Positions 1-64,000 of a DNA stretch of 64,000 nt are shown here, one piece after another. Made by a program: the position numbers and the translations under genes. The notes beneath the pieces were generated by a model, which saw nothing but the letters and a program-made list of their open reading frames with translations, had not been told where the DNA came from and did no database searches. Location: NCBI GenBank assembly GCA_963727485.1, contig CAVSGM010000001.1, positions 512,001 to 576,000 of the forward strand. Direction: 5' to 3'. This DNA is from an uncultured delta proteobacterium. Lineage in GTDB: Bacteria > Myxococcota > Myxococcia > SLRQ01. Each line of letters opens with the position of its first letter. Within the stretch, counting starts at the first letter, position 1.

Positions 1-59
1 GAAGCAAGTGTTGCGATGACGCCCTGGCCCTGCGATAGAGCAGCGCCGGAGCTCCGGCA

Positions 60-1095
60 ATGCGCGACACCCTCCAGCTCAAGAGCCTCCCCGAGGCGGC
101 GGCGGTCGAGGCCCTCGGCGCCCTGGGGGCCACCGGCCGGGAGGCGCGGCGGATTCTGGTCGGCGGCGGTGAAGCGCCGGGCCACCGTGGACGAGATCGC
201 CCGCCTCGAGCAGGTGCGCCGCCCGGTCCTCGACGCGGTACTCCCCCGCCTCGACCTTCGCCGCCTCGAGGTCGTCACCCGGCGCACCGATCCCGCCGAC
301 GGCTTCGTGAAGTACCTGTTCGCCCTGGCGGACGGCCACCGGGTGGAGGCGGTGCGCATCCCCATCTTCGACACCCACCACGTGGTCTGCGTCTCCAGCC
401 AGGTGGGCTGCCCCCTCACCTGCGACTTCTGCGCCACCGGGCGCCTCGGCTACCGGCGGAACCTCACCCCCGGGGAGATCGTCGAGCAGGTGCTGGCCAT
501 CCGGGACGAGGCCGACCGCCCGGTGCGGGGGGTGGTGTTCATGGGCATGGGCGAGCCGATGCTCAACTACGACGGGGTGGTCGACGCCGCGCGGATCCTC
601 ACCGCCGGCGCCGGGGTCGCCATCGGGGGCAAGCGCATCACCGTCTCCACCGCCGGCTGGGTCCCGGCCATCCGCCGCTACACCGCAGACGGCCACCCCT
701 GGCGCCTGGCGGTGAGCCTGACCTCGGCGATCCCCGAGAAGCGGGTGCAGGTGATGCCCATCGAGGCCCGCTACCCGCTCCCCGAGCTCTGGGCCGCGAC
801 CCGGGACCACGCCCTCGCCCGGAAGACCCGGGCGATGCTCGCCTACGTCCTCATCCGCGGCTTCAACACCGGCCGCGAGGACGCCCTGGCCCTCAAGCGC
901 CTCGTGGGCGACACCCCGGTCATGGTCGACCTCATCGACGTCAACGACGCCACCGGCCGCTACCTCCCCCCGACCCCCGAGGAGCTGGAGCGCTTCCGCG
1001 ACCACCTCCAGGTCCTGGGGCAGCCGGTGGTGCGCCGCTACTCCGGGGGCAAGCAGGTGGAGGCCGCCTGCGGGATGCTGGCGGCCTCCGGCTGA
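60..1095 (+). CDS. RlmN/Cfr-family radical SAM RNA methyltransferase (apparent +1 frameshift at 152-156)
   Basis: VCVSSQVGCPLTCDFC (CxxxCxxC plus upstream Cys), FMGMGEP and C-terminal AACGML. ATG at 60 joins the catalytic frame if one T is removed from GATTC at 152-156. Confidence 0.85.
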
Positions 1096-1099
1096 CCGG

Positions 1100-3118
1100 C
1101 TAGAGGCAGCTCGGGTTGGCCCCGCATCCGCTGGCGGACATGGGCGCCACCGCGTCGCACTCGGCGACGTTGTGGAAGACGTTCATCGAGGTGAGGTCCA
1201 TGGGGAGGCCCGTCCAGCCCTCGACGATGCCGTTGCCCGCCGAGTCGGTGATGGACACGCTCGTGATCGAGCCGGCCGCCGGCATGGCGTCGAAGAAGGA
1301 GAGGCCGCCGTTCTCGTCGCCGCTGGTCGGCTCGCAGGCGTAGCCCGAGAAGCCGCCGTCGCCCCCGGCGAAGGAGATGCCCACGTTCTCCATCCGGCTC
1401 GGGGCCAAAGGCGAGGTGTTGTCGCCGTTGAAGATGACCCCGACCCAGTCTCCGGCGGCGCCGGTGGTGTCGGTCCAGCTCCCCATGGTGATGGGCTGGG
1501 TGGCCGTGCCCACCGCCTGGAGGGCCCCCTGGCCCAGACCGTGGACGTTGATGGTCAGCCGCTCCCCGGCGGAGAAGAGCAGGCTGACGCCCGGGTCCAG
1601 GGTGAGGGTCGCCGGCGCTCCGCTGGTGCTGCCCACCGTGAGGGAGCCGTAGAGCAGGTAGGGGGCGCCGAGGTCGGCGAGGGTGGTGTCCCGGGTGATG
1701 TCGCCGCCGGTGACCCAGATCCCCGGCTGGGCCCCGTCGACGGTGCTCGCCGAGGGCAGGCTGTAGAGGGCCTCGCCGCTGAGGACCAGGGGCACCGCCA
1801 CCGGGGTGCCGATATCGGGGCTCACGTCGGCGCCCGAGCCGGTGATGTGGAGGTCCGAGGCGCCGGGCATGAACGCCGCGCCGCCCTGGAGCAGGAGGCC
1901 CACGGTCCCCGAGTCGGTGATGCTCAGGTGGTCCACCGCGAGGCACTCGGCGGTGGGGCTGGCCGCCGCGCCGCCGTCGGCGAGGAGGCTGGTGCCGTCG
2001 CCACCCTCGGAGCCGGTGGCGCCGCCGCCGTCGACGTCGGTGTAGGACAGGGACATCGTCGCCGGGGCGGTGACCTTGAGGTCGTTCCAGCGGCCGCCGC
2101 CCGCGCCGGTGACGGTGACGTGCTTCGCCGCGGTGCCGGCGAAGACCAGGTGCCCCAGGGCCCCGCCGGCGCCTGCGGCCACGGTCATGTCGGCGCCCGC
2201 CGAGAGCTTCAGGGTCGCGCCGGCGGCGATGGTCACCGTGACGTCGCTGGTGGCGCTGTCCGAGGGGAGCACGGCGAAGTCGCCGCCGTCGTAGTTGTCG
2301 CCGAGGATCCAGGGGACACCCGGGTCGGAGAGGGTCTCGCTCTGGGCGATGCTGTCCCGGCCCTTGAGCAGGATCCCGTCGAGGCCGTTGCCGGTGTAGG
2401 TGCCGGACGGCAGGGAGCCGGCGCTCTCGGTGGACAGGCGCACCGGGTAGGCGGGAATCGGGCTCCCGCCGTCGGTCATGGGCTGCTGTCCGGTGCCGGT
2501 GACGGTCAGGGCGGTGGAGCCCGACATGAAGGCGGCCCCGTCGGCGAGGTTCACCCCCGAGGCGGCGGCGTCGGAGAGGGTCACGTGGTCGACCTTGAGG
2601 GTGGCCTTGGGTGCGGCGCTCCGGTCGCCGGTGACCGTCACCACCGCCGCGTCGGCGCTCGTGGCCTGACCGCCGTGGGTGAGGGTGGTGTAGGCGAGCT
2701 CGAGGGTGGCCGTGGGAGAGGTGGCGGTGAGGCCCTGCCAGTAGTCGGTCCCGCTGGGCCCGAAGGTGACCTTGCCGTCGGCGGTCCCCTCGGTGACGAG
2801 GTGGCCGGCGACCTTGATCCCGGCGCCGCTCCCGAGGACCACCGCGGTGCACTTGCCGAGGGTGAGGGTGGCGCCGCTTCCGACCTTCACCGTGTCACCG
2901 TCGGCGATGACGTAGGGCGAGTGGGCGGCGTCCCAGGTGGTGTCGGCGGAGAGGGTGCCGGTGACGGTGGTGGGCCCGCTGGTCTTGTTGCCGCAGGCGT
3001 CCTCGGCCTTGACGTTTCCGCCGCCACCGCCGCCGCCTCCCGAGGGGGTGCAGCCGGCGGCGAGGACGAGGACGAGGGACAACGTCAGGGTGCTTCGGGA
3101 AGCGATGCGCGAGCGCAT
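1100..3118 (-). CDS. Large secreted lipoprotein, probable parallel beta-helix repeat protein
   Basis: AGGAG RBS; lipobox LAAGC; Gly/Thr/Asp-rich with a thrice-recurring GTA..xxTxx..W.G module. Confidence 0.7.
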   Translation of the reverse strand: MRSRIASRSTLTLSLVLVLAAGCTPSGGGGGGGGNVKAEDACGNKTSGPTTVTGTLSADTTWDAAHSPYVIADGDTVKVGSGATLTLGKCTAVVLGSGAGIKVAGHLVTEGTADGKVTFGPSGTDYWQGLTATSPTATLELAYTTLTHGGQATSADAAVVTVTGDRSAAPKATLKVDHVTLSDAAASGVNLADGAAFMSGSTALTVTGTGQQPMTDGGSPIPAYPVRLSTESAGSLPSGTYTGNGLDGILLKGRDSIAQSETLSDPGVPWILGDNYDGGDFAVLPSDSATSDVTVTIAAGATLKLSAGADMTVAAGAGGALGHLVFAGTAAKHVTVTGAGGGRWNDLKVTAPATMSLSYTDVDGGGATGSEGGDGTSLLADGGAAASPTAECLAVDHLSITDSGTVGLLLQGGAAFMPGASDLHITGSGADVSPDIGTPVAVPLVLSGEALYSLPSASTVDGAQPGIWVTGGDITRDTTLADLGAPYLLYGSLTVGSTSGAPATLTLDPGVSLLFSAGERLTINVHGLGQGALQAVGTATQPITMGSWTDTTGAAGDWVGVIFNGDNTSPLAPSRMENVGISFAGGDGGFSGYACEPTSGDENGGLSFFDAMPAAGSITSVSITDSAGNGIVEGWTGLPMDLTSMNVFHNVAECDAVAPMSASGCGANPSCL

Positions 3119-3276
3119 GACGGCGACTCCTGTGAGTGGGTTCGAACCCGGTGGGTGTACCACGCTGGGGAAGACCGGCTGTGACCGCGATCGACCACCG
3201 GTTCGTCGCCCCTGGCGCGGGCCCTGGCCGCGATGGCGGGGCATCGCCTATGGTGGGCGGTCCGGGAGGAGTGCCC

Positions 3277-5467
3277 ATGCCGCATCGCCGCGTCGCCACC
3301 TTCGCCGTCCTCGTCACCGTCCTGCTGGCGCCAGGGTGTCACCACGACGACGGGGGGGCGCCCCGGACGCCGCCCACGCCGCGGCGGACCCGGGCGACGC
3401 CGGCCACCGGGACGCCGGCGACGTGGTCCTCGCCTCCCACCTCCCGGCGAGCGCCGACGCCAAGGGCGACCTCCCGGCCATCGAGAAGCGCGGGGTGCTC
3501 CGGGTCCTCATCCCCGGCACCCGCGAGACCTTCCTCCCCCGCCAGGGCATGCCGACCTCCTACGACCGCACCCTGGCCCGGGCCTTCGCCGCCCGCTTCC
3601 ACCTGAAGATCCGCTTCGTCCTGGTGCCCGACCACGCCCGGCTCCTGGCGGCCCTCGACGCCGGCAAGGGGGACCTGGTCGCCGCGCGCCTCGCCATCAC
3701 CCCGGCGCGCCAGAAGGTCGTGGACTTCACCCGGCCGGTGGCCTCGGTGGACGAGATGCTCGTCGACGCCAAGGACGATCCCCACCCGCCGAGGTCGCTG
3801 GCCGACCTGAAGGGCCGGGAGATCGACGTCCGGAAGAGCTCCTCGTACTACGAGACCCTCCAGGGCCTGAAGGTCCCCGGGCTCACGGTGAAGGCGGCGG
3901 ACGAGCGCCTCGACGCCGAGCAGCTCGCCTACCAGGTGGGCCGGCACCAGCGCCCGCTCACGGTGGTCGACAGTGACATCCTCGCCGCCATCGAGACCTA
4001 CGACGACGACGTGGTCGGCCGCTTCCCCATCGCCGAGGGCGACCACATCGCCTGGGCCCTCCGCAAGCACTCCCCGAAGCTCAAGGCCGCCCTCGACGCC
4101 TTCCTCATCGAGAAGGCGCTCACCGCCCACACCCGCCGGATTCTTCAAGGGCGACCTGAAGGGGATCCGCAAGCGCGGGGTCCTCCGGGTCCTCACCCGG
4201 AACAACCCGGTCACCTACTTCCTCTACCGGGGCAAGCAGCTGGGCTTCGACTTCGAGCTGGCCCGCCTCGCCGCCAAGGACCTGGGGGTGCGCCTGGAGA
4301 TGGTGGTGCCCCCGAGCCGGGACCAGCTCATCCCCTGGCTCCTGGCGGGCAAGGGCGACGTCATCGCCGCCTCGCTCACCGTGCTGCCCCGCCGGGCCCG
4401 GGAGGTGGCGTTCTCCAAGCCCTACCTCCACGTGGAGGAGATGCTCATGGGCAAGCAGGGGGGACCGGCGGTCAGCGCCCTCCCGGATCTCAAGGGCAAG
4501 ACGGTGGAGGTGCGCCGGTCCTCGAGCTACTGGACCACCCTCCTGGGCCTGGAGAAGAAGGTGGGGCCGTTCAAGATGGTGGCGGCCCCCGAGGACCAGG
4601 AGACCGAGGCGCTCATCGACCGGGTGGCGAAGGGGAAGATCCCCTTCACCGTCGCCGACAGCGACATCGCCCTGGTGGAGCTCACCTGGCGCGACGACGT
4701 CGCCGCCGAGCTCGCCCTCACCGATCCCAAGGGCAAGCCCGGCGCCTGGGAGGACCTCACCCAGGGGAGCAAGGCCATCGCCTTTGCGGTGCGGCCGGGA
4801 TTCGAAGCAGCTCCTCGCCTGGCTCGACGGCTTCGTGAAGCGCACCTACCGCGGGGTCGCCTACAACGTGGCCCGGAAGCGGTACTTCCACGACCGCAAG
4901 GCCATCGACCGGGTGAAGACCGGGCGGGTGGGCGCCGGGGGGCACCTCTCGCCCTACGACGGGCTCCTCAGGAAGTACGCGGCGCGCTACGGCCTCGACT
5001 GGCGGCTGATGGCCGCCACCGCCTTCCAGGAGAGCCGGTTCAACCCCCACGCCAAGAGCTGGGTGGGGGCCAAGGGGCTCTTCCAGGTGATGCCCCAGAC
5101 CGCCCACGCCCTGGGCTTCGACCACCCGGAGCGCCCGGCCCAGGGCGTCGCCGCCGGCGTCGAGTACATCCACCAGCTCATCGGCCGCATCGATCCCACC
5201 CTGCCGCTGCGGGTGCGGGTGCGGATGGCGCTCGCCGCCTACAACGCCGGCCTGGGGCACGTCCGGGACGCCCGGCGCCTCGCCGACCGGCTCCACCTCG
5301 ACCCCGACAAGTGGTTCGGCAACGTCTCCAAGGCCATGCTTCTCCTGGAGCAGCCCAGGTACTACCGTCACGCCCGCTACGGCTACTGTCGCGGCAGCGA
5401 GCCGGTTGCCTATGTTTCCCAAATCCAGAACCGCTACGACAACTACGTGAAGATCGTGAAGCAATAG
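3277..5467 (+). CDS. mltF: MltF-like lytic transglycosylase with two solute-binding (family 3) domains and a C-terminal SLT domain (three apparent frameshifts)
   Basis: Lipobox LAPGC; two GDL..I.KRGVLRVL SBP starts; SLT motifs QESRFNP, AKGLFQVMP, ALAAYNAG. Frame breaks at about 3352-3364 (G/C runs), 4139-4143 and 4799-4803. Confidence 0.85.
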
Positions 5468-5476
5468 GAGGCGGCG

Positions 5477-5782
5477 ATGTCGGTGACGAGGGTGGTGATG
5501 GTGAAGCTGAACGGTGAGCACCAGACCGAGGCCAGGCGCCTCGAGGTGGCGCGGCACAGCCTCGAGGCCCTGGGGAAGGTCCCCGGGATCGAGGGCGTGG
5601 AGGTGGGGGTGCCCGCGGACGCCGGGTCGGCGGCGGCCTGGGACCTGGAGATCCTGGTGCGCTTCGCCCGCGTCGAGGACATCGAGGCCTACCGGGTGGA
5701 CCCGGCCCACCGCGCCTACGTCGACGACTACCTCGAGCCGCGGATGGCGGTGATCAAGGCCTGGAACTTCGAGGCCGTCTAG
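5477..5782 (+). CDS. Dabb family (stress-responsive A/B barrel) protein
   Basis: RVVMVKL start, Y..DPAH..Y motif, 101 aa, GGAGG RBS. Confidence 0.8.
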   Translation: MSVTRVVMVKLNGEHQTEARRLEVARHSLEALGKVPGIEGVEVGVPADAGSAAAWDLEILVRFARVEDIEAYRVDPAHRAYVDDYLEPRMAVIKAWNFEAV

Positions 5783-5796
5783 AGAACGGAGCCTGC

Positions 5797-6723
5797 GTGA
5801 CCGACGTCGCCCTGCGCTGCGCCGGCCTGGTGAAGCGCTTCCCGGACGTCCTGGCGGTGGCGGGCCTCGATCTCGAGGTGCCCCGGGGGACGTGCTTCGG
5901 GCTCCTCGGCCCCAACGGCGCCGGGAAGACCACGACGGTGGAGATCTGCGAGGGGCTCCAGAAGGCCGACGCCGGCACGGTGGAGGTGCTGGGCCAGAGG
6001 TGGGGCGAGGGCGACGATCGGCGGATCCGGGCGCGGCTGGGGGTGGCGCTCCAGGACACCCAGCTCCCCGACCGGCTCACGGTGCGGGAGACGGTGCGCC
6101 TGTTCCGCAGCTTCTACCCCGCCGGCCGCGAGGTCGACGAGGCGCTGGCGCTCCTGGAGCTCGAGGAGAAGCGGGACGCCCGGGTGGGCAAGCTCTCCGG
6201 GGGCCAGCGGCAACGCCTGGCGCTGGCCTGCGCCCTGGTGGGCGACCCGGCGCTCCTGTTCCTCGACGAGCCCACCACCGGCCTCGACCCCCAGGTGCGC
6301 CTCCACATCTGGGAGATCGTCGAGCGCTTCCGGGCGGGCGGGGGCACGGTGATCCTCACCACCCACTACATGGAGGAGGCCGCCAGGCTCTGCGAGGCGG
6401 TGGCGGTCCTCGATCACGGGCAGGTCATCGCCCGGGGGTCGCCCGCCGAGCTGGTCGCCGGCCTCGAGGCCGAGCAGGTGGTGACCCTTCAGACCGAGCC
6501 GGCCCTGGACCCCGAGGCCCTGGCGGCCCTGCCCGGGGTGTCGTCGGCCACCGCCCGGGGCGAGGCGCGGGTGCTCCACGTCTCCGAGGTGGGCGTGGCC
6601 CTGCCGGCCATCACCGCCGAGGTGGCGCGCCTTGGCGCCCGGATCGTCAGCCTCACCACCCACGAGGCCACCCTCGAGGACGTGTTCGTGGACCTCACCG
6701 GCCGGGGGCTGCGCGATGCCTAG
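5797..6723 (+). CDS. ABC-2 type exporter ATP-binding protein
   Basis: Walker A GPNGAGKTT, LSGGQRQR, LFLDEPTTGLDP, TTHYMEEA. Confidence 0.95.
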   Translation: MTDVALRCAGLVKRFPDVLAVAGLDLEVPRGTCFGLLGPNGAGKTTTVEICEGLQKADAGTVEVLGQRWGEGDDRRIRARLGVALQDTQLPDRLTVRETVRLFRSFYPAGREVDEALALLELEEKRDARVGKLSGGQRQRLALACALVGDPALLFLDEPTTGLDPQVRLHIWEIVERFRAGGGTVILTTHYMEEAARLCEAVAVLDHGQVIARGSPAELVAGLEAEQVVTLQTEPALDPEALAALPGVSSATARGEARVLHVSEVGVALPAITAEVARLGARIVSLTTHEATLEDVFVDLTGRGLRDA

Positions 6724-7762
6724 GCCCGCCTCGGCGCTGATGGAGCTGACCCGGGCGCGGCTCCTGGAGTTCCTCCGGGACCCGGCGGCGGTGTTCTGGG
6801 TCTTCGGCTTCCCCATCCTCCTGGCGGTGGTCCTGGGGATCGCGTTTCGGAGCCGGCCGGCGCCCACCTACCCGGTGGCGGTGGTCGACGGGCACCCGGG
6901 GAGCGCCGCCCTGGCCACCGACCTCGCCACCTCCAAGGCCCTCAAGGTGCGGCGACTGGCCCCCGCCGCCGCCGACGCCGCGCTCCGCCGGGGGCAGGTG
7001 GCGGTGGTGGCGGTGCCCTGGCCGAGGGGCGAGGTGACCTGGCGCCTCGACCCCACCCGCGAGGACGGCCCGGTGGCCAGGCGCGTCGCCGACGACGCCC
7101 TCCAGCGCGCCCGGGGGCGAAAGGACGCGGTCCAGACCCGCACCGAGCCGGTGTCCGAGGCCGGGGGGCGCTACATCGACTTCCTGGTGCCCGGCCTCGT
7201 GGGCCTCAACCTCATGGGCTCGAGCATGTGGGGCGTGGGCTTCGCGGTGGTCGACACCCGCAAGCGCCGGCTCCTCAAGCGCTTCGCCGCCACCCCCATG
7301 CGCCGCTCCGACTTCCTCCTGGGCTTCATGCTCTCCAGGATGGCGTTCCTCGCCGCCGAGGTGGCGGTGCTCATCGCCTTTGGCTGGTGGGCCTTCGGGG
7401 TGGCGGTCCACGGGTCGATCTGGGCCCTGTCGCTGGTCTCGCTCCTCGGGGCCCTGACCTTCGCCGGCATGGCCGTCCTCATCGGCGCCCGCACCGACAG
7501 CACCGAGGTCGCCAGCGGCTGGGCCAACTTCGTGATGATGCCCATGTGGATGTTCTCGGGGGCGTTCTTCTCCTACGAGCGCTTCCCCGAGTTCCTCTGG
7601 CCGGCGCTCCGGGCCCTGCCGCTGACCGCCCTCAACGACGCCCTCCGGGCGATCATGAACGACGGCACCGCCGTCTGGCACCTCTGGCCCCAGATTCTGG
7701 TGCTCGCCGTCTGGGGCGTGCTGTCCTTTGCAGTGGCCCTGAAGATCTTCCGGTGGCAGTAG
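6716..7762 (+). CDS. ABC-2 type exporter permease
   Basis: Overlaps the ATPase stop; YIDFLVPG, LKRFAATP, PLT..NDALR; about 6 TM segments. Confidence 0.92.
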   Translation: MPRPASALMELTRARLLEFLRDPAAVFWVFGFPILLAVVLGIAFRSRPAPTYPVAVVDGHPGSAALATDLATSKALKVRRLAPAAADAALRRGQVAVVAVPWPRGEVTWRLDPTREDGPVARRVADDALQRARGRKDAVQTRTEPVSEAGGRYIDFLVPGLVGLNLMGSSMWGVGFAVVDTRKRRLLKRFAATPMRRSDFLLGFMLSRMAFLAAEVAVLIAFGWWAFGVAVHGSIWALSLVSLLGALTFAGMAVLIGARTDSTEVASGWANFVMMPMWMFSGAFFSYERFPEFLWPALRALPLTALNDALRAIMNDGTAVWHLWPQILVLAVWGVLSFAVALKIFRWQ

Positions 7763-7810
7763 ACCCGGGGGACCGTGATATACGCCCCTTTCAGCTTCCA
7801 GGAGGCCGAC

Positions 7811-9232
7811 ATGCGACGCGCGACATCCGGAATCCTCGCCGCCCTCCTCTGCGTGGGATTGGTGGCCACCGCGGCCCCGGCCCGCGCCGACGGGCCACCC
7901 CTCCCGCATCTCGAGTACACCCGGTTCGAGCTCAAGAACGGCCTCACGGTCTTCGTGCTCCCGGACCACGCGGTGCCCCAGGCCCAGGTGATCACCTGGT
8001 ACAAGGTCGGGTCGGCGGACGAGCGCCCCGGGCGCACCGGCTTCGCCCACCTCTTCGAGCACCTGATGTTCAAGGGGTCGGCCCACATCCCCGACGGGAA
8101 GATGGACATCCTCCTCGAGGGCGCCGGCGGCTACTCCAACGCCTTCACCTCGAGCGACATGACCGTCTTCTACGACGTCGCCGCCTCGAACTTCCTGGAC
8201 ACCATGCTCTGGATGGAGGCGGACCGCCTCGCCGGCCTCACCGACACCATCGACCAGAAGAAGCTCGACAACCAGCGGGCGGTGGTCCTCAACGAGCGGC
8301 GGCAGAGCTACGAGAACCGGCCCTACGGCATCGCGCCCCTCTTGCTGCGCAAGACCCTGTGGCCCGAAGGCCACGGCTACCACTGGCCGGTCATCGGCTA
8401 TCACAAGGACCTGGCGGCGGCGTCGGTCTCCGACGTGAAGCGCTACTTCCACACCTGGTACGTGCCGAACAACGCGGTGATGGTCATCGCCGGCGACGTC
8501 GACCCGGCGAAGGTGAAGGCGGCGGTGACGAAGTACTTCGCCTGGATCCCCGAGAAGCCCGACCCCAAGCGCCCGGGCTACCAGGTGCTCGGGCCCCTCA
8601 CGAAGTCCACCGACCTCACGGCCACCGACAAGGTCGCGGTGCCCCGGGTCTACCTCGCCTGGCGCGGGCCCCAGAGCTTCTCCAAGGACGAGCCGGCCCT
8701 GGACCTGGCGGCGCGGATCCTCGGGGGCGGGAAGTCGAGCCGCCTCTACAAGACCCTGGTCTACGACAAGCAGGTGGCCCAGGACGTCTCCGCGAGCTTC
8801 GACGCGGAGATGCTCGGGGGTGAGTTCGACATCACGGTCACCGCCAAGCCCGGGGTCGATCCCAAGGTCCTGGAGCAGGCGGTCACCGAGGCGGTGGCCA
8901 GGCTCGGCAAGCGCCCGCCCACGGGGCCCGAGCTCCAGCGGGCCCAGAACCTCCACGAGTCCCAGTTCCTCCAGCAGCTCCAGGCGAGCCTGTGGCGGGG
9001 GATCCAGCTCGCCCAGTACGACGCCCAGGCCGGCAACCCCGACTACCTCGCCAAGGACGTCGAGCGGTACCGGGCGGTGACGCCCGCCGACGTGATGCGG
9101 GTGGTGAAGCACTGGCTCCACCCGAAGGCGCGGGTGCAGCTGGTGATCACCCCGGCGAAGAAGACCCCGGCGACCGCCCCGGCGCCCCGGCCCCAGACGG
9201 CGGCCGCGGCCAAGAAGGAGGTGACCCAGTGA
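7811..9232 (+). CDS. M16 (insulinase/pitrilysin) zinc peptidase, catalytic subunit
   Basis: Signal peptide; GFAHLFEHLMFKGS (HxxEH), NAFT, VVLNERR. Confidence 0.95.
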   Translation: MRRATSGILAALLCVGLVATAAPARADGPPLPHLEYTRFELKNGLTVFVLPDHAVPQAQVITWYKVGSADERPGRTGFAHLFEHLMFKGSAHIPDGKMDILLEGAGGYSNAFTSSDMTVFYDVAASNFLDTMLWMEADRLAGLTDTIDQKKLDNQRAVVLNERRQSYENRPYGIAPLLLRKTLWPEGHGYHWPVIGYHKDLAAASVSDVKRYFHTWYVPNNAVMVIAGDVDPAKVKAAVTKYFAWIPEKPDPKRPGYQVLGPLTKSTDLTATDKVAVPRVYLAWRGPQSFSKDEPALDLAARILGGGKSSRLYKTLVYDKQVAQDVSASFDAEMLGGEFDITVTAKPGVDPKVLEQAVTEAVARLGKRPPTGPELQRAQNLHESQFLQQLQASLWRGIQLAQYDAQAGNPDYLAKDVERYRAVTPADVMRVVKHWLHPKARVQLVITPAKKTPATAPAPRPQTAAAAKKEVTQ

Positions 9233-10920
9233 GCCCCATCCGGACCCACGCCCTCGCCCTCGCCGCCGCCCTGACCCTGGTGGCCGGCTGCGCCACCTCG
9301 GGGGCCCAGGCGCCCGCCGCCCCCGCGAAGCCGGCGGCGACCCGGCCCGAGGCCAAGGCCGCGGCCCCCGCGCCGAAGCCCGCTCCCGCCAAGGCCGAGG
9401 CCGCTCCCGCCAAGGCCGAGGCGGCCGAGGCCGCCGCGGCGAGGCCCGCCCCCAAGACCCCACCCCAGGACGAGGCGCCCTGGGCGAGCTCGCCGGTGAA
9501 GGACTGGTCCACCCCGCCCAAGCCCGGGCCGGCGCCGAGCTTCACCCCGCCGACCCCCGAGACCTTCACCCTCCAGAACGGGGTGAAGGTGGTGCTGGTG
9601 GAGCGCCACGCCCTGCCGCTGGTGTCCATGACCCTCATCGTCGACGGCGCCGGCTCCGCCGCCGATCCCAAGGGCGAGGCGGGGCTCGCGGCCTACACCG
9701 CCGACCTCCTCGACGAGGGCGCCGACGGGTTCTCCGCCCTGTCCCTGGCCAAGATCCTCGAGCGCCAGGGGGCGAGCCTCCACACCGGCGTGGCCCGGGA
9801 CTACGGCTACGTCAACATGACGACCCTGTCGAAGACCCTGCAGCTGTCCATGGATCTGTTCGGCAAGGTGGTCACCGAGCCCAGCTTCCACCTCCGGGAC
9901 ACCCAGCGGATCCACAAGCAGCGGATGGTGGCGCTCAAGCAGCGCGGTGACCACGCCTCGGCGGTGGCGTCGATGGTCCTGGCCCAGGCCCTCTACGGGC
10001 GCACCTCGCCCTACGGCCACGCGGTGGACGGCTACCCGAAGACCCTCGCCAAGATCGGCTCGGCCCAGGCGGTGCGCTTCTACCGGCTGCACTGGCGCCC
10101 CAAGGCCATGACCCTGGTGGTGGTGGGCGACGTGAGCCGGGCGGTGCTCGAGCACGACCTGCACATCACCATCGGCTCCTGGCACTTCCGGGGCCGGGGG
10201 GTGCCGCCGGTCCACGTCGCCGGGGCGCCGGCCAAGGCGCCGCGCTTCATCCTCGTCGATCGCCCGGGGGCGCCCCAGAGCGCCCTGCGCATCGGGATGG
10301 CGAGCATCAAGCGCACCAACCCCCGGTTCTTCGACTACTTCGTGGCCAACGCGGTGCTCGGCAACGGCTTCACCAGCCGGCTCAACCATGAGCTCCGGGA
10401 GGTCCTCGGCTACACCTACGGCGCCGGGTCCTACAACGCCTGGCTGCGGGGGAAGAGCCAGTTCGTCATCTACTCGGCGGTGTTCACCCCGCACACGGTG
10501 GACGCGGTGCGCCACGTCATCGCCATGGTCAAGGAACTGGCGAAGACCCCGGTGCCCGCCGCGGAGCTGAAGAAGGCCAAGGACAGCCTCATCCGCGACC
10601 TGCCCAGCCACTTCGAGGGGCTCGACCGGACGGCGAACGTGTTCGGGTCGCTGGTGGCCCTGGGGCTGCCGCTGGACTACTACCAGGGCTACGACGCGAA
10701 GATCCGCGCGGTCACCGCCGCCGGCGTGCAGCAGGCCGCCGCCACGCTCCTCCCCGAGGACCAGCTCACCTTCGTGGTGGTCGGCGACGCCCGGAAGATC
10801 GAGCCGGGGCTTGAGAAGCTCCTGGGCCCGCCGGTGGTGCTGGGGCCCGACGGGCTGCCGGTGAAGGCGCCCAAGGCCCCCAAGGCTCCGGGCGTCACCA
10901 GCAAGACCCCGGCGAAGTAG
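9229..10920 (+). CDS. M16 peptidase partner subunit (non-catalytic), lipoprotein
   Basis: GTGA overlap with upstream gene; lipobox VAGC; Pro/Ala linker; no HxxEH; SRL..ELRE..GYTY (R/Y pair). Confidence 0.9.
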   Translation: MSPIRTHALALAAALTLVAGCATSGAQAPAAPAKPAATRPEAKAAAPAPKPAPAKAEAAPAKAEAAEAAAARPAPKTPPQDEAPWASSPVKDWSTPPKPGPAPSFTPPTPETFTLQNGVKVVLVERHALPLVSMTLIVDGAGSAADPKGEAGLAAYTADLLDEGADGFSALSLAKILERQGASLHTGVARDYGYVNMTTLSKTLQLSMDLFGKVVTEPSFHLRDTQRIHKQRMVALKQRGDHASAVASMVLAQALYGRTSPYGHAVDGYPKTLAKIGSAQAVRFYRLHWRPKAMTLVVVGDVSRAVLEHDLHITIGSWHFRGRGVPPVHVAGAPAKAPRFILVDRPGAPQSALRIGMASIKRTNPRFFDYFVANAVLGNGFTSRLNHELREVLGYTYGAGSYNAWLRGKSQFVIYSAVFTPHTVDAVRHVIAMVKELAKTPVPAAELKKAKDSLIRDLPSHFEGLDRTANVFGSLVALGLPLDYYQGYDAKIRAVTAAGVQQAAATLLPEDQLTFVVVGDARKIEPGLEKLLGPPVVLGPDGLPVKAPKAPKAPGVTSKTPAK

Positions 10921-10930
10921 GCCCGGGGCC

Positions 10931-13900
10931 TCAGCCCCGCGGCGGCAGGGTGGGGTGCCGGCGGCTCGGCCGCGGCCCGAAGGCGGGGCGCACCGGGGGC
11001 CGGCGCGCAAGCTCGGCCAGCGCCTCGGCGATGCCGCGCTCGAGCTGGGGATCCTTGCCCGCCGCCCAGTCCTGGGGCGCGATGTCCACCTCGATGTCCG
11101 GGTCGGTGCCGTAGTTCTCCACCGCCCAGCCCACGTCGGCGAACCAGAAGGCGAACTCGGGCTGGGTGGTGAGCCCGCCGTCGACCAGGGTGTAGCGGGG
11201 CTCGATGCCGATGACCCCGCCCCAGGTGCGCTTGCCCACCAGCGGCCCCAGCTTCATCAGCTTGAAGCAGTGGCTGAAGATGTCGCCGTCGGAGCCGGCC
11301 ATCTCGTCGGTCAGCGCCACCAGCGGCCCGGCCGGCGAGTCCTCGGGGTAGGGGACGGGCTGCTGGTGCCGCGGCTGGTCGTAGCCCACCCGGCGCCGGG
11401 CGAGCTTCTCCAACAGGAGCTGGGAGACGTGGCCGCCGCGGTTGTGGCGGACGTCGACGATGAGGGCGTCGCGGTCGGCCTCGGGGAGGAAGCCCCGGTG
11501 GAACTCGGCGTAGCCCGCAGGTCCCATGTCGGGGATGTGGAGGTAGCCGACCTTGCCGGCGGTGGCCTCGTGGACGGCGCGGCGGTTGCCCTCGACCCAG
11601 GCGCGGTAGCGAAGCGGGCTCTCGGAGCCCAGGGTCTTCACGGTGACCTGCCGGGGCTTCTCCTCGCCCCGCTTGACGGTGAGCACGACCTCCACGTCGG
11701 CCTGCTGCACCAGGACCTCGGCCACCGAGCGCTCGGCGCCCACGGGGACGCCGTTCACCGCGAGGATCGCGTCGCCTGGCTTCACGTCGACCCCCGGGCG
11801 CGAGAGGGCGGAGGTGCTCGTGGGATCCCAGGGGTCGCCGGCGGGGATGGCGGCGACCGTCCAGGTGCCGTCGTCGCAGGCGAGGTCGCACGCCGAGGTG
11901 CCCCTGGCGCCACCCGGGCTCGGGGCGGTAGTCGCCGCCGTACTCGTAGGCGTGGCTGGTGCCGAGCTCGCCCTGGAGCTCCCAGAGCAGGTCCGAGAGC
12001 TCGGAGCGCGAGCCCACCCGGTCCAGCAGCGGCCGGTAGCGGTCGCGCACGCCGACCCAGTCCACCTGGGACATGTCGGCGGTCCAGAAGTGGTCGCGCT
12101 GGAGGCGCCAGGCCTCGTGGAACATCTGGCGCCACTCGGCCACCGGGTCCACGGAGATGCGCAGGCGCCCGAGGTCGATCCACCCGGTGCGGCGGTTCAC
12201 CCCGTCGTTCTCCTCGGGGGCCTTGTCGCCGGCGGGGATGACGCGCAGCTCGCCGCCCTCGCGGTAGCACATCGTCGAGGCGTCCTGGGAGAGCCGGAAG
12301 TGGAACACCGAGCCGGCGAGCTCCTCCACCGCCTGCTTCTCCAGGTCGAAGGCAAAGAGCCCGCCGGAGAGCTCCACGTCGGCGTCGTCGCCGAGGGTGC
12401 TGGTGACGGGCCACACGGTCCACAGGGCCTTGCCCTCCACGGCGGCGAGCTGGCCGAAGCGCCCCTCGGGGACCGGGAAGGCGACGACGCGCTCGGCGAT
12501 CCCGTCGAAGTCGATCTCCACCGGGGTGGGGGTGTCGTCGTCGTCGGCGTCGTCGCCCTTGCCCTCGGCCTTGGCGCCGTCCTTCTCGTCCTTGCCGTCC
12601 TTCTCCTCCTCGTCGTCCTTGGCCTTCAGGGGCCGCGGCTCCAGCACGAAGGGCGAGGGCACGTCGGGGCGCAGGCACAGGGCGTAGGGCTTCTCGCCCT
12701 TGGGGAAGCCGAGGTCGAAGTGGAGCCCGTCGTAGACGGGATCGAAGGTGCGGCTGGAGAGGAAGTAGAGCCACTTGCCCTTGGGGTCCCAGGCGGGGTC
12801 CGAGTCCTGGAGCACCGGGCGGGTGACGGTGTGGACCTCGCCCGAGGCCAGGGTCACCACCCGGATCTCCTGGGTGTGGAAGCCGGTGGGGAAGGCGTAG
12901 GCGACGAAGCGCCCGTCGGGGCTGAAGGTGGCGCCGGTGATGGCGCCGTGGTCGCTCTTGTCGAGGACGGTGAGCTTCCCGTCCTCGCGGGTGACGCTGA
13001 TGAGCTCGTTCCGGTCGTTGGTGAGGACCACCCGGTCGGACACCGGCGAGGCCTCGAGGGCGTCGACGCGGCCCTCGAGGGCCTGGATGACCCGGGGCTC
13101 GCCGGTGCCGTCGGCGACGTGGACCTCCAGGGCCTCCTCGCCGGTGGCGTCGCTCACGCACACGAAGTGCTCGCCGTCGTGGAGCCAGCGCGCCAGGCGC
13201 CGGCGCGCCCCGTCGTCGGGGAGGTGGCAGCGCACCGCGCCCTCCCAGTTGCCGAAGGTGAACGCCCGGCCCCGGGCGATGACGGCGAGCGAGTGGCCCT
13301 TGGGGTGGGGGTCGAAGCCCTGGAGGTTCATCCCGGCGTCGACGAAGCGGCGCTGGCGCTCGACCCGGGCGGTGGCGAAGCGCACGGGGATCTCGCGGCT
13401 GCCGCTGGTCGGGTCGAAGACGAAGAGCGCCCCGCCGGCGTGATAGACGATGCGCCGTCCGTCGGTGGACGGGTTCCGGGCGTAGTAGTCGGTATGCTCG
13501 GTGTGGCGCGTGAGGTCCGCGAAGCCCTTGCCCTCGATGGCCACCGAGTAGAGGTTCCCGGTGCCCTCGGCGTCACTCAGGAAGTAGAGGCGCCCGCCGA
13601 GCCACATGGGGCAGGCGAGGTTCCCCTCGAGCTTCAGGGCGTGGAAGGTCCCGCCGCCGTCGGGGTCGAGCCACAGCTGGCCCACGGTGCCCCCGCGGTA
13701 GCGCTTCCACCGGGCCGGGTCGGCGGTGTTGCGCCCGAGGACCACCGCGCCCCCCGGGCCGCCGTCGGCGAGGTCGGTGCCCGGGCCGAAGCCGAGCTTC
13801 GTGAGCGGACCGCCGGCCACCGGCACCTCGAAGAGGAAGCGCTGGTGGGCAAAGGGGCCCGCGTGGTTCGAGGCGAAGCGGACCGAGCGGCCGTCCGCGG

Positions 13901-14186
13901 AGAACCCGATGGGCGCCGCGTCGCCGCCGGTGAAGGTCAGCCGGCGGGCCTCGCCGCCCTCCCCGGGCATGACCCAGACCTCGGTCTGCCCCTCGTCGCG
14001 GCCGGCGTAGGCCAAAAGCGACCCGTCCGGCGAGAACCGGGGGCCCCCGCTCCGGCCGTTGGAGGCGGTGAGGCGCCGGGCGAGGCCGCCGTCGGCGGAC
14101 ACGGCGAAGAGGTCGTCCTCGGAGACGAAGACCACGGTGTCGTCGTGGATCGTGGGCGAGCGGTAGTAGCCGTCGGACTTGGACAT
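10931..14186 (-). CDS. Tricorn protease (S41 family), apparent frameshift near 11891
   Basis: Beta-propeller N-terminus, RWKRYRGG, GELGTSHAY (His), PDZ, GYLHIPDMG, AGSDGD (Ser), GKRTWGGVIGI. One extra base near 11891 splits it. Confidence 0.93.
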
Positions 14187-14255
14187 GGGGCACGGGGATA
14201 GCCCACGTGGCGTCCCAAAGAAAGGTGGGAGCAGGCGGGAGCCCGGCCCGGGGCC

Positions 14256-14783
14256 CTACCAGGTGAGCTTCGGCCGGCGGAAGCCCATGGCGACCCAGGC
14301 GCCCAGGAGCTTGAGCAGGAACCGGGCGGGGGTCCTGGGGTGCGCGGGGAGGCCCTCCGGCAGCTCCGTCCCCTCCGGCGCGTCCTCGGTGTTGACGGCC
14401 ATCTCGGGCGCCGGCACCTCGCCGTCGATGCGATCCCGGTAGACCGACAGCCAGTGGCCGGGGGTGAAGTCCAGGACCAGGGGGGCGTGGCAGCAGGTCG
14501 CCACCAGGCGCCGGGTGGGGGACGCGGGCGCCAGGCGCCGCTCCGAGAGGTGCGCGCCGCCGGTGACCACCCGCACCCGGTCCTTGCGGTAGAGGCAGTA
14601 GTCGACGCCGCCGTCCGCCCGGACCACCGGGGGCGCGCCCTCGGCCTCCTCGAGCTGGCGGCCGGCGGTGCGGCAGCTCTCGCAGTAGCAGGTGGCCGAG
14701 AGGATCGGCGCGCCCAGGAGCTCCAGGGACGTCTGGCCGCAGGGGCACGTCGCGGTCAGGGCCGGTCGTGGGGCTGGGGCCAT
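14256..14783 (-). CDS. GFA/Mss4-like zinc-binding protein
   Basis: TCPCG, CYCESC, ATCC motifs. Confidence 0.75.
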   Translation of the reverse strand: MAPAPRPALTATCPCGQTSLELLGAPILSATCYCESCRTAGRQLEEAEGAPPVVRADGGVDYCLYRKDRVRVVTGGAHLSERRLAPASPTRRLVATCCHAPLVLDFTPGHWLSVYRDRIDGEVPAPEMAVNTEDAPEGTELPEGLPAHPRTPARFLLKLLGAWVAMGFRRPKLTW

Positions 14784-16414
14784 GAGGCTCTCCGGCGGAG
14801 TGGGCCCAGGGCGAGCAGGCCCAGGAGGCCGAGCAGCTCCAGCGCGCCACCGCCCCCGGCGCCGGGGGTGACCCCGCAGCCACAGCCGCCGGCCACGTGG
14901 GGGGATCCGGCGCCGCCGCCCGGCGACGACGGGGACCCGCTGCCTCCGTCGGGTGGCGGCGGGGGCTCGAGGGCCGGGGGCAGGGGCGGTGGGGGGACCT
15001 CGGTCGGCGGCTCGAGGCACTGGCCCTGGGTGTCGCAGACCATGGCGCCGGCGCAGGTCCCGCAGCTCCCCCCGCAGCCGTCGTCGCCGCACTGCTTGCC
15101 GCCACACGACGGGAAGCAGATGGCCGCCAGGCTGGCGCCGTCCGGCGTGCCGACCCCGGTCGGGCCGTCCCAGCCCGTGCCGGCGTTGCAGTCCACGGTG
15201 CCGCAGAAGCCGTTGCTGCCGCTGGTGACGTCGTGGAAGCTCGACGCATAGGTGTACGCGAACGATGGATCCACGCCGGCGAGCCCCGTGAGGGCGTAGA
15301 CGCCGGCCACGAACGGGGTGGCGGCGCTGGTCCCGCCGACGGTCACGAAGCCTCCGGCGCCGGCGTTGTAGGTGGCGACGCCGGTCTGGGGGTCGCCGAC
15401 CGCCGCGACGTCGGAGGAGGCCCGGTACTGGCAGACGGTGTCCGGCTCCCAGGCCGGCTTGGGGACCGAGAGGCTGCAGGAGCTGCCGCCGTTGCGCCAG
15501 GCCTGCTCCGACCAGCCCCGGGCGCTCGCGTCCTGCACCAGGGTGGTGCCGCCCACGCCGGTCACGTACGCCGAGGTGCCCGGGTAGTCCGGTCCCTGGC
15601 CACCGTCGTCGTATCCGGAGTCCCCGGTGGCGACGAAGACGCTCACGCCGGGGTGGTTCAGGTACGACTCGTACTTGCTCGGGGCGTTCTGCGAGCTCTC
15701 CGGGCCGCCCCAGGAGTTGCTCACGATCGGGGCCAGCGCGGCGGCGGCGTCGTTGGCGATGAAGAGGCCGTCGCCCTGGTCGTCGTTCGCCTCCACCAGG
15801 ATGAGCTTGCACTTGGGGCAGGCGGCGCTGACCATGTCGAGGTCGAGGGCCGTCTCCTGCGTCCAGTCGTCGTTGAAGGGCGGCGGGCCGGGCAGGGGCG
15901 AGGGCTGTCCATCCTGGTTGACGATCCGGAGGCACCCGCTGGCGATGGTGCACGGCGGCAGGCCGTAGTGGCTCCGGTACTGGGCGAGGTCGCTCTCGGC
16001 GTTGGGGTAGTCGTAGGCGCCCACGATGGCGACGCTGACCTGCGGGTCCACGCTGGGGTCGAGGTCGTAGGCCGCCTCCAGGTCGGTGGCGCCGAGGCCG
16101 CCTGTCTGCGCCAGCGGCTTGATGGTGCCGTCGGCGTAGGTGCGGACCAGGGCGAGACACCTCCAGCGCCCGCCGTTGCAGACCCGCGCCACCGGATCGT
16201 GGGGGACGGCGGCGAAGGCCTCTCGGGTCGTCAGCGGCGAACGGCGCGAGGCGGTGGCGACGCCCGGCGCGCCCCCGCTCATCCCCGGGCCGGGGCTGCA
16301 GCCGCCGGTGAGGGCGAGCGCCAGGAGTGCGGCCGCGAGCCCCGCGCGCCCCCGTGACCGCCCGCGCCCCGAAATACCGCGATCCCACGCCCCGTCGTCT
16401 GTCCCGAGCTGCAA
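14756..16414 (-). CDS. S53 (sedolisin-like) serine peptidase with Cys-rich linker and MYXO-CTERM-like anchor
   Basis: ETALDLD, SNSWGG, ATGDSG, GGTSAATP, GWDGPTGVGTP; tail GGCGCG + hydrophobic + RRR; TTG start inferred from GGAGGAGG. Confidence 0.88.
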   Translation of the reverse strand: MQLGTDDGAWDRGISGRGRSRGRAGLAAALLALALTGGCSPGPGMSGGAPGVATASRRSPLTTREAFAAVPHDPVARVCNGGRWRCLALVRTYADGTIKPLAQTGGLGATDLEAAYDLDPSVDPQVSVAIVGAYDYPNAESDLAQYRSHYGLPPCTIASGCLRIVNQDGQPSPLPGPPPFNDDWTQETALDLDMVSAACPKCKLILVEANDDQGDGLFIANDAAAALAPIVSNSWGGPESSQNAPSKYESYLNHPGVSVFVATGDSGYDDGGQGPDYPGTSAYVTGVGGTTLVQDASARGWSEQAWRNGGSSCSLSVPKPAWEPDTVCQYRASSDVAAVGDPQTGVATYNAGAGGFVTVGGTSAATPFVAGVYALTGLAGVDPSFAYTYASSFHDVTSGSNGFCGTVDCNAGTGWDGPTGVGTPDGASLAAICFPSCGGKQCGDDGCGGSCGTCAGAMVCDTQGQCLEPPTEVPPPPLPPALEPPPPPDGGSGSPSSPGGGAGSPHVAGGCGCGVTPGAGGGGALELLGLLGLLALGPLRRRASWPQPHDRP

Positions 16415-16506
16415 GAGGCCTCCTCCGCGCCAGTGTGCGCCAAGGTCCTCCCATATCACGGCCAGGGCGGCCCCGGTTCGAGGCCTACTGGTGTACCCTT
16501 GGGCCC

Positions 16507-17598
16507 GTGGCCGAGACGGGACAGACCGGCGGCGCGCTCGGCGCCTCGGACCAGGCGAACGAGCGCTACCTCGGCGAGGTGCGCCAGGCGGTGCAGGTCG
16601 ACCCGGTAGTGAGGAGCCGGGGGCGGCGCCGCAGCTGGATCATCTTCGCCATCGCCTTCGCCTGGTTCTTCGGCATCGACTTCGGCCGCGAGTGGCTCAA
16701 CGCCCGCCTGGGCCTCCACCTCGCGCCCCTCGGGACCGTTGCCGCGTTCGGCGGCTACTTGGCGCTCGTCGCGTTCTTCCTCCTGACCCGGGTGCTCTGG
16801 CGCCGGCTCAAGGGCTGGGAGGCGGCCCGGGCGGCCCTGCGCACCCCCGACTCGGTGGCCATCATCCGGGAAGGTGAGCGGCAGACCGGGCAGCGGGTCG
16901 CGGCCATGCCGGACCGGGACGCTGCGCTCATCCACAACCGGGCGCGCCTGCACCTCCTCTACGGCGAGGTGGTCGCCGCCCGGGAGACCCTGGCCATGGT
17001 CGACTGGGATCACCGGGCGCCGGTGATCCACGCCATGGGCATTGCCGACGAGGCGGCCCTGGCGCTCCTGTGCACCGGCGACGCACGGCGGGGGCTCGAG
17101 CTGGCCCGGCGGGCCCTGGAGATGGGCACCCTGCGCCGCCGCTGGTACCGGATCCGGCTGCGCCAGCCTTGGCGCGAGGCCCTGGTGGCTCTGGGCGAGG
17201 CGCGCACCGGCGAGTTCACCGCCCGGACCCTCCAGCGGATGGGGCGGCTCCGGCGCCTCGCCAACGACCTCCCGGCGCGGGCCCTCGCGGCCCGGGTCCT
17301 CTACCTCGCCGCCCATCGGGCAGGGAACGCGCAACGCGCCGAGCACCTGCGTCGCTGGCTCCAGGAGACGGTGCCCCACTGTGCGCCCCTCCTCGCCCCC
17401 GCCGACGGGCCGCCCCCGGATGCCGAGTGGGCCCGGGACCCGGGCGAGCCCGGTCGCGCGGTGCTCCCCAACGCCTGGAGCGGGCCCCGGCCGGCGAAAC
17501 CCGGGCGGTCGGTCTGGCGGCGCCTCGTCATGCCGCTGGTGCTGAGCGCCATCTTCGTCGCCAGCGCGGAGATCGTCCTCCACCTGCTGGCGCGGTGA
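16507..17598 (+). CDS. Uncharacterised membrane protein (paralog A), helical TPR-like domain, C-terminal TM
   Basis: Two N-terminal TMs; strong similarity to 18214-19695; TACCCT 7 nt before GTG. Confidence 0.7.
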   Translation: MAETGQTGGALGASDQANERYLGEVRQAVQVDPVVRSRGRRRSWIIFAIAFAWFFGIDFGREWLNARLGLHLAPLGTVAAFGGYLALVAFFLLTRVLWRRLKGWEAARAALRTPDSVAIIREGERQTGQRVAAMPDRDAALIHNRARLHLLYGEVVAARETLAMVDWDHRAPVIHAMGIADEAALALLCTGDARRGLELARRALEMGTLRRRWYRIRLRQPWREALVALGEARTGEFTARTLQRMGRLRRLANDLPARALAARVLYLAAHRAGNAQRAEHLRRWLQETVPHCAPLLAPADGPPPDAEWARDPGEPGRAVLPNAWSGPRPAKPGRSVWRRLVMPLVLSAIFVASAEIVLHLLAR

Positions 17599-17617
17599 GG
17601 CCGCCCGGCCTCTGCCC

Positions 17618-18085
17618 CTACGAGGCCGCCGGCACCGCGGGCTCGAGCCCCCCGAGGAGCTCCTCGCGCAGGTACCGCCACCCCGGGTCGCGCTTCTCCA
17701 TCACCTCGACCGGCCGCCGCCGCTCGCCGCGCAGGGCGTCCTCCAGGCGCTGACGGCACTGCGCCGGGTCGCCAGTGTAGAAGACCCACTCCCGCGCCCC
17801 GTCGAAGGTGACGATGGCGACCAGGATCGCCGTGGCGTCGGTCTCCCAGACCTCGTGGAGCCGGCGCTCGAGGTCGTTCATCTCCTGGATCGCCTCGGCG
17901 GCGGGCATCGTCCCCTGGCCCGGGTCGGCGTAGGGCCAGGTCACCCGGAGGCTGTGGTCGAAGCCGGCGGCGTCCTCGGCCGCCGGCACCGGCACCCGGT
18001 ACCGGAGGGCCACCGGGAACCCGAGCCCCTCACCCTTTGCCACTTGCCACTGGTCCGCCTCGATGTACTGCCGGATTGCGGTCAT
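17618..18085 (-). CDS. DUF695-like protein
   Basis: W..A.G...G.P...R, GxP...E..EM..LE..L, TFDGAREWVFYT, DPGW.Y pattern; GGAGG RBS before ATG 18085. Confidence 0.7.
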   Translation of the reverse strand: MTAIRQYIEADQWQVAKGEGLGFPVALRYRVPVPAAEDAAGFDHSLRVTWPYADPGQGTMPAAEAIQEMNDLERRLHEVWETDATAILVAIVTFDGAREWVFYTGDPAQCRQRLEDALRGERRRPVEVMEKRDPGWRYLREELLGGLEPAVPAAS

Positions 18086-18213
18086 TGCGTCCTCCATGGG
18101 GGTAGTAGCCTAGAGGATCGCCAGATGACTGTCCAGTGAGCGACCTACTGGGGTACCCTTACGGGTGGGAGGCCCTGCATGGCGCATCGGATGTCGCAGG
18201 AGACTGGCCAGCG

Positions 18214-19695
18214 ATGACGTCGTCCACCGAACCCACCTGGCCGCGGCGGATCGCCTGGGCGGCGCTGCTCTCCGTGCCCCCGGTGGCGAGCCTGGCCGTC
18301 GGCGCGCCCATCGGCCTCCGCGCCCCCGTCGGCACCGGGGCGGACTCGGTGGTGCAGCTGCTGTGGCTCCTGGGCCGGCTCTGGGTCCTCGGCTTCCTCT
18401 TCGCCGTGTTCACCGGGTTCCGGGCGGACGAGCTCGGGGCGTGGCTGCGCTTCTGGATCCGCGTGAGCCTGGTCGCCGGCGCCGTGAGCGCGGCCCTGGC
18501 GATCCTGGTCGTCGCGGGCGGCTACCTCACCCGGCCCGAGGACCTCCTGGTCCTGGTCCCCCTGGCCCTCACGGTCTACGTCTGCGTGCGCGTCTTCCGT
18601 CGGTTCAACACGTCTCGCGCCGGCGCCGGGGAAGTGGTGCGGCTCAACCGGCGCTACTTCGCCACCGCCACCGCCGCCGCCCAGCACGCCCAGGCCAGAG
18701 GCGGGGGATCGGCCCGCGCCTGGATCCGTGCCCTCATCCTCTGGGGCGTGATCTTCGGGGCGGTCGTGGGCCTGCAGTACCTCCCCTCCGGGACGTGGCC
18801 GAGCCTGCCGCCCCTCGATGGGGTCGGGGGGCTGGTGCTCCTCTACCTCGGCTTCGCCCTCTTCCTGGTCCTGATCTACGCCGGCTACCGCCTCGGCCCC
18901 CGGCGCCGGTGGGAGCAGCGGGTCGCCGAGGCCTTCCTGGCCCCCGACGCCAGCGCCGTGGTCGAGCTGATGGTCTCGGTGACGCAGCGTCGCTCGCCCA
19001 ACGCACCCGACCTCGACGCCTCCCTCGCCGCCCACCGGGCCCTCGACCACGGCCTCTACGGTGAGATCGCGGCGGCCCGGGCGGCCCTCGACGCCATCGA
19101 CTGGGAGCGGCGGGCCCCCGCCGTCCAGGCGCAGGGCCTCCTCGGCGAGGCGCAGCTCGCGCTGCTGTGCACCGGCGACGCGGCCCGGGGGCTGGCGCTG
19201 GCCCGGCGTGCCGACGCGCTCCGGCAGTCGACCCAACTCCTGGCCCGCTGGGTCCACGCGCGAGGGCTGATCCCCGCCCTCGTCGGCCTCGGCGAGGTCC
19301 TCTGCGGCGAGGCCGACGACGGGACCCTGGACCGCCTGCGCCGCCTCTCGAAGAAGGGGCTCGGCCAGGGGACCCGGTCCGTCGCCGCCCGCGCCCTCTA
19401 CCTGCCGTACGACGCGGCGGGTGACCGGGCCGCGGCGGCGGCGATGCGCCAGCGCCTCGAGCGGACGATGCCCCACTGCGCCCCGCTGCTCGCGGAGCCC
19501 GGCGGGCCCCCGGCGGTTGCCGAGTGGGCCCGGGACCCCGGCGAGCCGAGCCGCGCGGTGCTGGCCAACGCCTGGGTCGCGCCGGAGGCGGCCCCGGGCG
19601 CGCGCTCCGGCGCGGCGCGGTCGATGCGGACCGTCGTGTTCTGGGCCCTCCTGGCCATCATGTTCCTCACCTTCTTCCAGCTGCTGCAGCGCTGA
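18214..19695 (+). CDS. Uncharacterised polytopic membrane protein (paralog B)
   Basis: AGGAG RBS; about 6 N-terminal TMs; shares C-terminal domain with 16507-17598. Confidence 0.72.
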   Translation: MTSSTEPTWPRRIAWAALLSVPPVASLAVGAPIGLRAPVGTGADSVVQLLWLLGRLWVLGFLFAVFTGFRADELGAWLRFWIRVSLVAGAVSAALAILVVAGGYLTRPEDLLVLVPLALTVYVCVRVFRRFNTSRAGAGEVVRLNRRYFATATAAAQHAQARGGGSARAWIRALILWGVIFGAVVGLQYLPSGTWPSLPPLDGVGGLVLLYLGFALFLVLIYAGYRLGPRRRWEQRVAEAFLAPDASAVVELMVSVTQRRSPNAPDLDASLAAHRALDHGLYGEIAAARAALDAIDWERRAPAVQAQGLLGEAQLALLCTGDAARGLALARRADALRQSTQLLARWVHARGLIPALVGLGEVLCGEADDGTLDRLRRLSKKGLGQGTRSVAARALYLPYDAAGDRAAAAAMRQRLERTMPHCAPLLAEPGGPPAVAEWARDPGEPSRAVLANAWVAPEAAPGARSGAARSMRTVVFWALLAIMFLTFFQLLQR

Positions 19696-19777
19696 GCGCC
19701 CTCCGGGCCCGGCCCGGCCGCAATTCGTGCACAGACGCTTTCCCCCGGCGCCGCGGGGCGTTATGTTCCGCCGCCCG

Positions 19778-21520
19778 ATGGCTTCCCACCCGGCCGACCC
19801 GAAGCTCGCACCTCATTACCGTGGCTTCCGCGAGGGCTACCTGCGCTGGGACGACCTCACCGCCCAGGTGCAGGCCTGGGCCGACGCCTTCCCCGAGCTG
19901 GTCCGCCTCGAGACCATCGGCGAGAGCGGCGAGGGCCGGCCCCTGTGGCTTCTGACCCTGGGCCAGGGCCCCGACGACGGCCGCCCGGCGGTGTGGGTCG
20001 ACGGGAACCTCCACGCCATGGAGCTCGCCGGCTCCAGCGTGGCGCTGGGCATCGCCGAGGACGTGCTGCGCCTCCACCTCGCCCCCGAGGCGACCCTCCA
20101 CGGCCTCCCGGCCCACGTCCTCGAGGGCCTGCGCCAGGTGGTCTTCCACGTGCTGCCGCGGGTGAGCCCCGACGGCGCCGAGGCGGTGCTCGAGACCGGG
20201 CGCTACGTGCGCTCGGTGCCCCGGGACAACCGCCCCGACACCCGCAAGCCCCGGTGGATCCCCGGTGATATCGACGGCGACGGCCTGTCGCTGAAGATGC
20301 GCCTCGAGGACCCGAGCGGGCCGCTGGTCGAGTCCCAGGAGCTGCCCGGGGTCCTCGTCGCCCGCACCCTCGACGACCCGCCGCCCTACTACAGCGTGTA
20401 CCCGGAGGGGACCATCGAGGGCTACGACGGCCACACCCTCCCCGACCCGGGCTACCTCTCCGACAACTTCCCCGACCTCAACCGCAACTTCCCCCACGCC
20501 TGGCGGGGCGAGCCGGACCAGCGGGGCGCCGGCCTCTTCCCGGCGAGCGAGCCCGAGAGCCGGGCCATCGTCGAGTTCGCCACCGCCCACCCCAACCTCT
20601 TCGCCTGGCTGAACCTCCACACCTTCGGGGGCGTGTACATCCGGCCGCTGGGCCACGGGCCCGACACCAAGATGGACCGGAACGATCTCGCCGTGTACCG
20701 GCAGATCGAGGCCTGGGCGAAGGAGCACACCCAGTACCCCATGGTCAGCGGCTACGAGGAGTTCACCTACGAGCCCGACAAGCCCCTCTACGGCGACATC
20801 ATCGACTTCGCCTTCCACGAGCGCGCCTGTGTGGGCATGGCCTGCGAGCTGTGGAACCTCTTCGACGAGCTCAAGATCGAGCGCACCAAGCGCTTCGTCG
20901 ACCGCTACGGGACGGTCACCGCCGCCGACATGGTGCGCTTCGCCCGCTTCGACGCCGAGCACAACGCCGGCCGCATCTTCCGCCCCTGGAAGAAGGTGAT
21001 GCACCCCCAGCTCGGCGAGGTGGAGGTCGGCGGGCTCGACCCGCGCATCGGCATGTGGAACCCGCCGCTGGAGCGCCTCGCCGAGGTCTGCGCCGGGCAG
21101 GCGGCGGTGTGGCTGCGGGTGGCGGCGCTGGCCCCGCGCCTGGCGCTCACCGAGGTCCGGCGCACCGAGCTCGGGCGCGGGCTGTGCCGTCTCGAGGTCA
21201 CCTGCCAGAACCAGGGCTACCTGCCCACCTACGTGGTGGGCGAGGCCAAGGACCTGCCGTGGAACGCCCCGGTCACCGCGCGCCTGGTCCTCGGGGACGG
21301 GCTCGAGCTGGCCAGTGGCGGGCCCACCCAGTCGCTGGGGCACCTCGACGGCTGGGGGCGCGGCCTCCACGGTCCCGAGAGCGAGCTGGTCGCCGAGCCC
21401 GCCCGGGGCAGCACCTCCCGGGGCACGGCCGGGTGGACGATCACGGGACGGGGGAAGGCCACCCTGGAGGTGGGCACCTGCCGCACCGGCTTCCTCCGGC
21501 GCGAGCTCGACATCGGATGA
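19778..21520 (+). CDS. M14 family zinc carboxypeptidase
   Basis: IGESGEGR, DGNLHAME (HxxE), PDG, DLNRNFP, SEPE, LHTFGG. Confidence 0.9.
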   Translation: MASHPADPKLAPHYRGFREGYLRWDDLTAQVQAWADAFPELVRLETIGESGEGRPLWLLTLGQGPDDGRPAVWVDGNLHAMELAGSSVALGIAEDVLRLHLAPEATLHGLPAHVLEGLRQVVFHVLPRVSPDGAEAVLETGRYVRSVPRDNRPDTRKPRWIPGDIDGDGLSLKMRLEDPSGPLVESQELPGVLVARTLDDPPPYYSVYPEGTIEGYDGHTLPDPGYLSDNFPDLNRNFPHAWRGEPDQRGAGLFPASEPESRAIVEFATAHPNLFAWLNLHTFGGVYIRPLGHGPDTKMDRNDLAVYRQIEAWAKEHTQYPMVSGYEEFTYEPDKPLYGDIIDFAFHERACVGMACELWNLFDELKIERTKRFVDRYGTVTAADMVRFARFDAEHNAGRIFRPWKKVMHPQLGEVEVGGLDPRIGMWNPPLERLAEVCAGQAAVWLRVAALAPRLALTEVRRTELGRGLCRLEVTCQNQGYLPTYVVGEAKDLPWNAPVTARLVLGDGLELASGGPTQSLGHLDGWGRGLHGPESELVAEPARGSTSRGTAGWTITGRGKATLEVGTCRTGFLRRELDIG

Positions 21521-21570
21521 CCGCGCCCCCGCGTGGTTGAGCCAGCACAACCAAGGACTACCGTCTCGCC

Positions 21571-24415
21571 ATGGCCGACTCCCAAGTCATCGATTCTGAA
21601 GGCCCGCCTCGCCGCGGGTCAGGCCGCCGCCGACGATCCCCTCTCCGGCCTCTCCGCCGCCAACCGCGCCTGGATCGAGGACCTCTACGCCTCGTGGCTG
21701 GAGAGCCCCAGCAGCGTCTCCCGGAGCTGGGCCGAGCTCTTCGCGCAGCTCGGCGACGGGCTGGCCACCAGCGCCGAGGCCATCCGCGGCCCCGAGCCCG
21801 ACACCCGGTCCATCTTCGCCGCCGGCGCCCCCGAGCCCGTCACCGGCGACGCCGCGCACATCCGCAAGAACGCCTCGGTCCTCGACCTCATCACCGCCTA
21901 CCGGCGCAACGGCCACCTGGTGGCGACCCTCGATCCCCTGGGTCTCCACCAGCGCCCCCTGCCCCCGGAGCTCACCCTCCAGTACTGGGGGCTGACCGAG
22001 GACGACCTCGACACCGTCTTCGAGACCGGCCGCCTCGCCGGCCCGGCCCACGCCACCCTCCGGGACATCATCGACCGCTGCCAGGCCATCTACACCGGCA
22101 CCTTCGCCGCGGAGTTCATGTACATCCGCGACGAGGAGCGCCGCCGGTGGATCGAGCGGCGCATCGAGGAGAGCGGCGCCCGCATCGCCCTCGACCGCCC
22201 CACCGGGCTGCGGGTCCTGGACAAGCTCACCGCCGCCGACCACTTCGAGAGCTTCGTCCACACCAAGTACCTCGGGGCCAAGCGCTTCTCGGTGGAGGGC
22301 GCCGAGGCGCTGATCCCGCTCCTCGACCTCATGGTCTCCACCGCCGGCGACATGGGCGTCGGCGAGATCGTCATCGGCATGGCCCACCGGGGCCGCCTCA
22401 ACGTCCTCGCCAACCTCCTCGGCAAGGCGAGCCAGGACATCTTCGAGGAGTTCGAGGACCACTTCCCCCGCCCGGCGCAGATGGGCGGCGGCGACGTGAA
22501 GTACCACCTCGGCTACTCCTCGGACGTGGAGACCCCGGACGGCAAGAAGCTCCACCTCCGGCTGGCCTTCAACCCCAGCCACCTGGAGTTCGTGAACCCG
22601 GTGGTCGAGGGGATGGTCCGGGGCAAGCAGGACCACTTCGGCGACACCGCCCGCCACCGCACGGTGCCGGTCCTGATCCACGGTGACGCCGCGGTCATCG
22701 GCCAGGGGGTGGTCTCCGAGACCCTCAACCTCGCCGGGCTGCCGGGCTACGACGCCGGGGGCACCATCCACATCGTGGTGAACAACCAGATCGGGTTCAC
22801 CACCACCCCCGACGAGGGGCGGACCCCGGCCCACTGCACCGACGGGATGAAGGTCATCCTCCCCCCGGTCCTCCATGTCGACGCCGACGACTTCGGCGCC
22901 GTGGCCTTCGCGGCGCGCCTCGCCGCCGAGTACCGGCAGACCTTCCACAAGGACTTCGTCATCGATCTGGTGTGCTACCGGAAGTACGGGCACAACGAGG
23001 GTGACGAGCCGGCGTTCACCCAGCCCCTGATGTACCAGGCCATCCGCGCGCGGAAGACGCCGCTGAAGCGCTTCATCGACCGGTACACCGCCGAGGGCGT
23101 GCTCACCGACGACGACGTCGCCGACGCCGACGCCCGGGTGCGCACCCAGCTGGAGACGGCGCTGCGCCGGGCCCGGGCCAAGGACCGGGGGGCCAAGGAG
23201 CTCGCCGGCCTCTGGAAGGGCCTGCGCTCGGGCACCGACCCCACCGCGTCCGACTACCCCACCGAGGTGGAGGCGCCGGTGCTCCAGGAGATCGCCCGGC
23301 ACCTGGCCACGGCACCCGAGGGGATGGAGGTCCACCCCAAGGTCCAGCGCATCCTCGACTACCGGGCCGAGCTCGCCGAGGGCAAGGCCAGGGTCGACTG
23401 GTCCATGGGCGAGTCGCTGGCCTACGGCTCGCTCCTGCGCGAGGGGTACCCGGTGCGGCTGGCCGGCCAGGACTCCGGCCGCGGCACCTTCAGCCACCGC
23501 CACGCGGTCATCTACGACCAGAAGACCGGCGAGGCCTACCTCGCCCTCAAGCACCTCACCCGCTCCCAGGCCCAGATCGACGTGATCAACTCGCCGCTCT
23601 CCGAGGTGGCGGCGCTGGGCTTCGAGTACGGCTACACCTTGAGCCGCCCCGAGGCCCTGGTGATCTGGGAGGCGCAGTTCGGCGACTTCGCCAACGGGGC
23701 CCAGGTGATCATCGACCAGTTCATCTCCAGCTCCGAGGCCAAGTGGAACCGCCACACCGGCGTGGTCCTCTTCCTGCCCCACGGCTACGAGGGCATGGGC
23801 CCCGAGCACTCCTCGGCGCGCATCGAGCGCTTCCTCCAGCTCTCCGCCGAGGACAACTGGCGGGTCCTGAACCCCAGCACCCCGGCCCAGGTGTTCCATG
23901 CCCTGCGCAGCCAGCTCCACCGGAACTACCGCAAGCCCCTGGTGGTGTTCACGCCCAAGAGCCTGCTGCGGCTCGCCGACAGCTTCGCGGGCCTCGACGA
24001 GCTGGTGCACGGGTCGCTCAAGCCGGTCATCGACGACGCCGCCGCCGACCCCGAGACGGTCAAGCGGGTGGTGCTGTGCAGCGGCAAGGTCTACTACGAC
24101 CTGATGTCGCACCTGAAGGCGCACCCGGCGCCGGTGGCCGTGGTCCGGGTGGAGCAGCTCTACCCCTTCGACGCCGAGGAGGCCCAGGCGGTGATCCACC
24201 GCTACCCCCACGCGCGGGAGGTGGTGTGGTGCCAGGAGGAGCCCGCCAACATGGGCGCCTGGCTCCACCTCGAGCCGCTGTTGCGGCAGATCACCCAGCT
24301 GCCCATCCTCTACGCGGGGCGGGTCCGGGCGGCGAGCCCGGCGACGGGATCGAAGTTCCTCCACGACCAGGAGCAGGAAGCGCTGATCCGGTCGGCTACG
24401 AACATCCAGGGTTGA
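21571..24415 (+). CDS. sucA: 2-oxoglutarate dehydrogenase E1 (apparent frameshift at 21592-21596)
   Basis: GMAHRGRLN, GDVKYHLG, NPSHLE, HGDAA, WEAQFGDF, LPHGYEG. Removing one T from GATTC gives MADSQVIDLKARL from ATG 21571. Confidence 0.96.
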
Positions 24416-24458
24416 ACGGCGCCGCACCCGCGGCGCCTGGGACGGTCAGGGAGAGATC

Positions 24459-25861
24459 ATGCTCGTGGACATCGTCATCCCGGGTCTCGGTGAGTCCATC
24501 ACCGAAGGCACGGTGACCGACTGGCAGGTGCAGGTGGGCGAGAAGGTGGACGAGGACCAGCCGCTGGTCCAGATCGACACCGACAAGGTCTCCGTGGACA
24601 TCCCGGCGCCCGCCGGCGGGGTGCTCAAGGAGATCCTGGTCGAGGGGGGGCAGGACGTGGAGGTCGGGGCGGTCATCGGCCGCATCGACACCGAGGCCAG
24701 CGCCTCGGCCGGTGCCGGCAACGGGGCGGCCAAGGCGAAGGCGCCCGCGAAGCCCGCCGAGGCCGCGAAGCCCGCCGAGGCCGCCAAGCCCGCCGAGGCC
24801 GCCAAGCCGCCAAGCCCGCCGAGGCCGCCAAGCCCGCCGAGGCCGCCAAGCCCGCCGAGGCCGCCAAGCCCGCCGAGGCCGCCAAGCCCGCCGAGGCCAA
24901 GCCGGCCGCAGGCGCCCCGGGCGGGGACCGGTCCGCCGCCGACGTCCTCTCGCCCGCGGTGCGCCGCCTGGTGGAGGAGCACGACCTCGACCCGGCGAAG
25001 CTCGAGGGCACCGGGCCCCACGGCCGCCTCCTCAAGGAGGACGTCCTCCGGGTGGTCGGAGGCACCGGGGCACAGGGCCAGGCGAAGGCCGAGGCCAGGC
25101 GCGAGGCCCCGAAGCCCGCCGCGCCCCCGAAGGCGCCGGCCCCCGCCCGGGCCCCGGGCGCCCGGGGCGTCCGCCGGGTGAAGATGACCCGCCTGCGCCG
25201 CCGCATCGCCGAGCGCCTCAAGGAGGTCCAGAACACCGCGGCCATCCTCACCACCTTCAACGAGGTGGACATGACCGAGGTCTTCGCCCTGCGAAGGCAG
25301 TACGGCGAGCGGTTCCAGAAGGCCCACGGGGTGAAGCTCGGGTTCATGAGCTTCTTCGTGAAGGCGGCCATCGAGGCGCTGAAGGCCTACCCGGCGGTCA
25401 ACGGCTACATCGACGGCGACGACGTCGTCTACCACGACTACTACGACATCGGCGTGGCGGTGAGCAGCGAGCGGGGCCTGGTGGTCCCGGTGCTGCGCGG
25501 CGCCGAGCACCTGTCGATGGCCGAGGTGGAGACCGGCATCCACGCGCTCTCCTCCGCCGCCCGGGACGGGAGCCTCACCCTGGAGCAGCTCTCCGGGGGC
25601 ACCTTCAGCATCACCAACGGCGGCGTCTTCGGCTCCATGCTCTCGACCCCCATCCTCAACCCGCCCCAGAGCGCCATCCTGGGGATGCACGCCATCAACG
25701 AGCGGCCGGTGGCGATCGACGGTGAGGTGGTGATCCGGCCGATGATGTACCTCGCCCTGTCCTATGATCATCGGATCGTCGACGGCGCCCAGGCGGTGCG
25801 CTTCCTGGTGAAGGTCAAGGAAGTGCTCGAGGACCCGACGCGACTGCTCCTGGAGGTGTGA
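24459..25861 (+). CDS. sucB: Dihydrolipoamide succinyltransferase E2 (frameshift in linker repeat)
   Basis: Lipoyl domain TDKV, E3-binding [22 protein letters not shown]; broken at 24801-24808. Confidence 0.95.
24747..24898 (+). repeat. 18-bp tandem repeat (AKPAEA) x8 plus one 8-nt partial unit
   Basis: Unit GCCAAGCCCGCCGAGGCC; partial GCCAAGCC at 24801-24808. Confidence 0.95.
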
Positions 25862-25862
25862 G

Positions 25863-27269
25863 GTGGCGGAGAACGACTTCGACGTGGTCGTCATCGGTGG
25901 CGGCCCGGGTGGCTACGTCTGCGCCATCCGCTGCGCCCAGCTGGGCCTCAAGACCGCCTGTGTCGACGACCGGCCGGAGCTCGGGGGCACCTGCCTCAAC
26001 GTGGGCTGCATCCCCTCCAAGGCGCTCCTCGAGTCCTCGGAGATCTACCACCAGGCCCAAGGGGTCTTCGCCCGCCACGGGGTGAAGGTCACCGCCGAGC
26101 TCGACCTGCCCACGATGATGGCCCGCAAGGACAAGATCGTCGCGGCCCTCACCCGGGGAGTGGCGGGCCTGTTCAAGAAGAACGGGATCACCCGCCTCCA
26201 GGGCCGCGGTCGGTTCAAGACCGCCCACGAGATCGAGGTCGTGGAGGCCGGCGCCTCCGAGCCCTCGCAGACGGTCACCGCCCGGCAGGTGGTGGTCGCC
26301 ACCGGCTCCGAGCCCGCGAGCCTCCGGGGCGTCGCGTTCGACGGCGACAAGGTGTTCACCAGCACCGAGGCGCTGTCCCTCTCCGCGCCGCCCAAGCACC
26401 TGGCGGTCATCGGCGCCGGGGTCATCGGCCTGGAGATGGGCTCGGTGTGGCGGCGCCTGGGCTCACGGGTCACCGTCCTCGAGTACCTCGACCGGGCGCT
26501 CCCCGGCGCCGACCTCGAGGTGAGCAAGCAGGCGCGCACCAGCCTCGCCAAGCAGGGCCTCGCCTTCCACCTGGGGGTGGCGGTCACGGGCGCCGAGGTC
26601 AAGGGCGACACGGTGGTGGTCCGCTACCAGAAGGGCGACGCCCCCGAGGAGCTGGAGTGCGACGCGGTGCTGGTCGCCGTGGGCCGCCGCCCCTACACCG
26701 CGGGCCTGAACGCCGAGGCCGTGGGCCTCGCCCTCGACGACCGGGGCCGGGTCGAGGTGGACGCTTCGCTGAAGACCAACCTCGACGGCGTCTGGGCCAT
26801 CGGCGATGTCGTCACCGGCCCGATGCTCGCCCACAAGGCCGAGGACGAGGGCGTCGCCGTCGCCGAGCGCATCGCCGGGCTGCCGGGCCACGTGAACTAC
26901 GGCGCCATCCCCTTCGTGGTCTACACCGACCCCGAGGTCGCCTGGGTGGGCCAGACCGAGGAGCAGCTCAAGGACTCGGGCGTGCCCTACCGCGCCGGCA
27001 AGTTCCCCTTCATGGCCAACGGCCGGGCCAAGGCGCTGGAGTCCACCGAGGGCTTCGTGAAGATCCTGGCCCACGCCGAGACCGACCGGGTGCTGGGGGT
27101 CCACATCGTGGGCTTCAAGGCCGGCGAGCTCATCGCCGAGGCGACCCTGGGCCTGGAGCTCGGCGCCAGCGCCGAGGACATCGCCCGCACCAGCCACGCC
27201 CACCCGACCCTCACCGAGGTGTTCCGGGAGGCGGCGATGGCGGTGGACCAGCGGGCGATCCACATCTAG
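25863..27269 (+). CDS. lpdA: Dihydrolipoyl dehydrogenase E3
   Basis: GGGPGG, GGTCLNVGCIPSK, GAGVIGLE, HAHPTLTE. Confidence 0.97.
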   Translation: MAENDFDVVVIGGGPGGYVCAIRCAQLGLKTACVDDRPELGGTCLNVGCIPSKALLESSEIYHQAQGVFARHGVKVTAELDLPTMMARKDKIVAALTRGVAGLFKKNGITRLQGRGRFKTAHEIEVVEAGASEPSQTVTARQVVVATGSEPASLRGVAFDGDKVFTSTEALSLSAPPKHLAVIGAGVIGLEMGSVWRRLGSRVTVLEYLDRALPGADLEVSKQARTSLAKQGLAFHLGVAVTGAEVKGDTVVVRYQKGDAPEELECDAVLVAVGRRPYTAGLNAEAVGLALDDRGRVEVDASLKTNLDGVWAIGDVVTGPMLAHKAEDEGVAVAERIAGLPGHVNYGAIPFVVYTDPEVAWVGQTEEQLKDSGVPYRAGKFPFMANGRAKALESTEGFVKILAHAETDRVLGVHIVGFKAGELIAEATLGLELGASAEDIARTSHAHPTLTEVFREAAMAVDQRAIHI

Positions 27270-27299
27270 CCGGCGCCAGGGACGTGCCCGGGGGGCGCG

Positions 27300-28196
27300 T
27301 CAGACCGGCGGCGTCGCCGGCGGCTGCCAGGGCAGGGCGTCCAAGGGCACCACCGTGGCCCCGACGGCCCCTGGCCCGCCGTGGAGATAGATGCTGGGCG
27401 AGAGCGGGCGCGAGTAGAGGAAGGCCACGTCGAAGCGCTCGCGGAGCTGGTCGGCGAGGCGCCGGGCCTTGTCCGGGGCGTTGCCGTGGAAGATGCCCGC
27501 CCACACCCGGCGCTGCCGCCCCCCGATCGCCGCCGCGAGGTACGCGGCGAGGCGGACGGCGGGGTCGGCGGAGGCCGGGATCTTGCCCGCGGCCTTGAGC
27601 TCGCCGTCGTCGAAGGCGATGAGCGGTCGGATTTGGAAGAGGTTGGCGATGAAGGCGCGCAGGGCCGTGGCCCGCCCGCCCTTCACCAGGTAGTCGAGGG
27701 TCTCCACGGCGAAGGCCGCGCGGCTGGCCTCGCGATAGGCCGCCAGGAGCTCGGCGATCCGCGGCAGCGGCACCCCCGCGCGATCGGCCTCTCCGGCGAG
27801 GATCGTCGCCAGGCCCGCGCCGACGTCGGTGGTGCCGGTGTCGGCGACGGCGATCGCCACGTCGGCGTAGGACGCCTGATCGCCCAGGATCCGCGCCGCG
27901 GCCACGGCGGCGTCGTGGGATTGGATGAGCTTGCGGGAGGTCATCACCGCGAGGATTTGGCGATCCGTGGCGGCCAGGTCGCGGAACATCCCGGCGTACT
28001 CCGCCGCCGAGGTGCCGAGCACGTACGGGTGCTCCTGGGCGGTGCGCACCCAGGCGTCGATGGTCTCGAGGGCGACCCCGTCCCGGGTGTCGTGCTCGAC
28101 CCCGTCCACGACGATCTTCTGGGGGGTGAGGGCCACCCCGTAGCGGGCGACGATCTCGGGGGACAGGTTCGAGCCGGGGTTGGTGAGGATGCGCAC
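27300..28196 (-). CDS. DegV family fatty-acid-binding protein
   Basis: RILT start, TL.YLVKGGR, I.PLI...DGEL, I.LHGGPGAVG. Confidence 0.85.
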   Translation of the reverse strand: MRILTNPGSNLSPEIVARYGVALTPQKIVVDGVEHDTRDGVALETIDAWVRTAQEHPYVLGTSAAEYAGMFRDLAATDRQILAVMTSRKLIQSHDAAVAAARILGDQASYADVAIAVADTGTTDVGAGLATILAGEADRAGVPLPRIAELLAAYREASRAAFAVETLDYLVKGGRATALRAFIANLFQIRPLIAFDDGELKAAGKIPASADPAVRLAAYLAAAIGGRQRRVWAGIFHGNAPDKARRLADQLRERFDVAFLYSRPLSPSIYLHGGPGAVGATVVPLDALPWQPPATPPV

Positions 28197-28374
28197 GGAA
28201 TCGATGGTAGCAGCGCGTGCTGCCCGACGGCGAGGTGGGGTCTCCCCGTGGCCCTCCCCCCGTCCGGGTCGCCGGGGACCCGGGTCACGCCTTGGGACCC
28301 CGCCGGCGCGGACCCCGAGGCCCGTCGATCCGGGCCCTTGGCCCCTTGGCCCGGCGTGTGCAGCTGCCTGATGC

Positions 28375-29755
28375 ATGTCCCCGTCCCCGCCGCCGCGTGC
28401 GACCTCGGCCCGACGCCGGCGCCCGTCCCTGGGCCCGATCTCCCCGGAGACCGCCGCCGCCGCGGTACGCGATCGCCGAGGGGCGGTCCGCTGGGGCCTG
28501 CTCCTGATCCCCGCCCTCTACCCCCTCGACGCATTCTTCGCCGGCCACGCCATCCCCGGGGCCTTCGTGGTGCGGGCGCTCTGGGCGGGCATCTTCCTCC
28601 TCGGCCTGAGGCGCCAGAGCCGCGACGGCCACGACGGGGACGGGCGCTGGGTCACGGTCTACGCCATCGCCAGCGCCACCGCGATCTTCACCCTCGCCAC
28701 CCTCACCGGCGGCAAGGACAGCTACCTCTTCCCCTGGACCTTCGCCCTCCCGGTGATCTTCGGCGCGGTGAACCCGGACCGGCGCCAGGCGGTGGTCGGC
28801 TCCGCGGCGATCCTCGCCCTCGGCGGCGCGGCCATCCTCTCCCAGACCACCCACCCCGAGGTGAGCATCACCCTCTACGTCGCCCAGCTCGCGGTGGTCA
28901 CCGGCCTGGCGCTGGTGGCCCAGTCGCAGTTCTCGAGGCTGGTGGCGCGGGAGCTCTCCGCCGCCGGCGAGCGCGAGGCGGCCCTGGCCGCCCTGGTCGA
29001 GAGCGAGAGCCGGCGTGCCCGCACCGAGCGCCTGGCGACCCTGGGGCAGCTCGCCGCCGGGGTGGCCCACGAAATCAACAACCCCCTGGCCTACCTCAAG
29101 GCCAACCTCGGCTACGTCCGCGAGGTGAGCCTTCAGCGGCTCCCTCCCGCGGATTCGGGAGGACGTCGCCGAGGTTCTCGACGAGAGCCGGGCGGGGCTC
29201 GACCGGATCGCCGAGATCGTCGGCGCCCTCCGGCTCTACGCCCGGGACGACGACGAGACGCCCAATGGCGACGTCTCCGGCGCCATCGCCGAGGCCGCGC
29301 AGCTCGCCTCGGTGCGGCTCCGGGGCGTGGCCGAGCTCGACACCGAGGTGGCGGCGGGCCTCCCGGCGGTCCCCATGGCCCAGGGCCGCCTCGCCCAGGT
29401 GCTCGTCAACCTCCTCCTCAACGCTGCCGACGCCGTCGTCGACCGGCCCGGCGCCGGCCGGGTGTCCCTGCGCGCCGAGGCGGTGGGGGGCGGCGAGCGG
29501 ATGCGCATCGCCGTCGAGGACGACGGCGTGGGCCTCACCCCCGATGTGAAGGCGCGCCTCTTCCGCCCCTTCTTCACCACCAAGCCCCCGGGGAAGGGCA
29601 CCGGCCTCGGCCTCGCCCTCGCCGAGGAGATGGTCACCCGCGCCGGGGGCACCATCGCCGCCGGGGACCGTCCCGGTGGCCCCGGGGCCCGCTTCGTGGT
29701 GGAGCTCCCGGCGGTGCCTCAGGCCCGGAGCAGCGGGAGCAGCTCGGCGGCGTAG
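28375..29755 (+). CDS. Membrane sensor histidine kinase, orphan (apparent frameshift at 29152-29156)
   Basis: About 6 TMs; LGQLAAGVAHEINNPL; QVLVNLLLNA, DDGVG, FFTTK, GTGLGL. Confidence 0.9.
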
Positions 29756-30759
29756 GCGCGGCTGGCGTCGTCGACACCCGTGAGGTCGATCCGGTCGGGT
29801 CCGGCGACGCCCAGGCCGAGCTCGACGGCCCGGGCGAGCTGGTCCTGCTCGAAGATCCGCCCCCGGCTCACGGCGCGGGTGGTGCCGAAGCGCCGGAGGA
29901 TGGCGACGCCCACCGCGTCGACGGCCACCCGGTCGGCGCCGGCGAGGACCACGCCCGGGTGCACCCGGCGCCCCTTGTCGGGCCCGCCGTCGGTGAAGGC
30001 GTCGACCCCGTCGAGGACCACCGCCGCCGGGGCGTAGGCGGTGTTCACCTCGGCGATCATCTGCCGCTGGTGGCGCGAGAGGTGGAGCTCGTGCATGTAG
30101 TCGTGGCGGTCGCCGGGGACGCGCTTGCCGGCGAGGCCCACCGAGTTCTTCAGCGAGAGGGTGAAGTGGCCCCCGAAGCGGTGGGTCTTCAGGCAGCACA
30201 GGTTCACCACCGCGCCCGCGTCGAGGGCCAGGCGCGGGAAGGGGAAGCCCTGCTTCCAGTGGCTGCCCTTGGGCGTGACCCGGACCCAGCCGGACGCCGG
30301 GAGGTCCTCGAAGACCACCGTCTCCAGCTTCAGCTCGCGCGCCAGCGCCAGGACGCCCATCTCTTCCATCACCCGCCGGGTGTCGCCCATGCCGCTGCGG
30401 TCGCCGACGGTGATCCCCCCGGCGCCGAGGCGGCGCAGCTCGGTGACGGTGGCGCGCAACACGTCGAGGTGGGTGGAGCCCGGGGCCGGGTCGGCGCTGT
30501 TGAGGTTCGGCTTGATCAGGACGTGCTGGCCCTTGACCCCCGAGAGGTCCAGGGCGGCGAGCGCCCGGCGCACGCCGTCGGCCCGGTCGTCGGTCTTCAC
30601 CAGGACCACCGTGGACCGGGCCGGCCCCTTGAACGGGCGCGGGGTGAGGGTCGCGCCGGTGGCGGCGGCGAGGATGCCCCGGGGCAGGAGCGTCGCCACG
30701 CCCCCGGCGGCGACGGTCACGAGGAAGTCCCGGCGGCTCTGCGAAGGGTTGTCGGCCAT
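29719..30759 (-). CDS. DUF362 family protein with Tat signal
   Basis: SRRDFL Tat motif; VLIKPN, LKTH, TLSLKN, D.VAVD. Confidence 0.88.
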   Translation of the reverse strand: MADNPSQSRRDFLVTVAAGGVATLLPRGILAAATGATLTPRPFKGPARSTVVLVKTDDRADGVRRALAALDLSGVKGQHVLIKPNLNSADPAPGSTHLDVLRATVTELRRLGAGGITVGDRSGMGDTRRVMEEMGVLALARELKLETVVFEDLPASGWVRVTPKGSHWKQGFPFPRLALDAGAVVNLCCLKTHRFGGHFTLSLKNSVGLAGKRVPGDRHDYMHELHLSRHQRQMIAEVNTAYAPAAVVLDGVDAFTDGGPDKGRRVHPGVVLAGADRVAVDAVGVAILRRFGTTRAVSRGRIFEQDQLARAVELGLGVAGPDRIDLTGVDDASRAYAAELLPLLRA

Positions 30760-30839
30760 GGCGCACCTCCCGGCACCGGGAAGCCTAGGGCCGGGCACGC
30801 CGCGGGGCCGTGGGGCGATGTCCGCCGGTGGGGCGCTGG

Positions 30840-31508
30840 CTACTCGCCGCCGGTCGCCATCGCCGGCGGGGCCATCCCCGTCGCCGCCTGCCAGGCCTTC
30901 GCGCCCACCACCTCCTGGCGGAAGGCGGCGTGGCAGCCGGTGCAGTGGGTGAGGGTCTTCGCCGTGGCCGCGGTCACCGCCGCCGCGTCATGCTTCTTCG
31001 CCGCGGCGAGGATCTGGTCGGCCTGCTTGTGGAACGCCAGGGCCTGCTCGGTGAACCCCGGGGCCCCGGCGCCCATGTGCCGGCACATCATGGCCATCTG
31101 GGGCGAGGAGCCGATGGCCTTCGCCGATCGGGCGACGGCGTCGAAGTCGTGGGCCGCGAGCCCGGCGAGGATGCCCTGGATGGCGGCGAGGTGGCCCTGC
31201 ATCTCGTTCTTCTGGTGGAGGGCCATGACCGGGAGCAGGGGGACGGGCCTGCGGCCGTCGAGGGCGGCGAGCTGGTCCCAGGGGCCGGTGGCCGAGCCAG
31301 GCGCGGGATCCGCGACGGCCTTCGCGGGCACCGGGGTCGCGACGGCCTTCGCGGGCACCGGGGTCGCGACGGCCTTGGCGGCGGCCGTCTCGCCCTTCTT
31401 CGCCCGGCGCCCGGGCAGGGGGCAGTGGCACCCGGCGACCAGCGCCAGGCCGGCGACCAGGGCGAGGGAGACGGAGCGGGACACGCGGCGGTCGGGGCGG
31501 GGCGTCAT
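30840..31508 (-). CDS. Lipoprotein c-type cytochrome (cytochrome c'-like, C-terminal CxxCH)
   Basis: Lipobox VAGC; CTGCH near C-terminus; helical. Confidence 0.8.
   Translation of the reverse strand: MTPRPDRRVSRSVSLALVAGLALVAGCHCPLPGRRAKKGETAAAKAVATPVPAKAVATPVPAKAVADPAPGSATGPWDQLAALDGRRPVPLLPVMALHQKNEMQGHLAAIQGILAGLAAHDFDAVARSAKAIGSSPQMAMMCRHMGAGAPGFTEQALAFHKQADQILAAAKKHDAAAVTAATAKTLTHCTGCHAAFRQEVVGAKAWQAATGMAPPAMATGGE
31312..31376. repeat. 27-bp tandem repeat (AKAVATPVP), about 2.4 copies
   Basis: GCGACGGCCTTCGCGGGCACCGGGGTC x2 plus partial. Confidence 0.9.
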
Positions 31509-31975
31509 GGGGGATCCTTTGGGGGTGGGGCGTCGCCGGCGGCGAGGGCCGCCATGGTCCGGCGGAGGCGCTCGAGGGCGTCGACGAGGGCCTCGGCCTC
31601 GCCGTCGAGGCCGTGGAGGACGCGGGTGAAGTGGGCGGCGCTGGCGGCGTCGACCTGGGCGGCGAGCGCCGCGCCCTTGCCGGTGAGGCGCAGGAGCCGG
31701 GCCCGGCCGTCGGCGGGGTGGGGTGTGCGCTCGAGCTCGCCGTTGCTCGCCATCCGGGCGGCGAGGCGTGAGACGTTGGTCCGGTCGATGGAGAGGGTCC
31801 CCGCCAGCTCGGTGACCGTCATCCCCTCCGGGCAGCGGCGCAGCTCGAGGAGGGCGTAGGCGTAGGGCAGGGGGAGCGTGGTGCCGCAGGGGCGGCAGGC
31901 GTCGTCGAGGGCGCCGTGGGCCACGAGGAGCCCTCGGACGGCCTCCCGGAGGGCTCTGGCGGGATCGGCGGGCAC
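31505..31975 (-). CDS. MarR family transcriptional regulator
   Basis: TVTELAGTLSIDRTNVSRL, D.R..LL.LT..G; N-terminal CRPCG. Confidence 0.9.
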   Translation of the reverse strand: MPADPARALREAVRGLLVAHGALDDACRPCGTTLPLPYAYALLELRRCPEGMTVTELAGTLSIDRTNVSRLAARMASNGELERTPHPADGRARLLRLTGKGAALAAQVDAASAAHFTRVLHGLDGEAEALVDALERLRRTMAALAAGDAPPPKDPP

Positions 31976-32017
31976 CCCAGGGGGATACGTGCGAACGCAC
32001 GTAGATGCAAGGGCCTC

Positions 32018-32067
32018 TTGCGTTGGTCTGACCAAGTTGGTAATACCACTTGCAACTGGTAATACCA
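32018..32067 (+). promoter_or_regulatory. Three FadR/GntR-type operator palindromes overlapping two tandem sigma70-like promoters
   Basis: TTGGTCTGACCAA (32023-32035), TGGTAATACCA (32038-32048, 32057-32067); TTGCGT-N17-TAATAC and TTGGTA-N17-TAATAC. Confidence 0.8.
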
Positions 32068-32070
32068 CTC

Positions 32071-32856
32071 ATGGCCAACCCGACCTCCCAGCCCCCCACC
32101 GCCCCGAAGAAGCGCGCCGCCGACGCCGCCGCCGACCGCCTCCGGCGAGCCATCCTCCAGGGGGATCACCCCGCCGGCTCGGACCTCCCCCCGGAGCGCG
32201 AGCTCGCCGAGCACCTCGGCATCAGCCGCCTCACCCTGCGCTCGGCCCTCGCCCACCTGGAGTCCGAGGGCCTGGTCCGGCCCGTCCACGGCTCCGGAAA
32301 CCGGGTCCTCGACTTCCGCGAGACCGGCGGCGTCGAGCTCCTGGGCCACCTGGTCACCGTGGCCCAGGCCGGCGGCGAGCTCCCGGTGCGCCTCTTCGCC
32401 GACGTCCTCGAGCTGCGGCGCTTCGTCGCCGTCGAGGTGGTGGGCCTCGCCGCCGAGCGGGGCACCGACGAGGACCTGGCCACCCTGCGCCTGGCGGTTC
32501 GGGACCTCGCGACGCACCTGGGCGATCCCAAGGCGTTCATGGCGGCCGACCTGGCCTTCTCGCGCCGCCTCGTCGCCGCCAGCCACAACTTCGCCCTGGC
32601 GCTGCTCACCAACACCATCATCCGGGTGCTCGAGGGGCAGCCCGGCATCGAGCTCGCCTTCTACGTGAACCCCGAGGGCACCGTGGAGGTCTACGACCAC
32701 GTGCTCTCCCGCCTCGAGCGCCGCGAGGGCGCCGCGGCCCAGAAGGCCGCCCGCCGCCTCCTCGCCCGCCTCGACGCCACCATCCTCGACCGGGTCCGCG
32801 CCTTCGCCGCCGCGACGGCCCCCCGCCCGGTCGCCTCCGCAGGAGCAGACCAATGA
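32071..32856 (+). CDS. GntR family (FadR subfamily) regulator
   Basis: LPPERELAEHLGISRLTLRSAL..L...GLV...HGSG; FCD-like C-terminus. Confidence 0.93.
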   Translation: MANPTSQPPTAPKKRAADAAADRLRRAILQGDHPAGSDLPPERELAEHLGISRLTLRSALAHLESEGLVRPVHGSGNRVLDFRETGGVELLGHLVTVAQAGGELPVRLFADVLELRRFVAVEVVGLAAERGTDEDLATLRLAVRDLATHLGDPKAFMAADLAFSRRLVAASHNFALALLTNTIIRVLEGQPGIELAFYVNPEGTVEVYDHVLSRLERREGAAAQKAARRLLARLDATILDRVRAFAAATAPRPVASAGADQ

Positions 32857-33257
32857 CCCGTCTCGAACGCCGCTGGGCCGTCACCGCCATGCAGGCCTTC
32901 GCCCCGCCCGGGGACGAGGGCCTCGTCCCCGAGCCCGGCGAGGTGGACTGGGGCGGCACCCTCGACGAGATGCTCGCCATCGGCACCCGCCTCTCGGCCT
33001 TCGGGGTGCGCCTCGCCGTGTGGCTGGCCACCTTCGCCCCCTGGTGGGTGCTGCGCCGGCCGCGGACGCTGGCCGGCCTCGACATCCAGACCCGCGCCCG
33101 GGTCCTCACCGGGCTCCTGGAGAGCCGCGTCTACCTGGTGCGCGAGCTGATGCTCCTCCTCAAGATCGTCGCCGCCACCGCCCTGCTCGGGGTGGCGACC
33201 GTCCGCGACCGCTCCCACTACGACCGCCTCCCGGCGGCCCTCGAGGCCACGTCATGA
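32853..33257 (+). CDS. Small hypothetical protein, possible accessory subunit of the GMC oxidoreductase
   Basis: ATGA overlaps at both ends; helical; GC3-rich codons. Confidence 0.7.
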   Translation: MTRLERRWAVTAMQAFAPPGDEGLVPEPGEVDWGGTLDEMLAIGTRLSAFGVRLAVWLATFAPWWVLRRPRTLAGLDIQTRARVLTGLLESRVYLVRELMLLLKIVAATALLGVATVRDRSHYDRLPAALEATS

Positions 33258-34765
33258 CCGAGCGCATCCTCACCGACGAAGCGGACTTCGTGGTCGTGGG
33301 CACCGGCGCCGGCGGCGCCACCGCCGCAAGGATCCTCGCCGGCGCCGGCCACGAGGTGGTCCTCCTCGAGGAGGGCCGCCGGCTCGCCATGGGCGAGCAG
33401 CCCCGGGAGCTCATCCACGCCATGCGCCACGCCTTCCGCGACGGGGGCACGGCGGTGGCGAGGGGCCCCACGCCCTTCCCCATCCTCCAGGGCCGGGTGG
33501 TCGGCGGCTCCACCGCCATCAACTCCGGGATCATCTGGCGGCTCCCCGAGCCGGTGCGCCAGGACTGGATCGCGCAGCGTGGCCTCGGCGACCTCCTCGA
33601 CGAGGCGGGCCTCGACGACGCCTTCTCGCGGATCGAGGCCGAGCTGAACATCGCCGACACCGCCGAGGACGTCATGGGCGGCAACGCCAAGGTCCTGCGC
33701 GACGGGGCCACCGCCCTGGGCTTTGCGGGCAAGGCCACCGCGCGCAACGCCCCGGGGTGCAAGGGCGCCGGCCGCTGCCTCCAGGGCTGCCCCAACCGCG
33801 CCAAGCAGAGCATGGACGTCAGCTACATCCCCCGGGCCCTGGCCGACGGGGCGCGGCTCCACCAGCTCGCCCGGGTCGACCGGGTGCGGATGGAGGGCGG
33901 CCGGGCCGTGGGCGTCGTCGGCGCCGTCCTCGACCCCGACACCCGCCGCCCGGTGGGCCGCCTCGAGGTCCGCGCCCGGCGCGGGGTCATCGTCGCCGCC
34001 GGGGCCATCCACACCCCGGCGATCCTCCGCCGCAGCGGCGTGAAGGGGCTCGCCGGCGAGCACTTCATGGCCCACCCGGGCACGGCGGTGGTCGCCCGCT
34101 TCCCCGGCTCCATCGGCATGGGCCACGGCGCCACCCAGGGCTACCAGGTGGTCTTCTTCGAGAAGCACCTCAAGATCGAGTCGCTCACCCTGCCTCCCGA
34201 GATGCTCGCCGCGCGGCTGCCCGGCGCGGGCGTCGCCTGGCAGCAGCGGCTCACCGACCTCGACCACTACGCCCAGTGGGCGGTGATGGTGCGCATGGAG
34301 GCCAAGGGCCGCATCCGCCCGCGCTTCGGCGGGGTCGACGTGGCCTACGCCCCGACGCCCCGCGACGCCGAGACCGCCCGCCAGGGGGTCGTCCTCGCGA
34401 CCCGGATGATGTTCGCCGCCGGGGCCGTCGAGGTCTACCCCTGGATTGGCCGGCGCCCGCCCATCCTCCGCTCCATGGACGAGGTGCGCCTCCTCGAGGA
34501 GGGCGAGGTGGCGCCCCGGGACTTCCACCTCCTGGGCACCCACCTCTTCGCCTCGGCCGGCGCCGGCGCCGACCCGAAGACCAGCGTGGTGGACCCGAAC
34601 CTCGAGGTCCACGGCACCCGGGGCCTCTTCGTCATGGACGCCAGCGCCCTGCCCACGAACATTGGCGTGAACCCCCAGCACTCGATCATGGGCGTGGTGT
34701 GGCGCGCCGCCGAGCGCCTCGCCAACCGCGAGGCCCCGGCCGCCCCCGCCAGCGCCGCCGCCTAG
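33254..34765 (+). CDS. GMC family FAD oxidoreductase (long-chain alcohol oxidase-like)
   Basis: VVVGTGAGG, VGGSTAINSG, CKGAGRCLQGC, AAGAIHTP, GVNPQ. Confidence 0.92.
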   Translation: MTERILTDEADFVVVGTGAGGATAARILAGAGHEVVLLEEGRRLAMGEQPRELIHAMRHAFRDGGTAVARGPTPFPILQGRVVGGSTAINSGIIWRLPEPVRQDWIAQRGLGDLLDEAGLDDAFSRIEAELNIADTAEDVMGGNAKVLRDGATALGFAGKATARNAPGCKGAGRCLQGCPNRAKQSMDVSYIPRALADGARLHQLARVDRVRMEGGRAVGVVGAVLDPDTRRPVGRLEVRARRGVIVAAGAIHTPAILRRSGVKGLAGEHFMAHPGTAVVARFPGSIGMGHGATQGYQVVFFEKHLKIESLTLPPEMLAARLPGAGVAWQQRLTDLDHYAQWAVMVRMEAKGRIRPRFGGVDVAYAPTPRDAETARQGVVLATRMMFAAGAVEVYPWIGRRPPILRSMDEVRLLEEGEVAPRDFHLLGTHLFASAGAGADPKTSVVDPNLEVHGTRGLFVMDASALPTNIGVNPQHSIMGVVWRAAERLANREAPAAPASAAA

Positions 34766-34774
34766 GAGCCCCCG

Positions 34775-35359
34775 ATGCACATCCACGACTTCTTCGCCGG
34801 CGACACCGTCGACGTCGCCGCCCTCGGCGCCTGGCTCGACGACCTCGAGCACCCGGTCCGGGTCGCCGAGACCACCTCCCTCTCGGCCCGCGAGCAGGCG
34901 CGCCTCTTCGACGCCGCCGCGGGGCACCGGCCCCTCACCCTCGACGACCTGGTGCCGGCCGCCGCCGGCGCGGGCACCACCGTGATCCACCACGGGCGCA
35001 ACTCGCTGCCCCTGTTCAAGCGCTTCCAGAAGCGCTTCTACCGGCCCCAGGGCGGCGCCGCCGAGCTCTGGGGCTACAACGAGGGGGCGACGAGGCCCTT
35101 GGTGGGGCCCGGGTACTTCGTCGTCCACCCGGTGGGCGAGGCCGAGGTCCTGGTGGACTACACGCGCCTGCCCCCAGAGGCCCCCGAGGCCTGGCCGGCG
35201 CTGAAGTCCAACGCCGCCGGGCTCTCGCGCTTCGTGTTCAACGGCACCCAGGACGTGCTCCGGGGGGTGAGCCGCCACGTGAGCATCGGCCGGGCGACCC
35301 GGGGCGGCGAGACCATGGACAACTGGTTCGTCCTCTGCCGGGAGGACCCGGCGGCGTAG
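34775..35359 (+). CDS. Hypothetical protein, last gene of the FadR-GMC operon
   Basis: AGGAG RBS; globular composition; conserved-looking GRNSLPLF..FQKRF, GPGYF. Confidence 0.75.
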   Translation: MHIHDFFAGDTVDVAALGAWLDDLEHPVRVAETTSLSAREQARLFDAAAGHRPLTLDDLVPAAAGAGTTVIHHGRNSLPLFKRFQKRFYRPQGGAAELWGYNEGATRPLVGPGYFVVHPVGEAEVLVDYTRLPPEAPEAWPALKSNAAGLSRFVFNGTQDVLRGVSRHVSIGRATRGGETMDNWFVLCREDPAA

Positions 35360-35432
35360 GCACGGCGGCGTCCTGATCTTGCGGCGGCGGTCACGGCACC
35401 CGAGGCCGGGCCCGTGGTATGCCGGAGGGACC

Positions 35433-36332
35433 ATGCGCCGTGCCGTCGCCGTCCCCGTTGCGCTCCTCCTCGTCCTCGCCTTCGCCGGCCCCGCCCGGGC
35501 CGACGGCTCCGGGGACCTCCCGCCCCCGCCGCCGCCGCCGAGCAGCCCGCCGCCGAGCAGCCCGCCGCCGAGCCAGGCGCCCGCGCCCTCCAGCGCCCCG
35601 CGCCAGGGGAGCTGGGGCGACGTGGGCTTCTTCCTCCAGAAGACCGCCGGCGGGACCTTCATCGCCCTCTCGCCGATCACCGGCACCCGCCTCCAGCTCG
35701 TGGGCCCGGTGTGGGCCGAGGGCCTCTGGGGCCTGACCCTGGCGCTGGGCATCGGGAGCAACGGCGCCCAGCAGGACATGGCCATCGGCAACCCCTACGT
35801 GGGCCTCGACTACGTGGCCCACACCCCCGGGATGACCCTGGTCGCCGGCGGCGGCCTGACCCTCCCGCTGGCCCAGGGGGGCCCGCCCATCACCTACGCG
35901 GTGAGCGAGGGGATGCGGGCGCGGTGGGATCCGTGGATCTGGGCGCAGCAGCGCATGGCCCTGGTGGCCAAGGCCCGGGTGCGTTTCCAGCGCCCCGGCG
36001 GGCTGACCTTCGCCGGGGAGGCGGGCCTCGGCTACCTCTTCTGGCTCGGTGCCGGGAGCGCCCCGGGCCTCGTCGACCTGCAGCTCGCCGGCGAGGTGGG
36101 CTACCGGCCCACGCCGCTGTTCTCCTTCGGCCTGCGGATGACCGCGGTCGCCGGCCAGCCGGTCGGCTCCAACGACCTCCTCCAGCTCGGGCTCGAGCCC
36201 TACCTGCGGATCCACGGCGGCGGGCAGATGTACGAGATCCGTCTTACGTTGCCCTTGGACGGACCCTACGGCTTCGGCTTCGCCCCCGGCGGGGTCTGGG
36301 GGATCGAGGTCGGCGGGGGCATCGCCTACTAG
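35433..36332 (+). CDS. Probable outer-membrane beta-barrel protein
   Basis: Signal peptide ARA-D; Pro-rich linker; alternating beta pattern; terminal Tyr. Confidence 0.65.
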   Translation: MRRAVAVPVALLLVLAFAGPARADGSGDLPPPPPPPSSPPPSSPPPSQAPAPSSAPRQGSWGDVGFFLQKTAGGTFIALSPITGTRLQLVGPVWAEGLWGLTLALGIGSNGAQQDMAIGNPYVGLDYVAHTPGMTLVAGGGLTLPLAQGGPPITYAVSEGMRARWDPWIWAQQRMALVAKARVRFQRPGGLTFAGEAGLGYLFWLGAGSAPGLVDLQLAGEVGYRPTPLFSFGLRMTAVAGQPVGSNDLLQLGLEPYLRIHGGGQMYEIRLTLPLDGPYGFGFAPGGVWGIEVGGGIAY

Positions 36333-36384
36333 GGCGGCTCACCGGGGTGTCGAGGGCGCGGGGTCCGGGTGTCAGAGGCCGCGG

Positions 36385-36410
36385 CGAAATGCGTCGCCGC
36401 TGCCCGCGTA
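36385..36410 (+). promoter_or_regulatory. Putative ECF-sigma promoter of the PspC-domain gene
   Basis: CGAAAT-N16-CGTA. Confidence 0.5.
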
Positions 36411-36439
36411 CCTCTCCTCGAACCGAAGGAGGACACCCC

Positions 36440-36700
36440 ATGACCCGCTTCTATCGCTCCCGCACCGACCGCAAGATCGCCGGCGTCTGCGGCGGCCTCG
36501 GCGAGATGCTCGACGTCGACCCGAACCTCATCCGCATCGCCTTCGTGCTCCTGGCGCTCGTCACCGGCGTCATCCCCATGGTCGTGGCCTACGTGGTCGC
36601 GTGGCTCCTGGTGCCCTACGAGGGCGCCGCCGACGCCACCCTCCGCCACCCGGACCAGCCGCGGCCCGACGACGGGCACCGGCGCTCCTCGGCGGCGTGA
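36440..36700 (+). CDS. PspC domain protein
   Basis: RFYRSRTDRKIAGVCGGLGE..DVDP.LIR; YVVAWLLVP; AAGGAGG RBS. Confidence 0.92.
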   Translation: MTRFYRSRTDRKIAGVCGGLGEMLDVDPNLIRIAFVLLALVTGVIPMVVAYVVAWLLVPYEGAADATLRHPDQPRPDDGHRRSSAA

Positions 36701-36765
36701 TCCCCGGCGGATCCCCGGCGGGATCTTCCCTTCCCGCCGGGCGGGGCCGTGCTAGAACCGGCCCC

Positions 36766-37907
<1,142 letters not shown>

Positions 37908-37911
<4 letters not shown>

Positions 37912-38774
37912 TCGTCGCCGAGGCCCGCGGGCTCCAGGTAGCGCAGCGTCGCCACCAGGTCGTCCGGAGGCCGCCGCAGCCGCCGGCGCTTGAGATCCAT
38001 CCACCCGCCGTCGAGGTCGATGATCGCCGCGGTCTCGCCGTCGCGGCGTCGGATCTCGTGGCGCACCGCCCAGCGGAAGCCCCGGCCGCGCATGCGGGTC
38101 ACCTGGAAGCCCACGGTGATCCGCTCGCCCATGCCCACCTCGCGCAGGTACTCGGTGGTCTCCCGGAGCACGATGGGGCCGAACTCGAGCTCGGCGAAGC
38201 GCTCGGGTGAGAAGCCGTGCTCGGCGAGGTAGGCGAAGCGGGTCTGGGCGCCGTAGTCCGAGTACACCGAGGCGCGCAGGTGGCGGTTGGGGTCGAGGTC
38301 GGACCAGCGGACCTCGTAGGTGCGCTCGTAGGTGCCCCGGGGGACGTCGTCGTCGTGGCCGGGCCGGGCGAAGAGGCGCGTGGGCTCGGCGAAGGCCTTG
38401 AGCTCCACCGCGTTCCCGCCCGGGTCCCGGACGAAGAAGGTCCGCTGCTCGCCCACCTCGCCCGCGAAGCGCGTGGTGGGCGCGATGAGGAACGGGACGC
38501 CGGCCTTCTCCACCCGGCGCACCATCCGCTCCCAGGTGTGCACCGAGACCACCAGCCCGAAGTGGCGCACCGGGACGTCCTCGCCGTCCACCGGGTTGGT
38601 GGCGGCGCCGGGCTCCGGGGCGTCGACCAGGTGGGCGGTGATCTGGTGGCCCCCGAGGTCGAAGTCGATCCAGCGAGTGTCCTCGCGGCCGGTGCCGCAG
38701 CCGAGGACGTCGACGTAGAAGCGGCGGGTGGCCTCGAGGTCGGTGACCGGGAAGGCGAGGTGGAACGGGTCCAT
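37908..38774 (-). CDS. VOC/glyoxalase domain fused to 4HBT-like acyl-CoA thioesterase
   Basis: [25 protein letters not shown]; then [15 protein letters not shown]. Confidence 0.85.
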
Positions 38775-38833
38775 GGGGCGCAGGGTAGCCGGGGCCCGGA
38801 GACGTGGCTAGGACCCCATCAAGGAGGTTCACC

Positions 38834-39901
38834 ATGCGCCGCATTGCCAAGCTCGCTGGCGCCCTGGGGATCCTCGGGGGGGCGCTGCTGCTCACCGGGG
38901 CCGGGGGCAACACCAAGACCGCCAAGGTCGTCCTCACGCCCGAGGACCTGGCGGCGTTCAAGCCGCTGCCGAAGGTCATGTCGGACAAGCTGCATCCGAC
39001 CACCAAGGCCGAGATCGACCTGGGCCGGATGCTCTACTACGACCCGCGCCTCTCGGGCGGCCACGACCTGTCGTGCAACTCCTGCCACGACCTCAAGCGC
39101 TTCGGCGTCGACCCTCGGGGCGGCGCGGTGTCGCTGGGGCACAAGGACAAGAAGGGCGGCCGCAACGCCCCCACCGTCTACAACGCCGCCGGCCACTTCT
39201 CCCAGTTCTGGGACGGCCGGGCCAAGGACGTCGAGGAGCAGGCCACCGGGCCCATGCTCAACCCGGTGGAGATGGCCATGCCCGGCCCCGAGCGGGTGGT
39301 GAAGACGGTCAAGTCCATCCCCGGGTACGTGAAGGCCTTCAAGGCCGCCTACCCCAAGGAGAAGGATCCCATCACCTTCAAGAACGTGGGCAACGCCATC
39401 GGCGCCTTCGAGCGCGGGCTCACCACACCATCGCGCTTCGACGCCTTCCTCGAGGGGAAGACCGGCGCCCTCTCCGCGCAGGAGAAGCGGGGCCTCAAGA
39501 CCTTCGTCGACCTCGGGTGCACCGCCTGCCACAACGGGCCCTACGTCGGCGGCGGCAGCTTCCAGGTGCTGGGGGTGGTCCACCCGTTCCCCGACCAGAA
39601 GGACCTGGGGCGCGAGGAGGTCACCAAGAACCCCGACGACAAGATGATGTTCAAGGTCCCCAGCCTGCGCAACGTCACCATGACCGGGCCCTACTTCCAC
39701 AGCGGGCACTACACCAAGCTGCCCGAGGTGGTGCGGACCATGGCGAAGTACCAGCTGGGGGTCGAGAAGCTCACCGACCAGCAGGTGCAGGACATCATCG
39801 CCTTCCTCGGCAGCCTCAAGGGGACGATCCCCAAGGCCTACATCGCCGAGCCGAAGCTCCCAAAGAACGGGCCGAACACGCCCAAGCCCCTGACCGACTA
39901 G
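38834..39901 (+). CDS. Di-haem cytochrome c peroxidase
   Basis: CNSCH and CTACH; RNAPTV.NA, QFWDGRA, NPVEM, FKVPSLRNV, PYFH.G. Confidence 0.93.
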   Translation: MRRIAKLAGALGILGGALLLTGAGGNTKTAKVVLTPEDLAAFKPLPKVMSDKLHPTTKAEIDLGRMLYYDPRLSGGHDLSCNSCHDLKRFGVDPRGGAVSLGHKDKKGGRNAPTVYNAAGHFSQFWDGRAKDVEEQATGPMLNPVEMAMPGPERVVKTVKSIPGYVKAFKAAYPKEKDPITFKNVGNAIGAFERGLTTPSRFDAFLEGKTGALSAQEKRGLKTFVDLGCTACHNGPYVGGGSFQVLGVVHPFPDQKDLGREEVTKNPDDKMMFKVPSLRNVTMTGPYFHSGHYTKLPEVVRTMAKYQLGVEKLTDQQVQDIIAFLGSLKGTIPKAYIAEPKLPKNGPNTPKPLTD

Positions 39902-40467
39902 GTCCGGCGGTCGGCCGGGAGGAGCAGGTCCTCGAGGAAGAACGCCGAGAGCTCCGCCCGGCCGGCGAGCCCCGCCTTGCGGTAGACGGTGCGCGCCTGG
40001 TCCCGGACGGTGCGCTCGGAGACCCCGCGCACCTGGGCGACCTCCTTGAGGGCCATGCCCTTGAGCAGGAGCAGGGCCACCTCGGCCTCCGCCGGGGTGA
40101 GCCCCCACCGGTCGAACTGGCGGTCGATGGCCACCGAGAGGCCCTCGAGGACGCCCCGGGTCTCGGCGCGCCAGCGCTCGGCGTCGGCCTGCGCGGCGGC
40201 GAGGTCCCGGGCGAGGGCCCCGGCGTGGCGGAAGCCCCGGGCCGCCTCGCCCCAGAGCCAGGCCACGCCCCCCAGGGCCAGGACCACCCCGGCGATCTCC
40301 GCCGAGAGGTGGACCAGGTGGCCGGGCCGGTAGCCGTCGGCGACCACGTCGATGGTGAGCATCACCGCCAGGGCGAAGAAGAGCAGGCCCGCCAGCGCCG
40401 GGCGCCAGGGGAGCCCGTCATCCGACGGAGGGACGTCGTCCAAGGGTTTGGAATCGCTGGGGGTCAT
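39898..40467 (-). CDS. Membrane-anchored LuxR-type HTH regulator
   Basis: Two TMs; WGLTPAEAEVALLLLKG..KEVA..R..SERTVR. Confidence 0.88.
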   Translation of the reverse strand: MTPSDSKPLDDVPPSDDGLPWRPALAGLLFFALAVMLTIDVVADGYRPGHLVHLSAEIAGVVLALGGVAWLWGEAARGFRHAGALARDLAAAQADAERWRAETRGVLEGLSVAIDRQFDRWGLTPAEAEVALLLLKGMALKEVAQVRGVSERTVRDQARTVYRKAGLAGRAELSAFFLEDLLLPADRRT

Positions 40468-40568
40468 CGGGGATCCGTCGGATGGCGCCTGGACGATCCG
40501 GCCCCGGTGCGCATCGTGGGAGCATTCGCCGCCGGTCCGGTGCCGGCCTCACGCAAGGATAACCCGCC

Positions 40569-41117
40569 ATGAACGGTCTGCCCCTCCACCCCGCCATCGT
40601 CCACGTCCCCCTCGGCCTCTCGGTGGTCCTGCCGCTGCTGGCCATCGCCTTCGCCTGGGCCCTGTGGCGCGGCCGCATCGGTCGCGGCGTCTGGGCCACC
40701 CTCGTCGGTCTCCAGGCGGTCATCGTCGTCGCCGGCCTCGTAGCCCTCCGCTCCGGCCACGAGGCCGCCCACCAGGTCCGCGGGCAGGTGCCCCGGGCCG
40801 CGATCCACACCCACGAGGAGCGCGCCGAGGCCTTCGAGTGGCTCGCCGGCGCCACCCTGGTGCTGGCCGTCGGGGTCCTGGTGGTCCCCGGCCGGGCCCG
40901 CAACGTCCTGGGCGCGCTGACCGCCGCCGCCACCGTCGCCGTCGCCGGGGCCGGGGTCTTCGTGGGCGAGGCCGGCGGGCGCCTGGTGTACCAGTACGAC
41001 GCCCCCAAGGCCTACGTGACCCCCGGCAGCGCCCCCGCCCCGGCCCACGGCGACGACGAGGACGCGGCGACCCGCCCGCCTCCGGGCACGCCGAAGGGGC
41101 TCGCCACCCACCGGTAG
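40569..41117 (+). CDS. DUF2231-like membrane protein
   Basis: LHPAIVHVP, HEE.A, G..GG.LVY. Confidence 0.7.
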   Translation: MNGLPLHPAIVHVPLGLSVVLPLLAIAFAWALWRGRIGRGVWATLVGLQAVIVVAGLVALRSGHEAAHQVRGQVPRAAIHTHEERAEAFEWLAGATLVLAVGVLVVPGRARNVLGALTAAATVAVAGAGVFVGEAGGRLVYQYDAPKAYVTPGSAPAPAHGDDEDAATRPPPGTPKGLATHR

Positions 41118-41136
41118 GCGCCGGGTGCGGGCGGGG

Positions 41137-41760
41137 TCACGGCCTGGCCCGCACCGTGGCGTCGAGGGCGGCGTCCAGCGTCGCCGCCGGGGGCCGGCGC
41201 TTGTAGGTCTCCGAGAGGTGGCGCCAGACGATCCGGCCCGACGGCGCGAGGACGTACACCGCGGGCCAGGCGGTCTCGTTGCCCGGGTCCTGCACCCCGT
41301 AGGCGTCGATGATCTTCAGGCCCGGATCCGAGAGCAGGGGGAAGGTGAGCCCCAGGCGCGCGGCGAGCTTGCGGCTGCGCCAGGGCGGGTCCACCGAGAT
41401 GGCGACCAGGCTGACGGGGCCGCGGGTGAGCGATTCGAGGTGACGTTGCAGCTGCCCGAGCTGCCGGCGGCAGAAGGGTCACCAGAAGCCGCGGTAGAAC
41501 ACCAGCACCACCGGGCCCCGGGCGAGGTGCGCCGCCAGGGACCACCGGACGCCCCGGGCGTCGGGGAGGGTGAAGCGCGGGGCCCGGGCGCCCACCGTCA
41601 GGGCCCGCCCGTGGATCCCCGGCGGCGGGGCGAGGCGCCGCGCCTGCGGGGGCGGGTGGAAGGGCGCCCGCTGGGGAGCCGCGGTGGCACAGGCGGCGAG
41701 GAGGGCCGCGGTGGCGGCGAGGGGCGTGAGCCGGGGCATCGGGTGGGCCTTCGTCGGCAC
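41137..41760 (-). CDS. AhpC/TSA (peroxiredoxin-like) lipoprotein with selenocysteine UxxC site
   Basis: VG.RAP.FTLPD, VVLVFYRGFW-TGA-PFCRRQL, AISVD, FPLLSDP in one frame across UGA 41479-41481; lipobox LAAC; start GTG 41760 or ATG 41739. Confidence 0.88.
41439..41483 (-). promoter_or_regulatory. Candidate bacterial SECIS hairpin
   Basis: GGUGAC...GCAGCU-CGGGC-AGCUGC...GUCACC; apical loop begins 20 nt after UGA. Confidence 0.65.
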
Positions 41761-41841
41761 GGCGCCCATGGTAACCGGCGGGCGGGGAGGGCGCCCCGGG
41801 GCCCCTGGCGACGCCTGCGCCCCCGGCGTACGCTCCCGCCG

Positions 41842-43785
41842 GTGACCCGGGCCGCCGACGCACTCGACCGCTACCGCCGCCTCCTCGACACCGAGCGGGA
41901 GGCGGAGCTCGCCGAGCACCGGGCGCTCGTCGCCGACCGGGGCCTCGACGCCTTCGTCGACGCCGGCCGGGCCCTCACCGGCCTCTCGTCCCGGGACGAG
42001 GGCGGGGGCCTCGGGGGGCGCTTCCTGGTGACCTACGGGCCCAAGGCGCCGGCGACCCGTCTCGCCGAGAGCCGCCTGCGGGTGGGCGACGTGGTGCGGG
42101 TGGTCGCCGCCGGCAGGGATGGCGGCGACGGGCCCACGGGCCTGGTGTCCGGGCGCTCCCGGGAGACGATCACCGTGGCCTTCGAGCACCCCCCCGAGGG
42201 GGCCACCGGCCACGGCCTCGCCCTGGTGCAGGCCCCCGACGACGTGACCTGGCGCCGGCAGCAGGACCACCTCCGGGCCCTGGGCCGCGCCCGCCTCGGC
42301 CGCCTCGCCGAGCTGCGCGATCTCCTCCTCGACGACGACGCCCCGGCGCCGGCCTTCAATCCCGAGGCCGAGCTCGAGGCCCTCGACGCCGGCCTCAATC
42401 CCACCCAGCGCCGCGCGGTCACCCGGGCCCTCGCCGCCCAGGACGTGGCGCTGGTCCACGGGCCCCCGGGGACCGGCAAGACCACCACCCTGGTGGAGCT
42501 GGTGCGCCAGGCGCGGCGCCGGGGCGAGCGGGTGCTGGTCACCGCGGCGAGCAACACCGCGGTGGACAACCTGGTCGAGCGCCTCCTGGCAGCAGGCGAG
42601 CCGGTGCTGCGGGTGGGGCACCCAGCCAGGGTCGATCCGGCCCTCCACGACGCCACCCTCGACTTCCGGGTCCGGGCCGAGGAGGGCTTCCGCCTCTCGC
42701 GAAAGCTCCTCGACCAGGCCCGCGCCCTGATGACCGAGCGGGCGAAGGTGGGGCAGAAGGTCGCCCGGGGCCGCCTGCCGCTCGGCGAGGCCCGGGGCCT
42801 CAAGCGCCAGCTCTCCCAGGAGATCGGGGCGCTGATGGACGACGTGCGCCGGATGGAGCGCCAGGCGGTGGGCCGGGTGCTGGCCCGGGCCGACATCGTC
42901 TGCGCCACCCTCACCGGGGCCGCCGGGGGCGAGGTGAGCCGCGAGGTCTTCGACCTGGCGGTGGTCGACGAGGCGACCCAGGCGACGGTGCCGGCGACGC
43001 TCCTCGCCCTCGGGCGCCTCGGGGAGCTCGGGCGCCTCATCCTCGCCGGGGACCACTGCCAGCTCGGGCCCACGGTCAAGAGCCGGTCGGCGGCGGAGGG
43101 CGGCCTCGGTGAGAGCCTCTTCGAGGCCCTGGTGCGCCGCCACGGCGACGGGGTGCGCACCCGCCTCGACGTCCAGTACCGGATGCACCGGGACATCATG
43201 GGCTTCGCCTCGGAGCGGTTCTACCAGGGGGGCCTCGAGGCCCACGCCTCGGTGGCGGCGCACCTGCTCCCGGACCTCCCGGGGGTCGAGGGCGAGGACC
43301 TGGGGGCGCCGCTGGTGTTCATCGACACCGCCGGGCGGGGCTTCGAGGAGGTGCGCCCCGACGGCTCGGAGAGCTGCGCCAACCCCGGGGAGGCCGAGCT
43401 GGCGGCGACCCGGGTCCGGGCCTTGCTCGGCGCCGGTCTGCGCCCGGAGGACGTGGCGGTGATCACCCCCTACGCCGCCCAGGTCCGCGTCCTCCGGGGG
43501 CAGCTCGAGGACCTGGAGGGCCTGGAGATCGACACCGTCGACGGCTTCCAGGGGCGGGAGAAGGAGGCGGTGGTCGTCTCGCTGGTGCGCTCCAACGCCG
43601 AGGGCGAGGTGGGGTTCCTGGGGGAGATCCGCCGGATGAACGTGGCCTGGACCCGGGCCCGCCGGCGCCTGGAGGTGGTCGGCGACTCGGCGACCCTGGC
43701 GGGCCACCCCTTCTACCGGGCGATGGTGGACTACGTGGAGCAGCGGGGGCGGTACCTCTCCGCCTGGGAGCTGCTCCCCGGGTGA
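41842..43785 (+). CDS. SF1 Upf1-like (IGHMBP2/Hcs1-type) helicase
   Basis: LNPTQ, HGPPGTGKT, SNTAVDNL, DEATQ, GDHCQL, QYRM, DGFQGREKE, RRMNVA.TRAR. Confidence 0.93.
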   Translation: MTRAADALDRYRRLLDTEREAELAEHRALVADRGLDAFVDAGRALTGLSSRDEGGGLGGRFLVTYGPKAPATRLAESRLRVGDVVRVVAAGRDGGDGPTGLVSGRSRETITVAFEHPPEGATGHGLALVQAPDDVTWRRQQDHLRALGRARLGRLAELRDLLLDDDAPAPAFNPEAELEALDAGLNPTQRRAVTRALAAQDVALVHGPPGTGKTTTLVELVRQARRRGERVLVTAASNTAVDNLVERLLAAGEPVLRVGHPARVDPALHDATLDFRVRAEEGFRLSRKLLDQARALMTERAKVGQKVARGRLPLGEARGLKRQLSQEIGALMDDVRRMERQAVGRVLARADIVCATLTGAAGGEVSREVFDLAVVDEATQATVPATLLALGRLGELGRLILAGDHCQLGPTVKSRSAAEGGLGESLFEALVRRHGDGVRTRLDVQYRMHRDIMGFASERFYQGGLEAHASVAAHLLPDLPGVEGEDLGAPLVFIDTAGRGFEEVRPDGSESCANPGEAELAATRVRALLGAGLRPEDVAVITPYAAQVRVLRGQLEDLEGLEIDTVDGFQGREKEAVVVSLVRSNAEGEVGFLGEIRRMNVAWTRARRRLEVVGDSATLAGHPFYRAMVDYVEQRGRYLSAWELLPG

Positions 43786-43819
43786 GGTGCCCGCGGGCGG
43801 CGGGCGCGGAGCGGGAGGC

Positions 43820-43845
43820 GTGAATAGGCCTGGAGACAGTGCGTC
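43820..43845 (+). promoter_or_regulatory. Putative ECF-sigma promoter
   Basis: GTGAAT-N16-CGTC upstream of AGGAGG RBS. Confidence 0.4.
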
Positions 43846-43870
43846 AATCCCGGGCACAGGAGGCACACTC

Positions 43871-44935
43871 ATGCGACAGCTTGCCATTTTCGCTTCAATC
43901 CTTTCGCTCCTCGCCTTTGGCGCCAGGCCGGCCTACGCCGACGAACACGATCGCAAGGAGCGCGATCGCCGGGCGCGCCCCGCCGGGCGCGCCCACGACG
44001 GCAACCGGAACCAGGGGAACCGGGGTGACCGGGCCCGCGGCAACCGCGACGGCGGGAGCCGCGCCCGTCGCGGCCAGCCGGCCGCTCCCGCCCGGCGGGT
44101 CCAGCCCGCCCGCCCGGCCCGCCGGGTGCAGCCCGCCCGCCCGGCCGGCGATGGCTACCGCCGCGGCCGCCCGGTGAACCAGGGCAACGGGTGGAACCGG
44201 GACGCCACCCGTCGCCAGGCCGACCGCGCCCGGCAGGAGCGGAACCGGGCCCGTCGCCAGGCCGACCGCGCCCGGCAGAACGCCGCCCGGGCTCGGCAGA
44301 ACGCCGCCCGCGCCCGGGACGACGCCCGCCGCGCCCGGGACAACGCCCGCCGCGCCCGGGGCAGCGCCGCCCGGTGGCACCGCGCCGCCGAGAGCCGCGA
44401 GGATGCCCAGCGCCTCTACCGCACCTGGCGTCCCCCCGACCACCGGGTTCACCCGGTGCGCCGCCTGAACCGGTACCCCAGGGTGCGCTGGCACCAGAGC
44501 TGGGACCACGACGACTTCGGGCGCTACCGCGCCCGCCAGGGCTGGCGCTCGCCGACCTGGTGGCCCGGCATCGGCGTCGGCTTCGGCGGCTGGGTGAACC
44601 AGCGCTACGCCAATGGCCAGACCTGGTTCCAGGGCTACTACCGCGGCGGCCGCCCCGACGGCTGGGTCCGCGCCTGGTACCAGAACGGCCAGCTGCGCTA
44701 CCAGGGCTACTTCCGGGACGGCGTCCCCGACGGCTGGATGCAGATCTGGTTCCCCAACGGCCAGCTCAAGGCCCAGGGCCAGTACCAGAACGGCGCGCGC
44801 GTCGGCTGGTGGCAGGGCTGGTACCAGAACGGGATGCAGCGCTTCCAGGGCGCCTACACCAACGGGGCCCCGACGGGGTGGTGGACCCGCTGGAGCCCCC
44901 AGGGCCAGGTTCTCGGCCAGGCCTGGCGGGGTTGA
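43871..44935 (+). CDS. Secreted protein: Arg-rich disordered N-terminus plus MORN-variant repeats
   Basis: Signal peptide AYA-D; PARRVQ/RRQADRARQ repeats; about four WYxNGQ..QG.Y..G...G units. Confidence 0.8.
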   Translation: MRQLAIFASILSLLAFGARPAYADEHDRKERDRRARPAGRAHDGNRNQGNRGDRARGNRDGGSRARRGQPAAPARRVQPARPARRVQPARPAGDGYRRGRPVNQGNGWNRDATRRQADRARQERNRARRQADRARQNAARARQNAARARDDARRARDNARRARGSAARWHRAAESREDAQRLYRTWRPPDHRVHPVRRLNRYPRVRWHQSWDHDDFGRYRARQGWRSPTWWPGIGVGFGGWVNQRYANGQTWFQGYYRGGRPDGWVRAWYQNGQLRYQGYFRDGVPDGWMQIWFPNGQLKAQGQYQNGARVGWWQGWYQNGMQRFQGAYTNGAPTGWWTRWSPQGQVLGQAWRG

Positions 44936-44963
44936 CCCCCAGGCCCGGCGGCCCCCGAGGGGG

Positions 44964-45164
44964 CTAGCCCTGCTCGACCGCCGCGGTGATGGCCGCGGCG
45001 GTCGTCGTCTGGGCCGGCTGGTTCTCGGCGACGGCCTGGGCAGTCGCGGTGCCGCCGATGCGCACGCCGGCGAAGGTGGCGACGGTGGCCACCAGCAGGG
45101 TGGCGATAAGGGCGGCGGTGATGAGGGCGAAGAGGCGATTGAAGGTGGTGAGGAAGGTGGTCAT
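44964..45164 (-). CDS. Small single-TM protein (66 aa)
   Basis: AGGAGG RBS; hydrophobic segment; GC3-rich codons. Confidence 0.65.
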   Translation of the reverse strand: MTTFLTTFNRLFALITAALIATLLVATVATFAGVRIGGTATAQAVAENQPAQTTTAAAITAAVEQG

Positions 45165-45258
45165 GGCGTCCTCCTGGGGCGACTCGGCGGTTCCGGATTC
45201 GCTTGGGGATACGCAGGCGCAGGCGCCTGATTTCGACGGAACTCCCCGGAAGAGTTCG

Positions 45259-45284
45259 TGAAATGAGATTTGCGCGCGTGCGTA
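45259..45284 (+). promoter_or_regulatory. Putative ECF-sigma promoter of the S41 peptidase gene
   Basis: TGAAAT-N16-CGTA. Confidence 0.55.
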
Positions 45285-45324
45285 CTTCCCGCCGGCCGGT
45301 CTGCGGCCGCGAGGAGCCGACGCC

Positions 45325-46618
45325 ATGCACCCCCCCCTCCGACAGCTCGCCCGATCTGGGTCCTTCTGGCCTGCCTGGCCGCCCCCGCGACGGCCCACGC
45401 CGGAGCACCCACCGGGCCCCGGCCCGCCCGGCCGCGGACGGCGCCCTCCCGGACCTCGACACGCGTCTCCTCATCCTCGCCCGCGCCTGGGCGGCAATCC
45501 CCCTCTACTTCGCCCACCGGGAAGACGTCCCCGACCTCGATCTCGAGGCCCTCTACCGGGAGACGGTGCCGGCGGTGCGCGAGGCGAAGACCCGGAAGGC
45601 CTTCGACCTGGCGATGATGGCCTTCATGGCCCGGCTCCACAACGGCCACTCCTGGTTCTGGGACGACTGGCTCTACCGGACCGAAGGCGCAAAGCTCCCC
45701 TTCTCCCTTCGGCCCCTCGGCGGGCGATGGGTGGTGGGCGCCAGCCACGTCCCCGGGCTCCCGGCCGGGAGCGTGGTCACCACCGTGGACGGCGTGCCCA
45801 TCGCGCGTTTCTACGGGCGGCAGAAGCGCTATCTCAACGCCTCGAGCGATCGGCAGGCGCGGTACAAGCTGGGCGGGCGGCCCTGGCTCTGGCCCCAGCG
45901 CTTCACCCTGGGGCTCGCCTCGGGGCGCCGGGTGACGGTGACCCGCGGCCACCGGGGCCCGACCCCACCCCCGAAGCCGTCCCACCGGTGGCTCGCGGGC
46001 CGGGTGGGCTACCTGCGCATCGCCTCCTTCGGCAACCCGGACTCGGAGGCCGAGGCCGTCGCCGCGGTGAAGCGCTTCGCCGCCGGCCACGCCCGGGCCC
46101 TGATCGTCGACGTGAGGGGCAACGGAGGTGGGAGCACCCCGGAGAAGCTGGTGGCCGCCCTCATGGATCGGCGCTACCGCTACTGGCGCGAGTCGACCCC
46201 CCAGCGCCTCGGCGTCCTCGGAGCCCGGGGGGCCGAGCCCTTCGCCCGGGCGCGCCTCGCCTGGCCGGCGACCTGGGTGGAGCCGGAGGCGCCGGCGTTC
46301 ACCGGGCCGGTGGTGATCCTGGTCGACGGCCGGTGCACCTCGGCCTGCGAGGACTTCGTGGAGCCCTTCGCCGACAACCACCGGGCCACGATGGTGGGCG
46401 AGCGCACCGCCGGGAGCAGCGGCCAGCCCTGGTACCGCTTCTTCCCGGGCGGGATGCGCATCATGATCGGCGCCAAGCGCGAGGCCTTCCCCGACGGCCG
46501 GCGCTTCGAGGGGGTGGGCATCGCCCCGGACGTCGAGGTGAAGCCGACCCTGGCGTCGCTCCGGGCGGGGGCCGATCCGGCCCTGGTGCGCGCCGAGGCG
46601 ATCGCCCGGGGACGGTGA
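45325..46618 (+). CDS. Secreted S41 family peptidase (two apparent 5' frameshifts)
   Basis: L.NGHS, GYLRIASF, DVRGNGGGS, TSACEDF, GERTAGS, G.GI.PD; breaks in the C8 run at 45330 and near 45420-45435. Confidence 0.85.
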
Positions 46619-46624
46619 GCGGCC

Positions 46625-47392
46625 CTACCGCCAGCGGGTGAGGAGCCGCTCCCGGTCGAAGAGCCGGGCGGCGACGGCGACCAGGACCACGTCGGCGACG
46701 GCGAGGCCCGCCGCCAGGGCCAGGTAGAAGCCCAGGCCCAGGTGGACCTTCCCGGCGATCTGGGCGACCACCAGCCCGAGCAGGGGGACCACGGTCATCG
46801 CCGCCAGGTTCTGGGCCGCACGGGGATCGGTGACCCTCGCCGAGACCGCCACGGCGACGGCGTTGCCGAAGAGGGCGAGGAGCGGGGCGAGGACGGCGAC
46901 GGCAAACGCCCAGGCGGCGTCGGGGAGCAGGGCGTGGCCGGCGAGGGCGTCGAGGGCGCCGACGAAGACCCCGGCGGAGAGCCAGGTGATGGCCAGCGCC
47001 GGGATCACCGCCCCCACGCTCTTGCCCACGACGATGGCGGTGGTGGACACCGGGGTGGCCAGAAGCGGCTCCAGGGTCCGGCGCTCGCGCTCGCCGCCGA
47101 TGGACTGGGCCGCGAGGAGGATGGGGAGGAACACCGGCATCACCAGGAACACGGGCAGCCAGTTGGTGGCCGCGGCCCGGACCAGGACCTCGATGGGGGC
47201 TCCGGCGCCGAGGCCGTAGATCTGCTGGATGAAGGCCACCGACGCCGCCGGCGCCGCGTGGGCGAGGTAGGCCACCAGCGCCACCGGCACCACCACCGTG
47301 GTGGTGGGCAGGGAGATCATGGACGCCAGGAGCACCGGCGAGCGGCGGATCTCGTGGAGCTCCTTGCGGAGGATGAGGCCGGCGGCGCTCAC
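46625..47392 (-). CDS. ABC-2 permease
   Basis: ILRKE..E, GERERRTLEPLLATP, F.RE.LL. Confidence 0.9.
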   Translation of the reverse strand: MSAAGLILRKELHEIRRSPVLLASMISLPTTTVVVPVALVAYLAHAAPAASVAFIQQIYGLGAGAPIEVLVRAAATNWLPVFLVMPVFLPILLAAQSIGGERERRTLEPLLATPVSTTAIVVGKSVGAVIPALAITWLSAGVFVGALDALAGHALLPDAAWAFAVAVLAPLLALFGNAVAVAVSARVTDPRAAQNLAAMTVVPLLGLVVAQIAGKVHLGLGFYLALAAGLAVADVVLVAVAARLFDRERLLTRWR

Positions 47393-48330
47393 GGGACCAG
47401 CCCCGTCCGCCGGGCCTCGGCGAGGAGGGCCAGGTAGGCCTCCTCCAGGGCGTGGCGCGCCGGGACCACCGCCTGCACCCGGCCCCCGGCGCCCACCGCG
47501 GCGGCGACCACGTCGGCGACGGCGCCTCCCTCCGCGAGCTCGAGGTGCAGGGCCCCGCCCTCGAGGCGGCTGGCGGCCACCGCCGGGTGCCCGCCGACGA
47601 CGCCGGCCACTCCGTCCACCGGGGGCTCGAGCTGAAGGACCACCCGGCGGTCGGCGGCGGCGGCCCCGGCGACGTCGTGGACGCCGACGAGGCGCCCGGC
47701 GAGGAACGCCGCCCGGCCGCAGAGGCGCTCGACCTCGTCGAGGTGGTGGGTGCAGAGGATCACCGTGCGCCCCTCGGCCGCGAGCTCGCCGATGATCGCC
47801 CGCACCTCCCGGGTGGCCTCCGGGTCGAGGCCCACGGTGGGCTCGTCGAGGAGGACGATGTCGGGGCGGTGCATCAGGGCCCGGGCGATGGCGAGCTTCT
47901 GCTTCATCCCCCGGGAGAGGCTGCCGAAGGGGGCGTCGGCCTTGTTCGCGAGGTCGAAGCGGCCGAGGAGCTCTTTCGCCCGGCGGTCGGCCTCGTGGCG
48001 GCCGAGGCCGTAGAGGCGCGCGAAGTGGACGAGGTTGTAGCGGGCGGCCAGGGGGTCGTAGAAGCCCGGCTGCTCGGTGAGCAGGCCCACCTTTCGGCGC
48101 AGGGTCGCGCCCCCGGCGCGCCCCGGTCCCACCTCGACCCCGGCGACGGTGGCCCGCCCGGCGTCCGGGGCGTAGAGGCCCGCGAGGATGCGCAGGGTGG
48201 TGGTCTTGCCGGCGCCGTTGGGCCCGAGGAGGCCGAAGACCTCGCCGGCCTCCACCGAGAAGGCGAGGTCGTCGATGGCGCGGTGTCCGTCGAAGGCCTT
48301 CGAGAGGCCGGCTACCTCGATGGCGGTCAC
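47389..48330 (-). CDS. ABC transporter ATP-binding protein
   Basis: GPNGAGKTT, LSRGMKQK, LLDEPT.GLDP, CTHHL. Confidence 0.94.
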   Translation of the reverse strand: MTAIEVAGLSKAFDGHRAIDDLAFSVEAGEVFGLLGPNGAGKTTTLRILAGLYAPDAGRATVAGVEVGPGRAGGATLRRKVGLLTEQPGFYDPLAARYNLVHFARLYGLGRHEADRRAKELLGRFDLANKADAPFGSLSRGMKQKLAIARALMHRPDIVLLDEPTVGLDPEATREVRAIIGELAAEGRTVILCTHHLDEVERLCGRAAFLAGRLVGVHDVAGAAAADRRVVLQLEPPVDGVAGVVGGHPAVAASRLEGGALHLELAEGGAVADVVAAAVGAGGRVQAVVPARHALEEAYLALLAEARRTGLVP

Positions 48331-48404
48331 GGGTGGGGGCCGGGGGTCCGAACAGGGTGGCACCGGTGGCGCCACAGTGCCACCCTGGAGCCCGGAGCCC
48401 CGCC

Positions 48405-48749
48405 ATGTCCAAGACCCTCAAGCCCCCCGCCCTCGATCCCTCGACGCTCGCTCCGCGCATCGGCTCGGGCTACCCGGCGCCGTTTGCCGCGGCGGCCGGG
48501 AAGCGGGAGAAGCGCGCCCTCGGCGACGCCCTGGGCCTGACCCACTTCGGCGTGAACCTCACCACCCTGCCGCCCGGGTGCTGGTCCTCCCAGCGCCACT
48601 GGCACACGGCGTCCGACGAGCTGGTCTACGTCCTCGAGGGGGAGCTGGTCCTGGAGACCGACGCTGCCACCTACCCCGACGTCGACCTGGCGGTGAAGCG
48701 GGTCGAGGGCAAGTGGGTCTACACCCACAAGGACGGGACGCCCTACTGA
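48405..48749 (+). pseudogene. Cupin-domain gene with apparent in-frame internal deletion
   Basis: LGDALGLTHFGVN, SSQRHWH..DE..YVLEGE present; second cupin motif missing between ETDA and ATYPDVDL. Confidence 0.6.
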
Positions 48750-49969
48750 TGCGGCGGCGCCCGGTCCTCGAGGCGCTCCTCGCGTCCCTCGTCGTCGCCC
48801 TCGGCGCCGGCTGCGGGCACGGCACCGCGGCGGGCGGCGCCGACGGGGGCGGCGTGTCCCGGGATGCGGGCGGCGGGGGCACCGGTTCCGACGGCGGCAC
48901 CGGCGACGGAGGTGCGACGGACGGCGGCCCCACCGACGGCGGCGCGGCCGACGCCGGACCCTGGGTCCACTTCGTCTCCCCGGCCCCGGGCGCCACCGTC
49001 CCCAACCCGGTGACCTTCACCGTCGCCGCCGGCCAGGTCGACCAGGTGCAGATCCTCGCCGACGGCACCTGGGCGCTCGCGCCCGCCTGGGATCCCACGA
49101 CCACGGGCACGCTGCGCTACCGCTTCGCGAACACCGGCACCCGGCACGTCCAGGTCAACGGCCTGGTCGCCGGCCAGGTGGTCGTCACCGAGCCCCTGAC
49201 CCTCACCATCCCCCCCGACCCCTGCGCCGACCGGTTCTTCCTCGACCGCTTCGACGCCCAGAACCAGGACCCCTCGGGCACCGTGGATTTGGCCTCGCTC
49301 CGGGAAGACGCCCTGGCCGCGGTGAAGCAGGCCATCGCCGACCTGCGCGCCTGCGGGGCCACGGTCACCGACGGGGGGATGATGTCGCTGCTCTACTACG
49401 AGGGCGCCCTGCGCCTGGGCGCCTACAACACCCGGTGCAGCGAGAACAGCTACGACCCCATGCCGTCCGGGTGCGACGCCTACCCCGAGGCCCTCTACAG
49501 CTACCAGTACGGCCTCGGCGCCATCCACACCTCGAACTTCCACCCCTGCAAGGGCGGGAGCTGGACGGCGGGGATGCGCGCGCTCTTCCTCAAGCTCGCC
49601 GCCGACCACGGCTACGACACCCGCGCCTCGCTCATGACCCCGGCGCTGACCGACCGCTTCCACCAGGTGTGCCCGAACGCCACCCCCACGGCGGTCGACT
49701 ACTACCTCCTCGCCGCCCACGACGTCTTCGGGATCCCCAGGAACGGCGCCGGGAACGACCTGGCGGCGGTGGGCAGCTTCCCCTTCGTGGACCCGGCGAT
49801 CTCGGTGGCGCTCACCTTCCACGCCCTCACCGCCAGCTGCGCCTCGATCCACTCGGACCGCGACGCCATCACCGCCTTCGGGGGCGGGGACGCCAGCTAC
49901 GCCGACCCGGCGAAGCAGGACCAGATCCTGTCGTACTACCAGGACTACGCCGCGGCGCACTGCCCCTGA
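48749..49969 (+). CDS. Lipoprotein: DGG linker, Ig-like domain and unknown C-terminal domain
   Basis: Lipobox GAGC; V.FVSP..GATV.NPV Ig-like start; Cys-containing C-terminal domain. Confidence 0.75.
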   Translation: MRRRPVLEALLASLVVALGAGCGHGTAAGGADGGGVSRDAGGGGTGSDGGTGDGGATDGGPTDGGAADAGPWVHFVSPAPGATVPNPVTFTVAAGQVDQVQILADGTWALAPAWDPTTTGTLRYRFANTGTRHVQVNGLVAGQVVVTEPLTLTIPPDPCADRFFLDRFDAQNQDPSGTVDLASLREDALAAVKQAIADLRACGATVTDGGMMSLLYYEGALRLGAYNTRCSENSYDPMPSGCDAYPEALYSYQYGLGAIHTSNFHPCKGGSWTAGMRALFLKLAADHGYDTRASLMTPALTDRFHQVCPNATPTAVDYYLLAAHDVFGIPRNGAGNDLAAVGSFPFVDPAISVALTFHALTASCASIHSDRDAITAFGGGDASYADPAKQDQILSYYQDYAAAHCP

Positions 49970-49979
49970 CGCCGCCCCC

Positions 49980-51761
49980 CTACTGGCAGGCGGGGTCGCA
50001 GAACGAGTAGGCCCCGTTGAGGTAGGCGTCGCAGAAGCCCGAGGTGCACGGGTGGGTGGCGTCGCAGGTGGGCTCCAGCAAGGGGATCGTCGACGACACG
50101 CAGGCCTTCCCCCCGGTGACCGCCTGGCAGGTGGAGCCGTTGGGGCACTGCGAGCACGTCCCGCCGTTGCAGTAGGGCTGCGCGGTGCTGGTGCACTGGC
50201 TGTCCTTGGTGCAGGTGACGCAGACCTGGTTGGTGGTGTCGCAGTAGGGCGTCGAGGTGCCGGCGCAGTTGGCGTCCTGGGTGCACGCCACGCAGGTGTG
50301 GGTGGCGGTGTCGCAGGCCGGGGTGGCGCCGCCGCACTGGGAGTCGCTCACGCAGTCGACGCAGGTGTGCTTGGAGGTGTCGCAGACCTGGCCGCCGGTG
50401 CAGTCGCCCGAGGAGACGCAGGCGACGCAGGTGCCGTCGGTGGTGTAGCAGTGCTTGCCGCTCGGGCACTGGCTGTCCTGGCGGCAGGCGACGCAGTGGG
50501 GCGGCGAGAGGTTGGTGCCGCAGTAGGGCACCCCCCAGGCCGAGGGGCACTCGCTGTCGTTGGTGCAGCCGATGGTCTTGCCGGCGTCGGCGCAGGTGTC
50601 GCCGGAGGCGTCGATGGTCTCGCCGGGGACGCAGCAGAAGCTGCCCCCGAGCCCGAAGGTCGAGGACGAGGTCCCGCAGAACTCCCCGCTGCCGCAGCAC
50701 ACCGCGGTGGGGCTCGACTTGCAGGGGGTGGTGTCGGCACAGACCGCCCCCCCGGTGAGGCTGGTGAGCACGCACTGGAAGGAGCTCGACTGGCAGGGGT
50801 TCTGCTGGGTGCAGCTCGCCAGGCGACCGGTGGCGTCGTAGCCCGAGCAGGTGACGCCCCGGTCCTGGCAGGTGGAGGAGAGGCACACCTGGGTGCCGGT
50901 GCAGCCGTGGCCGCAGGTCCCGCAGTTGGCGCCGTCGCTGGTGAGGTCGACGCAGGTGCCATTGCACTCGGTGAGCCCGGCGGGGCAGACGCAGGCGTGG
51001 GTGCCGGTATCGCAGGTCTTGCCCCCGGTGCACTGGGCGTCCTGGTCGCAGCCGGGCAGGCAGGCCTTGGTGGTGGTGTCGCAGTAGTTGAGGCCGGTGC
51101 ACCCCTGGGTGGTGCAGTCGGGCGGCGTCTGGCAGCTGCCCGAGACGCAGGCCTGGTCGATGGCGCAGGCGTGGCCGCAGGTGCCGCAGTTCAGGGCGTC
51201 GGAGAGGGTGTCGGTGCAGGCCCCGCTGCAGATCTGCTGGGCGCCCGGGCAGAGGCAGGCGGACTGGTTGCAGCTGGCGCCGTTGGGGCAGGGGCGGTCG
51301 CAGCTCCCGCAGTGGGCCGGGTCGGAGGAGAGGTCGGCACACACACCGTTGCAGTCGGTGAGCCCGGCGCCGCAGGTGACGGTCCCGCCGTCGGGGGTCC
51401 CCCCGTCGCCCACGGTGCCACCGTCGCTGACGGTCCCGCCGTCGGAGGTGCCGCCGTCGGTCACCGTCCCGCCGTCGGTCCCGCCGGTGCCCCCGTCGGT
51501 CACCGTCCCGCCGTCGGTCCCGCCGGTGCCCCCGTCACCGCCGGTGACGATTCCGCCGTCCGGGAGCACCCCGCACTGGCAGGCGCCGTAGGTTCCGTCG
51601 TCGCGGCAGACCTCGACCCCGGCGGTCTGGTCGCTGCAGACGCACTGGACCTTGTCGCCGGGGGCGCAGTCGGAGCCGGCGGAACCGAAGAAGCACCCAC
51701 CGGTGGCCACGAGCCCCCCGGCGAGCACCCAGACCATGACCGAAGGACGGTGGACGCTCAT
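49980..51761 (-). CDS. Cys-rich myxobacterial-type surface lipoprotein
   Basis: Lipobox TGGC; DGGT repeats; C.DL.SD..(H/N)CG.C...C and C..D..C repeats. Confidence 0.85.
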   Translation of the reverse strand: MSVHRPSVMVWVLAGGLVATGGCFFGSAGSDCAPGDKVQCVCSDQTAGVEVCRDDGTYGACQCGVLPDGGIVTGGDGGTGGTDGGTVTDGGTGGTDGGTVTDGGTSDGGTVSDGGTVGDGGTPDGGTVTCGAGLTDCNGVCADLSSDPAHCGSCDRPCPNGASCNQSACLCPGAQQICSGACTDTLSDALNCGTCGHACAIDQACVSGSCQTPPDCTTQGCTGLNYCDTTTKACLPGCDQDAQCTGGKTCDTGTHACVCPAGLTECNGTCVDLTSDGANCGTCGHGCTGTQVCLSSTCQDRGVTCSGYDATGRLASCTQQNPCQSSSFQCVLTSLTGGAVCADTTPCKSSPTAVCCGSGEFCGTSSSTFGLGGSFCCVPGETIDASGDTCADAGKTIGCTNDSECPSAWGVPYCGTNLSPPHCVACRQDSQCPSGKHCYTTDGTCVACVSSGDCTGGQVCDTSKHTCVDCVSDSQCGGATPACDTATHTCVACTQDANCAGTSTPYCDTTNQVCVTCTKDSQCTSTAQPYCNGGTCSQCPNGSTCQAVTGGKACVSSTIPLLEPTCDATHPCTSGFCDAYLNGAYSFCDPACQ

Positions 51762-51826
51762 CCCCCGCCTTTTAGCCGGTCCGCACCGGCTTGGGAACCC
51801 GGGGGGCCCGCCACACCGCCGGCCGC

Positions 51827-53602
51827 TCAGGGGCAGGCGTACACGCAGTAGTGGTACCCGCCGGCAGGGATGCAGATCTTGCAGGAGGTTGCCGCAGTCG
51901 GCGTCCTGGGTGCAGGGCGCGGAGGTCGCGGGCATCAGGCAGGCGTGGCGGCCGTCGGCGGCCGTCTGGCAGGTGGTCCCCGAGGGGCACGTCTGGCAGG
52001 TGCCGCCGGCGCAGACCGGGGTGGCGGTGCCGCAGTCGGCGTTGTTGAGGCAGGCGACGCAGGCGTGGGCCGAGGGGTCGCAGAGCGGCCGGCCGGGGTC
52101 GGTGCAGCCGGCGTTGGTGGTGCAGGCGACGCAGGTGTGGGTCTTGGTGTCGCAGGCGGGGGTGATGCCCACTGCAGTCGGCGTCCCTGAGGCAGGCGAC
52201 GCAGGTGCCGCGGGTCGTGTCGCAGACCTGGCCCGTGGCGCAGTCGGCGGTCGACAGGCAGTCCACGCAGGTGCCCCTGGAGCTGTCGCACTGCTTGCCC
52301 GTGGGGCACTGGCTGGTGTTCAGGCAGGCGACGCAGGTCGGCCGCGGGCGGCTGGTGTCGCAGTAGGGTCGGTCCCAGGCCGCGGGGCAGTCGCTGTCCG
52401 CCTGGCAGCCGATGGGCAGACCGATGTCGATGCAGATGCCGTTGCCGAACGACCCGCCGGGCAGCGACTCCCCGGGGGTGCAGCAGAACGGCTGGCTGGC
52501 GGTGCCGGCGTCGTCGATGCCGCAGAAGCGGCCGGGGGTGCAGCACTTGACCGTGGGCGAGGTCAGGCAGGGGGTCATCGGGCGCAGTACCCGCCGCTGG
52601 AGCCGGGCACGGGCGGGTCGCACTGGAGGGCCTGGGTTCCGGCAGGGTTGCGTCGGGCCGCAGTCGGCCAGCCGTCCGGTGTCGGAGTAGCCGCTGCACA
52701 CCTGGGCCGGATCCGTGCAGACGCCGCCGAGGCACGACTGGCTCACGGGGCAGGCGTGGCCGCAGGCGCCGCAGTTGGCGTCATCGCCGGGCAGGTAGGT
52801 GCACTGGCCGTTGCACGCGGTGTAGCGGCGTGGCGGCACACGCAGGTGCTGGTGCCGGTGTCGCAGCGCCGGTCGAGGCTGCAGTCGCTATCGGAGAGGC
52901 AGCCCGACTTGCAGGTCGCCGGTCGCGTAGTCGCAGTAGGCGTTGAGGAGGGCAGCCCTGGGAGACGCAGCTGGCGGCGCCGGGGCGCAGGTGCCGCTGT
53001 CGCAGATGCCGTCAGGGGCAGGGGCGGCCGCAGCAGCCCGCAGTTGGACGCGTCGGTGGCGGTGTCGATGCAGGCGCCGCTGCAGAGGGTCTGCCCCCGG
53101 GGCAGGCGCAGGCGCCGACGGGTGCAGCTGCCCGTGGCCGGGCACGCCCAGCCGCAGGCGCCGCAGTTGGCGGGGTCGGCGGTGAGGTCGATGCAGCTGC
53201 CGCCGCAGGCGGTCAGGCCGGTGCCGCAGGAGACGCCGCCGTCGGTCGCGGTGCCGCCATCGGTCGCGGTGCCGCCATCGGTCGGGGTGCCGCCGTCGGT
53301 CGGGGTGCCGCCGTCGGTCGCGGTGCCGCCGTCGGTCGCGGTGCCGCCGTCGGTCGCGGTGCCGCCGTCGCTGCCGCCCACCGTCGCCCCCGTCGACGGG
53401 GAGCACTCCGCACTCGCAGGCCCCGTAGGTGCCGTCGTCGCGGCAGACCCGCACTCCGGGCACGCCGATCGGTGCAGGTGCACGGCGATCTCGGCTGCCG
53501 GGGGCTGCAGTCGGCGCCGGTGCCACCGGGGAAACAGCCGCTGGCGAAGCACGAGGGCGCCAGCGAGGCGAGGACGAGGTATCGTCGAGTGATGAGCGCC
53601 AT
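51827..53602 (-). pseudogene. Tandem paralog of the Cys-rich lipoprotein, many frameshifts (decay or low-quality consensus)
   Basis: Same layout (GADC.P, VCRDDGTYGAC.CGVLP, DGGT, NCG.C, CSGY..TGRLA.C) scattered over all three frames. Confidence 0.75.
53235..53370. repeat. 18-bp tandem repeat (TATDGG/TPTDGG), about 7.5 copies
   Basis: Unit GCCGCCGTCGGTCGCGGT with variants. Confidence 0.9.
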
Positions 53603-53745
53603 CGTCGACCCAGCTGGGGTACTGTGGGAAGTGGGAATCGGCACCGGGGGGATGGCGTCGGGCGGGGGCCCCGAACGGGCCGGCTCTCCGGAATGCGTCC
53701 CGGCGCGGGATGTGTTCAAATCCCTGGCCTCTCACAGGGATCCCC

Positions 53746-55164
53746 ATGTCTGAACGCTACTTCCAGGACGCCTTCGGCATCACCGACGAGGTCATTCGTC
53801 GGGTCCTCGCCGCTGCCCTCTCGCGCGGCGGGGACTTTGCCGACCTCTACTTCCAGCACGGCATCGCCACCAGCCTCGCCCTCGAGGACGGGAAGGTCGA
53901 CCGCGCCGCCACCTCGGTGGACCTCGGCGTGGGCATCCGGGTGGTGGTCGGCGACCAGACCGGCTACGCCTTCACCGAGGACCTCGCCGAGCCGGCGATG
54001 ATCGCCGCGGCGAAGACGGCGGCGGGCATCGCCGCCTCCGGCGCCGCGGTGGCCCCCGTGGACCTCACCCCCCGGTCGCTCCCCCGCTACTACGACACCG
54101 CCTACGACTGGGGCGGCGTCGGCGCCCCGGAGGTGATGCCGCTCCTCGACCGGGTGAGCGAGGCCATCTGGAAGGGCGACGGGGTGGTCCGGGTGCAGGC
54201 GAGCTTCGCCGCCGGCCAGCACCAGGTGATGGTGGTCGACTCCGAGGGCCACGTCTCCACCGACTCCCAGCCCATGACCCGGATCTTCGCCTCCTGCGTG
54301 ATGGAGCGCGGAGGCGAGCGCCAGAGCGGGAGCCACAACCTCGCCGCCCGGGACGGCCTCGGCTTCTACACCGACGCCCGCCTCGATCACCTGGTCTCGA
54401 CCGCCCTCGACCGCACGGCGATCCTCTTCGAGTCCAAGCGACCGCCCCAGGGCGAGATGCCGGTGGTGCTCGCCGCCGGCTCCTCGGGGATCCTGCTTCA
54501 CGAGGCCATCGGCCACGGGATGGAGGCCGACTTCAACCGCAAGGGCGTCTCCATCTTCTCCGACAAGATCGGCAAGCCGGTGGCCGCGCCCTTCGTGACC
54601 ATCGTCGACGACGGCACCAACCCCAATGCCCGCGGGGCCATCAACGTCGACGACGAGGGCCAGGACAGCCAGCGCACGGTGCTGGTGGAAGAGGGCACCA
54701 TGCGCTCCTACCTCCACGACCGGATCAGCGCCAGGCACTACGGCGTGGCGCCCACGGGCAACGGCCGGCGCCAGAGCTTCCGCCACGCGCCGCTGCCCCG
54801 GATGCGCAGCACCTACATGATGCCCGGGCCCCACACCAAGGACGAGATCATCAAGAGCGTGAAGAAGGGCATCTATGCGGTCTCCTTCACCAACGGGCAG
54901 GTGAACATCGGCGCCGGCGACTACGCCTTCTACGTGAAGAACGGCTGGCTCATCGAGGACGGGAAGATCACCGCGCCCATCAAGGACGTGAACCTCATCG
55001 GCAACGGCCCCGAGTCCCTCTCGCGGATCTCCATGGTCGCCGACGACTTCGAGCTCGACGAGAGCGGCTGGACCTGCGGCAAGGACGGGCAGTCGGTGCC
55101 CGTGTCGCTGGGGCTGCCCACGGTCCTGGTGGACCGCATCGTGGTGGGAGGACAGCAGGGATGA
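53746..55164 (+). CDS. tldD: TldD metalloprotease
   Basis: FADLYF, G.GIRVV.G, LLHEAIGHGMEAD, DDEG, PRM, CGKDGQSVPV. Confidence 0.95.
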   Translation: MSERYFQDAFGITDEVIRRVLAAALSRGGDFADLYFQHGIATSLALEDGKVDRAATSVDLGVGIRVVVGDQTGYAFTEDLAEPAMIAAAKTAAGIAASGAAVAPVDLTPRSLPRYYDTAYDWGGVGAPEVMPLLDRVSEAIWKGDGVVRVQASFAAGQHQVMVVDSEGHVSTDSQPMTRIFASCVMERGGERQSGSHNLAARDGLGFYTDARLDHLVSTALDRTAILFESKRPPQGEMPVVLAAGSSGILLHEAIGHGMEADFNRKGVSIFSDKIGKPVAAPFVTIVDDGTNPNARGAINVDDEGQDSQRTVLVEEGTMRSYLHDRISARHYGVAPTGNGRRQSFRHAPLPRMRSTYMMPGPHTKDEIIKSVKKGIYAVSFTNGQVNIGAGDYAFYVKNGWLIEDGKITAPIKDVNLIGNGPESLSRISMVADDFELDESGWTCGKDGQSVPVSLGLPTVLVDRIVVGGQQG

Positions 55165-56480
55165 GCCAGGACCTCATGGATCTCGCCGAGCGCACGCTCG
55201 CGCAGGCGCAGCAGAAGGGCGCGCAGGACGCCGCGGTCTCCGCCAGCCGGGGCCGCTCCATCAGCGTGCAGTACCGCGACGGGGAGCTGGAGCAGGTGCG
55301 CGAGTCGGCGTCGGCGCAGCTCGGCGTGAGCCTCTACGTCGACGGACGCTACTCGACCCACTCCACCAACGACCTGCGCCCCGAGGCGGTCGACGCCTTC
55401 CTCGATCGCGCGGTGGCCCTCACCCGGCTGCTGGCCGAGGACCCCAACCGCGGCCTCGCCGACCCGGCCCTCTACGCCGGGCGCAGTGAGGCCGACCTGG
55501 GCATCCGCGATCCCGCCTGGGAGTCCCTGGACACCGAGGCCCGGAAGCGCCTCGCCGAGGAGGCCATGGCCGGGGCCCGGGCCGTCGAGGGGCCGATCCT
55601 CTCGGTGACCGCGGGGATGAGCGACGGCATCGGCGAGTCGGTGCGCCTCCACTCCAACGGCTTCAGCGGCCGGCGCGAGGGGACGCGCTTCGGCCTCGGG
55701 GTCGAGGTCTCGGTGAAGGACGAGGGCGACCGCCGCCCCGAGGAGTGGGACGCCGCCAGCACCCGGCGCCAGGACGCCCTCCCCAATCCCGCCACCGTCG
55801 GTCGCCGGGCCGCCGAGCGGGCCATGGCGCGCCTCGGCCAGCGCAAGCTCCCCAGCGGCACCTTCCCCCTGGTCGTCGATCCCCGCGCCGGGTCCACGCT
55901 GCTGCGCCACTTCCTCGCCGGCCTCGGGGGCGCGGTGCTCCACCAGCGCCGCAGCTTCCTCCTCGACCGCCTCGGCGACACCGTGGGCACCGAGGCCTTC
56001 CACCTGGTCGACGACCCGCTCCTGGTCGGCGGGCTGGCCTCCCAGCACTACGACGGCGACGGCATCGCCGCCCGGCCGCGGACCCTGGTCGACCACGGGA
56101 AGCTCGCCGGCTACCTCGTCGACGTCTACTACGGGCGCAAGCTCGGGGTGACGCCCGAGGGCGGCGGGACCACCAACCTCACCGTCGCCCCGGGGGCCAA
56201 GAGCCAGGCGGAGATCATCGCCGACATGTCCCGGGGGATCCTGGTCACCGGCTTCCTCGGGGGGAACGCCGACGTGGCCACCGGCGACTTCTCCCACGGC
56301 ATCGTGGGCTTCGTCATCGCCGACGGGAAGCTCGCCGGCCCCATCGGGGAGATGAACGTCACCGGCAGCCACCGGGCGCTGTGGAACCAGCTCCGGGAGA
56401 CCGGCAACAATCCCTACCCCTGGTCGAGCTGGCGCCTGCCGACGATGGTGTTCACCGACGTCGACGTCTCCGGCGCCTGA
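55161..56480 (+). CDS. pmbA: PmbA/TldE protein
   Basis: ATGA overlap with tldD; SFL, DDP, DGDG, TGDFS; no HExxxH. Confidence 0.92.
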   Translation: MSQDLMDLAERTLAQAQQKGAQDAAVSASRGRSISVQYRDGELEQVRESASAQLGVSLYVDGRYSTHSTNDLRPEAVDAFLDRAVALTRLLAEDPNRGLADPALYAGRSEADLGIRDPAWESLDTEARKRLAEEAMAGARAVEGPILSVTAGMSDGIGESVRLHSNGFSGRREGTRFGLGVEVSVKDEGDRRPEEWDAASTRRQDALPNPATVGRRAAERAMARLGQRKLPSGTFPLVVDPRAGSTLLRHFLAGLGGAVLHQRRSFLLDRLGDTVGTEAFHLVDDPLLVGGLASQHYDGDGIAARPRTLVDHGKLAGYLVDVYYGRKLGVTPEGGGTTNLTVAPGAKSQAEIIADMSRGILVTGFLGGNADVATGDFSHGIVGFVIADGKLAGPIGEMNVTGSHRALWNQLRETGNNPYPWSSWRLPTMVFTDVDVSGA

Positions 56481-56495
56481 CGCAGGTCCCGCGGT

Positions 56496-57092
56496 TCAGA
56501 ACTTGAACCGCGGCCCGAAGGTCAGCTCGATGGTGCCCACCGGCGTCACGTAGGGCGTGAGCAGCGGCCCGACCTCGGGGACCACCAGCTTGGCCCCGAA
56601 GCCGAAGCCGGACGGCAGCCAGATGTCGAGGCCGGCGATGAAGCGGAAGTCCAGGGCCATGAAGAACGGGTTGTAGCCGCCGAAGAAGGCGCCGCGCTCA
56701 TTGCCCATGCGCAGGCCCACGCCCACGCCGAGGTAGGGCACCAGGGCCGGCGCCCGGGGGATGCGGAAGCGCCAGGCCACGTCGAGCACCGGGTTCAAGG
56801 TGAAGGCGTAGTTGGACACCCCCAGGCGCAGGCCGGGGATGAGGGTGAACCCGCTGTGGTCGGCGATGGCGTAGTCGGCGCCAAAGAGGAAGAGGCTGCC
56901 GCCGAAGGGCGTGGGGTTGCCCACCGAGAGGTCGCTGGCGAAGCCCACGAAGGGGCGGATGGAGGTGCCGCTCCCGTTCCAGGCGCGGGCGTGGTGGTGG
57001 CGGATCGGGCCTTCGGCGGCGGCGGGGTGTCCCAGGGCGAGGCCGAGGGCGAGGACGGCCAGGGCGCAGGCAGCGGGGCGGAGGCGGATCAT
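56496..57092 (-). CDS. Small outer-membrane beta-barrel protein
   Basis: Signal peptide AAA-E; PYLGVGVG; terminal RFKF. Confidence 0.75.
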   Translation of the reverse strand: MIRLRPAACALAVLALGLALGHPAAAEGPIRHHHARAWNGSGTSIRPFVGFASDLSVGNPTPFGGSLFLFGADYAIADHSGFTLIPGLRLGVSNYAFTLNPVLDVAWRFRIPRAPALVPYLGVGVGLRMGNERGAFFGGYNPFFMALDFRFIAGLDIWLPSGFGFGAKLVVPEVGPLLTPYVTPVGTIELTFGPRFKF

Positions 57093-57544
57093 CGGGCGAG
57101 CTCCTCGAGGTCGGGGGTGGGGGCCGGGGCGGCGAGCCGCCGCCGCTCGGGATCGGTGAGGTAGGGCAGGGCGAGGTGGTGACGGCGGCCGTCTCCCAGG
57201 GCGGGGCCGGTGACCACCGCCCGGGTGGGGATGGGCACCTCGTCGCCCTCGGGCAGGAGAAGGACCACCGGACGCTCCCCGTCGGCCACCCCCAGGACGC
57301 CGGCGACGACGCAGCCGTCGGCCGTGACCGAGACCACCGGGAGATCGAGGACGCCGCGGCCGGTCTCCAGGCGCAGGCGGGGGCCCGGAATCGCGGCGCC
57401 ACCGTCCCCGGCGACCGTCTGGGCGAGGAGGAGACCCTGGCGCAGGATCTCCCAGCGCACCAGCGAGCCGGAGGGGAGCGCGCCGTCGTGCTCGGCGCGT
57501 CGCTTCAGGGACACGAACTCGCTGACCATCTCGCTGACGTCCAT
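57089..57544 (-). CDS. Degenerate PilZ-like protein (myxobacterial type)
   Basis: N-terminal EF..L.RR...L....RW..L helix pair, then a beta-barrel-like segment lacking RxxxR. Confidence 0.5.
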   Translation of the reverse strand: MDVSEMVSEFVSLKRRAEHDGALPSGSLVRWEILRQGLLLAQTVAGDGGAAIPGPRLRLETGRGVLDLPVVSVTADGCVVAGVLGVADGERPVVLLLPEGDEVPIPTRAVVTGPALGDGRRHHLALPYLTDPERRRLAAPAPTPDLEELAR

Positions 57545-57575
57545 GGGGGGCTCCCGTCGGGGGTTCAGCTCGTGC

Positions 57576-57601
57576 TACGACGGGGCCGGTCGAATGGATC
57601 G
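57576..57601 (-). promoter_or_regulatory. Putative ECF promoter of the PilZ-like/OMP operon
   Basis: CGATCC-N16-CGTAGC on minus strand. Confidence 0.65.
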
Positions 57602-57625
57602 AAAAATCTCGGCAGCCGTTTCCAG

Positions 57626-57651
57626 TGATCCGTTTTCCGGGGCCGGGCGTA
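57626..57651 (+). promoter_or_regulatory. Putative autoregulatory ECF promoter
   Basis: TGATCC-N16-CGTAGC. Confidence 0.65.
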
Positions 57652-57668
57652 GCCCCTCCCGAGGATCC

Positions 57669-58262
57669 GTGGAACCGACGACGGCGACCCTCGAGGCGTT
57701 CCGGCGCGGAGAGCGGGAGGCGTTCGCCTGCATGGTGCAGGGGTTCGGTTCCACGGTGCGATCCATCGTCATGCGCTACTTTCGAGAGCCCTTCGACCGC
57801 GACGAGGCGCTGCAGGAGGTGTGGCTGCACCTCTATCGCCAGCGCCAGGCTCTCGATCCGGACCGCGCCGGGGAGGTGCGGGGCTTCGTGGCCACCCTGG
57901 CGAGGCGCCGGTGCATCGAGCTCCTCCGCGCCGCCGGCCGGCAGCCGCCGGTGGACGAGGGGGACGAGGCCGCGGCCCCGGATCCCGCCGGTGAGGCCGA
58001 GCGTGCGGCCGCCGGGGAGCGCCGGGAGCTCGCCGAGGCGGTGGCGGCGTTCCGGGCCCGGCTCGATCCCGAGTGGCAGCGGTTCTTCGACCTCCACTTC
58101 GTCGAGGGGCTCCCCGCCGCCGAGGTCGCGCGGCGCCTGGGGATGGGCGTCCCCCGCTCCAAGTACGTCAAGCGGGTGCTGGTGGCCCGGGCGCGCAGGC
58201 ACCGGGCGCTGATGGCCGCCCTCGGGCGACTCCGGGACCCGGAGGGCGACGATGCACCGTAG
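57669..58262 (+). CDS. ECF sigma-70 factor
   Basis: G.REAF, DEALQEVWL, ARRRCIE.LR; region 4 EGL..AEVARRLG. Confidence 0.88.
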   Translation: MEPTTATLEAFRRGEREAFACMVQGFGSTVRSIVMRYFREPFDRDEALQEVWLHLYRQRQALDPDRAGEVRGFVATLARRRCIELLRAAGRQPPVDEGDEAAAPDPAGEAERAAAGERRELAEAVAAFRARLDPEWQRFFDLHFVEGLPAAEVARRLGMGVPRSKYVKRVLVARARRHRALMAALGRLRDPEGDDAP

Positions 58263-59169
58263 GGCGCCCATCCACCGGCTCCTCGCCGAGGGCCTCCCGC
58301 CCGGGGCCGAGGCGCGCCTCCGAGCCCACCTGCGCCGGTGCGCCCGGTGCCGCGTGGTCTACGCCGAGGAGCAGGCGCTCCTCCGGGCCCTCGCCGGGAA
58401 TCCGTCGGCGCCCACCGCCGCCGAGGACGCGCGCCTGGTGGACGCGGTGCTCGCGGCGGCGACGACCGCCGGTCTCCGGGAGGGCCGCCTCGGCGCCCTC
58501 GTCGATCGTCTCCTCTGGCTCCCGGGCCCGGTGCTGGCCGGCGCCGCCGCCGCGGTCGTCCTCCTCGCCGTCGGGGTCACCGCCGGGCTCGCCGCCGGCC
58601 CGGGGCCGGTGGTCGCCCGGATCGCCCGGGGCGCCGGCCTCACCGTCGACGGCCATCCCGCTCCGATCGGGGACACGCCCCTCGCCCTCCACGCCGGCGC
58701 CCACCTGGGGGTGGGCCAGGGGGGGCTCGCGGTCCTCGACCTCGCCCGCCCGGGGCAGGTCCGGGTCTACCCGGGGACCCGCCTCGTCGTCGGCCGCCGG
58801 GGCCGGGTGCTCGACCTCGCCACCGGCCGGGTGTGGTGCCGGATCCCCGAGGGCCACGGCGGCTTCACCGTGCGCACCGGCGAGGCGGTGGTCGAGGACC
58901 TGGGCACCTCCTTCGTGGTCGCCCACCACGCTGGGGACGGGACCTCGGTGCGGGTGATGTCGGGGACGGTCGCGGTCCACGGCCGCCACCGCCGCCGCAC
59001 CGTGAAGGTCACCGCCCACCAGGAGACGCAGGTGCGCCCCGGCGACGACCCGGCCCCACCGGCGCGCTACGATCCGGCCCGGGACCGCCTCGACTGGGCG
59101 GCCCTGTGGCACCGGTTCCTGGACAGCCTCCGCGACGCCCTGGAGAAGGTGAAGCGGATCTTCCACTGA
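58252..59169 (+). CDS. Zinc-finger (HxxxCxxC) anti-sigma factor with TM and FecR-like domain
   Basis: HLRRCARC; TM; F.V.T....V.DLGTSF.V, V.V.SG.V.V. Confidence 0.88.
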   Translation: MHRRAPIHRLLAEGLPPGAEARLRAHLRRCARCRVVYAEEQALLRALAGNPSAPTAAEDARLVDAVLAAATTAGLREGRLGALVDRLLWLPGPVLAGAAAAVVLLAVGVTAGLAAGPGPVVARIARGAGLTVDGHPAPIGDTPLALHAGAHLGVGQGGLAVLDLARPGQVRVYPGTRLVVGRRGRVLDLATGRVWCRIPEGHGGFTVRTGEAVVEDLGTSFVVAHHAGDGTSVRVMSGTVAVHGRHRRRTVKVTAHQETQVRPGDDPAPPARYDPARDRLDWAALWHRFLDSLRDALEKVKRIFH

Positions 59170-59173
59170 CCGG

Positions 59174-59641
59174 TCAGCTCGGGGCGCCGACGGCCTTCAC
59201 CGGCTCACCCTGCTGCACCGTCAGCGGCGCCAGCTTGGTGAGGCGCTCGGTGTCCAGCGGCGTGCCCACCGCCGGGAAGGCCAGGCCCCCGGGGGTCCAC
59301 TCGGGGACGAAGAGGATGGGCGTGGCCTCGCCGTTGTAGCCCAGCTGCACCAAGAGGTCGGTGTCGAAGGTGCGGCAGTTCTTCTCGCAGCAGGTGAACG
59401 GCGCCAGCACCCGGTAGAGGCCCTCGGGGGGCAGGGGCTCGAGGGTCACGGCGAGGCCCGGATCGCCCAGGGTCTCCCCCTGCTCGGGGAAGTTGGCGCG
59501 GTTGAGGTGCCAGTCGTCGGGCGGGTAGATGCCGGGCCCGGGGTTGCCGTGGTTGTGGAACATCACCAGGCGCCCCGCGGGCACCGAGCCGATGTCGATG
59601 GTGGTCTTGTAGAGGCCGCAGGGCGGCAGGCCGTCGGACAT
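59174..59641 (-). CDS. Hypothetical protein
   Basis: GGAG RBS; GLY.TT, LVMFHNHG.PGPG, CC..NC, QLGYNG...PILFVP. Confidence 0.75.
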   Translation of the reverse strand: MSDGLPPCGLYKTTIDIGSVPAGRLVMFHNHGNPGPGIYPPDDWHLNRANFPEQGETLGDPGLAVTLEPLPPEGLYRVLAPFTCCEKNCRTFDTDLLVQLGYNGEATPILFVPEWTPGGLAFPAVGTPLDTERLTKLAPLTVQQGEPVKAVGAPS

Positions 59642-59662
59642 GTTGGGACTCCGTTCTCGTTG

Positions 59663-60034
59663 TCAGCGACGGAACTCCCGACGGCCATCCTCCGAGAAGA
59701 GCACCCAGAGACCATAGAGCCCGACCAGGCTCGCCCAGGAGAAGGTGAGCACCTGGGCGGCCGAGCCCGCCACGCCGAGGAACCGGCCCCAGCCCTTGCG
59801 GGCGAACAGGCCGAAGGCGGTGAGGAACCCGATGACGCCGCCGCCCAGGAGGCTCGCCCCGAAGCCGGCCCCCAGCCACCAGGCGAGGTGGCCGAGACCC
59901 ACGAGGTCGAGGAACTCCTTGAGGAAGCGGCCCCAGGTCCCGCCCCCGACGAGGAGGACGAGGATCCCGAGCACCGAGGCCACGAGGCCACTGAACGCGT
60001 AGAGAAAGCCGAGGGCGGAGACATGCTTGCCCAT
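59663..60034 (-). CDS. Small membrane protein (3-4 TM)
   Basis: AAGGAG RBS; hydrophobic; WGR, GLYGLWVL. Confidence 0.75.
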   Translation of the reverse strand: MGKHVSALGFLYAFSGLVASVLGILVLLVGGGTWGRFLKEFLDLVGLGHLAWWLGAGFGASLLGGGVIGFLTAFGLFARKGWGRFLGVAGSAAQVLTFSWASLVGLYGLWVLFSEDGRREFRR

Positions 60035-60070
60035 GGGGAAGCTCCTTGAGTCACCAGTATACGTCCCCAC

Positions 60071-60096
60071 TACGCTTCACGCAGCGGTTGGATTCC
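60071..60096 (-). promoter_or_regulatory. Putative ECF-sigma promoter
   Basis: GGAATC-N16-CGTA on minus strand. Confidence 0.45.
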
Positions 60097-60183
60097 ATCC
60101 GGGCCCGGTGGCCGGCCGATGCCTAGGTTCTCCTTGGGCGTCCGCACCTGTCCGGCGGGGGCGTCCGAAAGGGGGAACGGGCC

Positions 60184-60306
60184 ATGGATCCCGTGTTTGC
60201 CTGGGTGATGGCGAGCATCATCACCTTCCTCGCTGGCGTGGCCATCGCCGCGGGGATCCGCTCCTGGGTGCAGGCGCGGCGGTTTCGGCGGCAGGCGGGG
60301 CCTTGA
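60184..60306 (+). CDS. 40-aa single-TM small protein (not in the ORF track)
   Basis: MDPVFAWVMASIITFLAGVAIAAGIRSWVQARRFRRQAGP; purine-rich RBS. Confidence 0.6.
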   Translation: MDPVFAWVMASIITFLAGVAIAAGIRSWVQARRFRRQAGP

Positions 60307-60367
60307 CCCCCGCGGTCGGGGGCCGCGCCGGTTGGTGCCCGGAGCGCCGAGGGGCTAGATAGGGAGC

Positions 60368-60679
60368 ATGGCCCCCGACGACGAGGCGCGGCTGCCCCAG
60401 GTGGCCGAGGCCGGTGACGACGAGCCGCCGGTGGTGGCGCGGATGGTCGTCGAGATCCGCTCCGACGGCACCCGGACCATCGCCCGGGGCGCCCTCGAGG
60501 ATCGGCTCCTCGGGGAGACGGTGCAGGTGCACGCCGAGGCGGCGACGCCCCTGGCCCTTGTGGGGCAGCTCGCCCGGTCGCTGGCGCGGACCCCGGTCCT
60601 CGCCCGGCTCCGGCACCGGGGACGGTCGCTGGCGGCCACCGCCCGGGGGCTCTTGCCCGGGCGCCGCGACGACGACTGA
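60368..60679 (+). CDS. Hypothetical protein
   Basis: GGGAG RBS; EPPVVARMVVEIRSDGTRTIARGALED. Confidence 0.7.
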   Translation: MAPDDEARLPQVAEAGDDEPPVVARMVVEIRSDGTRTIARGALEDRLLGETVQVHAEAATPLALVGQLARSLARTPVLARLRHRGRSLAATARGLLPGRRDDD

Positions 60680-60714
60680 CGGCCACCGGTCCGGGGCGCC
60701 GGGGTGCCGCCCGT

Positions 60715-61695
60715 TCAGGGCAAGGCGGCGCGACGGGCCTTCCCGTCGGCGTCATCGAGGAAGGCGTCGAGCTCGGGGAAGACGGTCACCGGCGCCCGCT
60801 TGCCCACCAGGAGGTCGATGTGCCCGGCGTCGAAGAGCCGCACCGTGGCCCCGGCGCGCCGGGCGGTGTCGGCGGCGGCGGACCGGTGGCACTGGTGGTC
60901 CCGGGTGCCGGCGATGGCCATCAGCGGCACGGCGCCTTCGGGGAGTCGCGGCAGGTAGGCCTCGCCGGCGGCGTCCCGGAGGCCCCCGGGCTGGAAGAGG
61001 GTGGCGAGCTGGGCCAGGACCGGCGCGCTCACCGTGTGGAAGCCCTCGGCCATCACCCGGCGGTGGAGCGGGCGCTCGAGGTTCGGGGGCCAGAGGTTGA
61101 AGGCGTCGAGGCGGCGCAGGGGGCGCAGGCCCGAGAGCGGCGACTGGAGCCGGGCCAGGGGGCCGAGCGGCACCGCCGGGAGCACCCGGGCCAGGAACGC
61201 CAGGCGCGCCGCCGGGGCGAAGTCGCTCTTGCCCGGGGTGTAGTCGAGGGCCGAGCCCACGGTGACGCCGCTGGCCAGCCCCCGGCCGCCGTTGCGGGCG
61301 AGCCAGGCGTAGAGGAGGATCCCGCCCATGGAGTGGCCCACGAAGTGGACCCGGTCCCGGCCGGTGACCCACCGCACGGCGCTCACGGCCGCGGGGAGGT
61401 CGTGGTCGAGGTAGGTGTCGAAGTCCCAGCCGTAGCGGGGGGTGCCCGGGAGGCGGTCGGCGGCGCCGTGGCCCCGGAGCTCGAGGGCGAAGACCTCGTA
61501 GCCCCGGCGGGCGAGGTGGCGGGCGAGGGACCGCTCGGGGACGAGGTCGAAGGGCAGGCGGTTGGCGGCGAGGCCGTGGCAGAGGACGACCGGGTGGCGG
61601 CGCCTCGCGCCCTCGGGCCGGTAGCGCCACAGGGCGATGCGCCACCCGCCCCCGGCGGGGACGCGGCGGAGCTCGGGATCGGCGGGGGCGGTCAC
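60715..61695 (-). CDS. Alpha/beta hydrolase (lipase/PhaC-like)
   Basis: PVVLCHGL, ELRGHG, VGHSMGG, G.RD, GH.DLL.G. Confidence 0.9.
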   Translation of the reverse strand: MTAPADPELRRVPAGGGWRIALWRYRPEGARRRHPVVLCHGLAANRLPFDLVPERSLARHLARRGYEVFALELRGHGAADRLPGTPRYGWDFDTYLDHDLPAAVSAVRWVTGRDRVHFVGHSMGGILLYAWLARNGGRGLASGVTVGSALDYTPGKSDFAPAARLAFLARVLPAVPLGPLARLQSPLSGLRPLRRLDAFNLWPPNLERPLHRRVMAEGFHTVSAPVLAQLATLFQPGGLRDAAGEAYLPRLPEGAVPLMAIAGTRDHQCHRSAAADTARRAGATVRLFDAGHIDLLVGKRAPVTVFPELDAFLDDADGKARRAALP

Positions 61696-61733
61696 CGGGC
61701 GAGGATAGCGCGCCCGCCTCCCGCGGGCACGGG

Positions 61734-63116
61734 TCAAGGCCGCTTCCTCGTCCCCGGCGCCCGGGGCGGCGCTGTGAGGTCCGCCGCGGTGGGCCCCCGG
61801 GAGACCAGGGCCACCGGCCCCCCCAGGGCCTCCTCCACCGCCGCCACCACCGCCTCGAGGGTCGCCGGCACCGACCGGTAGATCGGCGTCGCCCGGGCGA
61901 GGCGGGCGGTGAGGGCCGCGCGCCCTGCGAGGTCGTCGGGGGGCGCGGCGGCGAGCCACCGGGTGAGGTCGTCGACGCGCTCGGGGGGCCCGCCCGCGCG
62001 TCCGGGGAGCTCGTAGGCCACCGCGAGGCGGAACGCCGGGAGCCGGGGCACCAGGTCCCCATGGGTGAGCACCAGGGCGTCGACGCCGGCGTTGACCGCG
62101 AGGGCGTGGCGAAGGAGGACCGCGTCGAGCCAGCCCAGGCGCACCTTCCCCTGCCAGGGGTTCTCGGCGTTGTGCTCCCCCACCAGGCCCGCGAGGTCCC
62201 CGGTCTCGGTGGGCAGGGGACCGGCGCCGTGCCGCGGGAGGTGGGTGCGCAGGACCCCGAGGCGGCGGACCTCGGCGTCGGGGGCGAAGCGGGCCAGAAG
62301 GTCCAGGGCCCCGCGGGAGGTGCAGTCGGACCAGGTGGTGTGGGGGTGGAGGCCATGGTCGCCGTCGAGGAGCACCCCCTGGGCGCCCTCGAAGACCAGG
62401 GCGGGCGCCTCGGCGAGCCACCGGGCGAGGGTGGCCGCGTCGCGCACCGCCGAGGCCACGGTTCCGGCCGCGGCGATCCACCGCTGGGGCACGCCCGGGT
62501 CCTCGAGGATCGCCCGCTCGTCGCGGGCGGCAACCGTGTCCGGGCGCGCGCCCGCCAGGGCCCCCAGGGCGTCGAGGGCCCGGGCCCGCTGCCGCGAGAG
62601 CTTCCGCGTCAGGACCGCCGGGGCCCGAAGATCGCCGGCGCGCACCGCGTCCTCGGGGAAGGCCAGGGCGTCCGCGACCGTCTCCCCCACGCCCACCCCG
62701 CAGCTCCCGTGGCGCGCTTCCCCCCTCGCCAGCTCCCGGAGGCGGTTGAGGGCCTGGTGGTAGGGCGTGATCACCCGGCAGTCGGCGCTCACCGCCAGGC
62801 GGTCGAGGGCGTCCGGCACCCCCAGGTCGGCGAGGCGCCGCGCCTCGACCCGAAGCGCCGTGGGATGCACCACCACCGGCGCCGCGAGGACGGTGCGGGT
62901 CCCGGCGACGAAGGTCCCGGCGCCCAGCTGGGCGAAGGTGTGGGCGCGGCCGTCGGGGGCGACCACCCGGTGGCCCGCCTGGGCGCCGCCGTTGTACCGC
63001 ACCACCACCGTGGCCCCGGTGGCGCGGACCAGGTGGTCGGTGACGAGCCCCTTGCCCGCGTCCCCGAAGCCGAGATCGACCACCACCGAGGCGCGGCGCG
63101 CGCCCCGCCGGCTCAT
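61734..63116 (-). CDS. Divergent adenylosuccinate synthetase-like protein
   Basis: LGFGDAGKG, RYNGGAQAGH, HGSCGVGVG, FEGAQGVLLD, PHTTWS, RHGAGPLPTE, GWLD. Confidence 0.88.
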   Translation of the reverse strand: MSRRGARRASVVVDLGFGDAGKGLVTDHLVRATGATVVVRYNGGAQAGHRVVAPDGRAHTFAQLGAGTFVAGTRTVLAAPVVVHPTALRVEARRLADLGVPDALDRLAVSADCRVITPYHQALNRLRELARGEARHGSCGVGVGETVADALAFPEDAVRAGDLRAPAVLTRKLSRQRARALDALGALAGARPDTVAARDERAILEDPGVPQRWIAAAGTVASAVRDAATLARWLAEAPALVFEGAQGVLLDGDHGLHPHTTWSDCTSRGALDLLARFAPDAEVRRLGVLRTHLPRHGAGPLPTETGDLAGLVGEHNAENPWQGKVRLGWLDAVLLRHALAVNAGVDALVLTHGDLVPRLPAFRLAVAYELPGRAGGPPERVDDLTRWLAAAPPDDLAGRAALTARLARATPIYRSVPATLEAVVAAVEEALGGPVALVSRGPTAADLTAPPRAPGTRKRP

Positions 63117-64000
63117 CTGCGCCCGAGGCTGTCGGCGAAGGGCGTCAGGGCCTTCACCACCCGGCGGAGGCGCCCGTGCTCGAGGCCGGCGCCCTCGAGG
63201 AGCCCGGAGAGCGCCTTGCGGCTCTTCGCCCGCCCCTCGGCGAGGGCGATGGCGCCGGCGGCGGCGAACGCCGTGTCCTCGGGGGCGTCGAGGCAGATCA
63301 CGTGGTCGCCCAGGAGCCCGCGCCACCGGGGCTCGCAGTGGCTCCGGCGGCGCTGATCGGGGATGAGGAAGAAGGGGTGGTAGTGCTTCTGCACCTCGGC
63401 GACAATCTCCTCCACCGGGATGTCCTCGTCGAGGCGGTCGCCGAGGATTCCGTCGGCGACGGCCGGGGACAGGGCCGGGTAGGGGTCCTCGTCACCGGTG
63501 AGGAAGGCGTAGCCGCGCCGCCCCCGCTTCACCGCGCAGTCCATCTCGGTGTGCTGGGCCAGGAAGTAGAGGGCGAGCTCGTAGCTCTCCTCGCCGTAGG
63601 GCCCGCCGGCGCCCTCGAGGTAGCTGCGGGTGAGCCAGCCGTCCATGAGCTCGGCGGTGGACTCGAACTGGCCCACCTGGAGCGGGGCGGTGTCGCTGTA
63701 GGCGTCGCCCACGGCCATGAAGAGCACCTGGGGATCGGCGACGCCGCTCTCGGTGAGGACCTTCATGAAGCCCGGGAGGTGCACCGTGGCCAGCTCCCTG
63801 GGGATGTCGCCCATCGACCCGGTGACGTCGAGGGCGAAGACCACGCCCAGGGAGTCGGGGTGGTCGTCACTGTCCCGGCACTCGCGGACCAGGACCCCCT
63901 TGGGGTTCATCAGCGGGTGGCACTGGGTCTCGCGGAAGACCTCCTGGATGGGGAGGCTGGAGCGGGCGCGCAGGAGCGCGGCGTGGGCCTCGTGGCTGTA
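63113..64000 (-). CDS. vWA-domain protein (5' end beyond window edge)
   Basis: FALDVTGSMG (MIDAS), GDAYSD.APLQVGQFES, ESYELA, F..GDE; ATGA-coupled to the PurA-like gene. Confidence 0.85.
   Translation of the reverse strand, partial: YSHEAHAALLRARSSLPIQEVFRETQCHPLMNPKGVLVRECRDSDDHPDSLGVVFALDVTGSMGDIPRELATVHLPGFMKVLTESGVADPQVLFMAVGDAYSDTAPLQVGQFESTAELMDGWLTRSYLEGAGGPYGEESYELALYFLAQHTEMDCAVKRGRRGYAFLTGDEDPYPALSPAVADGILGDRLDEDIPVEEIVAEVQKHYHPFFLIPDQRRRSHCEPRWRGLLGDHVICLDAPEDTAFAAAGAIALAEGRAKSRKALSGLLEGAGLEHGRLRRVVKALTPFADSLGRR

Follow-up and report, generated by a model that had tools for sequence, protein, structure and literature searches.

The five frameshifts at the word GATTC in a 64,000-nucleotide stretch of an uncultured delta proteobacterium (the window) are one-base insertion errors of the assembly at true GATC sites. 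Methylation of GATC is their likely cause, and the mark is predicted to sit on the adenine (6mA) and not on the cytosine. They constitute an ordinary sequencing artefact, of a kind already known, and do not point to a novel mark on cytosine. A preliminary description of the window had noted that deletion of one T repairs each of the five frames, and had argued that the genes are really intact and that the errors cluster at GATC as a systematic artefact of the consensus, of the sort associated with modified bases. These views are borne out by the data presented below; its assignment of the modification to the cytosine is not.

Surplus bases in the window

GATTC is present in the window sequence at 152, 4139, 4799, 21592 and 29152 (Table 1), and in silico deletion of one T results in open reading frames across all five sites. 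A frame test based on codon position (GC3 of the genome 97.5%) revealed a +1 switch at 152, 4139, 4799 and 29152; the site at 21592 is outside the reach of this test because it is only seven codons from the sucA start. Along mltF, tblastn with the MltF proteins of relatives followed the reading from frame 3 to frame 1 and then to frame 2, with switches at approximately 4141-4163 and at 4794-4796. The T-deleted readings of rlmN, of both mltF sites and of the kinase align to relatives without a change of frame. At 152, the restored reading is EARRIW, compared with EARRIY or EARKLW in the relatives, and the Radical_SAM domain follows downstream. RPGS at the 4799 site is matched in two relatives (L009 and L020), with the SLT domain downstream, and the kinase reading aligns across its site with paralogous kinases of relatives, with HATPase_c in the frame that follows it. 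The SucA domains lie downstream of the 21592 site; a scan of genome contigs with SucA matched sequences of 43-51% identity belonging to many phyla.

Support was also obtained from contigs of other public metagenome runs (X1 to X4; depths 2.3-5.7, library type not on record), one of which may stem from the window's own sample. An exact search for a 30-base word of the window among metagenome contigs, in a collection that may withhold near-identical records, returned no match. The comparison covered four of the five GATTC frameshift sites, with 29152 outside coverage, and at all four one base is missing: at 154 in X1 and X4, at 4141 in one contig of X1 and two of X3, at 4800 in one contig of X3, and at 21594 in X1 and X3. 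The aligned coordinate 4800 is the A of the word, and deletion of either base yields RPGS. A contig of X4 carries a T>C exchange at 21594 and lacks 21595, which gives GACC and a synonymous Asp-Leu. Since the base is missing in contigs of other runs and the proteins of relatives align across the sites, it was concluded that the assembly is wrong and the genes are intact.

A sixth surplus base, missed in the preliminary description, is located at 11892; it is missing in contigs of X1 and X4, and the frame test places a +1 switch at 11891.

Table 1. Sites in the window and methylase genes of the genome (hyphens in codon words mark codon boundaries; gain refers to the frame-shifting sites)
Position	Strand	Word or motif	Feature and reading	Gain
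152..156	+	GATTC	radical-SAM (RlmN-like) gene; surplus T in true GATC, +1 frameshift	32.8
4139..4143	+	GATTC	mltF, between its two SBP_bac_3 domains; surplus T, frame 3 to 1	57.1
4799..4803	+	GATTC	mltF, ahead of SLT domain; one surplus base, frame 1 to 2	39.3
21592..21596	+	GATTC	sucA, 7 codons in; surplus T separates ATG at 21571 from gene	
29152..29156	+	GATTC	histidine kinase, within HisKA region; +1 frameshift	39.1
11892		GCAC-G-CCGAGG	surplus base, not GATC; generic insertion error	
7693..7697	+	GATTC (CAG ATT CTG)	in frame, no frame switch; real allele, not error	
27630..27633	-	GATT (coding CAA-ATC)	probable GATC read as GATT; enriched class	
27954..27957	-	GATT (CAA-ATC)	enriched class; covering X1 contig has one unlisted difference	
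34444..34447	+	GATT (G-ATT-G)	suspected from membership of most enriched class	
49286..49289	+	GATT (GAT-TTG)	suspected from class count	
5422..5425	+	AATC (CAA-ATC)	mltF; same in independent contig	
29073..29076	+	AATC (GAA-ATC)	kinase H-box; class not enriched, no reason for doubt	
56409..56412	+	AATC (AAC AAT CCC, GNNP)	pmbA; probable GATC, Asp shown as Asn	
G000:C3:327773-328849		FxGxG, DPPY	orphan D12-class adenine methylase; PF02086	
		DPPY	beta-class CcrM-like enzyme (G000:C1:13406-14293)	
C1:1011413			PF01555 match	
C2:1075743			PF02384 with PF07669 match	
C2:949659			PF07669 match	

Insertions across the genome

Genome-wide, a +1 switch was found at 157 of 789 GATTC and 161 of 808 GAATC words, together 318 of 1597 or 19.9%, compared with 2.2-7.6% for 22 control words. 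The switch point coincided exactly with the word in 119 of 220 cases. The error recurs about 250 times in the genome, and its favoured form is the conversion of GATCT to GATTCT, which on the opposite strand is that of AGATC to AGAATC. The rate per 1000 GATCN words was 13.8 for T, 5.0 for G, 3.3 for C and 1.4 for A. Double insertions (GATTTC) also occur.

Several other causes were considered and rejected. Of the GATTC words, 116 are on the coding strand and 104 on the template strand, a symmetry that implies no sense-strand mechanism and rules out programmed frameshifting. A CcrM-type methylation of GANTC does not account for the insertions, since GACTC (64 of 2050 on a +1 switch) and GAGTC (62 of 2072) remain at the background of about 3% and since the independent contigs identify GATC as the true word. 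A longer recognition site (AGATCT, RGATCY or CGATCG) was dismissed because every flank is affected, and homopolymer errors were dismissed as the main cause because homopolymers of up to 7 bases display no excess of frame switches.

Substitutions at GATC

A second class of error converts GATC to GATT or AATC, mostly GATCG to GATTG (on the opposite strand CGATC to CAATC). It creates rare Ile, Gln and Leu codons and false Asp-to-Asn changes. In the codon-context count, G-ATT-G, the most enriched form, stood at 122/2601 in contrast to 10/7980 for C-ATT-G; C-AAT-C at 118/2651 in contrast to 14/1803 for G-AAT-C; GAT-TTG at 5/121 in contrast to 3/1745 for GAC-TTG; and CAA-ATC at 32/757, about eight times the overall CAA/CAG ratio of 0.0054. 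The enrichment of the GATT/AATC codon classes thus ranges from 8 to 36 times. GAA-ATC is not among them: its 5 occurrences against 1913 of GAG-ATC fall short of the 0.0081 that GAA/GAG reaches overall. The excess over codon expectation anticipated in the preliminary description was accordingly found for G-ATT-G, CAA-ATC and C-AAT-C and not for GAA-ATC. The substitutions at GATC are of the C-to-T/G-to-A type only. An A-to-G excess at the GATC adenine was not seen (Ile is the aligned residue for 11.5% of G-GTC and for 10.8% of C-GTC), nor was any Ile-to-Val (A-to-G) or Ile-to-Thr (T-to-C) excess.

The nature of the altered residues was examined in codon alignments obtained by blastp of relatives against GC3-selected open reading frames. 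Among 17 C-AAT-C codons, the relatives have Asp in 7, Glu in 3 and Asn in 1, such that 10 of 17 fall on Asp or Glu, whereas 1378 true AAC codons correspond to Asn in 62% and to Asp in 7%. At the pmbA site, where GNNP had been suspected to stand for GNDP, all three solved homologues that reach the position (1vpb, 5nj5, 3tv9) have GND, in agreement with that suspicion.

The rare codons that had been attributed to GATC in the window did not all prove to be errors. The independent contigs differ from the window at one of the three substitution sites that they cover: a contig of X2 has C in place of T at 27633, and the same contig also differs at 27744. This difference, the GND homologues and the enriched classes support the attribution. 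The contigs agree with the window at the two other sites. At 7693, a contig of X2 spans 7650-7861 without a difference and one of X3 spans 7581-7875 with one other letter, taken as 7609 C>G. At 5422, a contig of X2 spans 4994-5484 with no differences and no gaps, a comparison that consists of one run whose library type is not on record; the site agrees with X2 despite belonging to the enriched class CAA-ATC. The codon at 29073 belongs to the class that is not enriched.

Origin of the errors

The assembly was presumably made with long reads of the nanopore type and not effectively polished with short reads, as suggested by the near absence of homopolymer frameshifts, a feature reported for R10.4.1. 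A modification on GATC would distort the signal in a manner set by the adjacent bases, and a wrong consensus would arise where reads of the affected strand dominate. The mark would be 6mA, attached by one of the DPPY-type adenine methylases of the genome, with the orphan D12-class enzyme as the first candidate. The available passages of a study on nanopore assemblies support such a scheme: in assemblies made from R10.4.1 reads only, C2T and G2A dominate the errors at modification sites, GATC is an enriched error motif, typed as G6mATC in K. pneumoniae, and the errors at modification sites outlast long-read polishing, whereas indel quality is otherwise comparable to that of short-read-polished assemblies (PMC11610603, Genome Res 2024).

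The D12-class protein is the single PF02086 match in the genome (38.6-40.7 bits) and has no relative in the PDB by sequence. Its gene is flanked by genes for a GntR regulator, a PilZ protein and an AMP-binding enzyme, and no restriction partner was found among these neighbours. A 413-residue open reading frame upstream is not the coding frame. Among 31 genomes searched, the D12 gene occurs only in this one. Several observations argue against the proposed explanation. The D12-class protein scores 18.2 bits with TIGR00571, far below the cut-off of 114.85, and in this respect no canonical Dam was found; MutH (PF02976) was found neither in the genome, which is 93% complete so that 7% is missing from searches of gene content, nor in any of four family relatives. 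A D12-class gene is also lacking in G002 and G003, two relatives rich in GATC; the A-to-G excess at the adenine is lacking; and the X2 contig and the window have the same sequence at 5422, a site of an enriched class.

In an alternative model, which we regard as unlikely, there is no modification and the basecaller or polisher has a context bias at GATCT and GATCG in a very GC-rich genome. In favour of this model, the error rate varies strongly with the flanking bases, only about 1-5% of the GATC words are affected, none of the methylases found can be assigned to GATC, the D12-class protein having a low Dam score and no PDB relative by sequence, and insertions exist outside the motif, namely at 11892 and in 180 of 253 strong +1 events that do not fall on GATTC. 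Arguing against it is the comparison of native with amplified reads in the accessible part of PMC11610603, which ties the C2T/G2A-prone sites to DNA modification. The same-family genome G003, whose sequencing platform is unknown, is also free of the signature: with 3593 GATC per 400 kb, it has G-ATT-G at 0/347 and CAA-ATC at 0/69, and in the frame test 5 of 113 in comparison with 43 of 2320 controls.

The preliminary description had proposed that the cytosine of GATC is modified (4mC, 5mC or another modification), such that the basecaller reads C as T or adds a T before C. The errors can indeed be written as C-to-T and as a T inserted next to C. However, GATC is its own reverse complement, and the consensus therefore cannot tell which base is marked; C-to-T or an inserted T on one strand appears on the opposite strand as G-to-A or as an extra A next to the adenine. 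For 6mA in GATC, the passages of PMC11610603 document this very C2T/G2A signature; they also contain a point in favour of cytosine, a 5mC GATC motif of S. aureus at whose G and C bases the reads are less accurate. The searches of the 93% complete genome lend it no support: there was no match to the C5 methylase family PF00145, for which the control matched in 9 of 14 known genomes, and none to DndC (TIGR03183), for which 14 control genomes gave 4 matches, none above the cut-off, so that the control does not demonstrate detection of a true DndC. A search for MT-A70 likewise gave no match, and was uninformative as its controls were also without a match. DPPY and DPPF are characteristic of adenine-type enzymes and SPPY and SPPF of N4-cytosine enzymes. 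In the three methylases checked, motif IV reads DPPY, DPPY and DPPF, with SPPY/F in none; the two PF01555 proteins have DPPY and DPPF, and the nearest solved relative is CcrM. The failure to find canonical Dam and MutH and the 7% of the genome that is unassembled speak for a cytosine mark, which on balance is quite unlikely.

We consider it very unlikely that the mark is something other than Dam-type 6mA, namely a cytosine or backbone modification by an enzyme outside the searched families, although such a mark would fit the failure to detect canonical Dam, MutH, C5 methylase or DndC, and also the over-representation of GATC in this family, which is two- to nearly four-fold. It is hardly credible that GATTC and GATT represent genuine alleles, with pseudogenes and mutations arisen in vivo, for example by 5mC deamination: the matches at 7693 and 5422 indicate that some of these words are real, but about 250 frameshifts would include the housekeeping genes sucA, mltF and rlmN, the base is missing in other runs at all four covered sites, the sites show no preference for the coding or the template strand, and deamination cannot insert a base. 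Deamination is unlikely even for the substitutions, for which the preliminary description had allowed it, because the Asn codons occupy positions at which relatives conserve Asp and because G003 lacks the bias.

Consequences

The public assembly carries about 250 false frameshifts and, extrapolated from the third of the genome whose frame is confidently assigned, several hundred to about 1000 false substitutions at GATC, with Asp-to-Asn changes among them. Counts of pseudogenes, gene predictions and inferences on single residues are therefore unreliable at GATC, and similar long-read metagenome-assembled genomes share this unreliability. The errors follow predictable patterns (GATTCT/AGAATC, GATTG/CAATC and GATTTG/CAAATC), and no new data would be needed to flag or correct them. 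The signature reveals no new kind of mark, but it is an indirect hint of GATC modification in an uncultivated bacterium.

Comparison with known systems

The system resembles Dam/MutH of E. coli in the same four-base word and in the presence of a D12-class adenine methylase with FxGxG and DPPY. It differs from it in that the D12-class protein remains far below the Dam cut-off and MutH was found neither here nor in the four family relatives.

According to the accessible text of a second study, methylation amplifies the substitution bias of native nanopore reads, including G2A and A2G, and on one platform native reads contained an excess of insertions relative to amplified controls; indels were skipped in its variant calling (bioRxiv 10.64898/2026.01.14.699587). 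The A2G component has no counterpart at GATC in the present genome. No description of a single-base insertion at GATC was found in the literature, as judged from titles, the beginnings of abstracts and passages. Unlike in the available account of PMC11610603, the most visible error here is this insertion, GATCT to GATTCT, with some GATTTC. In their C2T/G2A errors, their GATC motif and their few homopolymer frameshifts, the present data resemble the assemblies described in those passages.

Frameshifts at GATTC in the window

The word GATTC is found at each of the five positions at which the preliminary description had placed a frameshift (see table). The window corresponds to G000:C1:512001-576000. 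In G000, the genome under study (5.55 Mb in 14 contigs, 73% G+C), third codon positions of 983 long ORFs are 97.5% G+C, so that a reading frame can be recognised by composition alone. A comparison of best frames between the left and right 120-base flanks of each site revealed a +1 switch at 152, 4139, 4799 and 29152; the test cannot judge 21592 because sucA starts only 7 codons before it. MltF of three relatives, aligned by tblastn, breaks at 4141-4163 and 4794-4796, the frame passing from 3 to 1 to 2. Deletion of one T per site in silico opened all five readings across the site, and the T-deleted rlmN, both mltF sites and the kinase align to relatives with the frame unchanged (for example EARRIW with EARRIY and AFAVRPGSKQL with AFAMRPGSPRL, the relatives second). 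The original observation is genuine, and its frameshift half is borne out in full.

Sites and genes considered. Sites are numbered by window position; X1-X4 are public metagenome runs whose contigs were compared with the window.
Position	Feature	Pfam domain match	One base left out in contigs
152	GATTC, rlmN	Radical_SAM behind site	154: X1, X4
4139	GATTC, mltF	SBP_bac_3, SBP_bac_3, SLT in three successive frames (with 4799)	4141: X1 (1 contig), X3 (2 contigs)
4799	GATTC, mltF	see 4139	4800: X3
21592	GATTC, sucA	four SucA domains behind site	21594: X1, X3
29152	GATTC, kinase	HATPase_c in frame starting after site	
27954, 34444, 49286	candidate substitutions in enriched codon classes		
G000:C3:327773-328849	orphan D12-class methylase	PF02086, 40.7 bits	
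G000:C1:13406-14293 (L002/L095)	beta-class CcrM-like methylase		
G000:C1:1011350-1012006 (L003)	second PF01555 protein	PF01555	

Independent contigs

Parts of the window's first 10 kb are present in 17 public runs. Logan contigs of four of these metagenomes, from four studies, were compared with the window over 1-20000 and 21000-35000; their depths are 2.3-5.7, their library type is off record, and one run possibly represents the window's own sample. The shorter form occurs in every run that covers 154, 4141, 4800 and 21594, with 29152 outside the contig cover. At 21594, X4 has T>C and leaves out 21595, and the resulting GAC-C is a synonymous Asp-Leu variant of GAT-CTG. At 4800 the tool's coordinate is the A, and since deletion of A or T yields the identical protein (RPGS), the frame is repaired there but GATC itself is not proven. 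The proposal of really intact genes, with errors that mark GATC, is supported.

The window has a sixth surplus base at 11892 (GCAC-G-CCGAGG), which lies outside any GATC, coincides with a +1 switch and is missing from X1 and X4 contigs. Hence not all frameshifts sit at GATC, and the assembly also contains non-motif insertion errors. In a run of seven G at 3351, an extra G appears in a single X1 contig (depth 3.2 of 16.1), either through error or because strains differ in the length of this homopolymer. Over 5337-6670 the summed contig depth is 20-80 times that of neighbouring bins in all four runs (e.g. 328 in X1), probably from conserved sequence common to many other organisms of those metagenomes.

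Frame switches across the genome

Among testable words in G000, a +1 switch occurs at 157 of 789 GATTC and 161 of 808 GAATC (19.9% each), compared with 2.2-7.6% for 22 control words, which include the other GANTC forms, GACTC (64/2050) and GAGTC (62/2072). Once background is subtracted, about 250 events are left. A +1 switch lies no more than 20 bases from 220 GATTC/GAATC words, and for 119 of these the word and the change point coincide exactly; 116 of the 220 are on the coding and 104 on the template strand, and the next base is T in 124. The rates per 1000 GATCN (T 13.8, G 5.0, C 3.3, A 1.4) give no sign of a longer recognition site. Among strong switches (gain above 40, coding on both sides), GATTC/GAATC is the site of 73 of the 253 at +1 and 2 of the 85 at -1; GATC therefore explains roughly a third of the strong +1 events, the other 180 lying elsewhere. 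In G000, switches are not in excess at homopolymers 3-7 bases long; a few are in excess at G8-9 and C9 only.

At -1/+2 switches in G000, GATTC/GAATC is not enriched. GATTT, ATTTC and TTTCC are enriched there 5- to 8-fold, and some of these switches lie at GATTTC (e.g. C2:432538, C11:314559), apparently GATC carrying two extra T.

Substitutions in codon contexts

Rare codons in GATT and AATC had been attributed to the same cause, and over 635,263 codons of unambiguous frame this holds for the class. G ATT G (codon set off by spaces) occurs 122 times against 2601 G ATC G (4.7%), compared with 10/7980 (0.13%) for C ATT G; CAA ATC occurs 32 times against 757 CAG ATC (4.2%), compared with 0.54% for CAA/CAG overall; C AAT C reaches 118/2651 against 14/1803 for G AAT C, and GAT TTG 5/121 against 3/1745 for GAC TTG. 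All enriched classes correspond to GATCG read as GATTG or GATCTG as GATTTG, on either strand and in any 5' context. They are absent from 400 kb of the same-family genome G003 (GC3 0.949; G ATT G 0/347, CAA ATC 0/69); the same comparison in the first 400 kb of G000 gave 7/172. Three relatives supplied 189 best-hit pairs (73,725 codons aligned; taken as orthologues without reciprocal check). In these, the residues opposite 17 C AAT C "Asn" codons are D (7), E (3), S (2), N (1) and four others, whereas 1378 AAC codons face N in 62% and D in 7%, and GAT C codons D in 63% and E in 13%. These Asn codons thus occupy Asp positions. No sign of A-to-G or T-to-C changes at GATC was seen, G GTC facing Ile in 11.5% and C GTC in 10.8%.

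Individual sites fared unevenly, and at several of those listed the reading is wrong or unproven. PmbA reads GNNP in the window and GND in 1vpb, 5nj5 and 3tv9, as had been proposed, and 27633 is C in an X2 contig. By contrast, the in-frame GATTC at 7693 is confirmed by an X2 contig without difference and an X3 contig that differs in one other letter (presumably X3's 7609 C>G), 5422 is likewise confirmed by X2 without difference, and 29073 belongs to GAA ATC (5/1913), which is not enriched.

GATC abundance and methylases

GATC density varies about 15- to 26-fold within the class (G000; L034-L093): per 400 kb there are 3593 in G003, 2804 in the relative G002 and 2127 in G000 versus 137 in the complete 9-Mb G024, with about 960 expected by base composition alone. 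G024 prefers G ATT (20 versus 7 G ATC G). The Asp codon GAT is strongly favoured where a following C creates GATC: GAT/GAC is 0.11-0.12 before C versus 0.003-0.015 before A, G or T in G000 coding regions, and 0.41 before C in G003 (C16:1-400000). This preference suggests that GATC words may be selected for in this family, in which searches found no canonical Dam or MutH.

The suggested search for a GATC cytosine methyltransferase or dnd genes found neither a PF00145 C5 methylase nor DndC in the 93% complete G000; MutH was not found there either. An MT-A70 search gave zero matches in G000 and equally in controls and is hence uninformative. The D12-class protein has the motifs FAGTG and DPPY, is far under the Dam cut-off and has no PDB relative by sequence; its gene, between a PilZ and an AMP-binding gene, has host-like codon usage and occurs only in G000 among 31 genomes searched. 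The GATC-rich relatives G002 and G003 have no D12-class gene of any kind. The beta-class protein is closest to CcrM (197.6 bits to 6pbd; DPPY) but lacks CcrM's C-terminal part. It is conserved throughout the class (31 of 31 genomes, 57-80% identical) as a predicted orphan adenine methylase. The second PF01555 protein has DPPF, and after about residue 270 its open frame is Arg/Gly/Pro-rich nonsense, so the gene is probably frameshifted or read beyond its true end. Two further matches are to PF02384/PF07669. DPPY/F marks adenine enzymes and SPPY/F N4-cytosine enzymes. From these motifs and the gene content, adenine methylation of GATC is the better-supported guess, although GATC cannot be assigned to an enzyme.

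Cause of the errors and comparison with known artefacts

The preliminary description took the C of GATC to be modified, which is not supported. Because GATC is a palindrome, a C read as T with a T inserted before C equals a G read as A with an A inserted after A on the other strand, and the modified base cannot be located from the consensus. PMC11610603 states that R10.4.1-only assemblies equal short-read-polished ones for indels, that their C2T/G2A errors come from DNA modification and are visible on one strand only, and that GATC is the motif enriched in both E. faecium and K. pneumoniae, being typed G6mATC in the latter. The substitution signature in G000 is the same as that published there, with adenine methylation among the published cases. 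An artefact at GATC is almost certain, a modification likely causes it and, given a modification, the mark is likely 6mA. According to the preprint 10.64898/2026.01.14.699587, native reads contain more insertions than amplified controls on one platform. The phenomenon is a known artefact, to which, judged by the literature searched, the insertion form would be at most a small addition.
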